Part shown: positions 1 through 64,000 of the stretch, in pieces
Layout: each line of letters starts with the position of its first letter
Numbering within the stretch: the stretch's first letter is position 1
DNA from: an uncultured Anaerolineaceae bacterium
GTDB lineage: Bacteria; Chloroflexota; Anaerolineae; Anaerolineales; DRMV01
Assembly: GCA_964386185.1 (NCBI GenBank)
Contig: CAYLRJ010000067.1
Coordinates: forward strand, 949 to 64,948
Direction of reading: 5' to 3'
DNA: 64,000 bases
Translations under genes and position numbers: made by a program
The notes under the pieces: model-generated
Databases searched by the model: none
What the model was told of the DNA's origin: nothing
The model's input: the letters and a program-made list of their open reading frames with translations, nothing else

Positions 1-97
1 AGTCCACCAAGACGACGCCTTCTTTGCGCACGATGATGCCGGGCGTCATGCCGCGGTAATCGTCTAAGAGGTAAACGCGGTCGGCAATTTCTTGCAT
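1..97 (-). CDS. MBL-fold metallo-hydrolase-like protein, N-terminal 32 codons only (gene continues beyond window start)
   Basis: Reverse complement of 1-97 reads ATG..: MQEIADRVYLLDDYRGMTPGIIVRKEGVVLVD, a typical N-terminus of beta-lactamase-fold hydrolases. GGAGG lies about 10 nt upstream (around 108-114). Fragment too short for a firm call. Confidence 0.45.
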   Translation of the reverse strand, partial: MQEIADRVYLLDDYRGMTPGIIVRKEGVVLVD

Positions 98-122
98 GGG
101 GGTTTTGGCCTCCGATGGGGTG

Positions 123-2183
123 TTAGGATGAAGGGGTGTCGTCTTGAGAGACGACGGGCAGGGTGAAGTAAAAGGTGGCGCCTTCGCCCAAGCGGCTTTG
201 GACGCCAATTTCGCCGCCGTGGGCTTGCACGGCCAAGCGGGCGAAGGCCAGGCCGAGCCCGAGCCCCTTGCCTTGGGGGCGGGTGCCACGGGCGTATTTG
301 TTGAAGATGCGTTTTTGGTCTTCTTCGCTGATGCCGGGGCCGTTGTCGCTGACCCAAAAACGCACTTTGTCTTCTCCCTCTCGGTTGGCGCCCACGGTGA
401 TGTGCCCGTGAGCGGGGGTGTATTTGATGGCGTTTTCCAGGAAGTTGATTAGCACGCGGCGAATCATGTCGTGGTCGGCCAAGACGTCGGGGAGGTTTTC
501 TTCGATTTGTTTGGTCAGGGTGTGGCCGCGTTTGGTCAGCTGGGGTTGCACGGCTTCCGCGGCGTCGTTCACCAGGGTGGTGGGCGAAAGCGGTTGGGTG
601 TCTAAGGGGAGTTGCCCTGCTTCGATGCGGTGGATGTCCAGCAGGTTGGAGGTCAGGCGGTGGAGCCGGTCGGCCGCGTGGAGGGCAATGGAAAACAGTT
701 CGGAAACCGTGGGGTCTTCGGCGTTGGTGCAGATTTGTTGCAAGAGCTCCAGGCTCATGGCGATGCTGCCCAAAGGCGACCGGAGGTCGTGGTAGGTCAT
801 GGCCAAGAGGTCGTCTTTGAGGGTTGCCAGGCGTTTGCGTTCGGTGATGTCGCGCAGGATCCATTGGAGGTGTGGTTTCCCTTGCAGGGAAACGCGGCGC
901 ACGTACACTTCCACGGGGATGTGGCGCCCGCCTGCAGCCCGCACTTCTGATTCGTAAGTGATGGGTGGGGTGTTGGGGATTTCTTCAAAGTGGGGGGGAA
1001 GGATGCCTTCGGGGAGGGTGTGTACTGTGGTGATGGGGAGGGTGCCGGCGCGCAGTTCTTCCCATGTGTAACCCAGGTCCACTTTGGCTTGGCGATTGGC
1101 TTCGACCACGTGGCCTTGGAGGTCGGTGATGAAGATCCAATCCAGGGTGTCGTTGAAGAGGTCGCGGTATTGTTGGTGGGCGCTGCGGAGGTCTTCGAAC
1201 AGGCGGGCGTGACGTAGGGCGGTGCTGGTCATGCTGGCCAGGCCTCGCAGCAGGTCTTCCATATCAGAGCAGAAGGCGCCTTCGAGGGGGTTGATGGCGA
1301 TGAGCGCGCCGACGGCTTTGTCGTCAATGAGCATGGGTGCGCAGGCGACGGCGCGGATGTTGAAGGCGTTGAGGGGTTCCAGGGAAGGGCAGGGGGCGTC
1401 TTCGGTTTCGCGATTGGGGAGGGGGGCCGGCCCGGGGAAGCGCAGGCCTAAGAGGCGGCTGGCCAGCACGCCGCTGGCGTCGGTGACCACCCAGGTTTGG
1501 GCTTGTTCGTCGGCCAAGGCCAGCAAGACGGCTTCGACCCGTAGGGCGCGTTCGACCTGGCGGAGCATGCGCCGGATGACTTCGTCGGCTTGGAGGGTGC
1601 TGGTGATGGTTATGGCGCTTTCGGCCCAGGCCCGCATCAGTCGTGCTTGGCGGCGGCTGCGGGCATACATGAGGGCGTTCATCACAGCGGCGCCGGCAAA
1701 GTCGGCGATGGCTTGCACCCACGCCAGGTGCTGTTCGTTGAACGCGTGGGGTTCCCGATGGACTACGGTCAACACCCCGACCAGGCGTTCTTTGACCAGC
1801 AGGGGGGCGCTGATGGCCGAGCGGCTTTCTTCGCCGGGGTAGGGGTTGGCCAGCCAGCGTTCGTCTTGGGTGGTGTCGGTCACCAGGGCTGGCCAGCGGT
1901 GTTTGGCTACCCAGCCCGCTAAGCCGCGCTCCAGCACCTGCCGCATTTGCATGGTGGTGTTTTCGTAGAGGCGGCCGGCGTGTAAAATCATGGCCGAAAC
2001 CACTTCGCCCTGTTCGTCGAGCACAACAATGCTACATGCTGTGCCGCCGACGGTTTCCAGGGCAAAGGTCATGACCCGTTTGAGCACTGAGCGGAGTTCC
2101 AGGTCGGCGGTGAGTTCGCGGGCCAGTTCGTAGAGCCGCTCGGAGGGGATTTCGGAGGAGGGTAGCGCTTTAGATGTTGACAT
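123..2183 (-). CDS. Cytoplasmic sensor histidine kinase (GAF-GAF-PAS-HisKA-HATPase_c)
   Basis: 686-aa ORF. H-box 'MTYHDLRSPL', N-box 'NFLENAIKYT', G-boxes 'DNGPGI' and 'GKGLGLGLA'. Two GAF-like regions and a PAS-like region upstream. No TM segment and no adjacent response regulator. Confidence 0.9.
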   Translation of the reverse strand: MSTSKALPSSEIPSERLYELARELTADLELRSVLKRVMTFALETVGGTACSIVVLDEQGEVVSAMILHAGRLYENTTMQMRQVLERGLAGWVAKHRWPALVTDTTQDERWLANPYPGEESRSAISAPLLVKERLVGVLTVVHREPHAFNEQHLAWVQAIADFAGAAVMNALMYARSRRQARLMRAWAESAITITSTLQADEVIRRMLRQVERALRVEAVLLALADEQAQTWVVTDASGVLASRLLGLRFPGPAPLPNRETEDAPCPSLEPLNAFNIRAVACAPMLIDDKAVGALIAINPLEGAFCSDMEDLLRGLASMTSTALRHARLFEDLRSAHQQYRDLFNDTLDWIFITDLQGHVVEANRQAKVDLGYTWEELRAGTLPITTVHTLPEGILPPHFEEIPNTPPITYESEVRAAGGRHIPVEVYVRRVSLQGKPHLQWILRDITERKRLATLKDDLLAMTYHDLRSPLGSIAMSLELLQQICTNAEDPTVSELFSIALHAADRLHRLTSNLLDIHRIEAGQLPLDTQPLSPTTLVNDAAEAVQPQLTKRGHTLTKQIEENLPDVLADHDMIRRVLINFLENAIKYTPAHGHITVGANREGEDKVRFWVSDNGPGISEEDQKRIFNKYARGTRPQGKGLGLGLAFARLAVQAHGGEIGVQSRLGEGATFYFTLPVVSQDDTPSS

Positions 2184-3330
2184 ATTTCAGCCCACTCCCG
2201 GTGTTGAAGAGCACGATTTTTTCGTCAGGCTGAATCCATCCCTGGTGGAGCAGGCGTTGCAGGCCGGCCAGCGTGGCGGCCCCCTCGGGCGCGGCGAAGA
2301 TGCCTTCCAGGGATGCGAGTTGGTGTTGGGCGGCCAAAATTTCTTCGTCGGAAACGGCCACCGCGGTGCCTTGGGTTTCGCGCAAGGCGCGCAAGATCAA
2401 GCGGTCGGCAAACACGGCGGGAACCCGCAAGCCCGCGGCGATGGTGCGGGCGTTTTCCCAGGGGCGGGCGCGCTCCGCGCCGTTGTGGAAGGCGCGGACG
2501 ATGGGCGCGCAGCCCTCGGCTTGCACGCTCACCAGGCGGGGGCGTTCGGGGCCAATCCATCCCAGGGCTTCTAATTCGTCAAAGGCTTTCCACATGCCCA
2601 CCAGGCCCGTGCCGCCGCCGGTGGGGTAGATGATGACGTCGGGCAGTTGCCAGCCAAAGGCTTCGGCGATTTCCAGCCCCATGGTTTTTTTGCCTTCGAC
2701 GCGGTAGGGCTCTTTGAAGGTGGAGACGCTCCACCAGCCGTGGCGTTGGGCTTCTTGGGCGGCCAGGCGGCCTGCGTCGCTGATGAGGCCTTCGACCAAC
2801 ACCAGATCTGCTCCCGCGGCTTGCACTTCGGCTTTGTTGACCGCGGGCGCGTCTTTGGGCATGAAGACGTGGGCCGTGGCCCCTGCGCGGGCGGCGTAGG
2901 CAGCCAAGGCGCCCCCCGCGTTGCCCGCAGTGGGGATGACGAATTCCTGTAAGCCGAGTTCCACCGCCCTGGAGACGGCCATCACCAGCCCACGGGCTTT
3001 GAACGTGCCGGTGGGGTTTTGGGCTTCGTCTTTGACCCACAGGTGGCGGAGGCCTAAGCGCTCGGCCAGCCTGGGGGTGGGCAGCAGCGGGGTGTCGCCT
3101 TCGCCCAGGGTGTAACGGTGCGCGGGGTCGCGCACGGGGAGGATTTCATGCCATCGCCAGAGGCCCGGGGGGCGCGCGGCGATGGTTTCAGGGGTGAGGG
3201 AAGCCGCGGTGGCGATTAAATCGTAACGCGCCAGCAGAGGGGAGTTGCAATCGGGGCAGAAGGTTTGCGGCTGTTCAGGGTCGAAGATGCGGCCGCATTC
3301 GGGGCATTCTAAGTGGGTGAGAGTGCTCAT
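2170..3330 (-). CDS. thrC: Threonine synthase (PLP-dependent; N-terminal Zn-ribbon type)
   Basis: 386-aa ORF. N-terminal CPECG..CPDC zinc ribbon and PLP-lysine motif 'NPTGTFKARG'. Full-length resemblance to ThrC. Overlaps the kinase start by 14 nt. Confidence 0.88.
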   Translation of the reverse strand: MSTLTHLECPECGRIFDPEQPQTFCPDCNSPLLARYDLIATAASLTPETIAARPPGLWRWHEILPVRDPAHRYTLGEGDTPLLPTPRLAERLGLRHLWVKDEAQNPTGTFKARGLVMAVSRAVELGLQEFVIPTAGNAGGALAAYAARAGATAHVFMPKDAPAVNKAEVQAAGADLVLVEGLISDAGRLAAQEAQRHGWWSVSTFKEPYRVEGKKTMGLEIAEAFGWQLPDVIIYPTGGGTGLVGMWKAFDELEALGWIGPERPRLVSVQAEGCAPIVRAFHNGAERARPWENARTIAAGLRVPAVFADRLILRALRETQGTAVAVSDEEILAAQHQLASLEGIFAAPEGAATLAGLQRLLHQGWIQPDEKIVLFNTGSGLKYVNI

Positions 3331-3356
3331 GGTTTGCTCCCCAAGGCTGCGGGTGG

Positions 3357-4415
3357 TCAGGGGGTGACCAGGTAGGCAATGAGCCAGCGAGTGGTGGCGG
3401 TGAGGGCGTCTAAGTGGGTGCGTTCGTAGTTGTGTGAGGCATCTACGCCGGGGCCCAGGAGGGCCACTGCGGCTTCGTGCCCGGCTCGCCAGGCGGCTTC
3501 GCCGTCGGAGCCGTAGTGGGGGTAGACGTCGACTTTGTAGGGAATGTGGTAGGCTTCGGCCAGACGGCGGAGTTTCTGGCTGAGGCCGTGGTGGTAAGGC
3601 CCTGCGCTGTCTTTGGCGCAGAGGGTGGCGTGAAATTCGTCGCTGGTTTGACCTTGGCCCACGGCGGCCATGTCCACGGCGAGGAGTTCCACCAGGTCGG
3701 CTGGCAGCCCCGCGGCCGCGCCGTGGCCGACTTCTTCGTAGTTGCTGATGTGAAGGTAGGTGGTGCGGGCGGGTTTTTGCCCCGCGTCGTGCAGGGCTTT
3801 GGCCGCGGTGAGGATGCAGGCCACCGCGGCTTTGTCGTCTAAGTGGCGGGAGCGCAGGAAGCCGTTGTGCCAGCGGACGCGCGGTTCGAAGGAGACGAAA
3901 TCGCCTACTTCAATGCCCAGGGCGCGCACATCGTCAGGGGTGGCAACGCGTGCATCTAAGCGCACTTCCATGTGCGCATCGTCGCGGGCTGTTTCGTATG
4001 CAGCCTCGCCATAGACATGCACTGAGGCCGCGGTGAGAAGAAAGGTGCCGGGCACGGCTTCGCCTTGGGAGGGGTGCACCCATACGCTTTCGCCTTCGAC
4101 GAAATTCCACGGGTAACTTCCAATGCGGCTCAGCTTGAGGCGGCCGTTGGCTTTGATTTCTTTGACCACCGCGCCTAACGTGTCCACGTGCGCGGTGATG
4201 CCCCGGGGGGCTTCGGTGGTTTGCCCCTCCCAACGAACGATCAACGCGCCTTTGGGGGTGATGCGTCGGGGCGCTTTGGGAAGGATGCCCTCCAGCGCCC
4301 GCACTGTGAGGTCAATGGCTTGCTGGGTGAAGCCGGTAGGGCTGGGGGTGTTGAGAAGGTCGGTGAGAAAGGTGACGAGAAAGTCTTGGTCAAGAGGCGG
4401 CAGTTGAGCGTTCAT
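3357..4415 (-). CDS. M42 family metallopeptidase (glutamyl aminopeptidase / CelM-like)
   Basis: The ORF track extends to 4706, but that N-terminal extension overlaps the thioesterase gene in another frame. The internal ATG at 4415 (MNAQLPPLDQDFL..) gives a 352-aa M42-like protein with 'HVDTLG' and 'SNYEEVGHGAA' metal-site strings. Confidence 0.85.
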   Translation of the reverse strand: MNAQLPPLDQDFLVTFLTDLLNTPSPTGFTQQAIDLTVRALEGILPKAPRRITPKGALIVRWEGQTTEAPRGITAHVDTLGAVVKEIKANGRLKLSRIGSYPWNFVEGESVWVHPSQGEAVPGTFLLTAASVHVYGEAAYETARDDAHMEVRLDARVATPDDVRALGIEVGDFVSFEPRVRWHNGFLRSRHLDDKAAVACILTAAKALHDAGQKPARTTYLHISNYEEVGHGAAAGLPADLVELLAVDMAAVGQGQTSDEFHATLCAKDSAGPYHHGLSQKLRRLAEAYHIPYKVDVYPHYGSDGEAAWRAGHEAAVALLGPGVDASHNYERTHLDALTATTRWLIAYLVTP

Positions 4416-4860
4416 GAGGTTGGCTTTTCGGAGGGGAGGGGGCTGCAGGAAGGCCCTCAAAGGCTGCAATGGCTTGGCGCCACGTCGGCGGGATGGGGAT
4501 GGTGCGTTGATGACGATAGTCGAAGCATACTTGGATGCTTTCTCCGGTCGCCAAGAGCGCGCCACTTTCGGCGTCTTCCAGCCGATATTGCATAGGAAAA
4601 CTTTTGTTGCCCAGCCGAGGCACGCGAACCCCGATGCGCACGGGTTGGCCGAAGAGGATGGGCTGTTTGAATTCAACCCGAATTTCGGCCAAAATGATGC
4701 CCACATCGGGCATGACGCGAGGCTTCCAGAGCCCTAAGTGGAAGAGGTATCCCACCCGCCCTTGCTCCATATAGGTCAGATAGCGGGCGTTGTTGACGTG
4801 CCCTTGCGTGTCCAGGTCGCTGTAGCGGACTTCGATGGGATGGTAAAAGCGGAACGTCAT
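4390..4860 (-). CDS. Acyl-CoA thioesterase, 4HBT/YbgC-like hotdog fold
   Basis: 156-aa ORF. The N-terminus 'HPIEVRYSDLDTQGHVNNARYLTYMEQGR' is the 4HBT signature. No SD; TATAAT lies 6 nt upstream of the ATG. Confidence 0.85.
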   Translation of the reverse strand: MTFRFYHPIEVRYSDLDTQGHVNNARYLTYMEQGRVGYLFHLGLWKPRVMPDVGIILAEIRVEFKQPILFGQPVRIGVRVPRLGNKSFPMQYRLEDAESGALLATGESIQVCFDYRHQRTIPIPPTWRQAIAAFEGLPAAPSPPKSQPHERSTAAS

Positions 4861-4953
4861 ATTTAGATTATACCCTTTTTGCTGCCTGCGCGGTGGGCGA
4901 GGTTGGGGGTTTGGCGTTTTTGGGGTGGGTGAGGGGGTGTTGGAGGCGAAGTG

Positions 4954-4981
4954 TTGACAAGGAAAGGGAATGTGGTATTAT
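4954..4981 (+). promoter_or_regulatory. Sigma-70-type promoter for the marR-ABC exporter operon
   Basis: TTGACA (4954-4959), 16-nt spacer, TGgTATTAT extended -10 (4973-4981). The AGGAGAG SD at 5002-5008 precedes ATG 5015. Confidence 0.5.
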
Positions 4982-5014
4982 TTAGGCTCACTTATATTTT
5001 TAGGAGAGTTAACC

Positions 5015-5506
5015 ATGCCGGCGGATTTACCAGCGCGGGAAGGTCAAGAGCTCAAGGCGGTGTTGCAAGAGGTATTGGGGCAGTTGCTTCAATCTTCGAT
5101 GCACGCGTTTTGGCAGCGGGTGCGAGAGCAGGGGCTCTCGATGACGCAGGTTTTTGCGCTGCGTTACATTCACCGCCAGGGGGAATGCAACATTTCTGAT
5201 TTGGCCAAGGCTTTGGGCGTGTCGAATGCGGCGGCCAGTCAGATGTTGGACCGCCTGGTGCAGCAGGGCTATGTGCTTCGGCAGGAAAACCCGCGCGACC
5301 GCCGCAATAAGCGTTTGATGTTGACGCCTGAAGGGCAACAGGTATTGGCCGAGATTACCCCTTCGCGTCGGGCTGTGTTTGAAGAAGTGACGAAATTGCT
5401 CTCGCCGCAGGAAACCGCTGCGGTGACCGAAGCGTTGAGCCTGCTTCTGCGCAAAATGCGCGCCTCAGATGCTTTTTCAACGCCACCCCATTTCGAACAA
5501 TCTTGA
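5015..5506 (+). CDS. MarR family transcriptional regulator
   Basis: Winged-helix MarR pattern 'LSMTQVFALRYIHRQGECNISDLAKALGVSNAAASQMLDRLVQQGYVLRQENPRDRRNKRLMLTPEG'. Start moved to ATG 5015, which has a good SD; the track start is 4970. Confidence 0.85.
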   Translation: MPADLPAREGQELKAVLQEVLGQLLQSSMHAFWQRVREQGLSMTQVFALRYIHRQGECNISDLAKALGVSNAAASQMLDRLVQQGYVLRQENPRDRRNKRLMLTPEGQQVLAEITPSRRAVFEEVTKLLSPQETAAVTEALSLLLRKMRASDAFSTPPHFEQS

Positions 5507-5518
5507 GGGAGCCATTTC

Positions 5519-7759
5519 ATGGTACGGATTGCCAAATATCTCAAACCGTTTGCGTTGCTGGTCGTGTTGGCCGTGGCTTTGCTTTTTGTGCAGGCAGATG
5601 CCGACCTGACCTTGCCTGATTACATGTCGCGCATTGTCAATGTGGGCATTCAGCAAGGCGGTATTGAGCGTGCTGTGCCTGAGGCCTTGCGCCAGACCAC
5701 CATGCAACATCTTTCGCTGTTTGTCACCGAGCAAGAGCAGCAGGAGATTTTGTCTTATTATCGCTTGGTGCAACCGGGCACGCCCGAAGCCCAGGCTTTG
5801 GCGTCCCAATATCCGCTGGTGCAACAAGAGCCCATATATGTGCTCAAGGATACCGCTCCAGAAGTGATTGACCATTTAGAGCCCTTGATGAGCAAAGGGC
5901 TGTTGATGGTTTACGGCATTCAACGCATTGAAGAGAACCCCGAAGAGGCAAAACAATTGATGCCCAACGCGGGGTTTGATCTTTCGCAGTTGCCCCCCAA
6001 CACCGATTTGTTTGCGATGTTGGCCAAGATGCCGGTCTCAAAGCGAGAGGAAATCAGCCAAGCCATGACCGAGCGTTTTCAGGCGATTGGCGGCGAAAAG
6101 GCTTTGGTGCAGGCAGCGACCCGAGCCGTCAAAGCGGAGTATGACGCTTTGGGGGTTGATACGGCCAAAATCCAAAACGACTATATTTTACACACGGGCG
6201 CGTTGATGTTGTTGATTGCCCTGGTGGCTGCCATTGCCACGATTAGTGTAGGCTATTTGGCAGCCCGCATTGCCGCAGGCCTGGCGCGTGATCTCCGACA
6301 CGCCCTTTTTGCCAAGGTGATGCACTTTTCGGGCGCGGAGTTTGACCGTTTTTCAACGGCCTCGCTGATTACGCGGGCTACCAACGACATCACACAAATT
6401 CAAACCGCCACCATGATGTTGGTGCGGATGGTGTTTTATGCACCCATCATTGGCATCGGCGCGATTATGCACGCCTTAGACAAAAGCCCCTCTATGTGGT
6501 GGACCATCGCGCTGGCTGTGATTGTGCTCTTGGGGGTGATTTCGGTGGTCTTTAGCGTCACCTTGCCCAAATTCAAAATCATTCAGCGCCTGATTGACCG
6601 CCTCAATTTGATTTTGCGGGAAAACCTCACCGGCATGATGGTGGTTCGGGCTTTCAATCGGCAAGATTACGAATCCCGGCGTTTTGATCGCACCAACCGA
6701 GACCTCACCGATATTAGCTTGTTCGTCAATCGGGTGTTTGTGGTGATTATGCCCGCGATGATGTTGGTGCTCAACGGGGCGATGATTTTGATTCTCTGGG
6801 TTGGGTCGCACGAAGTGGCGAAAGCAACCATGCAAGTTGGCGACATGATGGCGTTCATGCAATATGCCATGCAGGTAGTGTTTGCCTTCCTGATGCTTTC
6901 GATGGTGTTTATCGTGCTGCCCCGGGCCGACGTGTCGGCGCATCGGGTGGCTGATGTGTTGGAAACGGAAATCACTGTGCTCCCGCCTGAGCAACCCAAG
7001 GCCTTCCCTGAGCCTTTTGACCCCAGCATTCGGTTCACCAATGTCTCATTCCGCTATCCCGAAGCCAAGGAAGACATGCTGCACGACATCAACATTGACA
7101 TTGCCCCCGGCCAAACCGTGGGCATCATGGGCACGACCGGCTCGGGCAAAACCACGTTGGTCAACCTCATCCCACGGTTTTATGACGTCACCGAAGGCAG
7201 CATCACAATAGATGGGGTAGACATTCGGGACGTTGATTTACAAGATTTGCGAGCTCGCATTGGTTATGTGCCTCAGCGGAGCAATTTGTTTGCCGGCACC
7301 ATCGAGAGCAATTTGCGCTTTGCCAATCCGAATGCGGATGAGGAGACCATGCGGCGGGCGTTGGCCATTGCCCAGGCTGATTTTGTGTTCAAACATCCGC
7401 GCGGGTTGCAGGCTGAGGTTTCCCAAGGCGGCATCAACTTTTCGGGCGGCCAGCGTCAGCGGTTGACCATTGCCCGCGCGTTGGTGAAAGACGCCCCCAT
7501 CTATATTTTCGACGAGTGCTTCTCAGCCCTGGATTACAAAACCGACGCGCGTTTGCGGCAGGCCCTGCGTCAACATCTCTCAGGGCGCACCATCATCATC
7601 GTTTCTCAGCGTGTGGCGACCATCAAAGACGCAGACCAAATCTTGGTGTTAGACCAAGGTCGGGTGATTTGTCAGGGCACCCATCGTGAACTCATGGAGG
7701 GTTGTGAAGTGTATCGTGAAATTGCCCTCTCGCAACTCAAGCAGGAGGCGCTGGTATGA
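5519..7759 (+). CDS. ABC exporter, fused permease/ATPase subunit (type I exporter, large extracytoplasmic insert after TM1)
   Basis: 746 aa. Walker A 'GTTGSGKTT', signature 'FSGGQRQR', Walker B 'IYIFDE'. Six-TM exporter domain. Confidence 0.9.
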   Translation: MVRIAKYLKPFALLVVLAVALLFVQADADLTLPDYMSRIVNVGIQQGGIERAVPEALRQTTMQHLSLFVTEQEQQEILSYYRLVQPGTPEAQALASQYPLVQQEPIYVLKDTAPEVIDHLEPLMSKGLLMVYGIQRIEENPEEAKQLMPNAGFDLSQLPPNTDLFAMLAKMPVSKREEISQAMTERFQAIGGEKALVQAATRAVKAEYDALGVDTAKIQNDYILHTGALMLLIALVAAIATISVGYLAARIAAGLARDLRHALFAKVMHFSGAEFDRFSTASLITRATNDITQIQTATMMLVRMVFYAPIIGIGAIMHALDKSPSMWWTIALAVIVLLGVISVVFSVTLPKFKIIQRLIDRLNLILRENLTGMMVVRAFNRQDYESRRFDRTNRDLTDISLFVNRVFVVIMPAMMLVLNGAMILILWVGSHEVAKATMQVGDMMAFMQYAMQVVFAFLMLSMVFIVLPRADVSAHRVADVLETEITVLPPEQPKAFPEPFDPSIRFTNVSFRYPEAKEDMLHDINIDIAPGQTVGIMGTTGSGKTTLVNLIPRFYDVTEGSITIDGVDIRDVDLQDLRARIGYVPQRSNLFAGTIESNLRFANPNADEETMRRALAIAQADFVFKHPRGLQAEVSQGGINFSGGQRQRLTIARALVKDAPIYIFDECFSALDYKTDARLRQALRQHLSGRTIIIVSQRVATIKDADQILVLDQGRVICQGTHRELMEGCEVYREIALSQLKQEALV

Positions 7760-9690
7760 ATGCCGCACGGTTCCAACAGGTTTCTTCCAGTAAACTCAGC
7801 GGCCAGCAGGCCCGCAGCAGCGGCCCTCGGATGGGGCATGGTATGCCCATGGGGCCGGTGGATAAACCGACCGATTTCAAGGGCACCCTGCGCAAGTTGG
7901 CAGCCTATCTCAAGCCCTACAAGGCCAAGATTTTCATTGTGTTCATCTTTGCCGTGGGCTCGACGCTGTTTTCCATTGTGGGCCCGAAAATTTTAGGCAA
8001 CGCTACCACCACCCTTTTCGAAGGGGTGATGGCGCAACTCGCAGGCACTGGCGAGATTGATTTTGCCAAAATTGGCCAAATTTTGCTGGTCGCGTTGTTG
8101 CTTTACGTCTTTTCTTCGGTTTTAGGGTATCTGCAAGGCTGGTTGATGACCGACGTGGCCATGGAGGTCACCTATGCCTTGCGCAAGGCGTTGATGGAAA
8201 AGGTCCATCGGATGCCTTTCCGCTATTTTGATGGCACAACCCACGGTGAGGTGCTCTCGCGGTTGACCAACGACGTTGATACCGTCAATCGCACTTTAAA
8301 CCAGAGCCTCACGCAGATGGTCACCTCGCTGGTGACGGTGTTGGGCATTTTGGGGATGATGCTCTACATCAGTTGGCAGATGACCGTGATTGCCATCCTC
8401 ATTGTGCCCCTTTCCTTTGCTGCGATGGTGGGCATCATCAAGACCTCGCAGAAGTTCTTTGCCCGTCAGCAGCGGTTTTTGGGGCATGTGAATGGGCATG
8501 TCGAAGAGATGTTTGGCGCGCATCTCATTGTCAAAGCGTTCAACGGTGAAGCCAAGAGCATTCGCAAGTTCGATGGCTACAACGAAGCCCTTTACGAAGC
8601 TGGCTGGAAGGCGCAGTTCCTCTCGGGCATCATGCGCCCGCTCATGCGCTGGATTGGCAACTTGGGGTATGTGGCTGTGGTGATTTTGGGCGGCTGGCTG
8701 GCCATTCGCAACCTCATCACCGTGGGCGACATCCAGGCTTTCATCCAATACATGCGTTCATTCACCCAGCCAATCACCCAATTGGCGAACATTTCGAACA
8801 TCCTCCAGCAGACGGTAGCCGCGGCTGAGCGTGTGTTTGACTTCCTGGAAGAGGAAGAGGAAGCCCCCGACCCCGCCGACCCGGTCAAGTTGGAAACCGT
8901 GGCCGGGCGGGTGGAATTCCGCGATGTGCATTTCGGCTATTTGCCAGATAAGATGGTGATTAAAGGCTTTACGGCACGCATTGAGCCAGGCCAGAAGGTG
9001 GCCATCGTTGGGCCTACAGGCGCCGGGAAGACCACCATCGTCAAATTGCTCATGCGATTTTATGATGTCAACCAAGGCGCCATTTTGGTGGATGGCCACG
9101 ATGTCCGCTCGTTTGCGCGGGCCGATTTGCGGCGGATGTTTGGCATGGTTTTGCAAGATACGTGGCTTTTCAATGGCACCATTATGGAAAACATCCGCTA
9201 TGGCCGCTTGGACGCGACCGACGAAGAGGTCATCGCCGCGGCCAAGGCCGCGCGCGCCCATCACTTCATCCGGGCTCTTCCCGAGGGCTACAACTTTGTA
9301 ATCAACGAGGAAGTGACCAACATCTCTCAGGGCCAAAAGCAGCTGATTACCATCGCCCGGGCTATTTTGGCCGACCCGGCGATGCTGATTTTGGACGAAG
9401 CCACCAGTTCGGTTGACACCCACACTGAGTTGCTGATTCAGCAGGCGATGGATGAATTGATGGCCGGGCGGACCAGTTTTGTGATTGCGCATCGGCTTTC
9501 GACCATCCGCAACGCGGATTTGATTTTGGTCATGCGCGACGGCAACATTGTGGAACAGGGCACGCACGACGAATTGTTGGCCAAAGGCGGCTTCTATGCC
9601 GAGCTTTACAACAGCCAGTTTACCCAGCCGCTCACCGAAGACGACGTGCCCCTCGGGCGCGCGCTGGGCTCCGCGCCCAGCCCGGCCTGA
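7756..9690 (+). CDS. ABC exporter, fused permease/ATPase subunit (heterodimer partner)
   Basis: 644 aa. Walker A 'GPTGAGKTT', signature 'ISQGQKQL', Walker B 'MLILDEATS'. ATGA overlap with the upstream subunit. Confidence 0.9.
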   Translation: MNAARFQQVSSSKLSGQQARSSGPRMGHGMPMGPVDKPTDFKGTLRKLAAYLKPYKAKIFIVFIFAVGSTLFSIVGPKILGNATTTLFEGVMAQLAGTGEIDFAKIGQILLVALLLYVFSSVLGYLQGWLMTDVAMEVTYALRKALMEKVHRMPFRYFDGTTHGEVLSRLTNDVDTVNRTLNQSLTQMVTSLVTVLGILGMMLYISWQMTVIAILIVPLSFAAMVGIIKTSQKFFARQQRFLGHVNGHVEEMFGAHLIVKAFNGEAKSIRKFDGYNEALYEAGWKAQFLSGIMRPLMRWIGNLGYVAVVILGGWLAIRNLITVGDIQAFIQYMRSFTQPITQLANISNILQQTVAAAERVFDFLEEEEEAPDPADPVKLETVAGRVEFRDVHFGYLPDKMVIKGFTARIEPGQKVAIVGPTGAGKTTIVKLLMRFYDVNQGAILVDGHDVRSFARADLRRMFGMVLQDTWLFNGTIMENIRYGRLDATDEEVIAAAKAARAHHFIRALPEGYNFVINEEVTNISQGQKQLITIARAILADPAMLILDEATSSVDTHTELLIQQAMDELMAGRTSFVIAHRLSTIRNADLILVMRDGNIVEQGTHDELLAKGGFYAELYNSQFTQPLTEDDVPLGRALGSAPSPA

Positions 9691-9879
9691 CCTCGGCCAA
9701 GGCGTGGCCGCGCCTCAGGTGGCCTAAACCTTGCAAAGCCATGAAGTGCGAGGCGCTTTGTTGCTTGGTGGCCTCGCGAGCCGCTCGCTGGGGTTGGGCG
9801 CGCCGCAGCCCAACCCGTGAAGGTGGGCATCGTGTGCCGCGAGTTCGGTCGCCGCTGAGGCGCGCGAGGCGTGGGTAAG

Positions 9880-9899
9880 CGGGGGCGTTTTCGCCCCCG
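9880..9899 (+). terminator. GC-rich hairpin downstream of ABC operon (possible terminator, no U-tract)
   Basis: CGGGGGCG-tttt-CGCCCCCG, a perfect 8-bp stem with a 4-nt loop. It is followed by gtcttgcg, which is not a proper T-run. Confidence 0.3.
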
Positions 9900-9953
9900 G
9901 TCTTGCGCACGCTGGCCCTGCGAAGCGAGGGACGACCCAAAGCCGCGGTTTTT

Positions 9954-9962
9954 TGATACAAT
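9954..9962 (+). promoter_or_regulatory. Extended -10 element (TGaTACAAT) 6 nt upstream of the PBP-like gene ATG; implies leaderless transcript
   Basis: TG at 9954-9955, TACAAT at 9957-9962, then ctcacc, then ATG at 9969. No SD is possible in the 6-nt gap. Confidence 0.4.
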
Positions 9963-9968
9963 CTCACC

Positions 9969-12725
9969 ATGCCGCATCTTTCGTACATCCTTCGGGCTCG
10001 TCGTCGTCGTGAGGCTGCGGCCCGCCGCCGTTGGAGCACGCGCCTGCGCCCTTGGGGGTTGGCCATCCTCATGGCGCTGGGCTTGGTGGTGGCCGGCGCG
10101 AGCGCGGCCGCGGCCGGAGGCTACGTTTACCTCACAGCCGACTTGCCCAGCCCGGCGGTGCTCCCGGCCTGGTTGGATGCCCCCCACGGGCTTTTGCTGA
10201 CCCCCAGCCGCTATTTGGCCGCCCAGGGGGAACCTTTGGCGGCTGTCGCTCCAGCCCCTCAGCCCGTGACCCTGAACGATTTGCCCGCCTACGCACCGCA
10301 GGCAATTTTGGCCGCAGTAGACCCTGATTTCTATGCCCAACCAGGGTATGCGGGGCATTTTTGGCAAACCGACCTGCCCCCCACGGTGGCTGAACGGTTG
10401 GCCACGCGGTTCCTGCTCTTTGCCGAGCCGGCCTCGACGCGACGCCGTTTGCGAGCCCGCATTTTGGCCGCCCAAATGGTTTCGCAATATGGCCACGACA
10501 AGGTCTTGACGTGGTATCTCAACATCGCAGATTTTGGGCATGGCTTCTACGGCCTTGAGGCTGCCAGCCAAGGCTATCTGGGTAAAAGCGCAGCTGATTT
10601 GAGCCTTTCGGAAGCCGCTTTGCTGGCGGCCATTTTGCCCGATCCGGCTCTCAACCCCTGGGACGCGCCCGAAATCGCGGAACAACGGCGGCAGCAACTC
10701 ATCATGACCATGCTGTCGCAAGCCCGCATCACCGCCCCGCAGAGTCAGGATGCCCTTCCTGACACCCCGCACGTGCTTCCCCCGCCTCAACAAGCGTCGC
10801 CTTCCCCGTTGCTGGTCTTGGCCAAGCAACAAGTGGCCGCCGACTGGCCCCTGCCAGAGCGCGGGCTGACGGTGTTTACATCGGTGGATGCGTCGCTCCA
10901 AGCCCAAGCCGATTGCCTGCGCGAGGCTGTTTTGCAGGCCTCGCCCAACGCCGAAAATCAATGCTCGGCGGCGCGTTTCTTGCCCCCGCTGCTGTTGGAA
11001 CACCCCTTGCCCCCCGATGCTGATTTGGAAGCCGTCGTGTTGGACGCGACCAACGGCAGCATTTTGGCCTTGAGCTTGCCGCAGCCTGAGCCGGCTTCTC
11101 ATCCGCCGGGCAGTGTTTTGGCGCCGTGGGTTTACGCGGTGGCGTTTTCGCGTGGGTTTGCCCCCGCAACCCTGACATGGGATGTCCCGGCCAGCCTGCC
11201 CTCGGGCGTCGAGGCGGCCAACGCCGATGGCGAATTCCACGGCCCCATGCGCCTGCGGGTGGCTTTGGCCAATGATTATCTGGTGCCCACGCTGCATCTT
11301 CTGGACCAGCTGGGGCCGCAGACGGTGTGGGCTACGGCGGCGCGCATTGGGCTCCCGGCTTTGCAGGGCCAAGCCGCGTTGGGGTATGGCTTGCTGCTCG
11401 ATCAAGGCCATCTGAACTTGGTTGAGCTGGCGCACGGCTATGAGGCTTTTGCCACGTTGGGGCGCTGGCGGGGGCTTCCCCACGATGAGGTGTTGACGGC
11501 CGACGTTTTGGCGCAGGTGGTTGACGCCGATGGCAATTTGCGGTTTGATTATCGCCCCGCCCAGCAGGGCGTGTTGAGCCCAGGCTTGGCTTATTTGGTC
11601 ACCGACGTGTTGGCCGACCAGGCGGCCAAGTGGCCTTCGTTGGGGCACCCTAACCCCTTGGAAATCGGGCGTCCGCTGGCCGCGCACGTGGGGCAAAATA
11701 GCGAAGGCGGGGTGTGGGTGGTGGGTTATACGCCGCGGCGGGTGATTGCAGTTTACGCGCAAGGCCGCACTGCGGCGCAAAGCCAAGATGCCGCCCTGGC
11801 CTATTGGCATGCTTTGGCGCGCGAGGCTTTGGCTTCTCAGCCTGTGGAAAGCTGGCCACGGCCGCCCGACATCACCGAGGTCACAGTGTGCGATCCTTCG
11901 GGTATGTTGCCCACGGCCGATTGCCCCAATTTGGTTGATGAGGTGTTTCTGCAAGGCACCGAACCCACCACGGCCGACACCCTTTATCGGCGTGTGGCGG
12001 TGGATCGGGAAACAGGCCTGCGGGCGACAGTGTTTACGCCTCCCCAGTTGGTTGAGGAGCAGGTGTTTATGATGGTGCCGCCTGAGGCCCGGGCTTGGGC
12101 GCAGCAAGCCGGCTTGCCTTTGCCGCCAGAGGGGTACGATTTGGTCACCTTGCCCCAGCCTTCGCCCAATGCAGTGTTGGTTTCGCCGCGCCCCTTTGCC
12201 TATGTCGAGGGGGAAGTGCCGCTGCGCGGCACCGCGGCGGGCGAAGGTTTTGCTTCCTATCGGGTGCAGGTGGGGCAGGGGCTGAACCCGCAAGCGTGGG
12301 TGGTGGTGGCCGAGGGCAAGCAGCCTGTGAAGGATGGCCTGCTGGGGCAGTGGCAAACCAAGGGCCTTAGCGGTCTGTATGCGGTGCAATTGCTGGTGAC
12401 TGACCAACAAGGCAAGGTGACCACGTTTACCACCCAAGTCACCGTGGATGATCGCCCGCCGCGAGTGGCTTTTGCGCGCCCCCGCGAGGCCGACGTGAAA
12501 GCGGCTGCGCAGCAAGGCCGTCTGATTGTGCAGGCTGAGGCCGAAGACGATTTGCGCCTTGCCTGGGTGCGCCTGGAGGTGGACGGCCGAGAAATCGCCA
12601 CTTTGCAGGCGCCGCCTTATCTGTTTGCTGTGCCGCTACAGCCCGGCGTCCATCGGCTGCGTTTGGTCGCGGCTGACGCAGCAGGTAACGAGAGCCAGGC
12701 TGTCCAAAAAATCGTTTTGCCATGA
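9969..12725 (+). CDS. Class-A penicillin-binding-protein homologue (GT51-like + transpeptidase-like + C-terminal Ig-like domains) with substituted catalytic motifs
   Basis: 918 aa with an N-terminal TM anchor. GT51 framework present ('DPDFY', 'KVLTWYLN', 'GLEAASQGYLGK..LSLSEAALLAAILPDP'). TPase framework present ('PPGSVLAPWVYA', 'WVVGYTP'). The catalytic E/E, SxxK lysine, SxN and KTG positions all differ (see findings). Confidence 0.85.
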   Translation: MPHLSYILRARRRREAAARRRWSTRLRPWGLAILMALGLVVAGASAAAAGGYVYLTADLPSPAVLPAWLDAPHGLLLTPSRYLAAQGEPLAAVAPAPQPVTLNDLPAYAPQAILAAVDPDFYAQPGYAGHFWQTDLPPTVAERLATRFLLFAEPASTRRRLRARILAAQMVSQYGHDKVLTWYLNIADFGHGFYGLEAASQGYLGKSAADLSLSEAALLAAILPDPALNPWDAPEIAEQRRQQLIMTMLSQARITAPQSQDALPDTPHVLPPPQQASPSPLLVLAKQQVAADWPLPERGLTVFTSVDASLQAQADCLREAVLQASPNAENQCSAARFLPPLLLEHPLPPDADLEAVVLDATNGSILALSLPQPEPASHPPGSVLAPWVYAVAFSRGFAPATLTWDVPASLPSGVEAANADGEFHGPMRLRVALANDYLVPTLHLLDQLGPQTVWATAARIGLPALQGQAALGYGLLLDQGHLNLVELAHGYEAFATLGRWRGLPHDEVLTADVLAQVVDADGNLRFDYRPAQQGVLSPGLAYLVTDVLADQAAKWPSLGHPNPLEIGRPLAAHVGQNSEGGVWVVGYTPRRVIAVYAQGRTAAQSQDAALAYWHALAREALASQPVESWPRPPDITEVTVCDPSGMLPTADCPNLVDEVFLQGTEPTTADTLYRRVAVDRETGLRATVFTPPQLVEEQVFMMVPPEARAWAQQAGLPLPPEGYDLVTLPQPSPNAVLVSPRPFAYVEGEVPLRGTAAGEGFASYRVQVGQGLNPQAWVVVAEGKQPVKDGLLGQWQTKGLSGLYAVQLLVTDQQGKVTTFTTQVTVDDRPPRVAFARPREADVKAAAQQGRLIVQAEAEDDLRLAWVRLEVDGREIATLQAPPYLFAVPLQPGVHRLRLVAADAAGNESQAVQKIVLP

Positions 12726-12905
12726 GCGGCTGCGGGGAAACTATCTCCCCCAGCCCAGACCGCGGAGCTATGTTGCCGTGGGGCAAGCATGAGAGGCGAG
12801 GTCCCGGCCACCGCGTGCCTGCATGGGCGTTGCGCGCAGGAAGGCTTTCGCCGTCTTTCACCCAGTAACTTCTCGCCCGGATGGGAGTTATACTTTAAAA
12901 GTAAA

Positions 12906-12914
12906 TGTTACAAT
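12906..12914 (+). promoter_or_regulatory. Extended -10 element (TGtTACAAT) in AT-rich patch upstream of the SARP-STAND regulator
   Basis: 12880-12930 is locally AT-rich (ttatactttaaaagtaaatgttacaataagacaatac). The TGnTACAAT matches the motif recurring at other gene starts in this window. Confidence 0.35.
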
Positions 12915-12998
12915 AAGACAATACAGAAAGGCGGCCTAACGCGTGCCCCTGAAATTCATTCGCTTCCCTGCATCTTGCCCCATTGCCTGAGAATACCT

Positions 12999-15900
12999 AT
13001 GCCGTTGGAGATTTTGCTTTTAGGTCCGCCCCAATTACTCGAAGATGGCGCGCCGTCTCTCGAAGCGCGTCAGACTTTGCGCCGCCGTGAACGGGCTGCC
13101 CTCTACCTATTGGCGGCGACCACCGCCCCTATTTCTCGCGACCGCCTGTTGAACATGCTGTGGGGGATTGACGCTGACCCCAGCAAGATCACCAGTGCAC
13201 TTTCGACGACGTTGAGCCGTTTGCGCAGCGTGGTGCCCAAGGGCGCGCTTCAGCGCACCAACACCGGCTACGAGTTAGTGGACCACCCCGATTTGTTCAT
13301 TGACTATCGCGCGTTTTGTGCGGTCTGTCAACATGAGCTGCCGCGGGCGCGGCGCATTCCCCCCCAAGAGCCGCTGGGCGGCGCCTTGGCCGCACGCTTG
13401 CAGCAAGCCCTGGCTTTGTGGCGAGGCGAGTTTTTAGAGGGCTTTGTGCCACCGAAGGGGGCTCCCGAATACGACGATTGGATTGTCACCACCTCCAATT
13501 ATCTGGAAACCCACTACCTGGCTTTGCTCAGCCGATTGGCGCAACACGCCTTTGCCTCTCAAGATTACCCCTTGGCGTTTAGCCTGGCCTCTCGAGCGTT
13601 GGAGCGCTACCCCGGCCAGCCCGAGATGCTTTTGTTGGCCCTCCGCGCGCTGCGCTGGCAGGGGCTCACCGAGCGCGCAAGCGAATTTTTGCGGGTCATG
13701 CGGGCGCGCTATCTGGAAACCGCCGGGCAAGATTACGACAGCGAGACCCTCCACCTGGCTCACAACCTCCTCAAGCGGCGCCAGCGCGACCCCAAACAGC
13801 AGGAAACCACCCCCTGGAAAGAACGCCAAGCCCTCAAAGTGCCCTTTGTGGGGCGAAAAGGCCTGTTAAACGACCTGGAACGCCAGGCCCAAAAAGGCGG
13901 GGTCGCACTGATTTTAGGCGACACCGGCCAAGGCAAAACCCGCCTCTTGCAGGAATTCATCCAACGCGTGCGGGATGACCATCGGGTCGTGACCACCGTC
14001 TGTCACCACGGCGAGCGAGCCCTGCCCTTTGCCCCGCTCTTGGGCGCCCTTCGCCGCCAGGTCAACCCCGAAGAATGGTCTCAAGTGCCGGAGCCCTGGT
14101 GGCCTTACCTGTTGCACCTCTTCCCCGAAGCCCAACGCTATTTGCCCTATGTGCCCTTGGAGCATCCCCCCGCGCCGCTCCAAAGCCAGCTGATGGAAGT
14201 GCTTCGGCAGATTCTCCTGGTGATGGCCCGCGAAGCCCCTCTGGTGCTCTGCGTGGATGATGCCCAATGGAGCGATGCCGCCACGGTCGAAGCCCTGCTC
14301 TACTTTTTAGAGCGTGGCCCCTTTGGGCAAGACGGCCATTTCATGCTCATCACCGCGCGGCGTGAGACCTTCCGTGAGAGCCCCTTGGGCGAGCGTCTGT
14401 GGCCCTTGGTGCAAGAGGGCAACATTGCCACCATCACCCTGGAGGGCCTCACCAAAGAAGAGGTCGCTATTTTGGCCGAGAGCGTGTTGGCACGACGGCT
14501 GGACGACGAAGAAGCCGAAAACCTCTGGCGCTCGGCTGTGGCCGGAACGCCGCTTTACGTCTTGGAAATGTTGCGGCACCAAGTGGAAACCGGCAACGCG
14601 GACCGGCCCGTGCGCGAATGGCCAATGGCGCACCGCCTGGTGCCTTTGTTGGAACAACGCCTGGACCAACTCCCCGACGACGAGCGCTTGGTGCTCTCTT
14701 ACGCGGCCTTGCAAGAGAGCAGTTTCCCCTGGCAGGTGCTCAAAGAAGCCACCGGCCTGGACGAAGACCGCTTGGTCGCCGCCCTGGAAGGGCTGGAAGC
14801 GCGCGGCTGGATTCAGCGCAGCGACCATCAATCAGGCCGCATCCTTTACACCTTTGTCCATGACAAACTGCGAGAAGTGGTTGACCGCCACATCAGTCCG
14901 TTGCGACGGCAGAGCATCCACGGCAAATTGGCGCAAGCCTGGGAAACCGTGCTCGACGACGCGGCCCAGAGCCGCGCCGCGGTGATTGCACGGCACTATC
15001 AAGAAGCCGGCGAAGCCCGCCGCGCCTTCCAATGGTGGATTGCCTCAGCCCACCACGCTTTGGAATTGGGCGTCGCCCGTCAAGCCCACGACGCGTTTTA
15101 TCATGCCGAGCGTGTGCTCTTTCAGGAAGATTCCACCGCCGGCTTCGACATCCATGAGATTTGGGCGCTCTACGCGGAGTGGGCCTTGTTGGCGGCCGAC
15201 ACCATGGATTGCGACACGCTGAAACACATCGAACAATCGCTGCTGCGTTTGGCCGAACTGCGGCGCAGCCCGGTGTTGCGGAGCAGCGCCCTGAACGCCC
15301 AGGCCCATCGGCTCCGTTTGCACGACCACCTGGCCGAAGCCCTGGACTGCACCCAAAAAGCCTTGCGCTGGTTGAAATCAGTGCCCAAGAGCGCTTTGCC
15401 CCAGGTGGAAATTTGTACCCATCACGCTACCCTGCTCTATTTGCAGGGGCGGGTGGGCGAATCTATCGAATGTTTGAACAAGGCCCTGGAAATTGCCAAA
15501 GACCTGGATTCTCCCCTCGCACCGCTGTTTTTGGGGAGTGTCTATTACCAGCGGGCAGTGGCTGACACCCTGAGTTTTCGCCCTGACCGGGGGCTGCAAC
15601 AGGCCAACAAAGCCTTGCAGGCCTACCACGCCAGCCGGCGGGTCTTTGGCGTGGCAGACGCCTTGGGCATTCGTTCCCTGGCCTTGTTTATGTTGGGGCG
15701 CTACCAAGAAGCGCTCACCGATTGCCAAGAGGCCCGTGAGCGCGCGGTGCTTTTTGACAAGCGCCGCATGTTGGGGTATCTGAACGCTTATTGCGCCTTC
15801 CCCCTGAGCGCGATGGGGCGCTGGGCCGAGGCCTGGGAAGCCGCCAACGAAGCCCTGACCTTGGGGAAGGAACAATTCCACAACGCGGCCCAAGGCTTGG

Positions 15901-16547
15901 CGTTGCGCATCATGGGCGGCATGTTTTTCATGCTCGAAGATTGGTGCACCGCGCTGGCTTACTATTACGAGAGTTTCCAATACAGCGAGGGGCTTTTCCT
16001 GCGCTCTGACTTGCTCTTCCGGCTGGGGATTACGTTTGCTCGGTTGGGCGACCTGCCCCAGGCCGAGAGTTTCCTCGCTTGCGCCATCAAACAACAAGAG
16101 CAAGCCATCCGCCATGTGTGCCCTTTGGCGCGGCTTTCGCAAGCCGAGGTGCTCATCAATCGCGGCAAAATCAAAGAGGCGTTTGCCATCTTGCACACGG
16201 TGTTGCCAGAGGCTCAGGAACACGGCCGCGAGGAAGTGGTTTGCGGGGTGTATTTCCAAGAGGCGCGGGCCTATTTGGCCCAAGGCCAAACAGTGCAGGC
16301 CCAGCGGGCAGCTCGGCGCTTGGTGCATGCCAGCCGGCGCATTGGCTATGTTTGGCTTGAACTCCAAGGGTTGGAGATGCTCCAGCAGATGCAGCAACTC
16401 ACGTCAGAAGAACATCGGCGTTTGCAGCATCTTTATGGCTACATTGCTCGCCTGACGACTCACCCCCATTTGGGCGCCGCGGCGCGCAAGTTTTTGGCCA
16501 AGCGCGGATTACAGGAAGAAAACCTCCCCCAACCCCAGACGCTCTAA
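12999..16547 (+). CDS. SARP/BTAD-family transcriptional regulator fused to AAA/STAND ATPase and TPR-like repeats (AfsR-like)
   Basis: An OmpR-type wHTH followed by BTAD forms the N-terminus. Walker A 'GDTGQGKT', Walker B 'LVLCVDDAQW', and about 600 aa of helical-repeat C-terminus. Start moved to ATG 12999 (MPLEILLLGPP..), because the track's upstream 70 codons cross the AT-rich promoter region. Confidence 0.85.
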   Translation: MPLEILLLGPPQLLEDGAPSLEARQTLRRRERAALYLLAATTAPISRDRLLNMLWGIDADPSKITSALSTTLSRLRSVVPKGALQRTNTGYELVDHPDLFIDYRAFCAVCQHELPRARRIPPQEPLGGALAARLQQALALWRGEFLEGFVPPKGAPEYDDWIVTTSNYLETHYLALLSRLAQHAFASQDYPLAFSLASRALERYPGQPEMLLLALRALRWQGLTERASEFLRVMRARYLETAGQDYDSETLHLAHNLLKRRQRDPKQQETTPWKERQALKVPFVGRKGLLNDLERQAQKGGVALILGDTGQGKTRLLQEFIQRVRDDHRVVTTVCHHGERALPFAPLLGALRRQVNPEEWSQVPEPWWPYLLHLFPEAQRYLPYVPLEHPPAPLQSQLMEVLRQILLVMAREAPLVLCVDDAQWSDAATVEALLYFLERGPFGQDGHFMLITARRETFRESPLGERLWPLVQEGNIATITLEGLTKEEVAILAESVLARRLDDEEAENLWRSAVAGTPLYVLEMLRHQVETGNADRPVREWPMAHRLVPLLEQRLDQLPDDERLVLSYAALQESSFPWQVLKEATGLDEDRLVAALEGLEARGWIQRSDHQSGRILYTFVHDKLREVVDRHISPLRRQSIHGKLAQAWETVLDDAAQSRAAVIARHYQEAGEARRAFQWWIASAHHALELGVARQAHDAFYHAERVLFQEDSTAGFDIHEIWALYAEWALLAADTMDCDTLKHIEQSLLRLAELRRSPVLRSSALNAQAHRLRLHDHLAEALDCTQKALRWLKSVPKSALPQVEICTHHATLLYLQGRVGESIECLNKALEIAKDLDSPLAPLFLGSVYYQRAVADTLSFRPDRGLQQANKALQAYHASRRVFGVADALGIRSLALFMLGRYQEALTDCQEARERAVLFDKRRMLGYLNAYCAFPLSAMGRWAEAWEAANEALTLGKEQFHNAAQGLALRIMGGMFFMLEDWCTALAYYYESFQYSEGLFLRSDLLFRLGITFARLGDLPQAESFLACAIKQQEQAIRHVCPLARLSQAEVLINRGKIKEAFAILHTVLPEAQEHGREEVVCGVYFQEARAYLAQGQTVQAQRAARRLVHASRRIGYVWLELQGLEMLQQMQQLTSEEHRRLQHLYGYIARLTTHPHLGAAARKFLAKRGLQEENLPQPQTL

Positions 16548-17209
16548 GGCATGCTGTAGAGCATTCCCGAGAAGAAGTCGCAAAACACCGAAGACGAGGG
16601 TGGGCAGAGCTCATCCCATGAGTTGGGTGTTTGGTGGAGAAGCCGTTTGTAAGGGGCGAGGACTTCCTGCAGCCCCACGAAGGGCTCATGCAGGTCGGTT
16701 TCGCTCAGGGGGATGTTGACGGGTACATCCAAATCAACCGGCACTTGGGTTTTCACGGGCACGGTAATGTCTAACACAATGGGGAGCACCGTGCCTTTGG
16801 GCAGGACGATGTCGGCGGGCGCGTCTTTGATGAGCAGGCCGCCGGTATGCAGGTCCACTTTGGTGTTGTGAATCACCACATCGTGAGAAAGGACCACCGA
16901 GGTTTTGGTCTTGACTGGCAGGTCAAACACCACGGGAATTTCATCATGCACTTCGACGTGGGTCGAGATGACGGCTTTGTCCATGAGCACGAAGTTCCTG
17001 TCCAAGCCGTCCACCAAGGGCACCAGAGCCTGTTTGAGGGCAAAGAGTTGTTTGGCCATGATGAGCAGCAAAGCAATCAGCACGATGTTGATGGTCATGG
17101 AAATCAAGCTGCTCACCGTCCAAAAAGCGGGCCCAAATTTTCCCTGCCAGAGGAAGCGGGGCATTTCATCAGGGGGCGTTTTTTTTGCGTTTGAGAAAGA
17201 AGGTTTCAT
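16544..17209 (-). CDS. Hypothetical single-pass membrane protein with beta-rich extracytoplasmic domain
   Basis: ATG 17209 is preceded by GGAGGAAAGG. One TM segment (ISMTINIVLIALLLIMA), then repeated V/D/P-rich beta-like segments. The track N-terminal extension (to 17575) is an R/G/H-rich alternative frame of the neighbouring gene. Confidence 0.7.
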   Translation of the reverse strand: MKPSFSNAKKTPPDEMPRFLWQGKFGPAFWTVSSLISMTINIVLIALLLIMAKQLFALKQALVPLVDGLDRNFVLMDKAVISTHVEVHDEIPVVFDLPVKTKTSVVLSHDVVIHNTKVDLHTGGLLIKDAPADIVLPKGTVLPIVLDITVPVKTQVPVDLDVPVNIPLSETDLHEPFVGLQEVLAPYKRLLHQTPNSWDELCPPSSSVFCDFFSGMLYSMP

Positions 17210-17232
17210 AGCCTTTCCTCCCGAGGTCAAGA

Positions 17233-17679
17233 TTAGGAGGATGGCGCGCGTTTGCGCGGATAAAGCAGCAGTAGCCCCACGCCTATGATGAATTCTCCGA
17301 TGAGCACGCCGTAACTTTGGATAGGCCCAAAATGGGCATTGCGAGGCCAGGTTTGCGAACCCAGCCCTAAGATATCGGCCATGGTAGAGGCTGCGACCAC
17401 GACGTAGCCAGTTGCAATCAGGCGGCCGCCGATTTGGGCCGCGATGGAAAGGGGTTCCCCCCGCCACAACACCCGGAAGGCAAGATAACCCGCTGCGCTG
17501 AGCAAGCCCATGCCCACGGTCATGAAGAGGATTTGCAAGAAGCCCACCTCTGGGGTGGTGGCCAGCCCGAGCCATTCGGGGCGGGCGCCCACCGTGAAGA
17601 TGACGAAGCCGCCCAAAGCCGCCGTAAGGCTGAGGGCCAAGAGGGGGTCAGAAGCGGTAGAGCGGGGCGCATGGGCCAT
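17233..17679 (-). CDS. Hypothetical polytopic membrane protein (about 4 TM)
   Basis: Hydrophobic ORF. ATG 17679 has GGAG 7 nt upstream (the track start 17751 is possible but lacks an SD). Lies 23 nt upstream of the next membrane-protein gene, so probably an operon. Confidence 0.65.
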   Translation of the reverse strand: MAHAPRSTASDPLLALSLTAALGGFVIFTVGARPEWLGLATTPEVGFLQILFMTVGMGLLSAAGYLAFRVLWRGEPLSIAAQIGGRLIATGYVVVAASTMADILGLGSQTWPRNAHFGPIQSYGVLIGEFIIGVGLLLLYPRKRAPSS

Positions 17680-17773
17680 GACGACTCCGGCAGGCAAGAG
17701 GGTTGTTATAATTGAAGCCGTAGGGTTGCGGGCCTTGGGGCGTCGCACCATGACGCCTTGAATCTGCTTGCCC

Positions 17774-17847
17774 GACCTTCATTGTAACCCAAAAATGATG
17801 CCCGCAGCCATCGGTTTGGCCTTTTGACCATCATTGTAACCCAAAAG
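17774..17847. repeat. Two copies of a 22-bp direct repeat (GACCwTCATTGTAACCCAAAAr), 52-bp period, in a divergent promoter region
   Basis: 17774-17795 gaccttcattgtaacccaaaaa. 17826-17847 gaccatcattgtaacccaaaag. 20/22 identical, with a perfect 16-mer core. Confidence 0.85.
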
Positions 17848-17856
17848 GAGCCTAAC

Positions 17857-18072
17857 ATGGGAAAATTTTCAAAGTTCTTGGGTGGGACGCTGAGCGGTTT
17901 GGTCGTCGGCGCAGCGGTCATGTTGTTGTTCGCACCTGATTCGGGAAAAGGGCTGCGTTCCCAAGTGCAGCAGCGTTTGCAGGCCATTCAAGAGGAAGCC
18001 CGCCGGGCAGCCGAAGCCCAGCGGGCTGCCCTGGAAGCCGAATTGGCCCGGTTACGCGGTGAGGAATGGTAG
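17857..18072 (+). CDS. YtxH domain-containing small membrane/stress protein
   Basis: The string 'GKFSKFLGGTLSGLVVGAAVMLLFAPDSGKGLR' is the YtxH signature and is followed by a helical tail. AAGGAG SD lies 7 nt upstream of ATG 17857. Confidence 0.75.
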   Translation: MGKFSKFLGGTLSGLVVGAAVMLLFAPDSGKGLRSQVQQRLQAIQEEARRAAEAQRAALEAELARLRGEEW

Positions 18073-18082
18073 CCCGCGTCGG

Positions 18083-18313
18083 CTAACCACCCCGGTCGGA
18101 AAGTTTGGCGATTTGGTCTTCCAAAAAGACCAGCACCAACGGAATTTGGGCTTTGGCGTCTTCTTCGGAGATGGCTTCGTCGCGCAAATTGTTCACCACT
18201 TGGGCCAAAATGCGCAAAAGCCCTTTGTAGTAGCCCAGCGTATCCAGCGCACCTTGCTTGCGTTGCTCCTTGAGCGCGTTGAGATCCATGAGCCGTTTGG
18301 ATGCTTCAGACAT
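18083..18313 (-). CDS. Hypothetical small helical protein (76 aa)
   Basis: AAGGAGG SD upstream of ATG 18313. Co-oriented with and 47 nt downstream of the metalloprotease gene. No recognisable family. Confidence 0.55.
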   Translation of the reverse strand: MSEASKRLMDLNALKEQRKQGALDTLGYYKGLLRILAQVVNNLRDEAISEEDAKAQIPLVLVFLEDQIAKLSDRGG

Positions 18314-18360
18314 AGGAGCCTCCTTGTTTGCTACATTGTCGGAAAGTCGGAACGAAGGAT

Positions 18361-20388
18361 TTAGGGCTGGGTGGTGAGGGGAGCGTCCACCGACCAGGTG
18401 TATGTGGCTTGTTCGCGGGTCACGCGTGTGATACCGCTGACGATGACCACTGTGGGTTGGGCGCCCGTATGGAAGGGCACCTGGGCTTGGTTGTGTTCAT
18501 CCAACACAACCGTTTGGATGGTGGGGGAATCTGAAGCGTCGTAGGTAATCAGCGTGACTCGGAAAGCCTGCGGAAGCCAGCGCCCCACCCGAACAAACCC
18601 GCGGGCTTCCCAGCCGGCAGCGCCGTTTTCAAAGTCGGTGCTGTAGCCAATTTCGGGAATACTGATGTCGTCTAACAAAAAGCCGGTGTGGTTCACTGCT
18701 GCATCGGTGATGTATTCGAAGCGGAGCCATACCTGTTGGCCAGCGTAAGGCGAGAGATCCACGCTTTCTTGAATCCATTGTGGTGTGTCACTGCCGCCGG
18801 AAGTGCCGGTGTAACCCCAGCCGTAGTTGTTGCCTGTGGGGTCGCGGTTGGTTCCTGAGGGGGTGTGCAAAATTTGCCAGTTTTGCCCATCGGTGGAGAT
18901 TTCGACGTACACAAAGTCGTAGTCTTTTTCAATGTCGTACCAGGTCCAATATGTGAGGGTGGCGTTTTGGACCCCGCTCAGGTCAAAGGAGCGGGTGAGG
19001 GTGATATCCGACTCGTCGCCGTAGCCGGTCCAAAAGGCCCATTGGCCGCTGTGTGGATTGGTGGGGTAGAGTGCAACCGTGGGCGCGCCGCTGAAGTAAA
19101 AAGTGTGGTCGCCTGGGCATTGAATTTGGATGTAATCCACGCCATATTGATGGACGGTGGCGTTTCGGGGTACTGAGGGGCAATGCCCGACTTTGTCGGT
19201 CACCGTCATCGCAGGGGGGTCGTAGTGGGTTTGATAGCCATAGCGCCCGTCGTCCAGCGAAGGGTCTTGGAGCCAATTGGCGATGCTCCAATCGGTGAAG
19301 AGGTCATCGGCGTTGATGTTGGTGCCGAGTTCCTGAAGGGTGAGGTCAACACTTTCGAGGCCGTTTTCGGGGCGGCCGATGAGGGTGCGGGTGGCCTCTT
19401 CGCCAAACCGCCCGAGGAAGTAGGTCATGAAGAGGAATGAGGCGCCGTAGTTGGTGGCGTTGTCGCCTTCGGCGGGGTCGCCCCAGGCGTTGAGCTGGGT
19501 GTCGGGTTGGTTGGCGTAAGCGTAGTCTACCCCGCCGGAATCGTAACCGTTGATAAACGAGGCCAATTCAGAAGCGCCTTCGTTGAGCCAGGAGGTTTCG
19601 TTGCGGTCGTGATACCAGTGAATCATGTGCTGGAATTCGTGGGCCAACACGCCGTAGATGAAGGTTTCGCCCAGGTCCACGGTATCGGCATTGAGCACAA
19701 ACATTTCGTGCGCGTTGGAGAATTTGTGGGCAAAGGGCGGCACTTCGTCGGCCGAAGAGAAGTAGCCCGCAACCCACGAGCCAAGGTCGCGGCTGTAAAG
19801 GATGTAGAGATGAGGGTCGCCGTCAATGCCTGGCGTCCATTCTGAGCCGAAAAAGGCCCGGTCGGTAGGATAGATTTTGTCTTCAAACGTGTCAACCAGG
19901 CGTTTCAGGTCATTTTTGTCATAGCGGACGCCCTGCTCGATCCAGAAATAGACGTGCGGGCGTATGTAGGCCAATTGGGCTGTGATGCGGAAGGTTTCAT
20001 TGGTGTCGTTGTTGGTCACCCAAAATTGCTCCGTGTCGCCCACGCGATGCGGTGGCGGCAGCGCAGGCGTTGCCCAGACATCGGTTTTGTGTTCCAGGCG
20101 GTGGGCTAAATCTACGGGGTCGTTGATGGGCGCTTGGCGTGCTGCCAGAGCGGCCACCGTTTCGTGGATGACATCTTGATGTTGTTGGACCTCGGTGGGG
20201 CTGAGGGTGGGGTAAGCCGTGGGCGTGGGCGTTTCACTGAAAACGCCGCCGACGAAGGTCTCGGTTGAGGTTGTGATGTTGTCGGAGACGAGCCACACCA
20301 CAGCCCCCGTGATTGCGCAGATGGCAATCAGCAGCACCAGAAAGCAGCCGCCCAAAAGACAGCCGAGGGTTTTGTTGTCCATTGACAT
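18361..20388 (-). CDS. Membrane-anchored zinc metalloprotease (HEXXH; M6 immune-inhibitor-A-like / M30-like) with C-terminal jelly-roll domain
   Basis: N-terminal TM anchor. 'VLAHEFQHMIHW....NEGASE' is an HEXXH motif plus a downstream Glu. The C-terminal 'WTWYDIEKDYDFVYVEISTDGQNW' is typical of InhA-like proteases. Confidence 0.8.
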   Translation of the reverse strand: MSMDNKTLGCLLGGCFLVLLIAICAITGAVVWLVSDNITTSTETFVGGVFSETPTPTAYPTLSPTEVQQHQDVIHETVAALAARQAPINDPVDLAHRLEHKTDVWATPALPPPHRVGDTEQFWVTNNDTNETFRITAQLAYIRPHVYFWIEQGVRYDKNDLKRLVDTFEDKIYPTDRAFFGSEWTPGIDGDPHLYILYSRDLGSWVAGYFSSADEVPPFAHKFSNAHEMFVLNADTVDLGETFIYGVLAHEFQHMIHWYHDRNETSWLNEGASELASFINGYDSGGVDYAYANQPDTQLNAWGDPAEGDNATNYGASFLFMTYFLGRFGEEATRTLIGRPENGLESVDLTLQELGTNINADDLFTDWSIANWLQDPSLDDGRYGYQTHYDPPAMTVTDKVGHCPSVPRNATVHQYGVDYIQIQCPGDHTFYFSGAPTVALYPTNPHSGQWAFWTGYGDESDITLTRSFDLSGVQNATLTYWTWYDIEKDYDFVYVEISTDGQNWQILHTPSGTNRDPTGNNYGWGYTGTSGGSDTPQWIQESVDLSPYAGQQVWLRFEYITDAAVNHTGFLLDDISIPEIGYSTDFENGAAGWEARGFVRVGRWLPQAFRVTLITYDASDSPTIQTVVLDEHNQAQVPFHTGAQPTVVIVSGITRVTREQATYTWSVDAPLTTQP

Positions 20389-20456
20389 GCTCCTTGAAGG
20401 GACTTGCCGCGCCGCCCGTTGCGCGGTCGCGCTGCCCCAGGGGCGCTAAAGGGCGG

Positions 20457-21233
20457 TTAGTGGCGCAGACGCCATCGCCAGCGCAAGCGCAGGGCCGGCG
20501 CCAGCGCCCGCCGCAGATAATATTTGCCCACAATGGGGGCTAACCAGTGTCCGCCTTCACGAAAGTGTACCCGTAGCATCTCGGGCCAACAGCGGTCATC
20601 GTCTTTGATGGTTTTGGCGTCGCCGTGCAGGCGGAAATTGGCCCACACCCGAGGCACATAGCGAATTTCGCTGATTTTGGCCAGGCGCACCCACAGGTCA
20701 TAATCCATCGCAAAGTAGAAACTGGGGTCTAAAGGCCCAACTTGTTTCCAAAGATTGGCGCGAAAGAACGCGGCTTGCTGCGGAATGTGGACGTACCCGC
20801 GGCGTAGTTTGCGGTAGTCGGTCTGTGCCGCGGGGAAGCGCCCAATGACCCGCCCTTGGGCGTCAATGTAGTTCGCGTCGCCATAAACCAGCCCCACTTC
20901 GGGGTGCGCGACCAGGAACGCCACAGCCTCACGCACCGCGTGGGGCTCGTAAGTGTCATCGGAGTTGAGCCAGGCCAAAATTTCGCCGTGGGCGTGGGCA
21001 AAACCTTTGTTGATGGCGTCGGTTTGCCCCTCATCGGGTTCTGAAACCCACCACGCCAGGCGGTCTGCGTAACGACGGATGATATCCACACTGCCATCGG
21101 TCGAGCCGCCATCAACAATGATGTATTCAATGTGTGGATAATCTTGAGCCAGCACCGATTGGATGGTGGCCTCAAGGAATTGGGCTTGATTGTAAGAGGG
21201 CGTAACGATGGTCACCAAAGGTTGTTCGGTCAT
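20457..21233 (-). CDS. Glycosyltransferase family 2
   Basis: '[42 protein letters not shown]' followed by a 'NSDD' DXD-like motif. No SD; TGcTATCAT lies 6 nt upstream of the ATG. Confidence 0.9.
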
Positions 21234-21264
21234 AGGCCAATGATAGCACGAAAACAGGGGAATG

Positions 21265-23163
21265 TCAGAACTCGATGTAGTTATCGACGTCGAAGAGGAA
21301 CACCGTCGCGCCCCCGACGGGGACGGGCTTGGGCCTGGGCAACGGCAAGATGTGGCCGGCTTTGGAGGCTACAAAATCAACTCGGCGGCGGCAACTGGCG
21401 CGCAGCGCCTGCACCACAGCCTCGATTTGCCCTTCAGGCACGCCAATGAGCAAAGTGACATTCGGCCGGCTCAGAAACCCGCCGCTGCTGATGATGGGCA
21501 CCACAGGCACCCCCAAGCGCCCCAGCGCCTCGGCCGCGGCTTCCAAATCGCGCTCTTGAATGATGGCCAAAGTCATGTGGCGAATGGGCGGATCGTTGGG
21601 CGAGCGCCGCAGCAACATCCCGGGCCAGGCCGGAAGTTGATCGCTGAGCGCACTGTCTACTTCTGAGGCCAATTCCGAAAAGACCTCTTCGCTGATGACC
21701 CCGGCTTGCAGCAGGTCCAAGAGGGCTGCTCGTTGGGCCCGCAATGATTCCAAACGGGCTTTGTGGAGCTCTTCCATTTGCAGCGCAGGGTGCTTTTGCA
21801 AAATCTCATTGACGGCCTTTTGAAGCCGTTGATTGCGTTGCTCCAACAAGGGGCGGAGCACATCCCACGTGTGGTGCGAGATGACGCCTTGTTCAAAAGC
21901 CCGCCGCAAATAATCATAGCCCGCGCGCGCCGAAACTGCCCGCGCGTGGCGTTTGGCAAATTCCTCTTTCTCTTCGTCGCGCGAGCCAATGTGGAGCCAC
22001 TTGAGCACCCACGGCATCGAGCCGCCTTGCACCAGCAGGGTAAACAACACCACCCCAAAAGCCATCACTTGCATTTGTTCGCGCACCGGCCCCAGGCTCT
22101 CGGGCAGCCCCAAGGCCAAAGCCAGGGAAACCGCACCCCGCAGCCCGCCCCAATACATGACATGTTTCCACGATAGGGGAATACGCTCGCCCACCCACGA
22201 AAGGCCATAAATGCTGAGCAGGCGGGCTATGAGAATGGCGCCCACCGCCCATAACACGGCATACCAATTGGTCATGAGCACATCAGGCCGAATCTGGAGG
22301 CCAATCAGCAAAAAGATGAACGAGTTGGCCAAGAAAGCCGCGAATTCCCAGAAGTTGACCACCACGATGCGGGTGGTGGGCGACATCCCGCGAGGGCCGA
22401 TGTTGCCGTTGATGAGCCCGGCAGCCACCACGGCCAACACCCCGCTGACGTGCAGTTGCTCGGCCACCAGGAACGCGCCATAAGCCAACACCGCGGTGAG
22501 GGCGGTTTCTAAGAGATAATCGTCCACGCGGGCAATCACGCTGGAAACCAGCCCGCCCAGCAGCACCCCTACGAGAAACCCGCCCCCCGCAACGCGGACG
22601 AAGTCAATGAGCCCCTGGCTCACGCTATATTGACCGGTCAGCGCAATGCCCAACAGCAGGTTGAACACCACAATGGCCGTGCCATCGTTGAACAGGCTTT
22701 CGCCTTCCAGCAAAACTTGGAGCCGCTTTGGGGCCCCCAAAGAGCGGAAGAGGGCCACCACGGCCACAGGGTCGGTGGCAGCCACCAAGGCGCCAAACAC
22801 CAGCGCCAAGGGCAAGGCCATGCCTAACCCATAGTGGATGATGAGCCCTACCACAGCGGTCGCCAACACCACCCCTACAATGGCCAACATCAAAATTACG
22901 CCCAAATCGCGTTTGAGGTCGTCCCATCGGATGTGAAACGCGGCTTCGAAAATCAGCGGAGGCACCAACACCCCCAAGATGAGCTCGCCGGTGATGGGCA
23001 CTTCCACTTCGGCAAAAATGGCCAACGCCAGCCCGATGAGCACCAGGCCCAAGGTATAGGGCATGCGCAAGCGGCGGCTGAAAATGCCGACCAGCACCGC
23101 GACGCCAAGGAGGGAAATCACAATCTCTTCGATGAAAATAATGCTGCTTGCGTGCATGATCAC
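21265..23163 (-). CDS. CPA1-family Na+/H+ antiporter (NhaP-type) with C-terminal DarA/PstA-like PII (cyclic-di-AMP receptor, DUF970) domain
   Basis: About 400 aa of Na_H_exchanger TM domain ('ATDPVAV', 'ESLFNDG', '[14 protein letters not shown]'), then a helical linker. The last 106 aa align with DarA/PstA ('SSGGFL', C-terminal '[17 protein letters not shown]'). The start may instead be ATG 23157. Confidence 0.9.
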
Positions 23164-23187
23164 CTCGTGAGGGGTGCCTGAGCCGAG

Positions 23188-25530
23188 TTAGTGAATTTCG
23201 ATTTCGTAGGGTTCGGCCGTCGTGAGCGTGTGTTCTTGGCCGTCGGGGGTCACCACCCGCGTGCGCCCCGGCCGGCGGTGGATTGCCCAACCCCAAAAGC
23301 GGACGGTGATTTCGTCTTCAAAGGGGGTGGGCCATACGAAGCGGACTTTGTGAGGGTTAACCGGCTGAATGCCGGCAACTTGCATCCAAAGCGCGACCGG
23401 CAACAGACCGGCCAAGACGTCTTGCCCTGCGAGCCCTTCGCCGGTTTCGGCGTGGTAGGCTTCCCAAAACGAGCCGGTGTGTTCCAGAGCAGTTTGGGCA
23501 GCGCGCCCCATGTTTTGGAGCAGCGCGGCTGCCTCGGCGACATGGCCATAACCCAAGAGGCCCTCAACCGCAAACAAATTCCAAGGGAAGTGGACCGCGC
23601 GCATCCATGCCGCGGCTTTGCGCCCCCGATGGGGGCTCAGCGGTGCGCCGAAGGGTTGGTTGTAGGCCCGTTCGGAAACCAGCGCGCGGCGGACGGCAGC
23701 GGCCTGCTCCGCTTCCCAGATGTGGGCCCAAAAGGGCAGCAAGAGGCTGATGTCGGGTGCGTAGAGGTCAGGGGTGAGCACCACAAAGCGCCCTCGGCTG
23801 CGCAGCCCTTCTACGGTGACGGCCTCGAGGCGGCGGTAGAGCCCGCGTGTGGTGAGGGTGCCGCGGCCTTCGAACCACTGGGCTTGCCCTGTTGAAAAAG
23901 TCTCGGTGAGGGGTTTGCCGCGCGGGTCGGTGCCGCGCAAGGTGACGGTCAGCGGCCGCACTTGCCCCTTTTCGGGGAAGAGGTGCACCACAATGCGGCT
24001 GGGCGGGGTGAGAGTGGCGGCGAGGGTCAAGGTGCCCGGGCCGCGGTGCTTCCCCAAGGTTTGGTGCGCCGGCCGTTGGTGGGTGTCACGGTCGCGGTAG
24101 AGGGCGGTGCGTCGGCGGGGGTCCCACATTTCGTGGAGGGCTTTGACGAGTTTGCGGCGCTGCGCCCGCAGGCTTTTGGGGAAGGTGGCCTCGGCCGCGG
24201 TGGCCAGCGCTTCCAGCCGATCCAGCGCGCGCACCAGCAAGGCGTAAAGGGCTGGGCTCTCGACGGTGGCGAAGTCGGTGCCGACCGATTCCCGTCGCCA
24301 GGGGGCAAAGCCCGGTGGGTCGGCCAGCCCCATTTGCAGGGGGTGCGACCATTCGGGGAGGCCGTCGCCGTTGGCGTCGGCGTGGGCAAACCAGTGTTCG
24401 ACAAAGCGCCGCAGGGCTGGGTAAATGGCGCGCTGGCCTGAAAGATCGTGGGCGTAGGCTCGGTAGGCCAGTTCGACCAGCAGCGGTGAGGCCAGGTAGC
24501 CTTGTGGGCCTTGGCTGGGCTTCCAGGGGATGAAGCCGTCTTCCCGTTGGTGGGCCAGGAAGTTGGCCACCCATCCCTGCACTGGCGCGGGGTGGGTGGG
24601 GAGGAAGTAAGCCGAGGCCAAGTAGTAGGCTTCCAGCACCGAAGGGGCGCGGTTGAGGGCCAGAGGGTCTGCAGGCCCGCCGTGGTCGGGGTCGCGGGCG
24701 GTCACGAAGAAGGGCTTGGGGAGGTTGGGGTGGGGCATCATCAGCCGCAGAGCCGACTGGCGACTGCGCACGAGGGCCCAGGTGAGGTTGGGCTGTGGGG
24801 TTTCGATGGCGGGAAGCGGGGCTTCGGCCAGGGCCAAACGGGCTTCAAAAGGCGGCCAGGGGCGGGCGGCCAGTTGGCGGGCTTGGGCGAAGCCTTCTTC
24901 CGCATGTTTCAGACTGGTGAGCACCCACGTCAGGCGGCGGGTTTCGGCGGGAGCAAGGGTGAAGGAGACGCTCAAAGAGGGAAAGGGGCTCAGCCGGCTT
25001 TCGGCGCCGCCGGTGAGAAACAACACGGGCGCTAAACCGCCCGCATGACCTTGCAAGATGTTGACCGCATGGCCTTGCTGAGGTTCCATCCCGCTGCCGT
25101 CTTCGCCCGGCAGGGGACGGAGCACCGCGGCTAACCCCAAGGCGCCTTGGCGTGGTGCCTCACTTGTGTTTTCCAGCCCCAGCTGGCCGACAACGGCTTG
25201 GCTGTGGGCAATCCAATAACGGCAGGTCAGCCGCAGCCCTGGGAAAGGCTCGCACGTGAGATGAGCATAGCCAGCGCTGAGCGCGTGGAGGGTGGGTGCC
25301 ACGGCAAAGGTTGCCGGCATCCAGCGGCGTTGCCCTTCGGTCTCCATGAAGGGGAAGAGGCTCATTTCCTGAACCCGCAAGCCGTAGGTGGTGGTGAGCG
25401 TGAGGGCTTCCCACGAGCCGTAGGTGGCGTGCAAAGCCCAAATGTGGTCGTCGGCGGTGTGCACGTCGCTCAGGTTGGCGTCTGCGGCCAGGGTGAGGCG
25501 AGCCGGTGGGCGGAAGGGAAGCGGTTGCAT
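23188..25530 (-). CDS. Large hypothetical protein, probable (alpha/alpha)6-barrel glycoside-hydrolase-like (GH63/GH15-like) C-terminal region
   Basis: 780-aa ORF with good codon usage. The central and C-terminal regions resemble six-hairpin glycosidases ('REDGFIPW', 'FWEAYHAETGEG'). The family assignment is by eye only. Confidence 0.55.
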   Translation of the reverse strand: MQPLPFRPPARLTLAADANLSDVHTADDHIWALHATYGSWEALTLTTTYGLRVQEMSLFPFMETEGQRRWMPATFAVAPTLHALSAGYAHLTCEPFPGLRLTCRYWIAHSQAVVGQLGLENTSEAPRQGALGLAAVLRPLPGEDGSGMEPQQGHAVNILQGHAGGLAPVLFLTGGAESRLSPFPSLSVSFTLAPAETRRLTWVLTSLKHAEEGFAQARQLAARPWPPFEARLALAEAPLPAIETPQPNLTWALVRSRQSALRLMMPHPNLPKPFFVTARDPDHGGPADPLALNRAPSVLEAYYLASAYFLPTHPAPVQGWVANFLAHQREDGFIPWKPSQGPQGYLASPLLVELAYRAYAHDLSGQRAIYPALRRFVEHWFAHADANGDGLPEWSHPLQMGLADPPGFAPWRRESVGTDFATVESPALYALLVRALDRLEALATAAEATFPKSLRAQRRKLVKALHEMWDPRRRTALYRDRDTHQRPAHQTLGKHRGPGTLTLAATLTPPSRIVVHLFPEKGQVRPLTVTLRGTDPRGKPLTETFSTGQAQWFEGRGTLTTRGLYRRLEAVTVEGLRSRGRFVVLTPDLYAPDISLLLPFWAHIWEAEQAAAVRRALVSERAYNQPFGAPLSPHRGRKAAAWMRAVHFPWNLFAVEGLLGYGHVAEAAALLQNMGRAAQTALEHTGSFWEAYHAETGEGLAGQDVLAGLLPVALWMQVAGIQPVNPHKVRFVWPTPFEDEITVRFWGWAIHRRPGRTRVVTPDGQEHTLTTAEPYEIEIH

Positions 25531-25730
25531 GAAAGTATTTTACCTTACATTTAGGCCTGTGAGGCGGAGCGTGAGCCGTGTTGAGGCGCGGCCTGCGGGT
25601 TCCTGCGTTGGTGCGCAGCGGCGGGCTGATCGCGGTGGGCATGCCAGCGGAAGGCGGGGTGGGGCGCTGTGTCACCCCTTGACAAAAAATAATGATAACC
25701 TGCGCCAGCGGCGCTTTTGGGCCTTGATGA

Positions 25731-27704
<1,974 letters not shown>

Positions 27705-27721
27705 TTGAGGCCCTTTGCCTT

Positions 27722-29947
27722 ATGGCGCTTCAACCTGGTGACCTGCTACGCGAACGTTATCGCATTCTTGCCGTCCTTGGCCGAGGAGGGATGGGCTCAG
27801 TGTATCACGCGCTGGATACCATCCTCAACATCGAAGTGGCCATCAAAGAAAACATCTTCGTCGCCCGGGAATATGCTGAGCAGTTCCAGCAAGAAGCCCG
27901 CCTCTTGGCCAGCCTTCGGCACCCCAACCTGCCCCGGGTAACCGACTACTTTGTCCTCAAAGACCAGGGCCAATACCTGGTCATGGATTACATCGAGGGG
28001 GAAGACCTCAAAACGCGGGTCGAGCGAGAAGGCAAAATCAGCGTCCAGGAAGCCGTCATCATCGGCTTGGCCTTGTGCGACGCGCTGGAATACCTCCATA
28101 GCCAAGACCCGCCGGTGATCCATCGCGACATTAAGCCGGGCAATGTTCGCATCACCCCTGAGGGCCATGTCTTCCTGGTAGATTTTGGCCTGGCCAAAGT
28201 TGGCAGTTGGGACCAAAACACCGTCACCGGCGCGCAAGCCGTCACCCCCGGGTTCTCACCGCCCGAGCAATACGGCACATCCCACACCGCGCCCTATTCC
28301 GACATTTACAGCCTGGGTGCGACGCTTTACATGGCCCTGAGCGGCGAACCGCCGCCCGACGCGTTTGAACGGGCGTTGGACCACGCCGAGCTCAAACCGC
28401 TGGATGAAGTCAACCCCGAAGTCCCGCCGGCCTTGGCGCAAATTATCGCGACGGCCATGGCTTTGCAGCCGACCGACCGCTTTGCCTCGGTGGCGGAAAT
28501 GCGGGCTGCGCTGTTGAGTTTGAACCTGGTGCCCGAGCAGCAACAGCACCTTCACGATCACGCTTGGGAAATCACCCCCGCGCCCCAGGCGTCCACGCCC
28601 CAGGCGACCAATTGGGGCAGGAGCAATACCCGCCCCTTGCCCGCCCTGCACGGCGCGGGCGCCTCGGCTGAGGAAGACGATGACGCCTTTGCGGGCGAGC
28701 CGCCTTCGTCTCCCCCGCCGGCGGGGCCGGCCGCGTGGTTTGCAGGGGGGCGTCGGCGAGGGCGGCGCATCGCGGCCCTGCTCCTTTTGATTGCCGCTGT
28801 GTTGGTCGCTTGGTACGCAGCCAACCCGGCCAGCATCGGGCGGATGCTTGACCCCTTGCAGCGGTCCGTGGCAGCCTTTGTGGCTGCACGTTTGCCTGCG
28901 ACCCCAGCCCCGTGGCCGACCGTGGCGCAGCCTACCCCAACCCCCCAAAGCCTGCCGACAACCGTCGGGGTTGGGCTGTTGCCTACCGCCACCCCCACGC
29001 TCACCCCTTCGCCCACTGCCACCCCTCAACCTACCCCTACCCTCACCCCAACCATCACCCCCACCCCAGCCCCCACACCCTTAGGCGGCGGCAGTGGACA
29101 ATTGGCCTTTGCCTCGGTGACCCGCGGCGCAGTGCAAATTTGGCTGACAGACTTGCAAGGCCATCTGTTGAAACAATTGACCGATCGGCCGGGGGGCGCG
29201 TGCCAGCCGGCCTGGGCGCCCGACGGCCAATCGTTGGCCTTTATCGCCCCTTGCGGCGTCAATGCCATGCGCTATCCTAACGCCCAAATCTATTTGCTTC
29301 ACCTCGAAACCGGCCAAGTCGAAGAACTGGTGCCACCGGATTGGGGCGGCTACGACCCAGCCTTTTCACCCGATGGCAAATACCTGGCCTTCACCAGTTT
29401 GCGCAGCGGCATCCCGCAGTTGTATGTCTTGAACCTGCAAACCTATCAAATCTTCCCCTTGTTGGGCACCGACGTGGAAGGCGCTCAGCCGGCTTGGTCG
29501 CCCGATGGCCGCTGGCTGGCGTTTGTGGGCAACCTCAGCAGCGTCTCGCGCATTTGGCTCTTGCCCTTTGACCCGGGCGCGGAAACGTTGCCCACCCCGC
29601 AACCCTTCTCGCGCAGCGGCAACAAAGCCAATACGCATCCCACCTGGGCGGGCAACGGCACCTTGTTGGTCTATAGCCAACTCAACCCCAACAAGCCCTT
29701 GCCCTACCTGGTGCGCGCCCCCTTAGAACAAGGCGGCCTCTTAGAAACCCCCATTACAGTGGTGGGCACAGCCATGAAAGAACCCATGGCGTCGCCCGAT
29801 GGTCGTTGGCTGGTGTTTGAAGGCTGGCAGGGCGACAATCACGACATCTACATCATCTCCGTAGATGGCGCCCAATTGAGCCGTTTGACCACGCAAGGCA
29901 CCTTCGATTTTGACCCGGCCTGGCGGCCGACGGTGCCTCAGCCCTAA
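27722..29947 (+). CDS. Ser/Thr protein kinase with TM segment, Pro/Thr-rich linker and C-terminal TolB-like beta-propeller
   Basis: Hanks motifs 'GRGGMGSVY', 'VAIK', 'HRDIKPGNV', 'DFGLA', 'SPPE'. TM 'IAALLLLIAAVLVAWY'. C-terminal repeats of the 'P.WSPDG..LAF' type. Confidence 0.9.
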   Translation: MALQPGDLLRERYRILAVLGRGGMGSVYHALDTILNIEVAIKENIFVAREYAEQFQQEARLLASLRHPNLPRVTDYFVLKDQGQYLVMDYIEGEDLKTRVEREGKISVQEAVIIGLALCDALEYLHSQDPPVIHRDIKPGNVRITPEGHVFLVDFGLAKVGSWDQNTVTGAQAVTPGFSPPEQYGTSHTAPYSDIYSLGATLYMALSGEPPPDAFERALDHAELKPLDEVNPEVPPALAQIIATAMALQPTDRFASVAEMRAALLSLNLVPEQQQHLHDHAWEITPAPQASTPQATNWGRSNTRPLPALHGAGASAEEDDDAFAGEPPSSPPPAGPAAWFAGGRRRGRRIAALLLLIAAVLVAWYAANPASIGRMLDPLQRSVAAFVAARLPATPAPWPTVAQPTPTPQSLPTTVGVGLLPTATPTLTPSPTATPQPTPTLTPTITPTPAPTPLGGGSGQLAFASVTRGAVQIWLTDLQGHLLKQLTDRPGGACQPAWAPDGQSLAFIAPCGVNAMRYPNAQIYLLHLETGQVEELVPPDWGGYDPAFSPDGKYLAFTSLRSGIPQLYVLNLQTYQIFPLLGTDVEGAQPAWSPDGRWLAFVGNLSSVSRIWLLPFDPGAETLPTPQPFSRSGNKANTHPTWAGNGTLLVYSQLNPNKPLPYLVRAPLEQGGLLETPITVVGTAMKEPMASPDGRWLVFEGWQGDNHDIYIISVDGAQLSRLTTQGTFDFDPAWRPTVPQP

Positions 29948-29975
29948 CCCTGCTGCCTTGCCCCCGCTGAAACTG

Positions 29976-30012
29976 CGCCGCGACCTTTGAGCCGCGGCGT
30001 CTTTCGTCTTCG
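29976..30012 (+). terminator. Possible intrinsic terminator after the kinase gene
   Basis: 7-bp GC stem CGCCGCG/CGCGGCG (29976-29982 and 29993-29999), followed by the T-rich tctttcgtcttc. Confidence 0.35.
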
Positions 30013-30045
30013 GGCTTTGCCCCTTCCCTGAAAGGAGAGGTGCTC

Positions 30046-30630
30046 ATGCAAGCCTTAAAAACGCGCATTTTGACCCAAGGACGTCATTTGGGCGGCGGCA
30101 TCCTCAAAGTGGACGCCTTTATCAACCATCAGGTGGACCCCGCCCTGATGATGGCCTGCGGCGAAGAATTGGCGCGGCGCTTTGCATCCACCCGCCCCGA
30201 GAAAGTGTTTACCGCCGAAATCTCGGGCATTGCCCCTGCCTTGGCCACCGGCTATTACTTGAATGTGCCCGTGGTCTTCGCCCGCAAACACCGCCCTGTC
30301 ACCATGCCCGACCAAATCTTCCTGACCCTCACCCCTTCCCACACCAAAGGGCGAGAAGTGGAATTGATGGTCTCGCCCGAATATCTCCACGAAGGCGAAC
30401 GGGTGCTCATTATTGACGACTTCCTGGCCTCGGGCGAAACCATTTTGGGGTTGGTGCGCTTAGTGCAAGCAGCCAAAGCCCACGTGGTGGGCATTGGCGC
30501 GCTCATTGAAAAGACCTTCGAAGGCGGGCGCGCGAAATTAGCCCCTTTGGGCGTGCCCATCGAGGCCTTGGCGCGCATTCGGGCGCTGGAAGGCGACCAA
30601 ATCGTGTTTGAGGATGAGGAGCACGCATGA
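30046..30630 (+). CDS. xpt: Xanthine phosphoribosyltransferase
   Basis: Collinear with B. subtilis Xpt ('LKVDAFINHQVDPALM', 'VLIIDDFLASGET', 'IEKTFEGGR'). ATG 30046 lies 5 nt after the AGGAGAGG SD. Confidence 0.92.
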   Translation: MQALKTRILTQGRHLGGGILKVDAFINHQVDPALMMACGEELARRFASTRPEKVFTAEISGIAPALATGYYLNVPVVFARKHRPVTMPDQIFLTLTPSHTKGREVELMVSPEYLHEGERVLIIDDFLASGETILGLVRLVQAAKAHVVGIGALIEKTFEGGRAKLAPLGVPIEALARIRALEGDQIVFEDEEHA

Positions 30631-30639
30631 GGAACAGCC

Positions 30640-32679
30640 ATGACCGCGCCCCGTGATGCCATCCATCAGGCTTTGACCGACGCGGCCCTGCAAGCCGCGC
30701 TGGACGCCAACGCACAGCGCCGCCGCACAGCTCGCGCCCGCGCCCATGCTTCCTTGCCCGAGCCCTGGGAAGTGTTGCGGAAGCGCGCCGCGCGTGTGCG
30801 GGATGAAATCCTGGCCCAGTGGGATGGGGTCTTTGCTCAGTTTGTCGGCAAGGCCCGCCAGAATGGCTTCCACGTCCATCTGGCTGCCACAGCCGAAGAA
30901 GCCCGAGCGATTGTGCTGCAAATCGTCAACGCCCAAGGGCCGGCCCCGCGCCGCATTGTCAAATCCAAATCTATGGTCACCGAAGAAATTGGCCTCAACG
31001 CGGCGCTGGAAGCCGCAGGGCACCACGTGGTCGAGACCGATTTGGGCGAATTCATCATTCAACTGCGCGGCGAACGCCCGGCTCACATCATCACCCCCGC
31101 GGTGCATCTGCGCCGTCAAGAAGTAGCCCAAACCTTCCATCAGAAATTGGGCATGCCCTACACCGAAGACGTGGAAGCCATGACCGCCACCGCGCGCCGT
31201 CACCTGCGAGAGGCTTTTCTCCAGGCCGATGTGGGCATCAGCGGCGTCAACTTTGGCATTGCCCAAACCGGCGGCCTCTGCATCGTCACCAACGAGGGCA
31301 ACGGCCGGATGGTCACCACCTTGCCGCGGGTGCATATTGCGGTGATGGGGGCGGAGCGCTTGGTGCGCACGCCGGCCGAATTGGCGCTGATGCTGGAATT
31401 GCTGCCGCGCTCGGCAACAGGGCAAGATTTGACGGTGTACACCTCCCTCATCCACGGCCCTCGCCGGCCCGGGGACCCCGACGGACCTCAAGAGCGCCAC
31501 TTGGTCATTGTAGATAACGGCCGCCGTCGCCTCTCCCAAACCCCGCTGGCCGACGCTTTGCGGTGCATTCGCTGTGGTGCTTGCCTCAATACGTGCCCGG
31601 TGTTCCAGGAAATCGGCGGGCATGCTTACCTTGGTCGCCACGGTGAGCCGACGCCCTACCCCGGCCCCATTGGGATTGTCATTTCGCCAGGGCTTTTTGG
31701 CGCCGAAACGTTTGGCAACTTGCCCTATTTGTGTACTTTGTGTGGCGCGTGCGCCGAGGCCTGCCCGGTCGAAGTGCCCCTGCCCGACTTGATTTTGCGG
31801 GCGCGAGCAGGGTTTGCGCCTCCCGGCCCTCCTTCGGCATCGGCCGAGCGCGAGGCCGCGTTCGGTGACGCGGGCGACGCACGGCAAGCCCACCGCCCCC
31901 CTTGGCGGGGCTTTTTGGCGCTCTATGCTTGGGTTGCGACCCGCCCGCGCCTTTTTGCCCTGGCCCGAGGGCTGATGCGCCCGGCGGCGCGGGTTTTGGC
32001 GCCCCTCACGCGCATTCCCTTCCTGCAAGGGGTCACCCGCCCGACGCCCCCGCCCCCCCAGCCTGCGCGTCGCACCTCCACCGAGGCGCCTGCGCCCCCG
32101 CGGCCTTCAGCACCAGAGGCCGCGCCTGCGGCGTTCCCCCGCACGCCCGAAGCCCTCACCCGCAAGTTCATCGCAGCCCTGACGGCCCTGCAGGGCGAAG
32201 TAATCACCGTTGCCGACGAGGAAGCCGCAGGGCAGGCCCTGGCCGCTTTCCTGCAAAGGGAAGGCCTGACCGAGGTGCTCTCGTGGGCGCCAGAACATTT
32301 GCCCGCCGCTGTGGTGACCGCACTGCGCGATGCCGGGGTTACGCTGGTGACGCCTGCTGGCGAGCCTCCCACCGCCGTCGCAAATTATCGTGTGGGCCTG
32401 ACCGCCGCCTTGGCAGGCATTGCCGCCACCGGTAGTTTGATCACCCCCGGCGGCGCCGGCCGCCCCCAAGTGGCTTCGCTCTTGCCAGAAATTCACCTCG
32501 CGGTGCTCCCCGCCAAGGCCATCGTGCCCGACCTGACCACAGCCTTGCAACTGCCGGCGGTGACTCGCTCGGCCATGACCAGCATCATCACAGGCCCTTC
32601 GCGCACCGCCGATATTGAAATGACCCTGACCATTGGGGTGCATGGGCCCAAGCGGGTGGTGGTGTTCTTGATAGAATAG
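30640..32679 (+). CDS. LutB-LutC fusion protein (LUD-domain iron-sulfur lactate-utilisation-type oxidoreductase)
   Basis: The N-terminal two-thirds is LutB-like, with two 4Fe-4S motifs 'CIRCGACLNTCP' and 'CTLCGACAEACP'. A Pro-rich linker follows, then a LutC/LUD domain ('GIAATGSL..', 'IITGPSRTADIE'). Confidence 0.85.
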   Translation: MTAPRDAIHQALTDAALQAALDANAQRRRTARARAHASLPEPWEVLRKRAARVRDEILAQWDGVFAQFVGKARQNGFHVHLAATAEEARAIVLQIVNAQGPAPRRIVKSKSMVTEEIGLNAALEAAGHHVVETDLGEFIIQLRGERPAHIITPAVHLRRQEVAQTFHQKLGMPYTEDVEAMTATARRHLREAFLQADVGISGVNFGIAQTGGLCIVTNEGNGRMVTTLPRVHIAVMGAERLVRTPAELALMLELLPRSATGQDLTVYTSLIHGPRRPGDPDGPQERHLVIVDNGRRRLSQTPLADALRCIRCGACLNTCPVFQEIGGHAYLGRHGEPTPYPGPIGIVISPGLFGAETFGNLPYLCTLCGACAEACPVEVPLPDLILRARAGFAPPGPPSASAEREAAFGDAGDARQAHRPPWRGFLALYAWVATRPRLFALARGLMRPAARVLAPLTRIPFLQGVTRPTPPPPQPARRTSTEAPAPPRPSAPEAAPAAFPRTPEALTRKFIAALTALQGEVITVADEEAAGQALAAFLQREGLTEVLSWAPEHLPAAVVTALRDAGVTLVTPAGEPPTAVANYRVGLTAALAGIAATGSLITPGGAGRPQVASLLPEIHLAVLPAKAIVPDLTTALQLPAVTRSAMTSIITGPSRTADIEMTLTIGVHGPKRVVVFLIE

Positions 32680-32685
32680 TGCCCC

Positions 32686-33276
32686 ATGACCACTGAGGAA
32701 CGCACCTACACCCTGACCGATCCGCTCACCGGCCGCCTTGTGCCCGTGGTGGTGCGCCGCGATCGGCGGCTGCGCAAAACCGTCCGCTGGGAACGCCGCG
32801 GCGATGGCCGCCTCGTGGTGCGCATGCCGGCTACCTTCCCCTGGCGGAGGGTGCCTTCCCTCCTCCAGGAGATCGAAGCCGAATGGGTGCAGCTGGCCGC
32901 CCGGGCGGCGCGGCGCACCGATGACGATTTGGCGCAGCGCGCCCGAGAGATTAATCGGCGCTATTTTGATGGCCAGGTCCATTGGGAGGCCATCCGTTGG
33001 GTCAGCAACATGGAAAAACGCCTGGGCAGCGTGACCTTGGGCGGAAAGACCCACGGCCACATTCGGATTTCTGATAAAATCCGCTCTTGGCCGCAGTGGG
33101 TGATTGATTATGTGATCGCCCATGAGTTTGTGCATCTGTTGCAGCCTTCAGAAGGCCATAGCGCCGTCTTTTGGCAGACGCTGCAGGCCCATTATCCCCT
33201 CACCGAACGCGCCCGTGGCTTCATTGCGGGTTATTTCTTTGCGCAGAACGCGCAGCCGGAGGACGATTTCTTATGA
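32686..33276 (+). CDS. YgjP-like (DUF45) M48-type metal-dependent hydrolase
   Basis: C-terminal 'WVIDYVIAHEFVHLLQPSEGHS' HEXXH motif in the DUF45 context. TGaTAGAAT lies 8 nt upstream of the ATG. Confidence 0.8.
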   Translation: MTTEERTYTLTDPLTGRLVPVVVRRDRRLRKTVRWERRGDGRLVVRMPATFPWRRVPSLLQEIEAEWVQLAARAARRTDDDLAQRAREINRRYFDGQVHWEAIRWVSNMEKRLGSVTLGGKTHGHIRISDKIRSWPQWVIDYVIAHEFVHLLQPSEGHSAVFWQTLQAHYPLTERARGFIAGYFFAQNAQPEDDFL

Positions 33277-33890
33277 CAAACCCTGCTCCCATCCGTGCCG
33301 TGGTGTTGGATTTCGGAGGTGTGCTGCTTCATTTAGGCGACCCGCAGCCGCATCAAGCCTTGGCCCAAGCGTTGCACATTCCGGTGGAAACCCTCCGCCA
33401 AGAGGTGTTTGATGGCCCGTTGAGCATTGCCGCCCAAAAGGGGGAAATCACCCCCGAAGAGCTATGGCGTCGTTTGGCGCAGCAATGGGGCTGGCCTGCT
33501 GAAAAAGGCCCCGAACTGGCCGAGCGTTTTTGGCAAGGAGTGCGTGTGGATACTGCCTTGGCCGATTGGCTGCGCAGTTTGCGCCCCACCTATCGCACCG
33601 CGTTGCTTTCCAACGCGTGGTTAGATTTACGCGATTTGCTTCACCAGTTGGGCATTGCCGATGCTTTTGACGTGATGGTCATTTCGGCAGAAGAGCGCTT
33701 GATGAAGCCTGACCCTCGCATCTATCGCCTGCTTTTGGAGCGCTTGGCTGTCTCGCCAGCGGAAGCCGTGTTTGTAGATGACCGGGAAGAAAACATCATC
33801 GCCGCCCGCAATGTGGGCATGCACGGCATCGTGTATCGCTCGCGCGACCAGGTGTTGGAGGCGTTGGCCCGTTTGGGCGTGACAACGTGA
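33273..33890 (+). CDS. HAD-superfamily hydrolase (subfamily IA)
   Basis: 'AVVLDFGGVL' (DxG motif I), 'LLSNA' (motif II), 'FVDDREENI' (motif IV). ATG 33273 forms an ATGA overlap with the upstream stop; the track's longer start lies inside the upstream gene. Confidence 0.85.
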   Translation: MTNPAPIRAVVLDFGGVLLHLGDPQPHQALAQALHIPVETLRQEVFDGPLSIAAQKGEITPEELWRRLAQQWGWPAEKGPELAERFWQGVRVDTALADWLRSLRPTYRTALLSNAWLDLRDLLHQLGIADAFDVMVISAEERLMKPDPRIYRLLLERLAVSPAEAVFVDDREENIIAARNVGMHGIVYRSRDQVLEALARLGVTT

Positions 33891-33985
33891 TGGCCATTCG
33901 GCATGGGGGCGGGTAGCGAGGCGTGCTACCGTCCCCTTGGCGGCTTGTTCCTGGTTTTGCTTGTTTGGTTGCTGGTTTGTGAGAG

Positions 33986-35359
33986 GTGCCCATGTTTTGG
34001 AACTTTGTGTTGATGTTTGCGCTGATTGCCTTGAATGGCTTTTTCGTGTCGGTGGAATTTGCCGCGGTAGCCGCGCGGCGCCACCGGATTGAGGTGATGG
34101 CCAAAGAAGGCTCGCGGAGCGCCCAAATCGTATGGCGTTGGCTCGAAAGCCCGGCCGCACGCGACCATCTCATCGCGGCCACGCAATTGGGCATCACCAT
34201 TGTCAGCCTGGCTTTGGGTGCCGTGGGCGAAAAAGCCTTTGCTGCCATGCTGGAGCCGTTGTTCCACGGCCGCGAACTGCCTGCGGGGCTGGAGTTTGTG
34301 GAGCGTATTTTGCCCAGCCTGCCTTTGTTGCTCTCGCTGACCATTGTGACCAGTTTCCATGTCGTCTTGGGTGAGCAAGTGCCCAAGGTCGCGACCTTGC
34401 GTTCGCCCGAAAAATTTGCCTTGCGGGCGGCTTACCCGATGATGCTGTTTGAGACCACCTTCCGCTGGTTTGTGGACGCGTTGGACTGGGCAACCCGCTT
34501 TACTTTGCGTTTGCTGGGCATTGAGGAAACCGACGTCCACGGCTCTCACCTGACCGTGGAAGAACTCAAACAAATCGTTTCCGAAAGCGAAGAGAGCGGC
34601 CTCTTGGCCGAAAGCGGCGGCATGTTGACAGCAGTGTTGGATTTTGGCGAGTTGCTGGTGCGGCAGGTGATGGTCCCTCGGCCTGAAATCATCGCGGTCA
34701 AAGCCGACATGCCGCTCTCGGAGGTGATTCCCCTTTTTTCGGAACACGCGGTCACCAAATTCCCCGTGTATGAGGGCGATTTGGACGATATTTTGGGCAT
34801 CTTGCACATCAAAGACGTGGTGCGGTTTTTTGGCACCCCCGACTTTGAGCAAAAGCAAGCCCGCGAAATTGCCCGCGAAGCGCTTTTTGTGCCTGAGACC
34901 CTGCCGGTCATCGAGGTGTTGCGCCGTTTTCGGGAAACGCGCCGCCATATTGCCATTGTGGTGGATGAATACGGTGGCACGGCGGGGCTGGTGACCCTGG
35001 AAGACCTTTTGGAAGAGATTGTGGGCGAAGTCAGTGACCCCTTTGACGAAGAGACCCCTGAAATTGAAATCCTCGCGGACGGCACGGCCATTGTAGATGG
35101 GCGCACGTTGTTGGAAGACGTCAACGAAACTCTGGATGTGGATCTCACCACGCCCTATTACGACACCATCGCAGGTTTTGTGTTGGATCGTTTAGGGCGC
35201 ATCCCTGAGGTGGGCGATGTCATTGAAGAAGAGGGGGTGCGTCTGACGGTCTTGGCGATGGATGGCTTGCGGGTGTCTCGCCTCAAAATCGAGCGTTTGG
35301 AAGCCCCGTCTTCTGATGGCCCCCTCTCGGATGACGCGCCTGCCGCGGAGGCTTCTTGA
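33986..35359 (+). CDS. CNNM/TlyC/CorC-family transporter-associated protein (DUF21-CBS pair-CorC_HlyC)
   Basis: N-terminal DUF21 ('LNGFFVSVEFAAVAARR'), a CBS pair, and C-terminal 'HIAIVVDEYGGTAGLVTLEDLLEEIVGE'. Confidence 0.9.
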   Translation: MPMFWNFVLMFALIALNGFFVSVEFAAVAARRHRIEVMAKEGSRSAQIVWRWLESPAARDHLIAATQLGITIVSLALGAVGEKAFAAMLEPLFHGRELPAGLEFVERILPSLPLLLSLTIVTSFHVVLGEQVPKVATLRSPEKFALRAAYPMMLFETTFRWFVDALDWATRFTLRLLGIEETDVHGSHLTVEELKQIVSESEESGLLAESGGMLTAVLDFGELLVRQVMVPRPEIIAVKADMPLSEVIPLFSEHAVTKFPVYEGDLDDILGILHIKDVVRFFGTPDFEQKQAREIAREALFVPETLPVIEVLRRFRETRRHIAIVVDEYGGTAGLVTLEDLLEEIVGEVSDPFDEETPEIEILADGTAIVDGRTLLEDVNETLDVDLTTPYYDTIAGFVLDRLGRIPEVGDVIEEEGVRLTVLAMDGLRVSRLKIERLEAPSSDGPLSDDAPAAEAS

Positions 35360-35415
35360 GCCGCGGCGGGCCTTGGCCGCCCGGGGCAAAGGCGCGCCGT
35401 GCGGTGAGGATACGT

Positions 35416-35439
35416 GCCGCCCGCAGGCGGCCTTGTTTT
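35416..35439 (+). terminator. Possible intrinsic terminator after the CNNM gene
   Basis: GCCGCC-cgca-GGCGGC followed by cttgtttt. Its position argues for the priA start at 35459 rather than 35414. Confidence 0.4.
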
Positions 35440-35458
35440 GAACCGTGAGCCTTGGGAA

Positions 35459-37996
35459 ATGACCGTGACCTTTGTGGAAGTTGTCGTTCACCAGCCCCAG
35501 GTGCAGGGGGTGTTTCACTACCATGTGCCCGAAGACCTGCGCGAAGCGGTGCAGCCAGGTGTGATTGTTGAGGTGCCCTTTGGGTCGCGGTATGTGTATG
35601 GGGTGGTGTTGCGTTTCATTGAGCAGCCCGACGTGCCCGAGACCAAACCCGTGCTCGCGGTGCCCGATGCGTCCGTTCGGCTGACGGCCTTGCAGCTGCA
35701 GCTGGCGCAGCGCATGGCGCACGACACGCTGGCGTCGCTCGCAGCGTGTGTGGCGTTGATGGCGCCGCCAGGGGTGCTTCAAACGGCCGATAGCCGTTAT
35801 GCGCTGACGCCCCAAGCGCCTGCGCCTGATGCGCTCCCCGCAGATTTGAGCGACACCGAGCGGCGGGTGTTGACCTTGTTGGCGGAGCGAGGCGCGCTGC
35901 GCGGGCGCCAACTGGCCCGTGCGTTGCCGCGACGCAACTGGCGAAACGCGGTGACCCGTCTGCATCGGCGGGGCTGGCTCGCGCGCACCCCGGTGTTGCC
36001 CCGCCCCAAAGTCTCTCGGCAATATGAGGCCATGGTGCGGTTGGCGGTTTCCCCTGCGGACGCGCGACATTGGCCTGCCGCGCGGCTTGCCACCCGCCCC
36101 CATGTGCAGGCCCGTCGCCGTCAGGTGCTGGAAGCCCTCGCCTCGGGCGGCCCGCAGCCCGAGCGCCTGTTGGCCGCCGTGGTGGAGGCGAAGCCCGCTG
36201 ATTTCCAGGCCCTGGAGAAGTTGGGCTTGATCCAACGCTATCGGGAACCCCGCTATCGGGACCCCTTGGCCGATTTCGTAGCCCCTGCCCCCGAAACCCC
36301 GCCCGCCCTCACACCCGCCCAGGCGCGCGCGTGGGACATCATCCGCCCGCGGTTGCAAGAGGCCGCCCAGGGCCAACCGCCCACCCCAATTTTGTTACAC
36401 GGCGTCACCGGCAGCGGGAAAACCGAAATCTACCTGCGTGCTACGGCCGAGGCCCTGGCTTTGGGGCGGCAGGTGGTCGTCTTGGTGCCTGAAATTGCCC
36501 TCACCCCGCAGACCATTCGCCGATTTCGCGCCCGTTTCGGGCCTGTGGTGGGGGTGTTGCATTCGGGGTTGAGTTTAGGTGAGCGTTACGATACTTGGCT
36601 GCGGGTGCGGCGAGGCGACATTCGGGTGCTCATTGGGCCGCGCAGCGCGTTGTTTGCCCCGTTTTCCAATTTGGGGCTCATCGTCGTGGATGAGTGTCAC
36701 GAAGAGGCCTACTTCAACGAGCGTTTGCCTTTCTACCACGCCCGTGACGTGGCCTTGGCATATGGCGAAATGGCCTCTGCAGCAGTGATTTTGGGAACGG
36801 CCACCCCCGACGTGGTGACCTACGCCCGAGCCCAAGCCGGCAAGATCACCCTTTTGGAACTGCCGCGCCGCGTCTTGGCGCATCGGCGCCTCGTGGCGGC
36901 GCAGGTTGAAAAAACCGGCCGCATGGCCGACCAAACCTTTGCCCCCGCGGGCGGTGACGCGTGGGCGGCTTCCCTGCCGCCTGTGCAGGTGGTGGATATG
37001 CGCGCAGAGCTGCGGGCTGGGCAGCGTGGCATCTTCAGCCGCCCCCTTTTGCAAGCGCTGGGAGAGGTTTTGCAACGGGGCGAACAGGCCATCCTTTTCC
37101 TCAACCGCCGTGGCAGCGCCACCTATGTCTTTTGCCGAGATTGCGGCCACGTCATGCGTTGCCCGCGCTGCGACCTTCCCTTGACCTATCATCAAGGGGA
37201 AGGCGCATTGCTCTGCCACCATTGCGGCTATCGGCGCAAGATGCCTGCGCGCTGCCCCGCATGTGGTGGCGAGCGTCTGCGCCCTTATGGCGCGGGAACC
37301 GAGCGGGTGGAAGCCGAAGTGCTGCGGCATTTCCCGCACGCACGCACCCTGCGTTGGGATGCCGATACCACCAGCGCCAAGGGCGGCCATGAGGCCATTT
37401 TGGGACATTTTGTCTCGCGGCAGGCCGACGTGCTCATCGGCACCCAAATGTTGGCCAAAGGGTTGGATTTGCCATTCGTGACCTTGGTAGGGATTGTTTT
37501 GGCTGACGTCGGTTTGACATTGCCCGATTATCGGGCTGCGGAGCGGGGTTTTCAGCTGTTGGTGCAGGTCGCAGGCCGGGCGGGGCGCAGCCCGTTGGGC
37601 GGGCGGGTGGTGTTGCAGACCTACATGCCGGAGCATTATGCCATTCGCGCGGCAGCCGGGCATGATTTTGCCGGCTTTTACCAGCAGGAGTTGGCCGTGC
37701 GACGAAAGTTAGGATACCCTCCCTACGCTCGGTTGGTACGCCTGCGCCTGCGCGATTGGCGCGCCGAGCGCGTGCGTCGCGAGGCCGAGGCCATGAAGGC
37801 CAAGGTGCAGACCTGGCTTCGCGAGGGTGGGCACGTGGCCACCCAAATCATCGGCCCTGCACCGTGTTTTTATGCCCGTGAGGGGGGGCGCTATTGTTGG
37901 CATTTGATTCTCAGGGGGCCTCGGCCGGAAGACATCTTGCGGGGCCGTGCTTTGGGCGAGTGGGAAGTCATCGTAAATCCCCCGACGCTGTTGTAG
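35459..37996 (+). CDS. priA: Primosomal protein N' (replication restart helicase PriA)
   Basis: 'FHYHVP' 3'-BD start, Walker A 'GVTGSGKT', 'VVDECHE', and Cys-rich zinc region 'CRDCGHVMRCPRCDLPLTYH..LLCHHCGY..CPACGG'. Confidence 0.92.
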   Translation: MTVTFVEVVVHQPQVQGVFHYHVPEDLREAVQPGVIVEVPFGSRYVYGVVLRFIEQPDVPETKPVLAVPDASVRLTALQLQLAQRMAHDTLASLAACVALMAPPGVLQTADSRYALTPQAPAPDALPADLSDTERRVLTLLAERGALRGRQLARALPRRNWRNAVTRLHRRGWLARTPVLPRPKVSRQYEAMVRLAVSPADARHWPAARLATRPHVQARRRQVLEALASGGPQPERLLAAVVEAKPADFQALEKLGLIQRYREPRYRDPLADFVAPAPETPPALTPAQARAWDIIRPRLQEAAQGQPPTPILLHGVTGSGKTEIYLRATAEALALGRQVVVLVPEIALTPQTIRRFRARFGPVVGVLHSGLSLGERYDTWLRVRRGDIRVLIGPRSALFAPFSNLGLIVVDECHEEAYFNERLPFYHARDVALAYGEMASAAVILGTATPDVVTYARAQAGKITLLELPRRVLAHRRLVAAQVEKTGRMADQTFAPAGGDAWAASLPPVQVVDMRAELRAGQRGIFSRPLLQALGEVLQRGEQAILFLNRRGSATYVFCRDCGHVMRCPRCDLPLTYHQGEGALLCHHCGYRRKMPARCPACGGERLRPYGAGTERVEAEVLRHFPHARTLRWDADTTSAKGGHEAILGHFVSRQADVLIGTQMLAKGLDLPFVTLVGIVLADVGLTLPDYRAAERGFQLLVQVAGRAGRSPLGGRVVLQTYMPEHYAIRAAAGHDFAGFYQQELAVRRKLGYPPYARLVRLRLRDWRAERVRREAEAMKAKVQTWLREGGHVATQIIGPAPCFYAREGGRYCWHLILRGPRPEDILRGRALGEWEVIVNPPTLL

Positions 37997-38086
37997 CTGA
38001 GGGCGCGCTGGGCGGAGAGCAACGCGGGCGCGCGAACTGGCTGGGAAAAGGGCCACCCGTGCGTTCAGGCGCGCCCGGGCTTAAAG

Positions 38087-38116
38087 GCAAAACCCCTCAC
38101 CGCGGGGTGTGGGGTT
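38087..38116 (-). terminator. Intrinsic terminator of the Thx gene (hairpin shared with convergent priA)
   Basis: AACCCCTCACC-gcgg-GGTGTGGGGTT (10/11 bp). An A-run on the plus-strand 5' side gives a U-tract on the minus strand. Lies immediately downstream of the stop at 38126. Confidence 0.5.
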
Positions 38117-38125
38117 GCCAGATGC

Positions 38126-38230
38126 TCACTCGGCCTGTTTTTTGGCCTTTTTCTTGGGCTTGGGGCGGGTCTTGCCGTGGGTGCCCCGCCAAATCTTGCC
38201 GCGTCGGGTGCGGCGATCTCCTTTGCCCAT
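38126..38230 (-). CDS. 30S ribosomal protein Thx (34 aa; below ORF-track size cut-off)
   Basis: Minus-strand translation is [34 protein letters not shown]. It is near-identical over the first 20 residues to Thermus Thx ([20 protein letters not shown]..). GGAGGTG SD lies 7 nt upstream. The gene has its own promoter-like element and terminator. Confidence 0.9.
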
Positions 38231-38265
38231 GACGACACCTCCTGAAACAGGGGAGTATCGGCGCT

Positions 38266-38274
38266 ATTATAACA
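38266..38274 (-). promoter_or_regulatory. Extended -10 element (TGtTATAAT) for the Thx gene
   Basis: The reverse complement of 38266-38274 is TGTTATAAT, about 35 nt upstream of the Thx ATG. Confidence 0.5.
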
Positions 38275-38319
38275 TGGGGTGGCTTCGGGCGCGGCGCGTG
38301 TAAGGGTGCGGCAGGCCTT

Positions 38320-38850
38320 TTAGCGGCCTTCCAGGTAAGGGAGGGCCAGCATGAGGGCAGCCAAGGTTTTGGCATCTTGCAGTTGGTCGCGGCGCGCCAA
38401 GGCGAGCACTTCATCCAGGGGGAGGGCGACGGGTTCCAGAATTTCGTCGGCGTCGGGTGGCAAGGGCGCGGGCGTGAGGCCGGTGGCAAGGTAAACGTGC
38501 ATGTATTCGGTGGAATAGCCCGGCGCCAGGTAGAAGCGCCCCAGCAGCTGCAGGTTTTCGGCTGCCAGGCCGATTTCTTCCCGAATTTCGCGGGCCGCGC
38601 AGGCTTGCGGGTCTTCGTTGGGCTCCAGGGTGCCGGCCGGGAATTCCAACAGCGTGGTGCCCGCGGCGTGGCGGTATTGCCGCACGAACCAAAGCCGCCC
38701 TTCTGCATCCCACGGCACCAGCGTCACCGCACCGTGGTGGGTGATGATGTCCAGCGCGGTTGAGCGCCCGTTGGGTAAGCGCACCCAATCCCGGCGCACA
38801 TCAAAAACTCGGCCTTGAAAGACCTTTTCTGAGCGTTCGACGGTGAACAT
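38320..38850 (-). CDS. NUDIX hydrolase (ADP-ribose pyrophosphatase-like)
   Basis: Nudix box 'GTLEPNEDPQACAAREIREEIGL'. ATG 38850 (MFTVERSEKVF..) has an AGGAG SD; the track start 38898 lies upstream of that SD. Confidence 0.85.
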   Translation of the reverse strand: MFTVERSEKVFQGRVFDVRRDWVRLPNGRSTALDIITHHGAVTLVPWDAEGRLWFVRQYRHAAGTTLLEFPAGTLEPNEDPQACAAREIREEIGLAAENLQLLGRFYLAPGYSTEYMHVYLATGLTPAPLPPDADEILEPVALPLDEVLALARRDQLQDAKTLAALMLALPYLEGR

Positions 38851-38922
38851 GAGGTGGCTCCTAAAAAGGTGAAAGGGTGCTGCACGTGCGTACAGCACCC
38901 TTGGAGAGCGGCAGACAAAAGT

Positions 38923-39591
38923 TTAGGGGATTTGCAACGTTTGGCCGGGCGTCAGCGTTGCGTCGAGGCTGAGGTTGTTGGCGGCTGCAATGGCCTCGGG
39001 CCAGACGTCGCCGAATTTGCAGGCGATGCTGTAGAGGGTGTCGCCGTATTGGACGACGTAGGTGGTGGGGTGAGCCCGCAGCGCCCGCTGATAGGGGAAG
39101 GGGTTGGCGTTGGTCGGGATGGTCAGGGTTTTACCCGGATAGACGATTTGCCCGCGCGCCAGCCCATTGGCCCGCAGCAAGGCGTCGGGGTCAATGTTGA
39201 AGCGCCGCGCCAAGCAGTAGGGGAACTCGCCTTCGTGGAGGGTGTAAGTGGAAGGCACGGTGGTGGCGATGGGTGTGGCCGCGCTGCCCGTGGTCGTGAT
39301 GGGCTTGGGCGTGGCCGTGGGTATCGGCGTCGGCCGCGGGGTGGGCATCAGCGTCGCCAGTGGGATGGGCGTGGGCTGAGGCGCGGCTTCCCCGCCGCCG
39401 GTTTGCGGGGGCATGGCCACCGCAGTTTGCGTTGCGCTAATGTTGGCAACGCCGGTGGGAACGGGGGTGGGAAATTCGTTCATCCCCGCGGTAGGTGTCG
39501 GAGGCATTGCGCCGCTGGCAGAGCGTGTACACGCCCCCAACACGAGTGCGAATACCAGCGCAAGTATCATCCAAAGGGCATATTTTTTCAT
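38923..39591 (-). CDS. Lipoprotein with two LysM peptidoglycan-binding domains
   Basis: Lipobox signal 'MKKYALWMILALVFALVLGAC' and a Pro/Thr-rich linker. Two LysM units ('YTLHEGEFPYCLARRFNIDPDALLRANGL..GKTLTIP' and 'YVVQYGDTLYSIACKFG..LTPGQTLQIP'). AAGGAGAGG SD. Confidence 0.85.
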   Translation of the reverse strand: MKKYALWMILALVFALVLGACTRSASGAMPPTPTAGMNEFPTPVPTGVANISATQTAVAMPPQTGGGEAAPQPTPIPLATLMPTPRPTPIPTATPKPITTTGSAATPIATTVPSTYTLHEGEFPYCLARRFNIDPDALLRANGLARGQIVYPGKTLTIPTNANPFPYQRALRAHPTTYVVQYGDTLYSIACKFGDVWPEAIAAANNLSLDATLTPGQTLQIP

Positions 39592-39685
39592 CACAACCTC
39601 TCCTTGCATGAAAATAAGCAACGGCCTCGTTTCACCTACTTGCGACACCGATACCTGTGGCGTGGGCTACACATGTGCCATGCTA

Positions 39686-39714
39686 AGATTAGCATACGCG
39701 CTTTTGAAAGTCAA
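39686..39714 (-). promoter_or_regulatory. Sigma-70-type promoter for the LysM lipoprotein gene
   Basis: The minus strand reads TTGACT (39714-39709), 17-nt spacer, TGcTAATCT (39694-39686). This leaves a 5' UTR of about 90 nt. Confidence 0.4.
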
Positions 39715-39737
39715 GCGGACTGATGGGGGAGGCCGTT

Positions 39738-40934
39738 TTACCAGTTGGGGGATGGTGTCGCCATCAGTAACAAGTGTTCCAAAACCCAGCCGGTTTTGCC
39801 CGTGGCCGGCACAAGGATTTGAATCCAGAGGTAATTGTCCACTTCTTGTTCGGGCCCAATCACTTCGACCACATCGCCGTTGGAAGCGCGGCCGACGATC
39901 TTGCTGTTGAAGCCCGGGCTTTCGCGGATGAGGATGCCGCCATATTGTTCGGGTGCATGGACGACCGCGTAGACAGGGGTTGGGCTGGGGGAGGGCGTCA
40001 ACGTGGGCGTGAGGGTGGGCGTCGGGCTGGGGGGCGGGGTTGGTGTGGCGGTGGGGGGCACGGGTGTGGCCGTAGGCGGGGAAGTGGGCGTGGCCGTGGG
40101 TGGCACCGGCGTTGGGGTAGGGATTGGTGTAGGTAGTGCAACCTGCGTGCCGACTGCGGTGCCCAACCCCAAAGCCAAGACGAAAAGCACGGCTCCGGCC
40201 AAGGCCACCACACCGCCCAACGTGTAGCCGAATAGTGTCAGCGGTCGGAAGCCCAACACGGCCAACACCAGCGCGCTGACCAAAACGACCCATGCCAGGT
40301 GAACGGCATAGACCAACAGCCCATCGGGGAAGAGGTGGGGCGCGCCGCTTCCCAACCCAAACCCTGCGGTGGCCAGGGGCAAGAAGACTTCGTAAGCCAG
40401 GGCTGCGCCTGGCAGGGCTAATTTGCGGGGTGAGCGGGCGAGGGCAATGGTGCCCCAGACGGCGGCCGCAATGAGAATGAGGAAATCCCACACCGAAAGG
40501 TGGGCATGGAGAGGGGCTTGTTGTAAACTTGGAGGTGCCCAGATGCGGCCGGCCGCGCCGCCCAACATCCCCAGCACGAAGACCACCACGCTTCCTACCA
40601 GCAAGCCGCCCAGCACATGGAAGAAATAGCGCGCGGAGCCGGTGACCACCCCCAAGCCCAAGCCAATGAGCGGGGCCATGCTGGGTGCGACCAAGGCCCC
40701 AAAGAAGAGCAGCCCGGCTGAATCGACCCCTAATCCAAATGCCCAAATGACTGCGGCCAAGGTCAAAAAGAGGAAGAAATCCACCGAGGGCTCGGCTCGA
40801 CGGGCGGTCTGGTTCCAAAAGGCTTCGCGCTCTTCGGCGCTCATGGGCGTCAGGGAACGCCGCGCGCGCCTACGCCGCGCCGGGGGGAGGTGTTGGGGAT
40901 CTTCGGGAGTGGCTTTGCTGCGTGGAATGGTCAT
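39738..40934 (-). CDS. DUF389-family membrane protein with Pro/Thr-rich linker and C-terminal SH3b-like domain
   Basis: Multi-TM DUF389-like core ('FFLFLTLAAVIWAFGL..APSMAPLIGLGLGVV'), a 50-aa PT linker, and a C-terminal 'GFNSKIVGRASNGDVVEVIG..WIQILVPATGKTGWV' SH3b pattern. ATGA overlap with the upstream HAD-like gene. Confidence 0.8.
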   Translation of the reverse strand: MTIPRSKATPEDPQHLPPARRRRARRSLTPMSAEEREAFWNQTARRAEPSVDFFLFLTLAAVIWAFGLGVDSAGLLFFGALVAPSMAPLIGLGLGVVTGSARYFFHVLGGLLVGSVVVFVLGMLGGAAGRIWAPPSLQQAPLHAHLSVWDFLILIAAAVWGTIALARSPRKLALPGAALAYEVFLPLATAGFGLGSGAPHLFPDGLLVYAVHLAWVVLVSALVLAVLGFRPLTLFGYTLGGVVALAGAVLFVLALGLGTAVGTQVALPTPIPTPTPVPPTATPTSPPTATPVPPTATPTPPPSPTPTLTPTLTPSPSPTPVYAVVHAPEQYGGILIRESPGFNSKIVGRASNGDVVEVIGPEQEVDNYLWIQILVPATGKTGWVLEHLLLMATPSPNW

Positions 40935-41401
40935 CGGCGTAAACTGGCAACAAGTCGGGTCGGATGAAGTAGCAAATCAAGTGCGGTCAACACGTCGGGC
41001 ACGACGATGTCCGCGGCTAAGAGGGCTTCCACCGCTGTGCCCTCCGACGAGAGCACACAAATGCCCAGCGCGGCTTCGCGCAACATCAGCGCGTCGTTTG
41101 CCCCTTGCCCCAGGGCAATGACCTTTTCGGCCCCTAACTTGCGCACGAATTCGGCCTTTTGCCCAGCCTCGCCTCCGCCTTTGACCCGCACCGCTTGGGT
41201 GCCCAAGGCTTGATCTATGGAGGCTTGTTTGCCGTGGGTGTCGGCTGTGAGCAGGTGAAGGGTGAGCGTTGTTTGCACGGCTTTCAGCCGTTCGGCAACG
41301 CCTGGCAACAAAACGCCGTCCACGGCCAGGGTGCCGTTGACGTCGCTCACCAGGTGTTCGAATTGAAAGTCCCCTCGTCCGGGCACGTTGAGTATAATCA
41401 T
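40931..41401 (-). CDS. Small HAD-like protein (soluble P-type-ATPase-like, COG4087-type)
   Basis: 'LVSDVNGTLAVDG' (motif I-like), 'LLTADTHG', and 'ALGQGANDALMLREAALGICV' (the GDGxND-like motif of P-type ATPase/HAD). Confidence 0.75.
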   Translation of the reverse strand: MIILNVPGRGDFQFEHLVSDVNGTLAVDGVLLPGVAERLKAVQTTLTLHLLTADTHGKQASIDQALGTQAVRVKGGGEAGQKAEFVRKLGAEKVIALGQGANDALMLREAALGICVLSSEGTAVEALLAADIVVPDVLTALDLLLHPTRLVASLRR

Positions 41402-41493
41402 AACTTCCTCGCTGTTGTCGGCAATGTTTGAAAATTTTATATTGTTTATAATTATACCCGCTTTCTGGACGCTCCCCTTGAGAAGGAAGTCCT

Positions 41494-42462
41494 ATGCCGC
41501 GTCGATTTTTGCCGAAAGTTCTTTTGGTCTGGGTTGGGCTGGCTTGGATGTTGACCGCGTGCCAGCGCCAGCAGGTGCCCACGCCCGCCCCTACACCCGC
41601 GCAGCCCACCGCGCTCCCTACGGCCACGGTGGCGCCTTCTCCTACCGCGACCCCCGCGCCACCGACGGCGGTGTTGTGGGCTCCCTCGGCTGCCACGCCG
41701 TGGTTGCGGGACCCTGCTTGGGCGTGGGTCCAAGCCCTGGCGCAAGCGCACGGTTGGGTCGCGGTGCAGCGCGCGCCCGGTGAGGCGCTGCCGCCCAATG
41801 TGCAAGTGGTGGTGGCCGTCGAGGCAGCCCCCCCGGCCCTCGAGGCGCGTGCCTTGGCCATTGCCCCGCCTGCCGAGGGCGCTTCCTCAGCTCAAGCGTT
41901 GGACCCTACGCCGGCCGATTTGCCCCATCGGGCTTTTGTGGCCGGTTATTTGGCCGCGGTCATCACCCCAGATTGGCGGATTGCCATGCTCGCCACCGAT
42001 GAAGAGGCCCAGGCCGCGGAGGCTTTTGTGGATGGCGGCCGTTATTTTTGTGGTTTGTGTCGGCCGTTGTATCCGCCTTTTGTGGTTTACCCGGCATATG
42101 CGTTGCTTCCGGCTGAGAGCGACGCCACGGCGTGGCAAGCAGCAGTGCAACGTTTGCGCCAAAGCGCGGTGCAGACGTTTGTGGTGAGCCCCCAGGCTGC
42201 TCAGGCGGGCGTGATTCAAGCCCTTGGCGATCAGGCCACCCTGATTGCGTTGGAAGCCCCCTCCTCCGCGGCGGTTTATGCGGCCGCGGTGGTGGCCGAT
42301 GTGGCCGCGGGTTTGGAAGCCTTGTGGGAAGATCCGTCTCTCGCACACGCCGCGGTGCCTTTGCGGTTGGAGGTGTATGACGCCCGCGCGGTGTCTCCTG
42401 GGCGGCAGCGTCTTGTCGAAGAAGTTTTGCGTGACCTGGAAGCCGGCTGGATTGCCCCTTAG
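41494..42462 (+). CDS. Putative lipoprotein (weak BMP/periplasmic-binding-like resemblance)
   Basis: Lipobox 'LAWMLTAC' followed by a PT-rich linker. GAAGGAAG SD. Function uncertain. Confidence 0.65.
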   Translation: MPRRFLPKVLLVWVGLAWMLTACQRQQVPTPAPTPAQPTALPTATVAPSPTATPAPPTAVLWAPSAATPWLRDPAWAWVQALAQAHGWVAVQRAPGEALPPNVQVVVAVEAAPPALEARALAIAPPAEGASSAQALDPTPADLPHRAFVAGYLAAVITPDWRIAMLATDEEAQAAEAFVDGGRYFCGLCRPLYPPFVVYPAYALLPAESDATAWQAAVQRLRQSAVQTFVVSPQAAQAGVIQALGDQATLIALEAPSSAAVYAAAVVADVAAGLEALWEDPSLAHAAVPLRLEVYDARAVSPGRQRLVEEVLRDLEAGWIAP

Positions 42463-42566
42463 CCGCGCTTGGGGCGGGTGGTTTCCTGGGGTAATCTAAC
42501 AGACGAGGGAAATATCCTCGTTGCCATTCCTGCGCTGTGCTGTTTGGGGCGGGGGTTTGGGGCGCG

Positions 42567-42596
42567 AAAATCCCCGGCTCAGGCCGGGGATTTGCT
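42567..42596 (-). terminator. Bidirectional intrinsic terminator between convergent lipoprotein and hpf genes
   Basis: AAATCCCCGGC-tcag-GCCGGGGATTT, a perfect 11-bp stem with T-runs on both strands. Confidence 0.6.
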
Positions 42597-42623
42597 GTTG
42601 CCTACCGAGGAAGATGCCCTTGT

Positions 42624-43172
42624 TTAGCCTAACTCGGGCTCGATGAGCCCATAGCTGCCATCCCGGCGGCGGTAAAGCACATTGATGGCGTTGGTGGTGG
42701 CGTTGTAAAAGACGAAGAAGTTGTGGCCCAATAGCTCCATTTGCTCGATGGCTTCGCGTTCGTCCATGGGGGTCAGGGCAAAGCGCTTGCGACGGGCGAT
42801 GACGGGCTCTTCGGTTTCTTCGGCCTCGTAGGTTGCTTCGGCAAAGGTGGCTTCCTCGCCGCGGTCGCGATAGTGTCGCCCTTTATAGCGCCGAATGCGT
42901 CGTTGCATGTTGTCTAAGGCTGCATTGAGCGCGGTCATGATGTCGTCGGCCCGTTCCTCTGCGCGCAAGATGAACCGTTTCCCCCGCACTGTGATTTGCG
43001 CTACATAGCGGTCTTGGGCATTGCGGGCCGATGGCTCGTGTTTGAGGTCCACCCGTGTGGTCTGGATGCCCCGAATGTAGCGCGTGAGTTTGGGTACTTT
43101 CTTTTCAACGTAGTCTCGCAAGCGGTCGGTCAATTCCAGGTTCTTCGTGAAAATTTCGATCTCGGCGCTCAT
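42624..43172 (-). CDS. hpf: Ribosome hibernation promoting factor, long form
   Basis: 'IEIFTKNLELTDRLRDYVEKKVPKLTRY' RaiA/HPF N-domain plus the C-terminal dimerisation domain 'HNFFVFYNATTNAINVLYRRRDGSYGLIEP'. Confidence 0.92.
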   Translation of the reverse strand: MSAEIEIFTKNLELTDRLRDYVEKKVPKLTRYIRGIQTTRVDLKHEPSARNAQDRYVAQITVRGKRFILRAEERADDIMTALNAALDNMQRRIRRYKGRHYRDRGEEATFAEATYEAEETEEPVIARRKRFALTPMDEREAIEQMELLGHNFFVFYNATTNAINVLYRRRDGSYGLIEPELG

Positions 43173-43396
43173 AGAACCTCCTTGTTGGCCGGAAAACGGA
43201 CGGGCATCTTCACTTTTATCTTAGCATAAGTTGGTTAAATGGAGATAAACATACGCGCCAGGGGGCGGCGGGCGCGGGGCGCTGCGGCCTCGCTTTTGCT
43301 CGTTGTCCCGCGGGGGATGGTTCCCCCACCGCAATCGTCGCCTGCAGAGGGAAACTTGTGCTAAACTTGCATCAAGCCCCGTGCAGGAGGTGGAAG

Positions 43397-43900
43397 ATGA
43401 AACTGGCGTTGATTAGCGATACCCATGACCACGTCCACAACCTTCAGCGGGCGTTGCCTGCTTTGCAGCAAGCCGATGCGATTTTGCATTGCGGCGATAT
43501 TTGTTCCCCCTTTACCCTCAAGCGTTTGGCCGAAGGGGTGCAGGGCAAACCAGTGCACGTGGTGTGGGGAAACAACGATGGGGATCGGCGGATGTTGGCC
43601 GTCATTGCGGCTCAGGCTGGCAATGTCATCCTCCACGGCGAATTTGCCGACTTTGAGATTGAGGGCTTTCGCATTGCCATGAGCCATTATCCTGAGGTGG
43701 CGAGAGCGGTGGCTGCCTCTCAGCAGCACGATTTGGTATGCTATGGCCACGACCATCAGGCCTTCGAAGGCCGCGTGGGAGCGACGCTGTTGGTCAACCC
43801 CGGCGAGCTCGCGGGCGTGTTGACCGGCCGGGCGACATGGGTTTTGTTAGATACCGCGCAGCGTACGATCCTGTGGCATGAGGTTGACGCAGCGGAATAA
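43397..43900 (+). CDS. YfcE/MJ0936-family metallophosphoesterase
   Basis: 'MKLALISDTHDH', 'HCGDI', 'GNNDGD', 'GHDH' motifs. AGGAGGTGG SD precedes ATG 43397. Confidence 0.85.
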   Translation: MKLALISDTHDHVHNLQRALPALQQADAILHCGDICSPFTLKRLAEGVQGKPVHVVWGNNDGDRRMLAVIAAQAGNVILHGEFADFEIEGFRIAMSHYPEVARAVAASQQHDLVCYGHDHQAFEGRVGATLLVNPGELAGVLTGRATWVLLDTAQRTILWHEVDAAE

Positions 43901-43977
43901 ACCCGCAGCGAATCTGGCCTCGCGGCGCCGAGACGACGTGTATAATCACACCATGCTGTGGAAAGTTTAGGTGACCG

Positions 43978-45918
43978 ATGGACCCGGTAGAAGAAATCAA
44001 AAACCGCCTCGATATCGTGGACATCGTCTCCGAGACCGTGGACCTGCGCAAAACGGGCAAAAACTATATCGGCTTTTGCCCCTTCCACGATAACAAACGA
44101 ACCCCTGCTTTTGTGGTCTTCCCGGAGACGGGCACTTGGCGCTGCTTTGGCTGCAACGAAGGCGGCGATATTTTCACGTTTGTGATGAAGCGAGAGGGGT
44201 GGGATTTTCGGCAGGCGCTGGAGCATTTGGCCGAGCGGGCTGGGGTTACGCTGGAGCCTCGGCGCCCCGAAGATGCAGCCCAGCGAGAAGCCCAGCAGCG
44301 CTTGTATGACTTGATGGAAGAGGCGGTGGTTTTCTATCGGCACCATTTGCACACCACCGCAGGCCGCATGGCGCTCGATTATCTCCACCGCCGCGGCCTC
44401 ACCGACGAAACCATCGAAATTTTCGATTTGGGGTATGCCCCTCAGGCTTGGGAGGCCGCACGGGCCTACTTTACCGGCAAGGGCTATACCGACGAAGACC
44501 TGCTGGCCGTGGGTTTGCTCACCCGTCGTGAAGACGGCCGCATTTATGACCGCTTCCGCCATCGGGTGATGTTCCCCATTCGCGACGCGCGCGGCCGCGC
44601 GGTGGGCTTTGGCGCCCGCACGTTAGACCCCGACGGCGTGCCCAAATACCTCAATTCGCCTCAGACCGAAATCTTCGACAAAAGCCGCCTGCTCTACGGC
44701 CTCGACAAAGCGGGCAAGGCCATCCGCCAGCGCGACCAAGTGGTCATCGTGGAAGGCTACATGGATGTCATCGGCCTGCACCAGGCCGGCTTCCCCAACG
44801 CGGTTTCGCCGATGGGCGTGGCGCTCAACGAAGGCCAACTGCGCACCCTCAAGCGCTACACCCGCCACATGGTGTTGGCCCTCGACCCTGACCCCGCGGG
44901 CATCCGCGCCACACTGCGGAGCATGGAAGTTGCCCGAGAAGCCCTTTCAGAAGCCGATGGTTTTCGTTTTGACCCCCGCGGCCTGTTGCGGCAGGAAAAC
45001 CGCCTAAAGGCCGACCTGCGGGTGGCGCTGCTGCCCGAAGGCAAAGACCCCGACGAAATCGCCTTGGCCGACCCCGCAGCCTGGGAGCGCGTCCTGAACA
45101 GCGCCCAGCCCATCATCCTTTTCATCATGCACACCCTGGCTGCCGAAATGGACTTAGACGACCCCAAAGCCAAAGCCGAGCTCGCCGCGCAGATTTTGCC
45201 GCTGATTGATGAAGTGGCCAACCCCATCGAGCAGCAGGCCTACCTGCAAAAACTCGCGGCCCTGCTGCGGATGGATGAAGCCACCCTCTTGGCCTGGCGC
45301 CCACCTGCGCAAAAACGCCGTCGGCGGACACCACGGCGGGCCAACACCCCTGCCCCATCACGCACGCGGACGCCTGCGCGGCCCACCCCCTCGGCCTGGG
45401 CGCACACCTCGGCGTTGGTCAACCGCCTGGCCGCGCGGGCTTTGGGGCTGTTGTTGCGAGACCCCCACCTGCGGTTTCGTATAGACCGCGCTCTGCGGAT
45501 GTATGAACTGCCGCCGTTACACGCGGATGATTTCCCAACGGCCGCCCAACGGGCTATTTTTGAAGCATTGGAAGCCGCCGTCGAGCAAGAACAGCGTGAG
45601 CCCGCCGACGACGTCTTGGCCCGCCTTTCCTTGCCCCTGATGGCCGAAGCCGACCGGTGTTTGCAGGAAACCGCCTCGCTGGTTTCATCGCCCGACCGCT
45701 GGGCAGAAGAACTGTTCCACGCCGTCGTCCGCCTGCGCTTGGAGCGCCTCAAGCAAGATTTGACCCAACTTCAATTTTTGATTGCCGAGGCAGAGCGCCA
45801 ACAAGACCCCCTGCTGCCACACTATCAACAACAATGGCGTGAGGCTTCGCGCCGCCGGCTGTTGTTAGACAAAGCCTTCAAACACGGCTTCCGCGCCGCC
45901 CTTTCTGCCCAAACCTGA
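43978..45918 (+). CDS. dnaG: DNA primase
   Basis: Zinc finger 'CPFHDNKRTPAFVV....WRCFGCNEGGD' and TOPRIM 'VIVEGYMDVI' with 'LALDPDPAG'. Confidence 0.95.
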   Translation: MDPVEEIKNRLDIVDIVSETVDLRKTGKNYIGFCPFHDNKRTPAFVVFPETGTWRCFGCNEGGDIFTFVMKREGWDFRQALEHLAERAGVTLEPRRPEDAAQREAQQRLYDLMEEAVVFYRHHLHTTAGRMALDYLHRRGLTDETIEIFDLGYAPQAWEAARAYFTGKGYTDEDLLAVGLLTRREDGRIYDRFRHRVMFPIRDARGRAVGFGARTLDPDGVPKYLNSPQTEIFDKSRLLYGLDKAGKAIRQRDQVVIVEGYMDVIGLHQAGFPNAVSPMGVALNEGQLRTLKRYTRHMVLALDPDPAGIRATLRSMEVAREALSEADGFRFDPRGLLRQENRLKADLRVALLPEGKDPDEIALADPAAWERVLNSAQPIILFIMHTLAAEMDLDDPKAKAELAAQILPLIDEVANPIEQQAYLQKLAALLRMDEATLLAWRPPAQKRRRRTPRRANTPAPSRTRTPARPTPSAWAHTSALVNRLAARALGLLLRDPHLRFRIDRALRMYELPPLHADDFPTAAQRAIFEALEAAVEQEQREPADDVLARLSLPLMAEADRCLQETASLVSSPDRWAEELFHAVVRLRLERLKQDLTQLQFLIAEAERQQDPLLPHYQQQWREASRRRLLLDKAFKHGFRAALSAQT

Positions 45919-45939
45919 GCCTTGTTTTCGAGAGATGCC

Positions 45940-47385
45940 ATGACCACGGAAGAAACGCTGGAACCCACTGCCGAAGATTTAGCCGCCGAAGAGGCCTACA
46001 CCCGCGGTTGGGGCGACGAGGTCGATAGCGACCCAGTGTACCTCTACCTTCGGGAAATTGGCCAGGCCAAGCTGCTCACAGCCGATCAGGAATTTTGGCT
46101 CGCGACCATGATCGCCGCGCACAAACAGGTGCAATGGCTGCAAGCCCACCCCAAAGCGCGGGGGCAGGGCGAAACCACCCCCCGGCGGTTGTATTGCGCG
46201 CTTTATACCGAAATGGTGACGGCCTGGCAGCGGGCGTTGGAAGACGTCGCCCGCTGGGGCTGCGAACCCCCCGATTTTGCCCTCCTGACCGCCGAAGCCC
46301 AAATGCTTCACCAAACCTGGCAGAGCGAAACCCCTTCCTACGTCCGGGCGTATCTCAACAATGGCTCATGGGGCAAAGACCCCTTTTGGGATGGCGTTGC
46401 CGCCCAGGTCGTCGCCGTGTTCATCGCGGTCTATGCCCTGCCCGCCGAAGTCGCCGAAGCCTTGGTGCGGTTTCATACCAAACGCCAGCGCTTGCCGTCC
46501 GAGCGCACGTTCCGCCGCTACCTCCCCGACGATGAAGTGCTGCGGGCCGAATTGACAGCCATTGCCGCGCGCGCCGAAGTCGCCCGGACGGCTTTGATCC
46601 GCTCTAACCTGCGGCTGGTGGTCAGCGTAGCCAAACGCTACGTAGACCGTGGCGTGCCCTTGTTGGACCTCATCCAAGAGGGAAATCTGGGGCTGTTGCG
46701 CGCGATTGACAAATTCGACCCTGCCCGCGGCTACAAATTCAGCACCTACGCCACCTGGTGGATTCGGCAGGCCGTGACCCGAGCCATCGCTGAGCAAGCG
46801 CGCACCATTCGGGTGCCGGTCCACATGATTGAGTCGTGGCAAAAATTGCGGAAAATCCAACGCCAACTCACGCAGCGCTTGGGCCGCGAACCCACCTTGG
46901 AAGAAATCGCCTTGGAAAGCGGCTTCCTGAGCGACGAAGAGGCCAAAGCCATTCGCACAGCCCTCGAAGAAGGCCAGCCCCTTTCCCCCCATCTGCAACA
47001 GCGGTGGCGTTTTGCCACAGGCAAGGTGCGCAAGGTGTTTCGCGCCACAGAAGAGCCCCTCTCGCTGGAAAGCAGCATGGGCGACGAAGAAAACAACGCC
47101 CTGGGCGATTTTGTGGAAGATACCGAAACCCTGCGCCCTCTGGACCAAGCCACCCGAGACATGCTGCGCGAGCAAGTGCAAAACGTTTTAGCTGCCCTGA
47201 CCGAACGCGAGCGCCAGGTGTTGGAACTCCGCTTTGGCCTGCTCGATGGCAAGTCGCACACCTTGGAAGAAGTCGGGCGTTATTTCAACGTCACGCGCGA
47301 GCGGGTGCGGCAAATCGAAGCCAAAGCGTTGCGCAAACTCCGTCACCCTTCCTACAGCCGTCACCTGCGGGATTATCTGGAATGA
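45940..47385 (+). CDS. rpoD: RNA polymerase primary sigma factor (sigma-70/SigA)
   Basis: Region 2 '[53 protein letters not shown]' and region 4 '[29 protein letters not shown]'. ATG 45940 is preferred over the TTG at 45922. Confidence 0.95.
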
Positions 47386-47525
47386 CCCGCCGCGTGACCG
47401 CGCTTTCCCGGAAGCGCACACAAAAGGGCACCTCACCAGGCCTGTCGTTGTCACGGCAGGCCTTCGCCGTTGTGAGCGCAAAAACGCCAACTTTTGAAGG
47501 CACCATGCCCCTCTCGGAGTAGACG

Positions 47526-47534
47526 TGTTAGAAT
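47526..47534 (+). promoter_or_regulatory. Extended -10 element (TGtTAGAAT) upstream of pdxS
   Basis: TG 47526-47527, TAGAAT 47529-47534. GGAGG SD at about 47577. Confidence 0.4.
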
Positions 47535-47588
47535 AAAAAGCGCAAGGTAGCCTTTTCAGCCCTGGGTGGCTGTTCTCGGAGGTCTAAA

Positions 47589-48476
47589 ATGGAAGCCCAA
47601 ATTGCTTCGTACAAAGTCAAAGTGGGCCTGGCCCAAATGCTCAAGGGCGGCGTCATCATGGACGTGGTCACGCCCGAACAGGCAAAAATTGCTGAGGACG
47701 CGGGTGCAGTGGCCGTGATGGCCTTGGAGCGCGTCCCCGCGGATATTCGGAAACAAGGCGGCGTTGCTCGGATGAGCGACCCCGAACTCATCCTCAAAAT
47801 CATGGACGCGGTGAGCATCCCGGTGATGGCAAAAGTGCGGATTGGCCACTTCGTGGAAGCCCAAATTCTGGAAGCCATTGGCGTGGATTACATTGATGAA
47901 TCTGAAGTGCTCACCCCGGCCGACGAAGAACACCACATTGACAAACATCAATTCAAGGTGCCCTTTGTGTGTGGGGCGCGCAACCTGGGTGAAGCCCTGC
48001 GGCGGATTGCCGAAGGGGCGGCCATGATTCGCACCAAGGGCGAGGCTGGCACGGGCGACGTGGTCGAAGCCGTGCGGCATGCCCGGGCGGTGTTAGGTGA
48101 AATTCGCCGCTTGCAGACCATGGCCGACGAGGAGCTCTACACTTACGCCAAGGAAATCGGCGCACCGTTGGACCTGGTGCGCGAAGTCAAGGAACTGGGC
48201 CGCCTCCCCGTGGTCAACTTCGCCGCCGGCGGCATCGCGACGCCCGCCGACGCTGCCCTGATGATGCAGCTGGGCATGGATGGCATTTTCGTGGGTTCGG
48301 GCATTTTCAAGTCTGAAGACCCGCCCAAGCGCGCCGCGGCCATTGTCAAAGCAGTGACCCATTACAACGACCCTGCCATTTTGGCCGAGGTGAGCAAAGG
48401 CTTGGGCGAGCCCATGCGCGGCCTGCAAGCCGCCGATTTGCCCGCAGAGGCCCGCCTGGCAGGCCGCGGTTGGTAG
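47589..48476 (+). CDS. pdxS: Pyridoxal 5'-phosphate synthase, lyase subunit PdxS
   Basis: '[39 protein letters not shown]' and '[10 protein letters not shown]'. Highly conserved PdxS/SNZ along the full length. Confidence 0.97.
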
Positions 48477-48515
48477 CCTTGTCGCCACTGTTGCTCTGAA
48501 CATTGCCCCTGCCTC

Positions 48516-49163
48516 ATGAAATCTGCGCCTAACCTCATCCCACCCGACAAAGCGCCAGCCCCCCAGAGTGATTTCACTGTGGGGGTGCTGGCTTTGCAAG
48601 GTTCGTTTTGGGAGCACGAAGTCATGCTCCGCCGTTTGGGCGTTGCCGTGCGCGAAGTGCGCTTGCCCGCGGATTTGGACGGCCTGGCTGGGCTGATCAT
48701 CCCCGGTGGAGAATCCACGACCATCGGCAAATTGGCCGTAGAGTTTGGGCTCTTGGAGCCCCTGCGGGCCTTTGGCCGAGAGCATGCCATCTGGGGCACG
48801 TGCGCGGGTGCAATTTTCCTCTCAAAAGACGCCCGCCGCAATCAGCCGCTTTTAGAGTTGATGGACATCACCGTGGAGCGCAACGCCTTTGGCCGCCAGG
48901 TGGCCAGTTTTGAGGTGGACATTCCCGTGCCCGCTCTCAAAGCTGTGGCCCCTGAGGACGACCGTCCGTTTCGGGCGGTGTTCATCCGTGCTCCGCTCAT
49001 TGAAACCGTGACGCCTCCTGCCGAAGTGTTGGCCACGTTGGAAGATGGGCGGATCGTAGCAGCCCAACAAGGGCACCTCTTGGCAACGGCGTTTCATCCC
49101 GAACTCACCGACGATACGCGCTTCCATCGCTACTTTCTCTCATTGGCTGGCTGGGTGCCCTAA
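48516..49163 (+). CDS. pdxT: Pyridoxal 5'-phosphate synthase, glutaminase subunit PdxT
   Basis: '[12 protein letters not shown]', 'IIPGGESTT', catalytic 'GTCAG' and 'ATAFHPELT'. About 20 aa of N-terminal extension relative to typical PdxT, so the start is uncertain. Confidence 0.92.
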
Positions 49164-49196
49164 ACCGAAAATCACCGCGCGCCTAAGGTTTGGCTG

Positions 49197-50129
49197 ATGT
49201 GTGTTTCGCGCGCCCTCACATGGCGAGATTTGCCCCTTTTGAACCGCTACCGCGAACGCGTGGTCTGCCTGGACAGCCGTCGGGCGACCATCGGCGGTGG
49301 GGGGTGGCTGAGCGCGGGTTTGCTGGCCCTGCTTTCGCCAGCCACAGGGATTGCCGCGGTGCAATATGCTGCCGATGGTGCGCGGGCTGAGGGTGGCCCC
49401 TTGGTGGCCGTGGCCGAGCACAACCCACAAAACGAATTGGCCGGGCTGCTCTACATTGCGCCGGCGCAAGCCCTCCAACCGCAGACCCCATTAGCGCCGC
49501 TCATTGAGGCTTTGGTGGCCCACCCTGCGTTGCGCGGGGCTCACGCCCTCTGGGCCGAAGCGCCTCAGCAAGCCGCCTGGTTGCCCGCGTTGCGGGCGGC
49601 GGGGTTCCGTGTTTTGGCGCGCCAGCGCCTTTGGAAGATGGCCTCCCCGCAAACGGCAGACGCCGCGGGGCGTTGGATGTGGCCCTCGGCCCAACAACGA
49701 TGGGAAGCCGATCGGCTGTATGCCGATTTGACCCCGCCCCTGGTGCGACATTTGCTCCCCTCGCCCGCGGCTTGCCCCACCGCGGTGGTCTATGTCGAAG
49801 GCGGGCACGTGCGCGGCGTGGCCCGCTGGGCGGCTGGCCCGCGGGGCGTTTGGGCTGCCCCTGTCCTTCACCCTGATTTGGAAGACCCCCCGGCCGTGCT
49901 GGCTTCCCTGGCGGCTTTTTTGCAGCGCACCGGCAAGCCATTCTTCTTCGCCATTCGCGACAACCAAATGTGGTTGGAAGCCGCGTTGGCGCGGCTCGAA
50001 GCCCAGCCCGGCGAGCCTTACGCCTTCCTGGCTCGGTGGATTGCCCAACCCGTCACAGCCACCCAGCCGCTCGCCACACCGGTGGTGGCCGATGCCCCGC
50101 AACCGACCTTGTTTTCACCGCGGGCCTGA
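49197..50129 (+). CDS. Hypothetical protein (310 aa; possibly GNAT-like fold)
   Basis: The only long ORF with plausible composition in this interval. No motif I can name with confidence. Confidence 0.55.
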   Translation: MCVSRALTWRDLPLLNRYRERVVCLDSRRATIGGGGWLSAGLLALLSPATGIAAVQYAADGARAEGGPLVAVAEHNPQNELAGLLYIAPAQALQPQTPLAPLIEALVAHPALRGAHALWAEAPQQAAWLPALRAAGFRVLARQRLWKMASPQTADAAGRWMWPSAQQRWEADRLYADLTPPLVRHLLPSPAACPTAVVYVEGGHVRGVARWAAGPRGVWAAPVLHPDLEDPPAVLASLAAFLQRTGKPFFFAIRDNQMWLEAALARLEAQPGEPYAFLARWIAQPVTATQPLATPVVADAPQPTLFSPRA

Positions 50130-50213
50130 AACGGCCTGGCCGCCGGGCGCAACATGGCTTCAACCTGAAGCGCATTCCCCCTGGGGCTTAGGTTGGATAC
50201 ACCCTGAGGTTCT

Positions 50214-51800
50214 ATGACCAAGCGAAAAATTACCGACGATCTACACGCGCTCTTGGCGGTGCTCCCGCCTGATATTGCTGCCGCGGTCGAGCGAGCCGAC
50301 GATAGCGATAACCTGCTGGAAATCATCCTCGATTTGGGGCGCGTGCCCACGGCCCGCTTCACCCACGGCGAAGTCGTGCTGCGCGAGTCAGAGGTGACCC
50401 GGGCAGAAATTGACCACGTCGTCGCCCGGGTAGGGGCTTTTGACGAAGACAATCGTGCCGGCATCGAGCGCACCCTACACCGCATTGCCGCCATCCGCAA
50501 CCGCCGCGGCGACGTGGTTGGCTTGACGTGTCGGGTGGGGCGCGCAGTGTATGGCACTGTGGACATCATCCAAGACCTCATCGAAAGCGGCAAAAGCGTG
50601 CTTTTGTTGGGGCGGCCTGGCGTCGGCAAAACCACCATGTTGCGCGAAGCCGCCCGCATCCTGGCCGAAAGCAAGCGGGTGGTGATTGTGGACACGTCCA
50701 ACGAAATCGGCGGCGATGGCGATGTGCCTCACCCCGCGGTGGGGCGCGCCCGCCGTATGCAGGTGCCGACCCCCTCGCTCCAACACGAGGTGATGATCGA
50801 GGCCGTAGAAAACCACAACCCCGAAGTCATCGTGATTGACGAAATCGGCCGAGAGTTGGAAGCCCTCGCCGCCCGCACCATCGCAGAACGCGGGGTGCAA
50901 CTCATCGCCACGGCCCACGGCAACAGCCTCGAAAACCTCTTGCTCAACCCCACCCTCTCAGACCTGGTCGGCGGCATTGAGTCGGTCACCCTTTCCGACG
51001 AAGAAGCACGCCGCCGGGGCACACAAAAAACCGTCTTGGAACGCCGCGCCCCGCCCACTTTTGACATCCTGGTGGAAATCCAAGACCGCGACCGTTTGAT
51101 CGTCCACAAAGATGTGGCCGAAGCCGTAGATGCTTTGCTGCGCGGGGAGCCCCTGCGGCCTGAATTGCGCTGGCGGGATGAAGACGGCGAAATCCATATC
51201 GAAGCCATGGTGGCCCAGCAGGAAACCAGCCGAGATCAACGGGGCCCGCGCCGCATGGGAAACCGCCCCCTCGCGACCCCTTCTTCCCCCGCAGACGCGC
51301 CTTACGACCCGTGGCGCCCCCAAAACCGCTTGAAGCCCATTCGCATCTACCCCCACGGCGTCGCGCGCAACCGCTTGCGCAAAGCCGCCAGCTACCTGCG
51401 GGTTCCTGCCAAAGTGGTGGACAACCTCGGCGATGCCCAGGTGGTGGTTACCTTGCGTTCCTATTACCGCAAACGCCCGCGGGTCATCGTGGATGCAGAA
51501 AACCGCGGCATGCCAATCCACGTCCTGCGCTCGAACACGGTCAAACAGATGGAAACTTTCTTGGAAAACCTGTTCCATCTGGAAAAGCGGGCCGACGATA
51601 TGTCCATTGACCAAATTTTGGCCGAAACGCAGGCGGCCATCGAGGCCGTGTTGGCCGGCGAAGATTGGGTGGACCTCACCCCTGCCCCCGCTGACATCCG
51701 CCGCTTGCAGCATCGCCTGGTCGAGGAAGCCCACCTGACTTCGCGCTCCTACGGGCGGGAGCCCTTCCGTCGGGTGCGGATTTATCGGGAGGATGCGTGA
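50214..51800 (+). CDS. Ycf45/SpoIIIAA-like AAA ATPase with C-terminal R3H nucleic-acid-binding domain
   Basis: Walker A 'GRPGVGKTT', 'VVIVDTSNEIGGDGDVPH', Walker B 'VIVIDEIG'. The C-terminal 'IRRLQHRLVEE..LTSRSYGREPFRRVRI' matches the R-x3-H motif. Confidence 0.85.
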   Translation: MTKRKITDDLHALLAVLPPDIAAAVERADDSDNLLEIILDLGRVPTARFTHGEVVLRESEVTRAEIDHVVARVGAFDEDNRAGIERTLHRIAAIRNRRGDVVGLTCRVGRAVYGTVDIIQDLIESGKSVLLLGRPGVGKTTMLREAARILAESKRVVIVDTSNEIGGDGDVPHPAVGRARRMQVPTPSLQHEVMIEAVENHNPEVIVIDEIGRELEALAARTIAERGVQLIATAHGNSLENLLLNPTLSDLVGGIESVTLSDEEARRRGTQKTVLERRAPPTFDILVEIQDRDRLIVHKDVAEAVDALLRGEPLRPELRWRDEDGEIHIEAMVAQQETSRDQRGPRRMGNRPLATPSSPADAPYDPWRPQNRLKPIRIYPHGVARNRLRKAASYLRVPAKVVDNLGDAQVVVTLRSYYRKRPRVIVDAENRGMPIHVLRSNTVKQMETFLENLFHLEKRADDMSIDQILAETQAAIEAVLAGEDWVDLTPAPADIRRLQHRLVEEAHLTSRSYGREPFRRVRIYREDA

Positions 51801-52432
51801 ACGGCTTTTTCATCACGTTTGAAGGGCCCGAAGGCAGTGGTAAGACCACCCAGATTCGGCGTTTGGCCGCCTTCCTGGAAGAGCAAGGTTACGCGGTGGT
51901 GTTGACGCGTGAGCCAGGGGGAACCGTCATCGGTGACCAAATTCGCCAGATTTTGTTAGCGCACGGCAACGCCGAAATGAAGCCTCGCACAGAGGTGTTG
52001 TTGTTTCAGGCTTCGCGCGCCCAGCACGTGGATGAGTTGATTCGCCCTGCTTTGGCCCAGGGGAAAATCGTGTTGTGCGACCGGTTTGCAGATTCTACTT
52101 TGGCTTATCAGGGGTTTGGGCGTGGCGAAAATCTGGACCGCCTGCGGCAGCTCATTGCCTACGCCACGGGCGGCCTGCAGCCGCACTTGACCCTGTTGTT
52201 AGACTTGGACGTGGAGGTAGGCCTTCGGCGGCGTCAGCCTTTGTTGCAGGAATGGAACCGTTTGGACGCCGAGAAGTTGGCTTTTCATCAAAAAGTCAGA
52301 GACGGCTACCGCCAATTGGCTCAGGAAGACCCCCAACGTTGGGTGGTGATTGATGCTTCGCGGTCTGTGGAGGAAGTTCACGATGAGGTGAAGCGTGTCG
52401 TGCAGGCACGTTTGAAAAATTACAAGCCCTGA
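51797..52432 (+). CDS. tmk: dTMP (thymidylate) kinase
   Basis: 'FITFEGPEGSGKTT', 'DRFADSTLAYQG'. The GTG start forms a GTGA overlap with the upstream stop. Confidence 0.93.
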   Translation: MNGFFITFEGPEGSGKTTQIRRLAAFLEEQGYAVVLTREPGGTVIGDQIRQILLAHGNAEMKPRTEVLLFQASRAQHVDELIRPALAQGKIVLCDRFADSTLAYQGFGRGENLDRLRQLIAYATGGLQPHLTLLLDLDVEVGLRRRQPLLQEWNRLDAEKLAFHQKVRDGYRQLAQEDPQRWVVIDASRSVEEVHDEVKRVVQARLKNYKP

Positions 52433-52460
52433 GTGTTATCTCAGGGCTTGGTTTGTCTCG
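52424..52460 (+). terminator. Intrinsic terminator after tmk
   Basis: AAGCCCTGAG-tgttat-CTCAGGGCTT, a perfect 10-bp stem overlapping the tmk stop codon. It is followed by the T-rich ggtttgtctcggtttg. Confidence 0.55.
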
Positions 52461-52495
52461 GTTTGTCAGGGCCTCGCGAGCGGAGAGGGAGGCTT

Positions 52496-53626
52496 TTAGG
52501 CACTGAGGATTTCCAAAAGCCAGCGCAGGGCTTGCTCTGCGGTGGCTTTTTTGTTGCCGATGCGGTCGTGAGGCCATACGAAGCGCTGGGCTACTGTGGT
52601 CAGGGGCGTGCTCACGGCGATCCAAGTGGTGCCGACGGGTTTTTCGGGGGTGCCGCCGCTGGGGCCGGCGATGCCGCTGACGGCCACGGCCACTTCGGCT
52701 GCGAGCGCGCGTTTGGCGCCTTCGGCCATGAGCCGCACGACAGGTTCGCTGACGGCCCCGTGGGCTTCTAACACGCGCCAAGGCACCCCCAGCAGGCGCA
52801 CTTTGGCGTCGTAAGCATAGGCCACAATGCCGCCGGCAAAGTAGGCCGAAGAACCGGGGATGTCGGTGAGGCGGCTGCCAATCAAGCCGCCGGTGCAAGA
52901 TTCGGCCGTGGCGAGCCGCCAACCCCGCTCGACCAGCAGAGGCCCCAGCAGGGCCTCGGGCGCGTGGAAGGAGGTTTCCGGGAGGTCTTGGCCTTCCATC
53001 TCTGCGGCCAGGGCTTCGAAATAAGCGCGCATGACTTGATCGCGGCGCGCGGCCAGGGCCCGCGCCGGCGGGGTGAAGAGCCGCTCGCGCAGGCGGCGCA
53101 GCTTGAAAAGGTATTCGTGATAGGCGCTGTAAACTTCGCCGGGGGCGGTTTGTCCGGTTTTTAGGAAGTGTTCCGAGGGCGGCGCGTAGGCCGGGTTGTG
53201 GTGCCGAAAGGCATAGGCCAGCGCGCGCGCCACGCCTACAGCGCCGATGGCATCCAATTTATCCGCATCAAAGAGCACTTGGGCCTCGAGGGTGCGGGGC
53301 TGTTCGCCGCTGCGGAAGCGGTGGGTGCGGATGGCTTCTTCCACCGCGGCAATGCGGTCTTCGGGCCAGCCTTTTTGGGCAAGCACTTGCCGCGCGAACG
53401 CGGCCGAGGCGTTGTGGTGGCCGTCGCGGGCGGTGCTTTCCGTAGGGCCGTGGGCACCACTGGCATCGTGCAGCAAGGCCGCCGCGCGCACGATGGCTTC
53501 GTCTGCGCCTACTTGGCGCGCCAAATATTCGGCCAGGCGCACCACGCGCAGGATGTGCCCAAAGCCGTGGGTCGGGTCGTCGTCGTACCAAGCGCGGGCT
53601 TCTTCAAGGGTGAGAGATGGGCTCAT
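52496..53626 (-). CDS. HD-domain phosphohydrolase fused to CinA C-terminal / PncC (NMN amidohydrolase) domain
   Basis: N-terminal '[15 protein letters not shown]...FDADKLD' (HD). C-terminal '[31 protein letters not shown]' (PncC/CinA_C). ATG 53626 is chosen ([10 protein letters not shown]..). Confidence 0.85.
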
Positions 53627-53651
53627 GGCGTGGTCACTTTGGTCGTGGTGG

Positions 53652-53843
53652 TCACTTGAGGAAGTAGAGGGCCAGGCTCCCTGCCACAGCGAGGAGCGCA
53701 ATCACAAGGCAGCCGATGGTGAAAATTCGCCAGGCCAGCCGCAGGAGAAATTTGAGCGCCAGAAGGCCTAAAATCAGCCCCGCGGCAACGAGAAGCAGAG
53801 AAGCGGTATTGGAGATTTCCAAAAGCGTTAGTTGGGCGTGCAT
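53652..53843 (-). CDS. Hypothetical small membrane protein (2 TM, 63 aa)
   Basis: Hydrophobic ORF '[41 protein letters not shown]'. Start is uncertain (53843 or 53891), and it overlaps the hutI 3' end. Confidence 0.45.
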
Positions 53844-55105
53844 ACGACACCTTCCTCGATGCGATAGAATCGCCCCCGCTTGACCACCCATCCTATGGGA
53901 TTGGTGCCAAAGCGGTAGGTCAGATGGCGGTAGTCGTCGGTAGTCAGGATGAGGAAGTCGGCTTGTTTGCCCACTTCCAGGGAACCGATGCGGTCGGCTC
54001 TTTGGATGGCGGCTGCTGCGTTGATTGTGGCGGCCGCCAGTGCTTGCGCGGGCGTGAGCCTCATGGCTCGGGTGGCCAACGCCATGGCAAAGGGCATGCT
54101 TTCACACCATGCGGTGCCGGGGTTGCAGTCGGTGGCCAGCGCCAGCAGGCCATTGGCCGCCAAAATGGCTTGGGCTGGTGTGTAGTGGGGCTCGGCCAGG
54201 CCAAAGGGGGTGCAGGGGAGGGCGACCGCGACGGTGTCGGAGGCGCCCAGGGCGCGGATGTCGGCTTCGGAAGTCGTGACCAGGTGGTCTGCGGAAACGG
54301 CGCCCAGCGCCGCGGCCAGGGCGGCGCCGCCCAAATTGTCGAATTCGTCGGCGTGAACTTTGAGGGGAAAGCCCAAAGCCTTGGCCGTTTCGAGGATGCA
54401 GCGGGTTTGTTCAAGGTTGAAGGCGCCGGTTTCGCAGAAGACGTCAACAAAGGGGAGAGGCCGGCCGGCTGCGTGTTCGCTCCACCAGGCTTTGAGCGCG
54501 GGCAGCATCTCGTGGCAAATCAGGCGGGCGTAATCGTCGCCGCGGCCTTTGAACTCTGGCGGGATGGCGTGGGCGGCGAGGAACGTCGGCGCCAGCTCCC
54601 ACGGCCCTTCGTCGTCCAGCGCGAGAATGGCTTCCAGCATCTTGAATTCGGCGGCGGTCGCGAGGCCATAGCCGGTTTTGACCTCGATGGTGGTGGCGCC
54701 GTGGGCAAAGGCGCGCAGCAAGCGAGGGCGGGTTTCGGCCATCAGCGCCTCAACCGAGGCTTTGCGGGTGGCTCGCACGGTGGATAGGATGCCCCCGCCC
54801 GCTTGGAGGATTTCCAGATAGGTTTTGCCCTCCAGGCGCATTTCAAATTCGGCTGCGCGCTCGCCTGCCCAGAGTAGATGGGTGTGAGGGTCCACCAAAC
54901 CTGGGACCACCGCCCGCCCCTGCGCGTCAAAGCGCGGCTCGTGGGGGTAATCGGGCAAGAGGGCGTCTTCCGGCCCCAACGCGACGATGCGGCCTTCTCG
55001 GACCACCAACGCGGCTTGAGGGATGATGCGCAAATGGCCCAAACGGTGCCCGCGTTGAGGCCCGCCTTGGGGGGTGACCAGTTGGCCAATGTTGTGGATG
55101 AGCAT
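53828..55105 (-). CDS. hutI: Imidazolonepropionase
   Basis: 'GLVDPHTHLLWAGERAAEFEMRLEGKTYLEILQAGGGI', 'KVHADEF' and 'SADHL' amidohydrolase motifs. No SD; TATAAT lies 6 nt upstream of the ATG. Confidence 0.92.
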   Translation of the reverse strand: MLIHNIGQLVTPQGGPQRGHRLGHLRIIPQAALVVREGRIVALGPEDALLPDYPHEPRFDAQGRAVVPGLVDPHTHLLWAGERAAEFEMRLEGKTYLEILQAGGGILSTVRATRKASVEALMAETRPRLLRAFAHGATTIEVKTGYGLATAAEFKMLEAILALDDEGPWELAPTFLAAHAIPPEFKGRGDDYARLICHEMLPALKAWWSEHAAGRPLPFVDVFCETGAFNLEQTRCILETAKALGFPLKVHADEFDNLGGAALAAALGAVSADHLVTTSEADIRALGASDTVAVALPCTPFGLAEPHYTPAQAILAANGLLALATDCNPGTAWCESMPFAMALATRAMRLTPAQALAAATINAAAAIQRADRIGSLEVGKQADFLILTTDDYRHLTYRFGTNPIGWVVKRGRFYRIEEGVVCTPN

Positions 55106-55225
55106 GTAGCAATTATAACTTGCCTTCGTGAAACGCGAGCATTGGCGTATAATGGACGTATCCGCACTGCCGCGTGTAAGTGTCGGGCGATTTTTGGGTT
55201 TGGTGCTTGCCAGTTGAGGAAGGGG

Positions 55226-55852
55226 ATGTCAGTGTCTGACGAAAGCGCTTGGGTGCGCGCTGCGCAAGAGGGCGATTTGGAGGCCTTCAATCGTTTGGTG
55301 TTGGCCTATCAGGATGCGGTATATCATGTAGCATACCGCATCCTGGGTGAGCGCGCGGCGGCCGAAGATGCGACCCAAGAGGCCTTCCTCAAAGCCTGGC
55401 AAGCCTTGGCGCGCTATCGGGGCGGCTCGTGGCGGGGGTGGCTTTTTCGCATTGTCACGAATGTGTGTTATGACTATCTGCGGCGGGAAAAGCGGCGTCC
55501 GACGCTGCCGTTGGAGCCGGTGGATGCAGAAGGGGAAGCCGCCGAATCGCCGTCGTGGTTGGCCGATGCGGACCCCGCGCGCAATCCCGAGCGCAGGGCA
55601 GAGCAACGGGCTTTGCAGCGAGCGCTGACGGCTTGTTTGCAGCAGTTGCCTCCTGAGCAGCGGGCGGTGATGGTGTTGGTGGATGTGGAAGGTTTTGCCT
55701 ACGCGGAGGCAGCCCACGCCTTGGGGGTGCGGTTGGGCACGCTCAAAAGCCGCTTGGCTCGCGCCCGTTTGCGGATGCAGCAGTGTTTGCAGCGTTTTCC
55801 GGAACTTTTGGGTGTGTTCGCGCGTCTAAAGGATGGAGACGCAGCCCAATGA
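55226..55852 (+). CDS. ECF-type RNA polymerase sigma factor
   Basis: Region 2 'AAEDATQEAFLKAWQAL..WLFRIVTNVCYDYLRRE' and region 4 'YAEAAHALGVRLGTLKSRLARAR'. ATG 55226 has a GAGGAAGGGG SD; the track start 54878 is antisense to hutI. Confidence 0.9.
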   Translation: MSVSDESAWVRAAQEGDLEAFNRLVLAYQDAVYHVAYRILGERAAAEDATQEAFLKAWQALARYRGGSWRGWLFRIVTNVCYDYLRREKRRPTLPLEPVDAEGEAAESPSWLADADPARNPERRAEQRALQRALTACLQQLPPEQRAVMVLVDVEGFAYAEAAHALGVRLGTLKSRLARARLRMQQCLQRFPELLGVFARLKDGDAAQ

Positions 55853-56643
55853 ACCTGGAGAAACTTTCCCCTCGCGACCGCCAACGTCTGGCGGCCTATC
55901 TGGATGGTGAACTCTCGCCGCGAGCGCGAGCGAGGGTGGCTCGCCGTGTGGCGCGAGACCCTGTTTGGCGGCAGGCTTTGGAAGAAATGCAAGCCCTCAA
56001 AGCCGCCTTGCAGGCGTTGCCGCGCCCCAAAGCCCCGCGTAATTTTACGCTGACCGAGGCCCAGGCGCAGGCGGTGGCGAAGCGCGCGGATCGCCGTCGG
56101 GGCGCACAGAGGGCGCTGGCGTATCGTTGGGCAAGCGCAGTGGCTGTGGTGTTGTTGATGTTTGTGATGGTTGGAAGTTGGATGACCGCCCACCTGGCCA
56201 CTGGCGCGGCAGTGCCCAAGCATTATGCCGAGCTTCGGCCGGCAAGGGCTTCTGCAGAAGTTGAGGCGCTCTCGCCTGTGGAGCCTGAAGCCGACCAACT
56301 GGCCGAGGCCGGCCAGCCAACGCCCGAGCCTTCGCAGGAGGCCGCCGAGGCGCCGCAAATCTTTTCGGCTGCCGCGCCGCCCGTAACGCCAACCCCGCTT
56401 CCTGCCGGGGCAACCGGCACGGCCGAGAAAGCCGCCCCCTCACCCCCCACCTCGCAACCGACCTCCACTGCCTGCAGCACCCCTCGCTACGCAGCCGCGG
56501 CGCCTGAAACCAACGCACTCCAGCCTGCCCTCCCTGAAGACCAAAGGCTGTGGCGTTGGCCGTGGGGCCTGCTGGAAGGGCTGTTGGCTCTGGCCGCGGT
56601 GGGCTTTGCAGTGGCGGGTTTTTGGCTCGCTCGGCGGCCTTGA
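55849..56643 (+). CDS. Anti-sigma factor (membrane-spanning)
   Basis: ATGA overlap with the sigma gene. N-terminal 'LAAYLDGELSPRARARVARRVARDPVWRQ', which is typical of an anti-sigma N-domain. TM 'ASAVAVVLLMFVMVGSW' and a Pro-rich extracytoplasmic tail. Confidence 0.7.
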   Translation: MNLEKLSPRDRQRLAAYLDGELSPRARARVARRVARDPVWRQALEEMQALKAALQALPRPKAPRNFTLTEAQAQAVAKRADRRRGAQRALAYRWASAVAVVLLMFVMVGSWMTAHLATGAAVPKHYAELRPARASAEVEALSPVEPEADQLAEAGQPTPEPSQEAAEAPQIFSAAAPPVTPTPLPAGATGTAEKAAPSPPTSQPTSTACSTPRYAAAAPETNALQPALPEDQRLWRWPWGLLEGLLALAAVGFAVAGFWLARRP

Positions 56644-57167
56644 GGTCGCCTTTGGAGGGGGTGAGTTTTTAAAAGGCGGGCTCTCAGCCCTGGAAAACTG
56701 GATTTAAAGTTAGGGTCACGCGCGCCCGCGCGCATGCTTAGCCAACCACCGCGCGCGGCTACCCCCATTGGGGGGTTAAGAAAGTGCCCCAACACCTGGG
56801 GGGTGTAAGGCTTTTCGGATAGCCTATCCCAGATATGGGGGGTGTTTGCAGGGCCTGCCCATCCAGAGGCGAACACGAATTCTAAGAACGCCGAGCCGAA
56901 GCGGCGCGTCCGCGGCGAATCTTTAAAAAATTCGGCCTGGAGCGAATTCTTAAAAAATTCAAAGTTTTTAAGAATTCGTAGGTTTCGGGTATTGCCAAGG
57001 GATGCCGAGGCGTGTAGAATACCACACACAGCAAGGGGGTGCGAGCAATCGAAGAAGTTTGACAGGTGCAAACCTGAATTGCAAGCAGTTTGTTTATTCG
57101 CCGCGGCAAGCGACCATCGGCGTTTGCCCCTATGGGGGCGTAGCATGTTCGGTGCGAGGAGGCAAGC
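56644..57167. other. 524-bp non-coding region upstream of dnaA; candidate oriC segment / dnaA promoter region
   Basis: The only long ORFs here have implausible composition. Contains a roughly 65-bp AT-rich island (56916-56980), inverted and direct repeats, G-rich boxes, and a TAGAAT at 57015-57020. GAGGAGG SD at 57156-57162. No canonical TTATCCACA boxes were found. Confidence 0.4.
56943..56978. repeat. Perfect 14-bp inverted repeat CGAATTCTTAAAAA / TTTTTAAGAATTCG with 8-nt spacer
   Basis: 56943-56956 and 56965-56978 are exact reverse complements. Related direct copies lie at 56916-56934 (cgaatctttaaaaaattcg) and 56876-56888 (cgaattctaagaa). Confidence 0.9.
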
Positions 57168-58589
57168 GTGGAACAACAAGCCACAACGCAAGTTTGGCAG
57201 TCCGTTTTGGGGCAACTTCAGATGGAGATGCCCAAAGCAGCCTTTGACACGTGGGTGCGCGACACACAAGTCGTGGGGTTAGAAGACGACACGCTGGTGG
57301 TAGGCGTGCAAAACGCCTACGCGCGCGACTGGCTGGAAAGCCGCTTGCGGAGCACCGTGCGGCGCAAGTTGGTGGGGTTGATGGCGCGGCCGGTGGATGT
57401 GCGATTTGTGGTTTGGTCTGGGCAAGGCGAAGGGAACGGCAACGGTCACGGGGCTCAATCGGCGGCCGAGAGCCCGGCCGACGCCGCGGCCGAGGCGCCT
57501 TCCCCAACAGCAGAAGCGCCCGCGGCTTCCCCCCCGACGCCGGCGCTCCACGCCCAAGATGCCTCGCTCAACCCTCGCTACACCTTCGACAACTTTGTGG
57601 TGGGCTCCAGCAATCGCTTGGCCCACGCAGCCAGCCTGGCCGTGGCCGAAAACCCGGCCAAGGCCTACAACCCCCTCTTCCTCTACGGCGGGGTGGGCTT
57701 GGGCAAAACCCACCTGTTACACGCCATTGGAAACGCCTGCGTCGCCCAAGGGCTGGTGGTGCGCTACGTCTCTTCAGAAGAATTCACCAACGACCTCATC
57801 AACGCCATCCGAACCCACAACACAGAAGCCTTTCGCGAAAAATACCGCAAAGTTGATGTATTGCTCATTGACGACATCCAATTCATCGCGGGCAAAGAAT
57901 CCACCCAAGAGGAATTTTTCCACACCTTCAACACCCTGCATGGCCAAAACAAACAAATCGTCATCACCTCGGACCGCCCCCCCAAAGCCTTGGTGACCCT
58001 GGAAGAACGCCTGCGCTCTCGCTTTGAATGGGGGCTGACGGCCGACATCCAACCCCCGGATTTTGAAACCCGCGTGGCCATCCTGCGGTTCAAAGCCGAA
58101 CAGGCCGGTCGGCAAGTGCCCAACGAAATTTTGGAAACCATCGCGCGGTATATGCAATCCAACATTCGGGAGTTGGAAGGCGCGCTGACGCGCGTCTTGG
58201 CCTATGCAGACCTGCGGGGCATGCCGCTGACCACCGATTTGGTGGAAGCCGCCCTGGCCGACATGCTCCCGCGGCGGCAAGCCATCGAGCCCGAGCAAAT
58301 CATCAATCTGGTGGCCGAAGCCTTTGGCGTGAGCGTGGAACGCCTGCGGAGCAAGAGCCGCTCTCACAAAGTAGCCTTGCCTCGCCAGGTGGCGATGTAT
58401 CTGCTGCGGGAAGACGCCAAACTCTCCCTGCCGCAAATCGGCGAACTGTTGGGCGGCCGAGACCATACCACGGTCAAGTATGGCTATGAAAAAATCGCCG
58501 ACCAAATCGAAAGCGACGAACGCCTGCGCCGCCAAGTGCTTGCATTGCGGGAACGCCTCTATCGGCAAAGCCCGGCGTTGGCGGTTTGA
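57168..58589 (+). CDS. dnaA: Chromosomal replication initiator protein DnaA
   Basis: Walker A '[13 protein letters not shown]', 'LIDDIQF', and domain IV '[10 protein letters not shown]...[24 protein letters not shown]'. GTG start follows the GAGGAGG SD. Confidence 0.97.
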
Positions 58590-58609
58590 AGAGCAGCATA
58601 AGGTTTTGG

Positions 58610-58644
58610 AAGCCGCCCCGCCGGAAGGTGGGGCGGCTTTTTTT
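58610..58644 (+). terminator. Intrinsic terminator of dnaA
   Basis: AAGCCGCCCC-(10-nt loop)-GGGGCGGCTT, a perfect 10-bp stem running into a 7-T tract. Confidence 0.75.
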
Positions 58645-58826
58645 ATCCTCACCGTGACTCATTCACCACAGCCGAGAGCAACCATAGGCCAAACCCTGCT
58701 TCCGCCCCACCATCCAAAGCGGCCGAGCCGAAAAAGCAACACCGCGGCGGCCAAAGGCCGAAAGGTCAAATTTTTGCTGTGGATTTATGTAGATTCTCCA
58801 AAGAATTGCAATTTTGGCTGGGTTTC

Positions 58827-58854
58827 TTGACATCTGGAATGCCTGCACTATAAT
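58827..58854 (+). promoter_or_regulatory. Consensus sigma-70 promoter for the peptide ABC importer operon
   Basis: TTGACA (58827-58832), 16-nt spacer, TATAAT (58849-58854). Leaves a leader of about 118 nt before ATG 58979. Confidence 0.55.
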
Positions 58855-58978
58855 TGCCCCAAATTCTCATGGGGCGCACATCTCACCGCAAAAAAGGAGG
58901 TGGTGGCCCTTGAAAATTCCGTTGCCGGTTCGTCCATTGTTCTCCCGTTTCAACCAAAAGTTTTAAGGAGGAGAAGGT

Positions 58979-60622
58979 ATGACAAAGCGCAAGATCTTTT
59001 TCGTTGTGCTGGCGCTGGCCGTTGTGCTGGCGCTGGGGCTGACGGCGTGCCAAAAGGCAACGCCTGCCCCCACCCAGGCGCCGGCCGGTGAAGCCACCCA
59101 GGCGCCTGCGGAAGCCACCCAGGCGCCGGCCGAGGCGACCGAAGCCCCCACCGAGGCCCCCGCGCAATCGGCAGGCCCCATCATCATCGGCACCACCGAC
59201 AAGGTCACCGACCTTGACCCGGCGAACGCCTACGACTTCCACACGTGGGAAATCTTCCATAACACCATGGACACCCTGCTGCACTACAAGCCGGGTACCA
59301 CCGACTTGGAGCCTGGGCTGGCCGAATCCTACGACGTCAGCGACGATGGGCTGGAATACACCTTCCATCTCCGCAAAGGCTTGAAGTTCAACGATGGCAC
59401 CCCCTTCAACGCCGAAGCGGTGAAATGGTCCATTGACCGGGTCTTCAAGATCCAGGGCGACCCCAACTGGCTGGTCACTTCCTTTGTGGACCACGTCGAA
59501 GTGGTGGACGACTACACCGTGAAGTTCGTCCTCAAGAAAGCGGTCAACTACTTCCCGCTGTTGGTGGCGACCTACCCCTACGCCCCGGTCAGCCCCAACT
59601 GCTACCCGGCTGACCAAATTGCCTCTGACAGCACCTGCGGCGGCATTGGCCCCTACAAGATTGACAAATGGGTGCGCGATGTCGAGATGGACTTGGTCGC
59701 CAACCCCAATTGGTACGGCGAACCGCCTAAGACCAGCCAAATCATCATCAAATACTTCGCCGATGCAACCACCATGCGCTTGGCGCTGGAAAACGGCGAA
59801 ATTGACGTGGCCACCAAGAGCCTCAACCCCACCGACTACGCGGACCTGAAAAACAACCCCGACATCCAGGTGGTGGAAGGCCCTGGCGCGCAAATCCGCT
59901 ACATCGTCTTCAACGTCGATATGCCGCCGTTTGACAACAAACTGGTGCGCCAGGCGATTTCCTACGCGGTGGACCGCCAAGCCATCGTAGACAAAGCCTT
60001 CCAGGGCACCCATGAGCCGCTCTACTCCATGGTGCCGATGGGCATGTGGAGCCACATTGACGCCTTCCCCAAGCGCGATCTGGAAAAGGCCAAACAACTG
60101 CTTCAGGAAGCGGGCTACAGCGAAGACAACCCCATGGAAATTGACCTCTGGTGGACCCCCACCCACTACGGCGACACCGAATCTGACGTCGCTTCTCTGG
60201 TCAAGGCCGCGCTGGAAGAGACCGGCATGATCAAGGTCAACCTCCAGAGCGCAGAATGGGCCACCTACACCGAGCAATTTGGCTCGATGGGGATGTTCCT
60301 CTTGGGTTGGTATCCTGACTACATTGACCCCGACAACTACACGTACCCCTTCGCCGCGTCCGATGCTTCGGATGACATCGGCTGCAATTACTCCTCGCCG
60401 AAGATGGACGAACTCTTCCAAGAGGAACAGAGCGCGACCGACCTGCGTGGTGAGGCGCGCAAGCAGGTCTTCGAAGAAATCCAGAAACTCTGGGCCGAAG
60501 ACGTGCCCACCCTGCCGCTCACCCAGGGCAAACTGATGGTGGCGGCTCGCAAGAACATCAGCGGCATCGTGCTCGATCCGGTGATGCTCAACCACTACTT
60601 CTTGCTGGAAAAGACCAAGTAA
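58979..60622 (+). CDS. ABC transporter substrate-binding lipoprotein, family 5 (peptide/nickel, OppA/DppA-like)
   Basis: Lipobox 'LALGLTAC'. SBP_bac_5 pattern ('TDKVTDLDPANAY', 'YKIDKWV', 'GWYPDYIDPDNY'). AAGGAGGAGAAGG SD. Confidence 0.92.
   Translation: MTKRKIFFVVLALAVVLALGLTACQKATPAPTQAPAGEATQAPAEATQAPAEATEAPTEAPAQSAGPIIIGTTDKVTDLDPANAYDFHTWEIFHNTMDTLLHYKPGTTDLEPGLAESYDVSDDGLEYTFHLRKGLKFNDGTPFNAEAVKWSIDRVFKIQGDPNWLVTSFVDHVEVVDDYTVKFVLKKAVNYFPLLVATYPYAPVSPNCYPADQIASDSTCGGIGPYKIDKWVRDVEMDLVANPNWYGEPPKTSQIIIKYFADATTMRLALENGEIDVATKSLNPTDYADLKNNPDIQVVEGPGAQIRYIVFNVDMPPFDNKLVRQAISYAVDRQAIVDKAFQGTHEPLYSMVPMGMWSHIDAFPKRDLEKAKQLLQEAGYSEDNPMEIDLWWTPTHYGDTESDVASLVKAALEETGMIKVNLQSAEWATYTEQFGSMGMFLLGWYPDYIDPDNYTYPFAASDASDDIGCNYSSPKMDELFQEEQSATDLRGEARKQVFEEIQKLWAEDVPTLPLTQGKLMVAARKNISGIVLDPVMLNHYFLLEKTK
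59069..59164 (+). repeat. In-frame 21-bp tandem repeat (about 4.5 units) encoding the heptad linker (E/P)-A/T-T/Q-Q/E-A-P-A
   Basis: Units at 59069, 59090, 59111, 59132 and a partial one at 59153, for example gaagccacccaggcgcctgcg and gaagccacccaggcgccggcc. Encodes PTQAPAG EATQAPA EATQAPA EATEAPT EAPA. Confidence 0.85.
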
Positions 60623-60639
60623 TTTGCGGTCTCCAACGC

Positions 60640-60681
60640 GGGGAGAGGAGGCTTGACCGTCTCCTCTCCCCCGGTTTTTTT
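60640..60681 (+). terminator. Intra-operon intrinsic terminator/attenuator between SBP and permease genes
   Basis: GGGGAGAGGAG-(10-nt loop)-CTCCTCTCCCC, a perfect 11-bp stem followed by cggttttttt. Confidence 0.7.
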
Positions 60682-60723
60682 GCTTTGTCCGTCGTTGTTT
60701 TTCCCCCTTTTGGGTAAACGCCT

Positions 60724-61743
60724 ATGCGCTCTCTTGGCCGCTATCTCTTCATGCGCACCTTGTTGACCATCCCGATGATTTTCGTGTTGGTCACGATGGT
60801 GTTTATCATCCTTCGGGTGATGCCGGGCGACCCTGTGAAATCGTCCATTCGTCCAGGCGCACCCCAGGAATACATTGATGAAATTCGGCACAGCTTGGGG
60901 TTGGATAAGCCGCTGTACGTCCAATATGGCGAGTATCTGTGGGATTTATTGCACTTTGATTTGGGCACCACCCTGAGCCCGGTGCGGGGTCAGTCGGTGG
61001 CCGAGCAAATTTGGGACCACTTCCCCGCGACGTTAGAGCTCTCACTGGCAGCCATGTTGGTCACCGCGGTGGTGGGCATTGGGCTGGGCGCGTATGCAGC
61101 CCATCACCGACGCTCGTTAGCCGATTATTCTTTGCGTTTGTATGGCATTGTGATTTATGCGATTCCGGTGTTTTGGTTGGGGTTGATGTTTCAATTGGTG
61201 TTTGGGGTGTGGCTGGGGTGGCTTCCCATTGCCGGGCGCATCAGCAGTTTGGCGGCTGCGCCCGAGCACATTACCGGCCTCTACACCGTGGATAGCATCT
61301 TGACCCACAATTGGGCAGCCCTCAAAGATAGCGTGCTCCATTTGATTATGCCCGCGATGACCTTGGGCCTCTACCTTTCGGGGGTGTTTGTGCGGTTGAC
61401 CCGTTCAAATATGTTGCAAGTGCTCAAAATGGACTTTGTGACCGCGGCGCGCGCCCGGGGCATTCCCGAGCGAACGGTGGTTTATCGCCATGCGTTGAAA
61501 AACGCGCTCATTCCCATCATCACGATGTTGGGTTTGCAGTTCGCGCTGTTGTTGGCCGGCGCGGTGCTGACCGAGAGCACGTTCTCGTGGCCGGGGCTGG
61601 GCCGTTTTTTGGTGGAACGCATCACCTACCGAGACTTCCCTTCTATTCAGGGGACGGTCGTGGTCTTTGCCCTGTTGGTCGCCAGCGTGAGCCTGTTGGT
61701 GGACGTCCTCTACGCTTGGATTGACCCCCGTATTCGTTACTGA
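60724..61743 (+). CDS. ABC transporter permease (DppB/OppB-like)
   Basis: 339 aa. BPD_transp_1 EAA-like loop 'MDFVTAARARGIPERTVVYRHALKNALIPIIT'. Confidence 0.92.
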   Translation: MRSLGRYLFMRTLLTIPMIFVLVTMVFIILRVMPGDPVKSSIRPGAPQEYIDEIRHSLGLDKPLYVQYGEYLWDLLHFDLGTTLSPVRGQSVAEQIWDHFPATLELSLAAMLVTAVVGIGLGAYAAHHRRSLADYSLRLYGIVIYAIPVFWLGLMFQLVFGVWLGWLPIAGRISSLAAAPEHITGLYTVDSILTHNWAALKDSVLHLIMPAMTLGLYLSGVFVRLTRSNMLQVLKMDFVTAARARGIPERTVVYRHALKNALIPIITMLGLQFALLLAGAVLTESTFSWPGLGRFLVERITYRDFPSIQGTVVVFALLVASVSLLVDVLYAWIDPRIRY

Positions 61744-61750
61744 GCCGACC

Positions 61751-62908
61751 ATGAAAACCAACGAGAAGACGAAAAAATTTGCAGAAGAGCCCACCAGTGT
61801 GCTGGGGCGCTTGTTGCGAGGTGCATCCTGGTATGGCGCAGAATGGTATTGGACCATGACCGGCGCGGTGATTTTGGCGGTCATTATCTTGGTCACCATT
61901 TTTGCGCCTGTGTTGAGCCCTTATGACCCCATCGTCACCGTCGGTGGGCCGTTCGAGCGCCCGGGGGGTGGGCAGGTTGTGCTCTTGGCCCCGAAAAACA
62001 GTGGCATCACCTCGCCTGAGGGGCTGAAGGTAGCGGTCTATTACAACACCACGGCCTCAGTGGTCGCCGAAGATTACGGCATGACCCCGCGCCCCTACCA
62101 AGTGGACAAAGACTTGTTTGAAAAAGTGCGCGCGGGAGAAGCCCAAGCCGTTTTGATTTCGGCCCGCAAAGCCGCGGAAGCCCTCCAAGCCAACCCCGAT
62201 TTCGTGCAAATTGGCCAGCCCTTTGGCCCGCGCTTTTGGCTGGGCACCGACAACCTGGGCCGCGACATCCTGAGCCGCCTCATTTGGGGCGCTCGGGCGG
62301 TGTTGGCGGTGGCGATCCTTTCTGCTTTGTTCTCCGCTGCCATTGGCATCCCCCTGGGGTTGCTTTCGGGGTTCTTCGGCGGCTGGATGGATCGGGTGCT
62401 TTCCTTGGTGATGGATAGCATCTACTCCTTCCCGGGCTTGATTTTGGCCATCGCAGTGGCTGCCATGTTGGGCACTGGCGTCATCAACATCGCCATCGCC
62501 ATTTCGGTGGTGTATATCCCCACTTATTTCCGCATGACCCGTTCCCAGGTGCTTTCCATCAAAGAAGAGCTCTACGTCGAAGCCGCCCGAGCCTTAGGGG
62601 CCAAACAGCGTGAAATTTTGGGAATGTACATCTTCCCCAACGTGGTGCCCACCCTGGTGGTGGTCTTTAGCCTCAACGTGGCCGACGCCATCCTCACCGA
62701 AGCCGGCTTGGCCTTTTTGGGGTTGGGGCTTCAGCCGCCCACCCCCGATTGGGGCTTTGACCTCAACAAAGGGAAAGCCTACCTGCCCCGGGGTTATTGG
62801 TGGCCAATCACTTTCCCCGGCTTGATGATTACCCTGGTCGCCCTTGGTTTTAGCCTCTTGGGCGAAGGCTTGGGTGAAATTCTCAACCCTCGGCTGACCG
62901 AAGAGTGA
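61751..62908 (+). CDS. ABC transporter permease (DppC/OppC-like) with about 100-aa periplasmic insertion after TM1
   Basis: 'WLGTDNLGRDILSRLIWGAR' OppC N-motif and EAA loop 'YVEAARALGAKQREILGMYIFPNVVP'. ATG 61751 lies 8 nt after the upstream stop. Confidence 0.9.
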   Translation: MKTNEKTKKFAEEPTSVLGRLLRGASWYGAEWYWTMTGAVILAVIILVTIFAPVLSPYDPIVTVGGPFERPGGGQVVLLAPKNSGITSPEGLKVAVYYNTTASVVAEDYGMTPRPYQVDKDLFEKVRAGEAQAVLISARKAAEALQANPDFVQIGQPFGPRFWLGTDNLGRDILSRLIWGARAVLAVAILSALFSAAIGIPLGLLSGFFGGWMDRVLSLVMDSIYSFPGLILAIAVAAMLGTGVINIAIAISVVYIPTYFRMTRSQVLSIKEELYVEAARALGAKQREILGMYIFPNVVPTLVVVFSLNVADAILTEAGLAFLGLGLQPPTPDWGFDLNKGKAYLPRGYWWPITFPGLMITLVALGFSLLGEGLGEILNPRLTEE

Positions 62909-62973
62909 AGCAGCCCGCGCAACCACATGACCCCCAAAAGCCAAATTCCCTCCCCTCATTCATGGGAACGACA

Positions 62974-63951
62974 ATGACCGAACCTTTGCTGCAAGTCGAA
63001 AATTTGACCGTCACTTATGAGACCCGTCAAGGCCCCGTGCGCGCGGTGGATGACGTCAGTTTCACCCTCCGCCGCGGCGAAGTGTTGGGCCTGGTTGGCG
63101 AAAGCGGTTGTGGCAAATCAACCTTGGGGATGGCCCTGCTCCGCATGGTGCGCCCGCCCGGCAAAATCACCTCGGGGCGCATCCTCTTCCAGGGGCGAGA
63201 TCTGCTGCAACTGTCGGAAAAGGAGATGCGCCAACTCCGAGGGCGGCACATCTCAATGGTTTTTCAAGACCCGATGACCTCCCTCAACCCTTTGCAGCGC
63301 ATCGGCGACCATATCGTGGAGACCATTCGGGTGCATGAGCCGCAGGTTTCCAGGAAAGAAGCCTGGGAACGAGCTGCGCAACTCATCCAGCGGCTGGGCA
63401 TTTCGCCGGATCGTTTGAAAGACTACCCCCACCAACTCTCCGGTGGGATGCGGCAGCGCATCATGATTGGCATTGGCCTGGCGCTCAACGCCGACCTCAT
63501 CATTGCCGACGAGCCGACGACCAGTTTGGATGTCATCGTCGAAGCCCAATTCCTGGATTTGCTGCGCGAACTGCGTGACGAATTCAACCTCACCATGATC
63601 CTCATTACCCACAACATTGGGGTTGTGGCCGAGTTGGCAGACCGAGTGGCCGTGATGTATGCTGGTCGCATGGCCGAGATTGGGCCAGTGCATGGCATTT
63701 TTCATCAGACGCTTCATCCCTACACCCGGGGGCTGTTGGCTTCGGTGCCGAGCATTCGGCTGGAAGACGGCCTGGAACTGGAAACCCTCTCAGGCGCGCC
63801 GCCGAGCCTGCTTTCGCCGCCTCAGGGATGCCGCTTTCATCCGCGTTGCCCGCAGGCCCGCCCCGTGTGCAGTGCAAAAGTGCCCCCGTGGAAGGAAGTC
63901 CAGCCTGGCCATAGCACCGCGTGTTGGCTGTACGCTGAGGAGGAAGCATGA
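62974..63951 (+). CDS. ABC transporter ATP-binding protein (DppD/OppD-like)
   Basis: Walker A 'GESGCGKST', signature 'LSGGMRQR', Walker B 'LIIADEPTTSLD', and C-terminal oligopeptide-type 'GCRFHPRCP'. The start may instead be 62905 (GTGA coupling) or 62962. Confidence 0.9.
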   Translation: MTEPLLQVENLTVTYETRQGPVRAVDDVSFTLRRGEVLGLVGESGCGKSTLGMALLRMVRPPGKITSGRILFQGRDLLQLSEKEMRQLRGRHISMVFQDPMTSLNPLQRIGDHIVETIRVHEPQVSRKEAWERAAQLIQRLGISPDRLKDYPHQLSGGMRQRIMIGIGLALNADLIIADEPTTSLDVIVEAQFLDLLRELRDEFNLTMILITHNIGVVAELADRVAVMYAGRMAEIGPVHGIFHQTLHPYTRGLLASVPSIRLEDGLELETLSGAPPSLLSPPQGCRFHPRCPQARPVCSAKVPPWKEVQPGHSTACWLYAEEEA

Positions 63952-64000
63952 CCGATTCGCAGCCTTTGGTGACCGTTCGGAACCTCAAGAAGCATTTCCC
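63948..64000 (+). CDS. ABC transporter ATP-binding protein (DppF/OppF-like), 5' end only
   Basis: ATGA overlap with the upstream gene. 'MTDSQPLVTVRNLKKHF' is a typical OppF N-terminus. Runs off the window. Confidence 0.7.
   Translation, partial: MTDSQPLVTVRNLKKHF

Follow-up and report, generated by a model that had tools for sequence, protein, structure and literature searches.

Zheng et al. 2011 (PMC3160421) recognised leaderless genes by a TANNNT hexamer with its first T ~12 bp ahead of the start codon, and the same survey found about 4.7% (4-6%) leaderless genes, with a TAtaaT-type box, in 4 of 12 Chloroflexi genomes. In GeneMarkS-2 (Lomsadze et al. 2018, PMC6028130), a Pribnow box at 6-8 nt from the gene start is the defining mark of group C, and leaderless transcriptomes have been mapped in Mycobacterium (Cortes 2013; Shell 2015) and Deinococcus deserti (de Groot 2014), as cited in passages of PMC6028130 and PMC5397173. 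Here we consider a 64,000-nt stretch of DNA (the window) from the metagenome assembly of an uncultured Anaerolineae (Chloroflexota) bacterium, a lineage outside the surveys of PMC3160421 and PMC6028130. About one gene in ten in this organism is most likely expressed from a predicted leaderless mRNA, because a -10 box lies exactly 6 bases 5' of its ATG and a ribosome-binding site is absent.

We think it highly probable that SigA promoters fire at the A of the ATG and give rise to leaderless mRNAs beside a majority of genes led by a Shine-Dalgarno (SD) site. Most genes would carry a 5' leader with a GGAGG-type SD. In the minority, which would comprise the genes for a thioesterase, a PBP-like transglycosylase, a GT2 transferase, a GH-like protein and imidazolonepropionase (hutI), and possibly a YgjP-like gene, a housekeeping (SigA/sigma-70-type) promoter would have its -10 hexamer end exactly 6 nt before the ATG. 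RNA polymerase usually starts at the 7th base past such a hexamer, so that +1 would be the A of the ATG and the mRNA would begin with AUG. The canonical sigma-70 discriminator measures 6 nt after the -10 hexamer, and it is because the observed gap has this length that +1 is placed on the A; we thus infer the transcription start from promoter geometry only. For the five candidates we likewise infer a translation route in which the 5'-terminal AUG would pair with initiator tRNA, by a 70S or IF2-dependent route, with no SD contact. Many promoters in the window have no recognisable -35 box and would depend on the -10 element, often with a TGn extension.

Spacing of the -10 hexamer in the window

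The motif, its exact spacing and the absence of an SD are observed directly (Table 1). Every sequence quoted in the first-pass annotation is present where it had been placed, and the five SD-less ATGs that it had put exactly 6 nt past a -10 box proved to be genuine gene starts with a hexamer at spacer 6. The pattern TANNAT-N6-ATG has 6 matches in the window, 5 of them at gene starts, where 1.09 +/- 1.0 were expected, and no shuffle out of 100 gave as many; for TGNTANAAT there are 8 matches where 1.72 were expected, and again 0 of 100 shuffles attained the observed count. When boxes are defined as hexamers with at most one mismatch from TATAAT (5.0e-4 per position and strand), spacer 6 is occupied at 5 of 53 gene starts versus 0.027 expected (Poisson P ~1e-10 at the window-wide rate); P is ~3e-4 with the richer local upstream rate and a correction for 75 spacers. 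No TATAAT-like hexamer stands at spacers 0-5 or 7 of the 53 starts, and of the six genes with a TANNNT ending 6-8 nt ahead of the start codon, five have it at exactly 6 nt and one at 8 nt. The earlier judgement that AT-rich boxes are unlikely to sit at gene starts by chance holds: both the shuffle and the Poisson tests reject chance.

Table 1. Positions of -10 boxes, start codons and related features in the window
Feature	Position	Strand	Elements
Thioesterase (4HBT) unit	4858..4872	-	TATAAT (4867-4872), gap ctaaat, ATG (4858-4860)
marR promoter	4954..4981	+	TTGACA (4954-4959), 16 nt, TGgTATTAT; conserved in L089
PBP-like transglycosylase unit	9954..9971	+	TGaTACAAT, 6-nt gap ctcacc, ATG
SARP/BTAD-AAA-TPR regulator box	12906..12914	+	TGtTACAAT upstream of gene
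YtxH-like gene box	17704..17712	+	TGtTATAAT upstream of gene (17857); conserved in L087 and L089
GT2 glycosyltransferase unit, full promoter	21231..21268	-	CTGACA (21263-21268), 17 nt, TGcTATCAT, tggcct, ATG (21231-21233)
780-aa GH-like (MGH1-like) unit	25528..25542	-	TAAAAT, 6-nt gap actttc, ATG; no TG extension
gyrB extended -10	25751..25759	+	TGgTAGAAT, 28 nt before GTG start; GGAGGT SD; conserved in L087
YgjP-like gene	32669..32688	+	TGaTAGAAT, 8-nt gap, ATG
Thx (bTHX) extended -10	38266..38274	-	TGtTATAAT; gene SD-led (AGGAGGTG)
LysM gene promoter	39686..39714	-	TTGACT (39709-39714), 17 nt, TGcTAATCT
hpf extended -10	43218..43226	-	TGcTAAGAT; gene SD-led (AAGGAGGT)
dnaG promoter	43941..43970	+	TATAAT, 6 nt, ATG opening 5-codon ORF MLWKV-stop (43953-43970)
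Primary sigma factor SigA	45940..47385	+	Pfam listing; contains RVPVHMIE
pdxS extended -10	47526..47534	+	TGtTAGAAT; GGAGGT SD; conserved in L093
hutI (imidazolonepropionase) unit	55103..55117	-	TATAAT, 6-nt gap tgctac, ATG
SBP5/opp promoter	58827..58854	+	TTGACA, 16 nt, TATAAT

Start codons and conservation in relatives

The ATGs of the five candidates (4860-, 9969+, 21233-, 25530-, 55105-) and of the YgjP-like gene (32686+) are each the 5'-most ATG, GTG or TTG of their ORF and are identical to the choice of an independent gene caller, an agreement based on exact-protein look-ups and, for the 918-aa and 258-aa calls, on listings. An SD match of at least 5 nt to AAGGAGGTGA precedes none of these six genes versus 26 of the 47 others, and none of the in-frame starts within 80 codons downstream of the candidate ATGs has an SD. 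The N-termini had been described as family-typical, and Pfam domain positions and homolog alignments bear this out, with conservation from residue 1 in homologs and variation at residues 2-5 in the PBP-like protein, whose ATG, length and downstream LxxILR motif are kept among relatives of 68-84% identity. Pfam 4HBT_2 begins at residue 11 of the thioesterase and the Pfam GT2 domain at residue 8 of the GT2 protein; both proteins are conserved from position 1 in their closest relatives (80-96% aa identity). The GH-like N-terminus is conserved from M1 in 12 homologs, with F6, R7, P8, P9 and A10 invariant, and the MLIH N-terminus of hutI is common to more than 20 orthologs. At the sequence level the start codons are thus shown to be correct, and comparison with homologs indicates that the ATG adjoining the box would be the true translation start.

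Conservation of the box and its spacing is also observed directly: both are kept for all five genes in relatives at ~64-88% protein identity, while the gap sequence and the upstream DNA diverge. The thioesterase relative in L089 (88% aa identity) has TATAAT-ctgagt-ATG. For the PBP-like gene, TTTGATACAAT-N6-ATG is invariant across four genomes (68-84% aa identity), with variation among them at spacer positions 1-5 of 6. The GT2 element TGcTATCATtggcctATG is identical in two relatives, L087 and L089, and the spacer between -35 and -10 has diverged. The GH-like arrangement is kept in 3 genomes, with GGTAAAATACTTyCATG conserved in L087 (80%) and L088 (64%) and diverged DNA upstream. In hutI, L093 (86%) retains TATAAT-tgggcc-ATG, and a GGAGG SD replaces the box before the same ATG in L095 (84%) and L097 (75%), so that orthologs with one MLIH start toggle between a -10 at +6 and an SD; among orthologs at or below 68% identity the arrangement is mostly absent. 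A response-regulator gene likewise has a -10 followed by 6 or 7 nt and ATG in 7 of 9 Chloroflexota MAGs and is GGAG-led in 2. Across Chloroflexota loci (570 kb, 37 MAGs), a caller-free count gave 20 boxes at spacer 6 and 13 at spacer 7 versus a background of 6.8 (P=3e-5), and no such peak was seen for other phyla in the same count.

Gene context differs among the candidates. The thioesterase, GH-like and hutI genes face divergent genes, and the PBP-like gene follows a 278-nt gap. The GT2 unit sits inside a 31-nt gap after a co-directional gene, whose TGA stop falls within the -35 box, and the YgjP-like gene lies 6 nt after a co-directional gene; these two could also be translated from read-through transcripts.

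The TGa-TAGAAT with an 8-nt gap reported for the YgjP-like gene is present as quoted, and the case built on it is weak: the hexamer shares bases with the TAG (32677-32679) that ends the upstream gene, and the box is not conserved at ~50% identity, where orthologs share the N-terminal type and a TATAAT 8 nt upstream is found only in L102 and L103. A near-leaderless start is possible for this gene. At dnaG, the box followed by 6 nt and an ATG does open a five-codon ORF, as had been noted; its stop overlaps the AGGTGA SD of dnaG (ATG at 43978). L093 keeps TATAAT-cacaac-ATG there, but its small ORF continues for 12 or more sense codons, free of stops as far as the sequence was read, and crosses the dnaG ATG in another frame. 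Leaderless small ORFs reportedly also occur in mycobacteria and are comparable to this mini-ORF.

TG extensions, -35 boxes and leadered promoters

The same -10 motif also precedes other, mostly SD-led genes, at distances of 28-144 nt. Leaders are predicted at ~27 nt for marR (ATG 33 nt past the -10, AGGAG SD), ~48 nt for pdxS (ATG 54 nt past the -10) and ~118 nt for SBP5/opp (ATG 124 nt past the -10), the last with a small upstream ORF. Seven leadered genes had been credited with TGnTAnAAT; the SARP, gyrB, Thx and pdxS boxes fit this consensus, and those of marR (TATTAT), LysM (TAATCT) and hpf (TAAGAT) differ from it. The YtxH-like gene box is absent from that list. For the SARP regulator, the GTG start at 12942 and its SD could not be upheld, as the closest relative has ACG at this position; the ATG at 12999 is the start that is conserved, and it lacks a clear SD.

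The recurrent TGn extension is enriched where intergenic boxes point at genes (10 of 38, versus 15 of 228 elsewhere; Fisher P=7.6e-4) and is present at only two of the five leaderless boxes, those of the PBP-like gene (TGa) and GT2 (TGc). The thioesterase, GH-like and hutI boxes are preceded by GGG-, AGG- and AGT- instead of TGn and are also without a -35 box; such promoters would be weak by E. coli standards. Of 20 putative promoters, 16 have no better than a 3/6 match to TTGACA at a spacing of 16-19 nt. Four (marR, SBP5, LysM and GT2) score 5-6/6, twice the number of clear -35 boxes previously counted, and the GT2 promoter scores 10/12 with TG in an independent promoter scan.

SigA is the presumed reader of the -10 boxes. 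Its RVPVHMIE segment carries a His/Glu pair that we take to be the TG-contacting H455/E458 of E. coli sigma-70, but because these residues are, to our knowledge, nearly universal, the match is a weak test of TG reading.

Alternative explanations and comparison with known systems

It is conceivable, if unlikely, that the transcripts are longer, leadered and SD-less, and that the A/T-rich hexamer acts in the RNA, as an unstructured or S1-binding enhancer or through termination-reinitiation coupling, rather than as a promoter. GT2 and the YgjP-like gene would be the likeliest to show such a role, with their close co-directional neighbours and, in the latter, a hexamer overlapping the upstream stop codon. 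Eleven other window genes lack both signals, SD and -10 box, and SD-independent initiation on leadered mRNA must therefore exist here anyway. These eleven, however, are devoid of the very hexamer at issue, which moreover follows T-A-n-n-n-T as strictly as a -10 box does, at the exact 6-nt gap of promoter geometry, and recurs further upstream of other, mostly SD-led genes. GT2 itself has a matching -35 box and TG extension, and three of the five candidates stand opposite divergent genes or after long gaps and would therefore need their own promoter.

It is very improbable that the boxes are real promoters beside wrongly annotated ATGs, with translation beginning at a downstream codon of an ordinary leadered mRNA. 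The sequence evidence on the start codons speaks against it: downstream in-frame starts have no SD within 80 codons, the GT2 and thioesterase domains begin at residues 8-11, the GH-like protein and hutI are conserved from their first residue onward (as are the thioesterase and GT2 in closest relatives), the PBP-like protein keeps its ATG, length and LxxILR motif even though residues 2-5 vary, and the ortholog SD precedes the very same hutI ATG. Coincidence in A/T-richer intergenic DNA has next to no credibility: the window offers a small sample of 53 genes, and hexamers of this kind are commoner in intergenic than in coding DNA, yet chance is rejected by shuffle and Poisson tests, the peak is confined to one spacer, the arrangement outlives its variable spacer sequence across genomes, and independent Chloroflexota loci show that peak too, unlike those of other phyla. 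Leaderless transcription from SigA promoters thus remains our preferred reading, and it agrees with all the sequence-level tests, on the geometry, the missing SDs, the lack of other starts, the N-termini, the conservation, the leadered promoters with the same motif and the TG enrichment. Two translation-start modes within one genome, an SD-led majority and a predicted leaderless minority, are supported.

Extended -10 (TGnTATAAT) promoters of E. coli and Gram-positives resemble those of the window in having TG one base upstream of the -10 and, mostly, no recognisable -35, and SigA keeps the region 3.0 His/Glu pair; they differ in that three of the five leaderless promoters here have neither TG nor -35. 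In Mycobacterium and Deinococcus deserti, as treated in the passages cited above, the -10 box occupies -12 to -7 relative to an AUG at +1 with no 5' UTR, as predicted for the window. Leaderless transcripts there make up 25-60% and are backed by transcription-start and proteomic proof, whereas the predicted share in the window is lower. All five candidates start with ATG, and mycobacteria also use GTG.

The nearest match is with TA-led genes, in which the first T of TANNNT also lies ~12 bp before the start (equal to a 6-nt gap), the SD is absent, SD-led genes coexist and orthologs switch modes as lineages diverge. The TGn extension common at leadered promoters of the window is unlike the description of TA-led genes, and the frequency here (5-6 of 53 genes, ~10%) is somewhat above the Chloroflexi share of Zheng 2011. 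Group C of GeneMarkS-2 involves 25-50% of operons, and this genome probably falls below that range. A claim that the finding is unusual is not supported, as its signature is already in the literature, Chloroflexi included (PMC3160421; PMC6028130). The -10/6-nt/ATG layout is real and conserved, yet already well described in other bacteria, and it is of a known kind, that of the TA-led genes of Zheng 2011, Chloroflexi among them, and of GeneMarkS-2 group C.

Start codons and box spacing in the window

For all six candidates (thioesterase, PBP-like, GT2, GH-like, hutI and YgjP-like genes), the ORF contains no ATG/GTG/TTG ahead of the proposed ATG, which coincides with the start chosen by an independent gene caller, and every sequence that the first-pass annotation quoted was found where it had placed it. 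Over the final 22 nt no candidate matches AAGGAGGTGA by 5 nt or more, in line with the lack of a Shine-Dalgarno that annotation had stated; 26 of the other 47 genes do, and another 10 reach 4 nt. Downstream alternative starts can be set aside, as no in-frame start within 80 codons of the candidates carries a Shine-Dalgarno (SD) sequence. The family-typical N-termini claimed for these starts are borne out by Pfam domain positions and homolog comparisons: the domain begins at residue 8 in GT2 and residue 11 in the thioesterase, the GH-like N-terminus is kept from M1 in 12 homologs (778-783 aa), an MLIH N-terminus is common to more than 20 hutI orthologs, and the PBP-like protein, whose homologs agree with it in length, shows a basic tail and a membrane helix, as a class A PBP should.

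Exact protein matches locate the window on the 90.6-kb ENA metagenome contig ERZ27262694:k141_329342, where window coordinates are offset by +21951. Spacing was counted from the hexamer 3' end to the start codon on the collection's gene calls (53 genes, window positions -787 to 64946), with hexamers defined as TAnnnT with at most one mismatch to TATAAT. At a window G+C of 61%, 71 such hexamers lie on both strands of 70.7 kb (5.0e-4 per position), a rate that predicts a hexamer at a particular spacer for only 0.027 of the 53 starts; spacer 6 is found in five genes, spacer 8 in one and spacers 0-5 or 7 in none. The pattern TANNAT-N6-ATG occurs six times versus 1.09 expected, with six or more in 0 of 100 shuffles, and five of these sites are candidate gene starts; the sixth is the TATAAT-N6-ATG upstream of dnaG that had been flagged as a caveat. 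The nonamer TGNTANAAT is present in eight copies versus 1.72 expected, six of them intergenic and upstream of a gene and two within coding sequence.

Two alternatives to a leaderless reading are that the pattern arose by chance or was introduced by the gene caller. Chance is rejected by the window spacer counts and the shuffles, which agree with the original contention that the AT-rich nonamers are unlikely to lie at gene starts fortuitously, and by a caller-free count of TANNAT-Nd-ATG sites whose ATG opens at least 100 sense codons: 37 Chloroflexota loci (570 kb) yield 20 sites at d=6 and 13 at d=7, where the background averages 6.8 (P=3e-5), and a stricter count of 5'-most starts gives 12 versus about 3. 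The same count in loci from other phyla gave 11 versus 15.5, with none at d=6 in Acidobacteriota. Caller bias is rejected because the candidate starts are the 5'-most of their ORFs. The observation itself, in its sequences, starts and spacing counts, is confirmed, and sequence and comparative evidence support a leaderless reading of the candidates.

One case is weaker, and one start needs correction. The YgjP-like gene does have a TG box with an 8-nt gap, but this box overlaps the stop codon of the preceding co-directional gene and is poorly conserved; a metagenome scan with its protein recovered only relatives at about 50% identity, in which the box is absent except in L102 and L103, and the gene is no more than a possible candidate for a leaderless-type start. 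For the SARP/BTAD-AAA-TPR regulator, the GTG and SD proposed earlier are not conserved, since L089 has ACG at that codon. The start supported by both the gene caller and the closest relative is a conserved ATG downstream, giving a leader of about 78 nt with no clear SD before that ATG.

Positions and sequence context of the features discussed (window coordinates unless a relative is named; percentages, identity of the relative; L numbers, loci and contigs compared with the window)
Feature	Position	Strand	Window	Relatives
Thioesterase start	4860	-	TATAAT-ctaaat-ATG	TATAAT-ctgagt-ATG
PBP-like start	9969	+	TTTGATACAAT-ctcacc-ATG	-catcac- (84%), -ggaagc- (69%), -cacccc- (68%)
GT2 start	21233	-	TGcTATCATtggcct-ATG	identical in two; 17-nt -35 to -10 spacer differs
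GH-like start	25530	-	GGTAAAATACTTyC-ATG	same at 80% and 64%; DNA further upstream unalignable
hutI start	55105	-	TATAAT-tgctac-ATG	TATAAT-tgggcc-ATG (86%); GGAGG SD, same ATG (84%, 75%)
YgjP-like start	32686	+
TGNTANAAT spanning stop codon beside YgjP-like start	32669
TGNTANAAT inside YgjP-like gene	33072
Response regulator				leaderless type L008, L007, L062, L010, L015, L019, L022; SD type L018, L047
SARP regulator promoter and start	12906-13001	+	longest ORF from 12789; GTG 12942; ATG 12999
Na+/H+ exchanger fusion	21265-23157	-		kept in L087 and L088
Overlapping TATAAT pair	41434-41456
dnaG promoter	43941-43980	+		TATAAT-N6-ATG kept in L093 (21059, minus strand)
Convergent called gene	56487-57146	-		called in L093
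Convergent called gene	55849-56643	+		called in L093
dnaA region	57168-58978
SBP5 leader	58827-58981	+	TTG 58910
smpB in L097	8224-8679	-		gTGaTAAAAT-gaggcc-ATG

Conservation and probable exchange of initiation modes

The relatives come from three assemblies that each share synteny with a portion of the window (GCA_054002375.1, GCA_013154225.1 and GCA_054042965.1) and from several more distant contigs. Among species-representative genomes the nearest hutI relatives are Anaerolineae/Anaerolineales MAGs at no more than 68% identity; NCBI includes closer MAGs at 80-87%, which makes the source an uncultured Anaerolineae (Chloroflexota) bacterium. At 99.9% identity to the window, Logan contigs L003 and L005 are uninformative on conservation and were discarded, and a metagenome scan with the GH-like protein returned no matches. 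In PBP-like relatives the box and gap length are fixed and the spacer sequence is free. For hutI, orthologs at 66-86% identity keep the MLIH start, with a -10 box 6-7 nt upstream in the window, L093 and L026 and an SD leader in L095 and L097 (GGAGG), L012 (AGGAG) and L017 (GGAG). Distant orthologs are mostly of the SD type; in GTDB species representatives (at most 68%) the start codon is kept and the -10 at +6 is mostly absent, which shows turnover of the arrangement rather than support for it. A response regulator of the CheY type (about 207 aa), unrelated to hutI and encoded near it in other Chloroflexota MAGs, has TAnnAT followed by 6 or 7 nt and ATG in seven of nine genomes and GGAG in the other two; the window holds no ortholog. 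Together, the comparisons in the table, the distant hutI orthologs and the response-regulator gene argue that box and spacing are under selection and that orthologs toggle between two initiation modes.

Further loci bear similar boxes. The smpB gene of L097, the relative at 75% hutI identity, has another extended -10 leaderless-type start. At Pyrinomonadaceae (Acidobacteriota) hutI loci L038, L039, L041 and L042, TAnAAT lies 10-12 nt before an ATG lacking an SD, which suggests very short leaders (3-5 nt) and a spacing class unlike that of the Chloroflexota loci.

Promoter identity, leaders and neighboring genes

The canonical discriminator of a sigma-70 promoter is 6 nt long, so a 6-nt gap would place +1 on the A of the ATG. 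SigA, encoded in the window, retains RVPVHMIE. Hexamers of the same type also precede other, mostly SD-led genes at distances of 28-144 nt, among them marR, gyrB, Thx, hpf, pdxS, YtxH and SBP5. As to the extended -10 first proposed, TG at -15/-14 is enriched at intergenic gene-pointing boxes (10/38 vs 15/228 elsewhere; P=7.6e-4); TGn precedes only two of the five leaderless boxes. The identical TGnTAnAAT box ascribed to marR, LysM and hpf needs correction, as all three deviate from TAnAAT, and in place of "only two" clear -35 boxes there are four good ones (5-6/6; chance rate 1.3%), at marR, SBP5, LysM and GT2 only; the GT2 promoter scored 10 of 12, with TG, in an independent promoter scan. 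Scans for Rfam families and tRNAs gave no hit in the window; known RNA families are thus absent from its leaders and long gaps. Between divergent 156-aa and 322-aa genes, the A/T-rich near-palindrome TTTATAATTATA contains two perfect TATAAT hexamers, one on each strand and overlapping, predicted to form back-to-back promoters.

At dnaG, the presumed +1 falls on an ATG opening a 5-codon ORF, MLWKV*, whose TAG overlaps the AGGTGA ribosome-binding site. In L093 (86%) the counterpart is open for 12 sense codons or more, no stop being present in the stretch read, and overruns the dnaG ATG out of frame. We posit that this is possibly a leaderless regulatory mini-ORF, whose end inside or overlapping the ribosome-binding site could tune primase translation. 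The leader of the opp-type SBP5 gene (about 118 nt) holds a small ORF, opened by TTG after AAAGGAGGTG and encoding MKIPLPVRPLFSRFNQKF, whose TAA overlaps the SBP5 SD; L093 retains it in a 16-codon version, MKVPFIVRPFLPFPQF, and the ORF may encode a Pro/Phe-rich leader peptide.

Elsewhere, a Na+/H+ exchanger is fused at its C terminus to a PF06153 cyclic-di-AMP receptor (PII-like) domain. Two convergent called genes overlap by 157 nt and have no Pfam matches, and one of the two may have been called in error; the minus-strand gene starts 21 nt from the dnaA start. Gene dnaA is not adjacent to dnaN, gyrB lies about 30 kb off, and there is no DnaA-box cluster near dnaA, the 10 one-mismatch matches window-wide (5.3 expected) being scattered.

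Relation to documented leaderless signatures

It is conceivable, if doubtful, that leaderless initiation is a regular but labile second mode in Anaerolineae, used by about 10% of genes, with orthologs at 75-87% identity flipping between a -10 at +6 and a GGAGG leader and any promoter with +1 on an ATG, that of dnaG included, yielding a translated mini-ORF. Start annotation in uncultured Chloroflexota relies mostly on models built around SDs; the knowledge that some 10% of this lineage's genes are -10-led and SD-less aids correct start calls and, in MAGs, the prediction of promoters and of breaks between operons. Orthologs of hutI and of the response regulator offer clean natural cases in which the same start codon stands under either mode.

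Our literature search for mapped transcription starts in Anaerolineae found no paper; SD use in the class is about 58% (PMC10783764). Zheng et al. 2011 take as the mark of leaderless genes a TANNNT that begins about 12 bp ahead of the start codon, report this signature for 4 of 12 Chloroflexi genomes (4.7% of genes on average, with a TAtaaT-type box) and note that orthologs change mode with phylogenetic distance (PMC3160421); GeneMarkS-2 has a model, group C, for starts with a Pribnow box 6-8 nt away (PMC6028130). The current understanding of translation initiation is unchanged: the window candidates carry exactly the signature of Zheng et al., also modeled in GeneMarkS-2, and the original reading is thus correct, the finding being of a known kind and adding one more lineage to those with a documented pattern.

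Follow-up and report, generated by a model that had tools for sequence, protein, structure and literature searches.

Few bacterial enzymes or antibiotic targets have been studied as much as the class-A penicillin-binding proteins (aPBPs), which are generally regarded as active synthases. One of them, PBP1C (PbpC) of Escherichia coli, has an extra C-terminal beta domain and a transpeptidase (TP) without a clear physiological role, and it keeps the catalytic residues of the GT51 glycosyltransferase (GT) as well as the SxxK, SxN, and KTG motifs. It is discussed mainly as an extra or auxiliary GTase (PMC6131605). Elsewhere in wall metabolism, the LytM factors are conserved but catalytically inactive homologues of peptidoglycan enzymes, which bind and regulate other wall enzymes (PMC10336132, PMC8416486). 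These factors (EnvC, NlpD, ActS, and DipM) are the nearest functional precedent for a wall pseudo-enzyme of the kind described here, differing in their unrelated fold (LAS metallopeptidase) and in regulating hydrolases, whereas for the present protein a regulatory role is proposed. There is also precedent for a dead paralogue that activates its enzyme (PMC5201418). A literature search returned no prior description of a degenerate aPBP family and no activity data for one.

The window, by which is meant the whole 64-kb stretch of DNA analysed, holds an ORF for a class-A PBP homologue that runs uninterrupted for 918 aa, as the earlier note had claimed, and three independent assemblies carry the identical protein. 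The region of the ORF is GC-rich, and the antisense ORF there is longer. From the N-terminus, the protein comprises a TM anchor, a GT51 domain, a linker, a transpeptidase domain, and three beta-rich C-terminal modules (Table 1). The anchor had been correctly recognized by eye, and the beta modules are likewise present, although they number three instead of the two first counted. Residues 4-56 form a long single helix in the predicted model, and the type II topology places the remainder of the protein outside the membrane.

Table 1. Features of the degenerate aPBP locus (positions in the window)
Feature	Positions	Strand	Residues and remarks
-10-like box TTGATACAAT	9953..9962	+	TACAAT at 9957-9962; conserved among orthologous loci
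CDS of degenerate class-A PBP paralogue	9969..12725	+	complete, 918 aa, stop codon included
Arg-rich cytoplasmic tail and single TM helix	9969..10133	+	tail, residues 1-28 (ILRARRRR...); TM helix, residues 29-55
GT51-like (transglycosylase) domain	10137..10763	+	residues 57-265; Pfam Transgly, alignments to 5u2g and 7u4h
Inter-domain linker	10764..11078	+	residues 266-370; C316 (10914-10916) and C332 (10962-10964) invariant
Transpeptidase-like domain	11079..11843	+	residues 371-625; alignments to 3zg7 and 7u4h, Foldseek
C-terminal domain 1	11844..12164	+	residues 626-732; motif VCDPSGxLPTxDCP
Ig/FN3-like beta-sandwich 1	12165..12458	+	residues 733-830; predicted models, Foldseek
Ig-like beta-sandwich 2 (Big_7 / BiPBP_C / PKD-like)	12459..12722	+	residues 831-918; weak Pfam matches below cutoffs

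The register of the catalytic positions was checked by phmmer and hmmsearch alignments to the solved PBPs 7u4h, 5u2g, 3zg7, and 4oon, and a second time by MAFFT alignments with 23, 120, and 123 canonical aPBPs. The catalytic columns, which are 100% conserved in both canonical Chloroflexota families and nearly so in 23 diverse aPBPs, hold non-catalytic residues in the window protein, and the register proposed by eye in the earlier note was not overturned. In the GT51 domain, ED of motif 1 corresponds to V117-D118, GGSTITQQ of motif 2 to L-P-P-T-V-A-E-R (PPTVAERL), and RKxxE of motif 3 to R159-R160-L-R-A163; the alignments to solved PBPs and those of the family agree with the first reading that V117 (GTA, 10317-10319) and A163 (GCC, 10455-10457) stand where the two glutamates are expected. 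In the TP domain, SxxK is S382-V-L-A385 (11112-11123), on which the HMM and MAFFT alignments concur with the reading by eye, and every codon that had been cited is correct. SxN is D436-Y437-L438 (11274-11282), within the region read before as A-N-D-Y, and KTGT is H573-V574-G575-Q576 (11685-11696), one residue away from V574-G-Q-N in the correctly located region; the two lie 54 and 191 residues from S382, where about 55 and 192 had been estimated. That all catalytic motifs are replaced, as had been suggested, thus holds for the key residues, lost at both sites (both glutamates and the motif-3 Lys at the GT site; the SxxK Lys, the SxN Ser and Asn, and the KTG Lys and Thr at the TP site), but D118, T139, R159, S382, and G575 are kept. 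By lacking the GT glutamates and the same TP residues, the protein is set apart from PBP1C.

Profile scores reflect both the kinship and the losses. Pfam Transgly matches with 84 bits over residues 149-248, covering the C-terminal half of the profile only, and PF00905 gives no match at E<=1, whereas the same two models match the intact sister protein P0291 with 191 bits (full length) and 65 bits, respectively. The family models TIGR02074 (PBP1A family; 193 bits, cutoff 508.75), TIGR02073 (PBP1C; 159.7 bits over residues 379-821, cutoff 494.2), and BiPBP_C (PF06832; 19.9-23 bits, cutoff 26.8) all score below their cutoffs. The fold itself is retained. The AlphaFold (AF2) model of the 918-aa protein has a pLDDT of 91.6, and the structure comparison called for at the outset matched it to full-length aPBPs with Foldseek E-values of 1e-24 to 1e-29, among them Staphylococcus aureus PBP2, Haemophilus influenzae and Acinetobacter baumannii PBP1a, and E. 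coli PBP1b, with both GT and TP domains covered in 3dwk, 2olv, 3vma, and 5u2g. The GT51 fold is further supported by PF00912 (the 84-bit match) and by a family profile that finds the GT domain of Aquifex PBP1a (2oqo/3nb6) at E 1e-40, and the penicilloyl-serine transferase fold by a phmmer alignment of residues 172-596 to Listeria monocytogenes PBP4 (3zg7) and by Foldseek matches to TP domains.

Outside the catalytic domains, C316 and C332 of the linker are present in 141/141 clade members and also in the intact sister family, and a putative disulfide may join them. C-terminal domain 1, with C641 (11889-11891) and C652 (11922-11924), aligns with the C-terminal extension of PDB 7u4h and is the most conserved domain of the degenerate clade. 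For the C-terminal model, Foldseek matched tandem FN3/BIg modules (for example, 3pdd and 2yn3); the second beta-sandwich has profile matches to 3pdd, 9kvu, and 3pe9 and is the least conserved extracellular module.

The nearest relatives of the degenerate clade are aPBPs of fully canonical type, many of them from MAGs named Anaerolineales, that share the tail, TM helix, four cysteines, and Ig modules, so the window protein is a dead paralogue of an active enzyme. These P0291-type Anaerolineae/Chloroflexota proteins (about 950-1020 aa, 33-36% identity to the window protein), labelled 'penicillin-binding protein' or 'transglycosylase domain-containing protein' at source, share the Arg-rich tail, single TM, GT51, linker, TP, a C-terminal domain with the motif VCxxSGLLPTxxCP, two Ig-like modules, and the four invariant cysteines, and form one group with the dead clade in 100/100 neighbour-joining (NJ) bootstraps. 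Unlike the window protein, which evolves faster in the GT, linker, and TP domains, all of those examined keep ED, RKxxE, SxxK, SxN, and KTG, and Pfam Transgly and Transpeptidase match them in full. By MAG names, both kinds occur in the same taxa (Anaerolineales, Anaerolineaceae, and Anaerolineae). The tail, TM, and four-Cys framework was inherited from this active sister family. A second canonical type, the lipoprotein-type P0063 family (JGI label 'penicillin-binding protein 1C'), is found in Anaerolineae, Anaerolinea sp., and Caldilineales MAGs and resembles the window protein in combining GT51 and TP with a long C-terminal extension (about 930-1000 aa, about 28-30% identity); it differs in having a lipobox signal peptide instead of tail and TM, in lacking C316 and C332, and in the 100% conservation of all catalytic residues. 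Going by taxon names, two kinds of intact aPBP are thus present in the same order and genus as the window protein.

The degenerate aPBP is not a one-off but a whole family. Full-length orthologues are carried by at least 80 Anaerolineae species genomes; the best 80 genome matches, which include Anaerolinea thermolimosa IMO-1, are all full-length or nearly so and all from Anaerolineae or Chloroflexota. At 50% identity the orthologues fall into about 135 clusters, and the top 150 representatives, each scoring above 810 bits, are degenerate for the most part. The dead clade is monophyletic (NJ bootstraps 60/60 and 100/100) with pairwise identities down to 34%, the substitutions are common to orthologues across it, as the check on orthologues proposed earlier had asked, and the gene has been inherited vertically across Anaerolineales. 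None of the 143 clade members has the SxxK Lys, the SxN Ser, the motif-2 Ser, or the motif-3 Lys, and the KTG Lys and Thr are missing in part of the clade, including the subclade of the window protein, which is the most degenerate. The motif-1 Glu, present in 23/23 and 120/120 canonical aPBPs, survives in 6/143, and the motif-3 Glu in 85/143, with the window's subclade among those that lack it. Among positions that have been re-specified, R428, R162, and R164 are conserved across the clade, as is D436. The TP site was lost once, in the clade ancestor, and the GT glutamates were lost lineage by lineage.

Given that some members (L030, L031, P0032, P0247, and P0311) retain both GT glutamates, and that position 118 is acidic in 132/143, the family could be imagined as TP-dead but GT-active, working through alternative acidic residues in a role like that assigned mainly to PBP1C, namely extra GTase (PMC6131605). 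The frequency of the motif-3 Glu would fit this as well. For the window protein, however, such residual activity is very unlikely: neither glutamate is left, position 117 varies widely across the clade among hydrophobic or small residues, the Transgly profile has lost its match over the N-terminal half, and the motif-2 Ser and motif-3 Lys are absent throughout. Nor is position 118 a conserved substitute base, because it is Gln in 10 members.

Against 84%-identical orthologues, the gene as a whole has a dN/dS of about 0.09, and every domain lies near this value (GT-like 0.09-0.10, TP-like 0.07); the figures are approximate because dS (about 1.3) is near saturation. Purifying selection is strong in every domain, and at 82/82 loci examined an ORF of at least 500 aa that matches the query runs without interruption, which bears out the earlier view that this is not a decaying gene. 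A young pseudogene, a wrong register, or sequencing errors might have been suspected from the GC-rich setting with its longer antisense ORF and from an alignment first made by eye, with the KTG register off by one. This reading was rejected and retains next to no probability in view of the three assemblies with an identical protein, the low omega, the intact loci in a clade spanning identities down to 34%, registers taken from high-posterior HMM alignments to solved structures, the confident AF2 model, and a conserved promoter box. The proposal of a maintained pseudo-enzyme is supported instead, with the fold kept, catalytic residues missing, purifying selection, and conservation across species. 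Under the operational definition (an enzyme fold, essential catalytic residues missing, and maintenance by selection), the protein classes as a pseudo-enzyme as judged from its sequence, and it has probably lost the ability to polymerise lipid II and to cross-link stem peptides.

The order that persists at the TP-like site invites another explanation, in which this pocket (S/T382, D436, and K/H573) or the GT-like cleft catalyses a different reaction, for example of hydrolase or amidase-like kind, whose substrate would be peptidoglycan or some other polymer of the envelope. The equivalents of positions 382, 436, and 573 adjoin one another in canonical PBP active sites. In the window's subclade they read Ser-Asp-His; across the clade, Asp replaces the SxN Ser in 138/143 members (97%), a conserved new residue instead of random decay, while 139/143 have Ser or Thr at position 382 and 133/143 have Lys or His at position 573. 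The TP-like domain is also the one under the strongest selection (omega 0.07). A re-tooled enzyme is nevertheless unlikely. The putative nucleophile is sometimes Ser and sometimes Thr, and some representatives have Ala, Pro, or Gly in its place; in the wider representative set, about one-third of members have Gly, Ala, or Asn at position 436 and many have a hydrophobic residue at position 573; the whole TP domain is relaxed relative to the active sister (ratio 0.68); and no enzyme family is known to use such a Ser/Thr-Asp-Lys/His arrangement on a PBP fold.

The GT, linker, and TP domains are under looser constraint than in the active sister, with dead-to-intact ratios of mean pairwise identity of 0.67-0.75, 0.67, and 0.68, respectively, and constraint is undiminished in C-terminal domain 1 (0.56 in both, ratio 1.00) and Ig1 (0.95). 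It could be argued from this that GT and TP are ballast, and that the Ig/FN3 modules tether a sheath, an S-layer, or the neighbour cells of a filament to the membrane, as an anchor or spacer whose function would be unrelated to peptidoglycan synthesis. No region other than C-terminal domain 1 and Ig1 equals the active sister in conservation, and the C-terminal model resembles the FN3/BIg tandems found in adhesins, S-layer proteins, and glycoside hydrolases. Yet the same modules are equally conserved in the active sister, so their role is compatible with a working synthase, and the strong purifying selection on the GT-like and TP-like domains (mean pairwise identity 50% and 45% in the dead clade) is unexpected for ballast, which leaves this explanation rather improbable.

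The reading favoured here, with moderate confidence, is that the protein is a bitopic extracytoplasmic pseudo-enzyme that binds rather than catalyses and serves as a scaffold or regulator of peptidoglycan synthesis. It would sit in the membrane beside the wall-synthesis machinery, where its conserved C-terminal modules may hold a partner (candidates are the active sister aPBP, a SEDS-bPBP pair, or a hydrolase) or the wall itself (glycan strand, lipid II, or stem peptide), and binding is probably aided by the GT- and TP-like clefts, which are remodelled yet remain ordered. R159, kept beside the clade-conserved R162 and R164, and D436, expected to lie beside K/H573, hint at such a use of the clefts. 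Peptidoglycan synthesis would thereby be scaffolded or regulated, by analogy with dead LytM factors and 'prozyme' paralogues. It is tempting, though clearly more speculative, to regard the family as a core part of the Anaerolineae wall machinery, a pro-zyme or allosteric partner of the active sister aPBP or of SEDS-bPBP that would set where or when these filamentous bacteria make peptidoglycan. If true, an aPBP-derived pseudo-enzyme would fill the role that the unrelated activators LpoA and LpoB have in Proteobacteria, and would be the first regulator of peptidoglycan synthesis known to descend from the synthase, both of whose active sites would have become binding sites.

A large, anciently maintained, doubly dead family implies that selection can act on the aPBP scaffold for something other than catalysis, and it offers a natural separation-of-function variant for non-catalytic aPBP roles, such as partner, substrate, or wall binding and positioning. 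The graded series from intact proteins through TP-dead forms with GT residues to doubly dead ones is an experimentally testable evolutionary trajectory. Caution in annotation is also advisable: under the current labels 'penicillin-binding protein', 'PBP1A family', and 'membrane carboxypeptidase', dead aPBPs would be tallied as synthases when Chloroflexota wall metabolism is inventoried from genomes, and CAZyme surveys would list them as GT51.

Upstream of the gene, the -10-like box ends 6 nt before the ATG, and a TAnnnT hexamer ending 5-9 nt before the start codon occurs at 44/74 orthologous loci vs 3.4% at random positions; the box is probably the promoter of a leaderless or near-leaderless mRNA. 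Comparison of the neighbourhoods of orthologous loci indicated no partner gene, the conserved neighbours being lineage-specific housekeeping genes (RecN, NAD kinase, FolP, an HtrA-like protease, and an ECF sigma/anti-sigma pair). Elsewhere in the window, the LysM and SH3 proteins reported in the earlier note are indeed encoded.

The PBP-like gene of the window encodes, without interruption, a 918-aa protein that is clearly homologous to class-A PBPs (aPBPs), though it falls below the thresholds of curated models. Pfam Transgly scores 84 bits over residues 149-248 only, corresponding to the C-terminal half of the profile, Pfam Transpeptidase gives no match to the protein, and TIGR02074, whose cutoff is 508.75, reaches 193 bits; the control P0291, the closest intact relative, scores 191 bits with Transgly over its full length and 65 bits with Transpeptidase. 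None of the curated NCBIfam models claims the window protein, and source databases label members of its family ordinary PBPs or carboxypeptidases. Built from 50 aligned sequences, the AlphaFold2 model has a confident pLDDT of 91.6, and its top Foldseek match is a full-length aPBP, S. aureus PBP2 (3dwk, E 8e-29), with further full-length matches to H. influenzae PBP1a, A. baumannii PBP1a, and E. coli PBP1b. Among PDB entries, the closest in sequence is 7u4h, a 921-aa GT51+TP (transpeptidase) protein that bears the deposition title 'PBP1a from Chlamydia trachomatis' and has the C-terminal domain-1 region in common with the window-protein family but lacks the family's Cys pair. This source label looks odd because Chlamydia is usually said to have no class-A PBPs.

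The earlier note had proposed, from an alignment by eye, that the catalytic motifs of both the GT (GT51 transglycosylase) and TP domains are replaced, and this is borne out by phmmer and profile alignments to the solved PBPs 7u4h, 5u2g, 3zg7, and 4oon, in which posterior probabilities are high. All of its codon coordinates proved correct on re-check, and two registers need refinement: the KTG motif is replaced as claimed, but its true register lies one residue earlier than had been read, and the exact equivalent of SxN is D-Y-L inside the 'ANDY' region that had been singled out (Table).

Table. Features of the PBP-like gene, its product, and its surroundings (nucleotides of the window or residues of the protein; dN/dS by NG86 and approximate, dS ~1.3 being near saturation; dead/intact, mean pairwise identity in the dead clade divided by that in the intact sister family)
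Feature	Location	dN/dS	Dead/intact	Remarks
Antisense ORF	9606-12515 (-)			969 aa
Spacer with hairpin	279 nt			between ABC-exporter gene (end 9690) and PBP-like gene
Hairpin	9881-9898			GGGGGCG-TTTT-CGCCCCC
Extended -10-like box	9953-9962			TGnTACAAT / TTGATACAAT; ends ~6 nt before ATG
PBP-like gene	9969-12725 (+)			918 aa
BTAD/AAA_16/TPR (SARP/AfsR-like) regulator	12789-16547			directly downstream of PBP-like gene
gyrB	25776-27704
Kinase-propeller fusion	27722-29947			adjoins gyrB
dnaG	43978-45918
rpoD	45922-47385
dnaA	57168-58589
Arg-rich cytoplasmic tail and single TM helix	residues 1-56
GT51-like domain	residues 57-265	0.09-0.10	0.67 (N-terminal part and jaw), 0.75 (head)
Linker	residues 266-370	0.13	0.67
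TP-like domain	residues 371-625	0.07	0.68
Three beta-rich modules (C-terminal domain 1, Ig1, Ig2)	residues 626-732, 733-830, 831-918	0.09 (C-terminal part)	1.00, 0.95, 0.75
Motif 1, E-D	V117-D118			clade: Glu 6/143, otherwise A/L/S/V/I/T
Motif 2, GGSTITQQ	L-P-P-T-V-A-E-R			clade: Ser 0/143
Motif 3, R-K-x-x-E	R159-R-L-R-A163			clade: Lys 0/143; Glu 85/143, Ala in window's subclade
S-x-x-K	S382-V-L-A385			clade: Lys 0/143; Ser position 94 Ser, 45 Thr
S-x-N	D436-Y-L438			clade: Ser 0/143, Asp in 138; Asn 0/143
K-T-G-T	H573-V-G-Q576			clade: Lys 114/143, His in window's subclade; Thr 10/143

The window protein belongs to a family and is not an accident. A word-indexed search returned ~60 full-length relatives (36-100% identity) from Anaerolineales and Chloroflexota MAGs. 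In a scan of one genome per species, in which the best 80 of 581 candidates were inspected and the 581 may include ordinary aPBPs, at least 80 full-length or near full-length loci were found, all in Anaerolineae or Chloroflexota, including cultured Anaerolinea thermolimosa IMO-1. An exhaustive profile search covered 1.84 billion cluster representatives at 50% identity; the best 150 matches, which were examined, all exceed 810 bits, with 143 of ordinary length and ~135 degenerate. The catalytic columns were counted in 143 sequences of the dead clade (the window protein and its degenerate relatives) versus 23 diverse aPBPs; in two canonical Chloroflexota families (120 and 123 sequences), conservation at every one of these columns is essentially 100%. 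The family is classified here as a pseudo-enzyme branch of class-A PBPs.

That such a protein might merely be the product of a decaying gene or an artefact is refuted, and the gene is maintained, as the earlier note had proposed. A query-matching ORF of at least 500 aa is uninterrupted in 82/82 loci, three independent assemblies carry an identical window protein, and comparison with two 84%-identical orthologues gives an overall dN/dS of 0.09, which is approximate with dS near saturation, yet far from 1. Constraint on C-terminal domain 1 and on Ig1 is undiminished relative to the intact sister family. The dead clade varies at 43 positions where at least 95% of the intact family agree, among them E117, the glycine-rich TP loop 478-481, and residues around KTG. 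Newly fixed in the dead clade are D436, R428, R164, and E153. D436 occupies the position of the SxN Ser, which contacts the KTG Lys in canonical PBPs, and a putative salt bridge between D436 and K/H573, filling what was the active site, is therefore plausible. A re-tooled active site is a rival but less likely reading.

The closest intact proteins to the dead clade are P0291, P0328, P0349, P0356, and their family. This intact sister and the dead clade have in common the Arg-rich tail and TM helix, the Ig-like modules, the VCxxSGLLPTxxCP motif, and C316, C332, C641, and C652, four Cys that do not vary within the dead clade. All of this is therefore ancestral, and the four Cys are ruled out as a novelty of the dead clade. 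NJ bootstraps support the four-Cys subfamily, dead and intact members together (100/100), the dead clade (100/100 and 60/60), and the window's subclade (60/60), and MAGs named Anaerolineales, Anaerolineaceae, or Anaerolineae are the source of many P0291-type intact proteins. The dead protein is therefore a paralogue coexisting with an active sister, as shown at order and genus level only. A second canonical family, the P0063-type, is ruled out as direct parent, being a lipoprotein family without C316 and C332; the true sister is the P0291-type. The P0063-type is a large Chloroflexota aPBP family (JGI label 'PBP 1C') with members in Anaerolineae, Anaerolinea sp., and Caldilineales. In place of the N-terminal TM helix, these proteins have lipobox signal peptides (…LLSGC…), and they would be lipid-anchored class-A PBPs. 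Lipid anchoring is unusual for aPBPs.

Catalytic degeneration was stepwise. The SxxK Lys and both the Ser and Asn of SxN are gone in all 143 clade members, and a few lineages (L030, L031, P0032, P0247, P0311) still have the two GT glutamates. The gene for P0247 lies in an SSB-translin-Cas4-like-NAD kinase-RecN context, as in many fully degenerate members, and P0247 is therefore their orthologue. These lineages lend some support to a rival but improbable explanation, residual GT activity of the window protein; the window protein itself has Val and Ala at the two positions. P0315 and P0344 are partial degenerations nested within the intact clade of the NJ tree, and thus degenerated independently of the dead clade; P0344 (cluster names Ca. 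Promineifilaceae / Ca. Thermofonsia) has T..Q for SxxK, G.N for SxN, and VTG for KTG, with the GT glutamates kept. Loss of catalysis therefore seems recurrent in the four-Cys aPBP subfamily.

The fold has been kept, both catalytic machineries have been lost, selection is strong, and an active sister exists. The window protein would act by binding, probably through its C-terminal modules and the remodelled GT/TP clefts, and could scaffold or regulate the wall-synthesis machinery; alternatively, it could read the wall or its precursors. Precedents are catalytically dead LytM factors (PMC10336132, PMC8416486) and dead-paralogue activators (PMC5201418), and among named aPBPs, E. coli PBP1C, whose TP domain is functionally obscure, comes nearest (PMC6131605). 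Full-text literature searches turned up neither a doubly dead aPBP nor this Chloroflexota family, and nothing relevant on Chloroflexi PBP biology. A further, less likely rival is an envelope tether unrelated to wall synthesis. The C-terminal 299 residues, modelled separately (pLDDT 93.9), resemble FN3/BIg modules that occur in tandem in adhesins, S-layer proteins, and glycoside hydrolases. ORF clustering across the 82 loci found no wall-synthesis partner in a conserved operon; the conserved neighbours are lineage-specific housekeeping genes only (RecN, NAD kinase, FolP, HtrA-like protease, and an ECF sigma/anti-sigma pair). The window, which is origin-proximal chromosome (dnaA, gyrB, dnaG, rpoD, priA), encodes LysM and SH3_3 proteins, and no other wall synthase was found in it. 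Six giant proteins of 3,200-5,900 aa (P0209, P0212, P0220, P0225, P0305, P0355), in each of which the family profile matches 23-50 times with its Ig2 / Big_7-like part, are presumably repeat adhesins with the same module.

In 44/74 loci, the ATG is preceded at a distance of 5-9 nt by a -10 hexamer of the form TAnnnT, in many cases TGTACAAT or TGATACAAT, against a random-position background of 3.4%. The extended box of the window recurs at the same position in L001, L003-L006, L008, L010, L013, L016, and other orthologous loci, and persists at ~40% protein identity. This pattern supports the annotated start and a promoter of the gene's own, and suggests that the mRNA is leaderless, a trait that other Anaerolineae genes may share. 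A generic promoter/terminator scan of the + strand gave nothing useful, and an Rfam search of the whole window found no RNA element. The perfect GC-rich hairpin in the upstream spacer, followed by no T-run, could serve the upstream operon as terminator or attenuator. The antisense ORF, longer than the real gene and covering nearly the whole CDS, is chosen over the true gene by a greedy longest-ORF caller. GC content by codon position does not tell the two frames apart (antisense 0.72/0.53/0.70, sense 0.71/0.50/0.71), and the antisense frame is in all likelihood a shadow ORF of GC-rich DNA.

The MarR plus ABC-exporter and BTAD/AAA/TPR neighbours of the window are common only to 84%-identical relatives. 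The mechanical ORF of the downstream regulator is 1252 aa, but public annotations place the start at ~12999, for a product of 1182 aa. In the distant loci L013, L042, L045, L047, L059, and L066, a homologous regulator immediately precedes the PBP-like gene; the link between regulator and PBP-like gene is recurrent, not universal. Elsewhere in the window, the gene adjoining gyrB encodes a Ser/Thr protein kinase fused to Tricorn/PD40 beta-propeller domains.

Follow-up and report, generated by a model that had tools for sequence, protein, structure and literature searches.

The question raised by this locus is what a PstA/DarA-type PII-like domain is doing at the end of a cation/proton antiporter, and whether it could place ion exchange under the control of c-di-AMP. 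This nucleotide is central to the regulation of K+ and osmolyte homeostasis, with the PstA/DarA receptors as the least understood branch. It is reported to inhibit K+ uptake and to stimulate the K+ exporters CpaA and KhtT (PMC10636490). That the targets of DarA and PstA are hard to pin down, as stated in the preliminary description of this DNA, is a recognised open problem: according to a 2023 review the PstA/DarA partner has "escaped its identification" (PMC10636490), and a July 2026 preprint claims GlnR as the first DarA/PstA target (PMC13484208). The further statement that no characterised example of a CPA1 antiporter fused to a domain of this type was known is in line with a literature search, in which no description of such a fusion was found. 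The fusion is common but unstudied.

The gene lies in a 64-kb stretch of DNA (the window; Table 1). Antiporter and PII-like domain are encoded in a single unbroken reading frame, and the last 106 residues of its translation match the letters quoted in the preliminary description. A GAGG Shine-Dalgarno sequence is found 5 nt upstream of the ATG at 23157 and is overlapped by the GTG at 23163, and a homolog that is 95% identical to the fusion protein (P0001) is 630 aa long. Thus, ATG 23157 is probably the true start, giving a protein of 630 aa. There is a negligible chance that the tail is in reality a separate gene, joined to the antiporter by an assembly or frameshift artefact. This possibility was rejected, as the frame is continuous and the same architecture recurs in all 120 of the best database homologs (53-95% identity, Anaerolineae/Chloroflexota), drawn from independent NCBI, JGI, ENA and Logan assemblies. 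The genome scan was made with an alignment of 11 tail sequences, and the locus set consisted of the best 80 GTDB matches, two further loci (L001 and L002) and the window, giving 83 loci, 82 of them related loci. Antiporter and tail share one ORF in 45 of these 83 sequences, all from Chloroflexota/Anaerolineae. The PF00999 plus PF06153 architecture, the spread of which had been posed as a question, is therefore widespread.

Table 1. Features of the fusion locus, in window coordinates.
Feature	Position	Strand	Basis
Fusion protein CDS	21265..23163	-	ORF list; 632 aa from GTG 23163; stop codon 21265-21267
CPA1 Na+/H+ exchanger transmembrane domain, residues 21-389	21997..23103	-	PF00999, TIGR00831
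Cytoplasmic helical domain, residues ~397-517, four long helices	21613..21975	-	AF2 model, TIGR00831, SOS1 alignment
PstA/DarA-type PII-like domain (PF06153 CdAMP_rec), residues 527-632	21268..21585	-	Pfam, PDB sequence matches, Foldseek
GGFL T'-loop motif, residues 561-564, "monomer-B" half of PstA c-di-AMP pocket	21472..21483	-	(nearly) invariant in fusion family
Val555, at PstA Thr28 position ("monomer-A" ligand contact)	21499..21501	-	alignment to S. aureus PstA
Glu631, at PstA Gln108 position (His108 in L. monocytogenes)	21271..21273	-	alignment
MGH1-like (mannosylglycerate-hydrolase-like) glycoside hydrolase gene, 780 aa, upstream, co-directional	23188..25530	-	PF22422, 45.6 bits
Family-2 glycosyltransferase gene, downstream, co-directional, 31-nt gap	20457..21233	-	PF00535, E 3.5e-28

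The N-terminal part, approximately 400 residues, is a CPA1 (NhaP-type) membrane domain, as had been proposed. PF00999 (Na_H_Exchanger) matches residues 21-389 with 253.7 bits (cut-off 26.2, E 3.3e-75) over profile positions 3-375 of 375, and TIGR00831 (a_cpa1) matches residues 11-505 with 328.8 bits (cut-off 279.6). The CPA2 model TIGR00932 reaches only 22.7 of the 238 bits required, placing the membrane domain in CPA1, and no RCK/TrkA domain was found by Pfam scans of the fusion protein or the window. The AF2 model of the antiporter (pLDDT 80.7) matches the PDB structures of SLC9C1, SOS1, NHE1/3/9 and PaNhaP, with target-normalised TM-scores of 0.66-0.81 and rmsds of 2.8-4.1 Å to NHE1, NHE9, truncated SOS1 and PaNhaP. 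These matches assign the model to the NhaP/NHE fold, which is characterised by 13 transmembrane helices and an unwound TM4/TM11 crossover. The CPA1 ion-binding signature consists of TD(P) in TM4, S...ND in TM5, a Glu in TM3 and a conserved Arg. E73, T130-D131-P132, S156, N159-D160 and R342 are present in the antiporter and are invariant or at least 90% conserved among 54 homologs; E73, T130-D131, S156, N159-D160 and R342 are presumably equivalent to the ion-binding residues of PaNhaP and MjNhaP1. The fusion protein is a predicted CPA1 antiporter of Na+ (or K+) and protons.

The segment of approximately 120 residues that follows the membrane domain had been taken for a helical linker. As TIGR00831 reaches residue 505 and the alignment of plant SOS1 (query residues 15-506) residue 506, it is not a mere spacer but the usual cytoplasmic helical domain of the CPA1 family. 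Its helices in the AF2 model span residues 397-424, 430-457, 459-486 and 492-507.

The tail belongs to the family of PstA and DarA. PF06153 (CdAMP_rec) matches residues 530-631 over profile positions 3-108 of 109, with 58.3 bits in the full protein (gathering cut-off 27) and 63.8 bits with the tail alone. In a sequence search of the PDB, the tail matches PstA of S. aureus (4e-11), PstA of L. monocytogenes (2e-10) and DarA/YaaQ of B. subtilis (7e-9); the alignments run across the whole domain, confirming the reported collinearity. The AF2 model of the tail (a monomer prediction, pLDDT 81.7) has the PII-like beta-alpha-beta-beta-alpha-beta core, with a GGFL T'-loop and a proline-rich B'-loop that is four residues shorter than that of PstA. 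Its 12 best Foldseek matches are all PstA/DarA chains (TM 0.71-0.81), while classical PII proteins score around 0.55. Both expected Pfam domains are thus joined in one ORF above curated thresholds, and the suggested AlphaFold check returns, for the monomer, a PstA/DarA fold. The NCBIfam equivalog model of DarA (NF058593) scores 61.5 bits with the full protein and 66.9 bits with the tail alone, far below its cut-off of 140, so the tail is best classified as a relative of the DarA family and not as a DarA ortholog. It is a putative c-di-AMP receptor by family membership alone. Firmicutes show tmk-darA synteny; in the window tmk is found at 51797-52429, with no darA after it.

Assignments of ligand contacts to the A-face and B-face (monomer-A and monomer-B) were taken from PstA crystal structures. 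The full contact set of S. aureus PstA (N24, R26, T28, F36, L37, N41, G47, F99 and Q/H108) is not present in the tail, in which F36, L37, N41, G47 and F99 are retained and the others altered (N24G, R26P, T28V and Q108E). D12/R67, GGA and T97 are also conserved, and K2H is a further change. Whether the c-di-AMP contacts are conserved, a check named in the preliminary description, therefore has a divided answer: the half made up of GGFL, N41, GGA, T97 and F99 is kept, and the half with R26P, T28V and Q108E is not. The tail thus carries the B-face half only of the PstA pocket, and for this reason it may not work alone. In S. aureus PstA, T28A abolished measurable c-di-AMP binding, and binding was also lost in a GGFL-to-AAAA mutant (PMC4316997). 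R26 is dispensable, with Gly at that position in LmPstA. Gln108 of PstA (His108 in L. monocytogenes) hydrogen-bonds a phosphate of c-di-AMP, and the acidic residue at this position of the tail is unfavourable for the c-di-AMP reading.

The same pattern holds for the long domains as a group, 45 of them fused and 60 stand-alone. Conservation is approximately 100% at the B-face residues GGFL, N41, T43, G47, GGA94-96, T97 and F99, an argument that the pocket has been maintained. Most fused and full (long) domains have V, I or A at position 28, position 26 is P or S in long domains, and position 108 is E in all 45 fused and 57 of the 60 stand-alone long domains (102/105 together). GGFL, N41, GGA, T97 and F99 are intact in every member of the window's clade, and a "VPVVP" strand is fixed throughout it.

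A second type of PstA paralog, of approximately 90 residues ("short"), was found in the 82 related loci. The short paralogs keep K2, R26 (89/94), T28 (93/94), G47 (94/94) and Q/H108 (88/94), and are often without N41 and the GGA motif. A short gene comes immediately after the stand-alone long gene in 60 of 60 cases and after the fused gene in 31 of 45, and the stop and start regions of long and short genes often overlap. Long and short domains are also found in single chains, in 39-40 of the best 150 representatives of 50%-identity clusters, which at the level of protein architecture independently shows that both domain types act together. In these single-chain proteins T28 and N41 are kept in both domains, and the division of contacts between long and short domains is therefore specific to Anaerolineae. 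The long and short domains could also form separate rings. The PII-like pair occurs without an antiporter within 10 kb in 38 of the 82 related loci. That these stand-alone pairs are "split" fusions beside an unfused CPA1 gene was considered and rejected, with a CPA1 gene within 10 kb in 0 of the 38.

Among the fusions, only those of the window's clade have no short paralog next to them. No short gene is found within 10 kb in the 12 loci of this clade, nor in the 64-kb window, where a PstA-domain HMM finds the fusion only. In a neighbour-joining tree of long domains, which at 106 residues is too weak to date or count fusions, the clade appears as a separate group of fused tails. In this clade the glycosyltransferase gene stands in the place that the short PstA-like gene has in most relatives, and locus L001 has the same gene order as the window (fusion, then glycosyltransferase).

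The hydrolase gene is separated from the fusion gene by 24 nt to the annotated GTG, or 30 nt to ATG 23157. The sequence and a terminator scan revealed no terminator-like site in this gap, and the two genes are probably co-transcribed. Of the 73 related loci that could be judged, 68 have a homolog of the hydrolase immediately upstream, with the antiporter present or not. Its match to PF22422 is partial, and it has no PDB or NCBIfam match; the protein is a candidate compatible-solute hydrolase. The fusion had been put forward as a Rosetta-stone link, predicting that DarA-type domains directly regulate monovalent cation/proton exchange. As an inference to Firmicute DarA this is weak, since the constant partners in Anaerolineae are the MGH1-like hydrolase gene and the short PstA paralogs, and the 38 of 82 loci described above have the PII-like pair but lack an antiporter within 10 kb.

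The 64-kb window was searched for a diadenylate cyclase, a c-di-AMP phosphodiesterase and a ydaO riboswitch, and none was found. Of its 48 predicted genes of 90 aa or more, 44 were scanned with Pfam, and Rfam at gathering thresholds gave 0 matches. With a regular expression for diadenylate cyclase motifs (DGA.. and GTRHRAA), the sole match was of the DGA type, at 4498, without an RHR motif; over the window and the 82 related loci (~1.3 Mb) it gave none, a result of little weight as each locus is at most 22 kb.

On an even balance of probability, the fusion protein is a nucleotide-gated antiporter, probably gated by c-di-AMP, that exchanges cations for protons as part of an osmoadaptation module. 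The gene product would be an electroneutral CPA1 (NhaP/YjcE/SOS1-like) monovalent-cation/proton antiporter in which the helical domain is extended by a PII-like domain. This tail would serve as an internal regulatory sensor of an adenine nucleotide, with c-di-AMP as the most probable ligand, and would switch antiport on or off by osmotic and K+ status. Architecture, homology, fold, residue pattern and synteny are observed here, while the ligand, the make-up of the oligomer, the ions exchanged and whether regulation is positive or negative are predicted. Parallels are the RCK_C domains through which c-di-AMP stimulates CpaA/KhtTU, and the PII-type plugging and release of AmtB and SbtA. Antiporter and MGH1-like hydrolase together would make up the osmoadaptation module. 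As the tail has the B-face and the co-encoded short paralog of most relatives the A-face, the functional sensor would probably be a mixed oligomer of the tethered long domain and soluble short subunits, with the short partner in the window's clade, if any, encoded elsewhere. Several observations count against this explanation. The dimeric state of CPA1 antiporters does not match the trimeric state of PII-like proteins. The tail is altered at three A-face positions (T28V, R26P and Q108E), and T28A kills PstA binding; no short partner is found nearby, no c-di-AMP machinery is found in the window, and the DarA equivalog score is low. The retention of T28 and N41 in both domains of the single-chain proteins also counts against it.

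A more specific version can be offered tentatively, as possible but on the doubtful side: Anaerolineae may use a split-site, heteromeric PII-like c-di-AMP receptor, of which the window's antiporter would be a membrane-tethered half. The long domains, free or CPA1-tethered, would supply only the GGFL/N41/GGA/F99 half, and the ~90-residue short paralogs only the R26/T28/G47/Q108 half, so that a complete site would exist at the short-to-long interface alone. c-di-AMP would then govern whether soluble short subunits are recruited to the antiporter tail and might act on the adjacent MGH1-like hydrolase too, so that both cation/proton exchange and the breakdown of compatible solutes would follow osmotic state.

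Other explanations of the altered A-face are less favoured. It is rather unlikely that the tail of the window's clade is a degenerate receptor that no longer binds c-di-AMP and now has a role in antiporter structure, oligomerisation or protein docking for which no ligand is needed. T28V, R26P, N24G and Q108E, the loss of binding in PstA T28A, the fixed "VPVVP" strand and the lack of an adjacent short paralog to supply the A-face would fit such decay; however, a B-face that is intact clade-wide, with approximately 100% conservation over the 105 long domains, would be difficult to account for unless a pocket were under selection, and the gene for a short partner may lie elsewhere in the genome. 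Sensing of another adenine nucleotide or ligand (ATP, ADP, AMP or cAMP, in the manner of SbtB and classical PII proteins) through a remodelled A-face, which would report energy state and not c-di-AMP, is improbable. The altered A-face is itself conserved (E108 in 102/105, P/S at 26, V/I/A at 28), pointing to a selected alternative function and not decay, and members of the PII superfamily bind many adenine nucleotides (PMC12802241). However, the half-site that PstA shares with PII/ATP binding (T28, G47 and residue 108) is the half altered in the tail, whereas the PstA-specific half (the GGFL T'-loop and second adenine) is retained, which fits c-di-AMP better than mononucleotides, and the tail has no Walker-like B-loop motif.

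The upstream gene suggests another target altogether. If the PII-like domains mainly regulate the MGH1-like hydrolase, the antiporter would be a secondary acquisition tethering one copy at the membrane, and the fusion would tell little of antiporter regulation. The near-constant position of the hydrolase gene, including 33 loci with the free long and short pair alone and no antiporter within 10 kb, is consistent with this. It is nonetheless improbable: the covalent link is retained between 53% and 95% identity, in over 120 protein clusters, which favours an effect in cis on the antiporter, and the partial PF22422 match gives the hydrolase no substrate; antiporter and hydrolase roles are in any case not mutually exclusive.

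The gated-antiporter reading can be set beside several known systems. PstA (S. aureus, L. monocytogenes) and DarA (B. subtilis) share PF06153, collinearity and fold (TM ~0.8) with the tail, but are free proteins of ~109 aa in Firmicutes, whereas the tail is attached to a membrane transporter in Chloroflexota and is not beside tmk. CpaA and KhtTU are also monovalent cation/proton antiporters with a cytoplasmic domain of a c-di-AMP-binding family, with binding there and family membership here; they are CPA2 proteins with RCK_C/TrkA_C (or KhtT), and the fusion is CPA1 with PII-like PF06153. SOS1 (plant NHX7) and SLC9C1 (sperm NHE) are the best PDB matches to the fusion protein by structure and sequence, and likewise carry a nucleotide-sensor-type domain after the helical domain. 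Their sensor is a CNBD (cAMP/cGMP type), with a voltage-sensor domain in addition in SLC9C1, while the fusion is bacterial, much shorter and has a PstA-type sensor. In GlnK-AmtB and SbtB-SbtA a PII-superfamily domain also acts with a membrane transporter, such regulation being putative in the fusion, and SbtB also binds c-di-AMP (PMC8654305). GlnK and SbtB are separate trimers that dock on trimeric transporters via a long T-loop; in the fusion the PII-like domain is covalently attached to a CPA1 protein (solved members are dimers) and resembles PstA in its short T'-loop and long B'-loop. Finally, the fusion scores above the equivalog cut-off of the a_cpa1/YjcE-type antiporters (TIGR00831) over residues 11-505, helical C-terminal domain included, but has an extra PF06153 domain of ~106 residues beyond the end of that model.

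A widespread covalent fusion names a concrete client class for the PstA-type domain, CPA1 cation/proton antiporters, and offers a tractable system for asking how this domain passes on its signal. In the long and short paralogs the half-sites are complementary, which suggests PII-like receptors that are obligate hetero-oligomers, an arrangement not known to have been described for the PstA/DarA family, and the constant hydrolase linkage suggests a tie of c-di-AMP-type signalling to compatible-solute turnover in Chloroflexota. The fusion genes are annotated as "Na+/H+ antiporter" only, and the regulatory domain is therefore invisible in annotations.

The ORF encoding the fusion of a CPA1 antiporter with a C-terminal PstA/DarA-type domain (632 aa as annotated), together with its last 106 residues (the tail), is present exactly as in the preliminary description, and both Pfam domains predicted there are confirmed, PF00999 (E 3.3e-75) and PF06153 (58.3 bits, gathering cut-off 27; 63.8 bits with the tail scanned alone). 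TIGR00831, the NCBIfam bacterial Na+/H+ antiporter equivalog, scores 328.8 bits (cut-off 279.6) and spans residues 11-505, and plant SOS1, which heads the PDB sequence matches, aligns over residues 15-506. Thus the segment of about 120 residues that had been called a helical linker exists but is not a spacer; it is the normal cytoplasmic helical domain of this CPA1 subfamily, after which the PII-like domain is an addition. The full-length AlphaFold2 model (pLDDT 80.7) matches SLC9C1, SOS1, NHE1/3/9 and PaNhaP. E73, T130-D131, S156, N159-D160 and R342, which we take to belong to the CPA1/PaNhaP ion-binding site, are invariant or nearly so in 54 homologs, and an active electroneutral cation/proton antiporter is therefore expected. 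The start codon is likely ATG 23157 rather than the annotated GTG 23163. A GAGG Shine-Dalgarno lies 5 nt upstream of this ATG and is overlapped by the GTG (window 23155-23166), and the ATG gives 630 aa, the length of the 95%-identical homolog P0001.

Features of the window and of related loci (L numbers); positions in nucleotides unless marked as residues
Feature	Location	Strand	Match or length
ORF	9609-12515	-	969 aa; no Pfam family at E ≤ 1e-4
Mid-sized ORFs	16547-17575, 38100-38708, 38854-39720, 41494-42459, 49197-50126		no Pfam family
CPA1-PstA fusion	21265-23163	-	632 aa
Na_H_Exchanger domain of fusion	residues 21-389		PF00999
CdAMP_rec domain of fusion	residues 530-631		PF06153
Tail of fusion	residues 527-632
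MGH1-like (mannosylglycerate-hydrolase-like) glycoside hydrolase	23188-25530	-	780 aa; PF22422, partial match
gyrB	25776-27704
CNNM/CorC-type transporter	33986-35356	+	CBS pair + CorC_HlyC
dnaG-sigA	43978-47382
SpoIIIAA-like AAA ATPase	50214-51797	+	528 aa; 'PTPase' domain (PF25516), C-terminal R3H
tmk	51797-52429
HD + CinA protein	52499-53701	-	401 aa
dnaA	57168-58586
ORF	58886-60595	-	570 aa; no Pfam family at E ≤ 1e-4
Hydrolase homologs	L001 7622-9964, L002 7753-9807
Short PstA-like domains, examples in L002-L082	L013 10305-11212, L002 11904-12869
Short paralog	L082 10306-10581		also above the classical P-II Pfam threshold, 29 bits (threshold 25)

Membership of the tail in the PstA/DarA family, and its fold, are established. 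As had been claimed, it is collinear with S. aureus PstA (4e-11) and B. subtilis DarA (7e-9), and it is so with L. monocytogenes PstA (2e-10) as well (PDB sequences). The 12 best Foldseek matches of its AlphaFold2 model (pLDDT 81.7) are all PstA/DarA chains (TM 0.71-0.81), with classical PII proteins at only ~0.55. Against the NCBIfam DarA equivalog the fusion scores 61.5, far under the cut-off of 140.

Both Pfam domains are found on all 120 best matches in a 5.8-billion-protein collection (53-95% identity, 95-100% coverage). These stem from independent NCBI, JGI, ENA and Logan assemblies, which rules out a frameshift or misassembly artefact; those with names are called 'Na+/H+ antiporter' or 'CPA1 family monovalent cation:H+ antiporter' and come from Anaerolineae, Anaerolineales or Chloroflexota MAGs. 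When genomes representing each GTDB species once were scanned with a tail alignment, relatives turned up at 285 places, the best 80 of which are all Chloroflexota. The tail shares an ORF with a CPA1 domain in 45 of 83 sequences (these 80 loci, the related loci L001-L002 and the window). Since both domains are already precomputed on homologs in public data, the architecture is visible in databases though uncharacterised. The preliminary description knew of no characterised example, and full-text searches of the accessible literature gave no account of a CPA1-PstA fusion. Campeotto et al. (2015) describe PstA homologs in green non-sulfur bacteria, with three paralogs in Sphaerobacter and Thermomicrobium, and do not mention any fusion. 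One MAG, MEGAHIT-group-2.40, has two separate fusion loci (L025, JBDRQK010000285, and L036, JBDRQK010000161), each with small PstA-like genes downstream; either the cassette is duplicable within one genome or the bin is mixed.

S. aureus PstA contacts c-di-AMP through N24, R26, A27, T28, F36, L37, N41, G47, F99 and Q108. In PstA crystal structures the contacts are split between two neighbouring subunits (PMC4316997), monomer A (A-face) providing R26, T28, G47 and Q/H108, and monomer B (B-face) F36, L37, N41, the G94 backbone, T97 and F99. Measurable binding is gone in T28A and GGFL-to-AAAA mutants and weaker in N41A (PMC4316997), and R26 is dispensable because LmPstA has Gly at that position. 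Aligned to S. aureus PstA, the tail retains D12, GGFL, N41, T43, G47, R67, GGA, T97 and F99, and carries the substitutions K2H, N24G, R26P, T28V and Q108E. The proposal of a c-di-AMP receptor thus stands for family and fold but not for a complete set of contact residues; with the B-face kept and A-face T28 and Q108 changed, a complete pocket in the tail is not established.

Three kinds of PstA-like domain were separated with a domain HMM run over 82 related loci and the window: 45 fused ones, which form the C-terminus of a CPA1 protein; 60 full ones of ~112-117 aa, which stand alone; and 94 short ones of ~90 aa, without B'-loop and R67. Conservation divides cleanly between long (fused + full) and short domains.

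Conservation of PstA positions (S. aureus numbering) in long and short domains
Position	Long (n=105)	Short (n=94)
K2	lost	79/94
R26	2/105	89/94
T28	18/105	93/94
GGFL	essentially 100%	Gly34/Gly35 92-93/94, F36 69/94, L37 65/94
N41	105/105	24/94
G47	105/105	94/94
GGA94-96	104-105/105	K/R-R-A instead
F99	105/105	90/94
108	E in 102/105	Q or H in 88/94

Gene orders are full-short (38 loci), fused-short-full-short (21), fused only (13), fused-short (7), fused-short-short (3) and fused-full-short (1). As a short gene directly follows 60/60 full and 31/45 fused genes, the unit is a long+short pair in which each member has the half of the PstA ligand site that the other lacks; stop/start regions of the neighbours often overlap. 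HMMER, run exhaustively over 1.84 billion cluster representatives, gave 2572 matches (E ≤ 0.001). Among the best 150 of these, 39-40 are single-chain long+short proteins of ~210-250 aa, in which a full PstA-like domain is joined through a Pro/Ala/Ser-rich linker to a short one (P0244, P0247, P0248, P0250-P0258 and others), and these support the pairing independently. T28 and N41 are present in both of their domains, so the split-site pattern is specific to the Anaerolineae pairs. Long and short domains would co-assemble, with a canonical c-di-AMP pocket only at the short(A)-long(B) interface. Another representative, P0324 (5655 aa), matches tail-profile positions ~56-103 in 23 separate stretches; the protein could be repetitive, or the matches a low-complexity artefact.

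In the clade of the window (with L001 and L003-L011; tails 70-95% identical) the fusion stands alone, without a short gene nearby, and is followed by a family-2 glycosyltransferase and then an InhA-like metalloprotease; the domain HMM scan found no short paralog in the 64-kb window. The A-face is a non-canonical 'VPVVP...E' version and the B-face is intact. Thus the fusion here could be a half-receptor with its partner encoded elsewhere, an altered-specificity receptor or a degenerate one. A nucleotide-gated antiporter with a PstA-type sensor has roughly an even chance of being correct: the tail would gate the antiporter, most probably in response to c-di-AMP, and probably together with short partner subunits. 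If the parallel with CpaA and KhtTU (PMC10636490) holds, cation export would be switched on by c-di-AMP. With the lone gene and changed A-face on one side and the intact B-face on the other, the tail of this clade is rather unlikely to be a degenerate one with a structural role. The same two faces, one altered and one kept, bear on sensing of another adenine nucleotide, which we consider unlikely. All models face a symmetry mismatch, CPA1 proteins being dimeric and PII-like domains trimeric.

A role of the PII-like domains primarily in serving the hydrolase has to be weighed against their covalent attachment to the antiporter, and seems quite unlikely. The hydrolase gene (no PDB or NCBIfam match) lies 24 nt upstream of the fusion on the same strand, and neither the sequence nor a terminator scan gave a terminator-like site in the gap. 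At 68 of 73 judgeable related loci the gene immediately upstream, in the same orientation, is a homolog of it; 33 of these 68 have a free long+short pair only and lack a CPA1 gene within 10 kb. As the hydrolase is upstream with or without the antiporter, the constant linkage is between hydrolase and PstA-like genes, with the antiporter in a subset. MGH1-like enzymes include compatible-solute hydrolases. K+ and osmolyte balance are under c-di-AMP control (PMC10636490). Taken together, an osmoadaptation module of hydrolase, PstA-like genes and, in some loci, antiporter would be a coherent reading, and the hydrolase may act on compatible solutes and be controlled by the PII-like proteins.

Known c-di-AMP-controlled cation/proton antiporters carry RCK_C domains on CPA2 proteins, whereas the fusion has a PstA-type domain on CPA1. 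PII-type control in GlnK-AmtB and SbtB-SbtA is in trans with matching trimer symmetry, and here it would be covalent. Among CPA1 exchangers with fused nucleotide sensors, eukaryotic SOS1 and SLC9C1 have a cyclic-nucleotide-binding(-like) domain (CNBD) after the helical domain, where the fusion has its PstA-type tail. The fusion offers a concrete, testable client for the enigmatic PstA/DarA receptor family; more surprising are the complementary half-sites, found in relatives and not in the window.

Elsewhere the window consists of housekeeping DNA close to the origin (dnaA, gyrB, dnaG, sigA, priA, tmk), and the presence of gyrB, dnaG-sigA and dnaA places the region on the chromosome near the replication origin. 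No DAC, GdpP/PgpH, RCK or riboswitch was found in the 64 kb. No darA-like gene follows tmk, unlike the tmk-darA arrangement of Firmicutes. CBS pairs bind c-di-AMP in some proteins (e.g. DarB); nothing ties the CBS-containing CNNM/CorC-type transporter to the fusion. The SpoIIIAA-like gene is immediately upstream of tmk and overlaps its start. In the 401-aa protein the HD domain is N-terminal and the CinA (competence-damaged/NMN-deamidase-type) domain C-terminal, which is not the domain order known for CinA.
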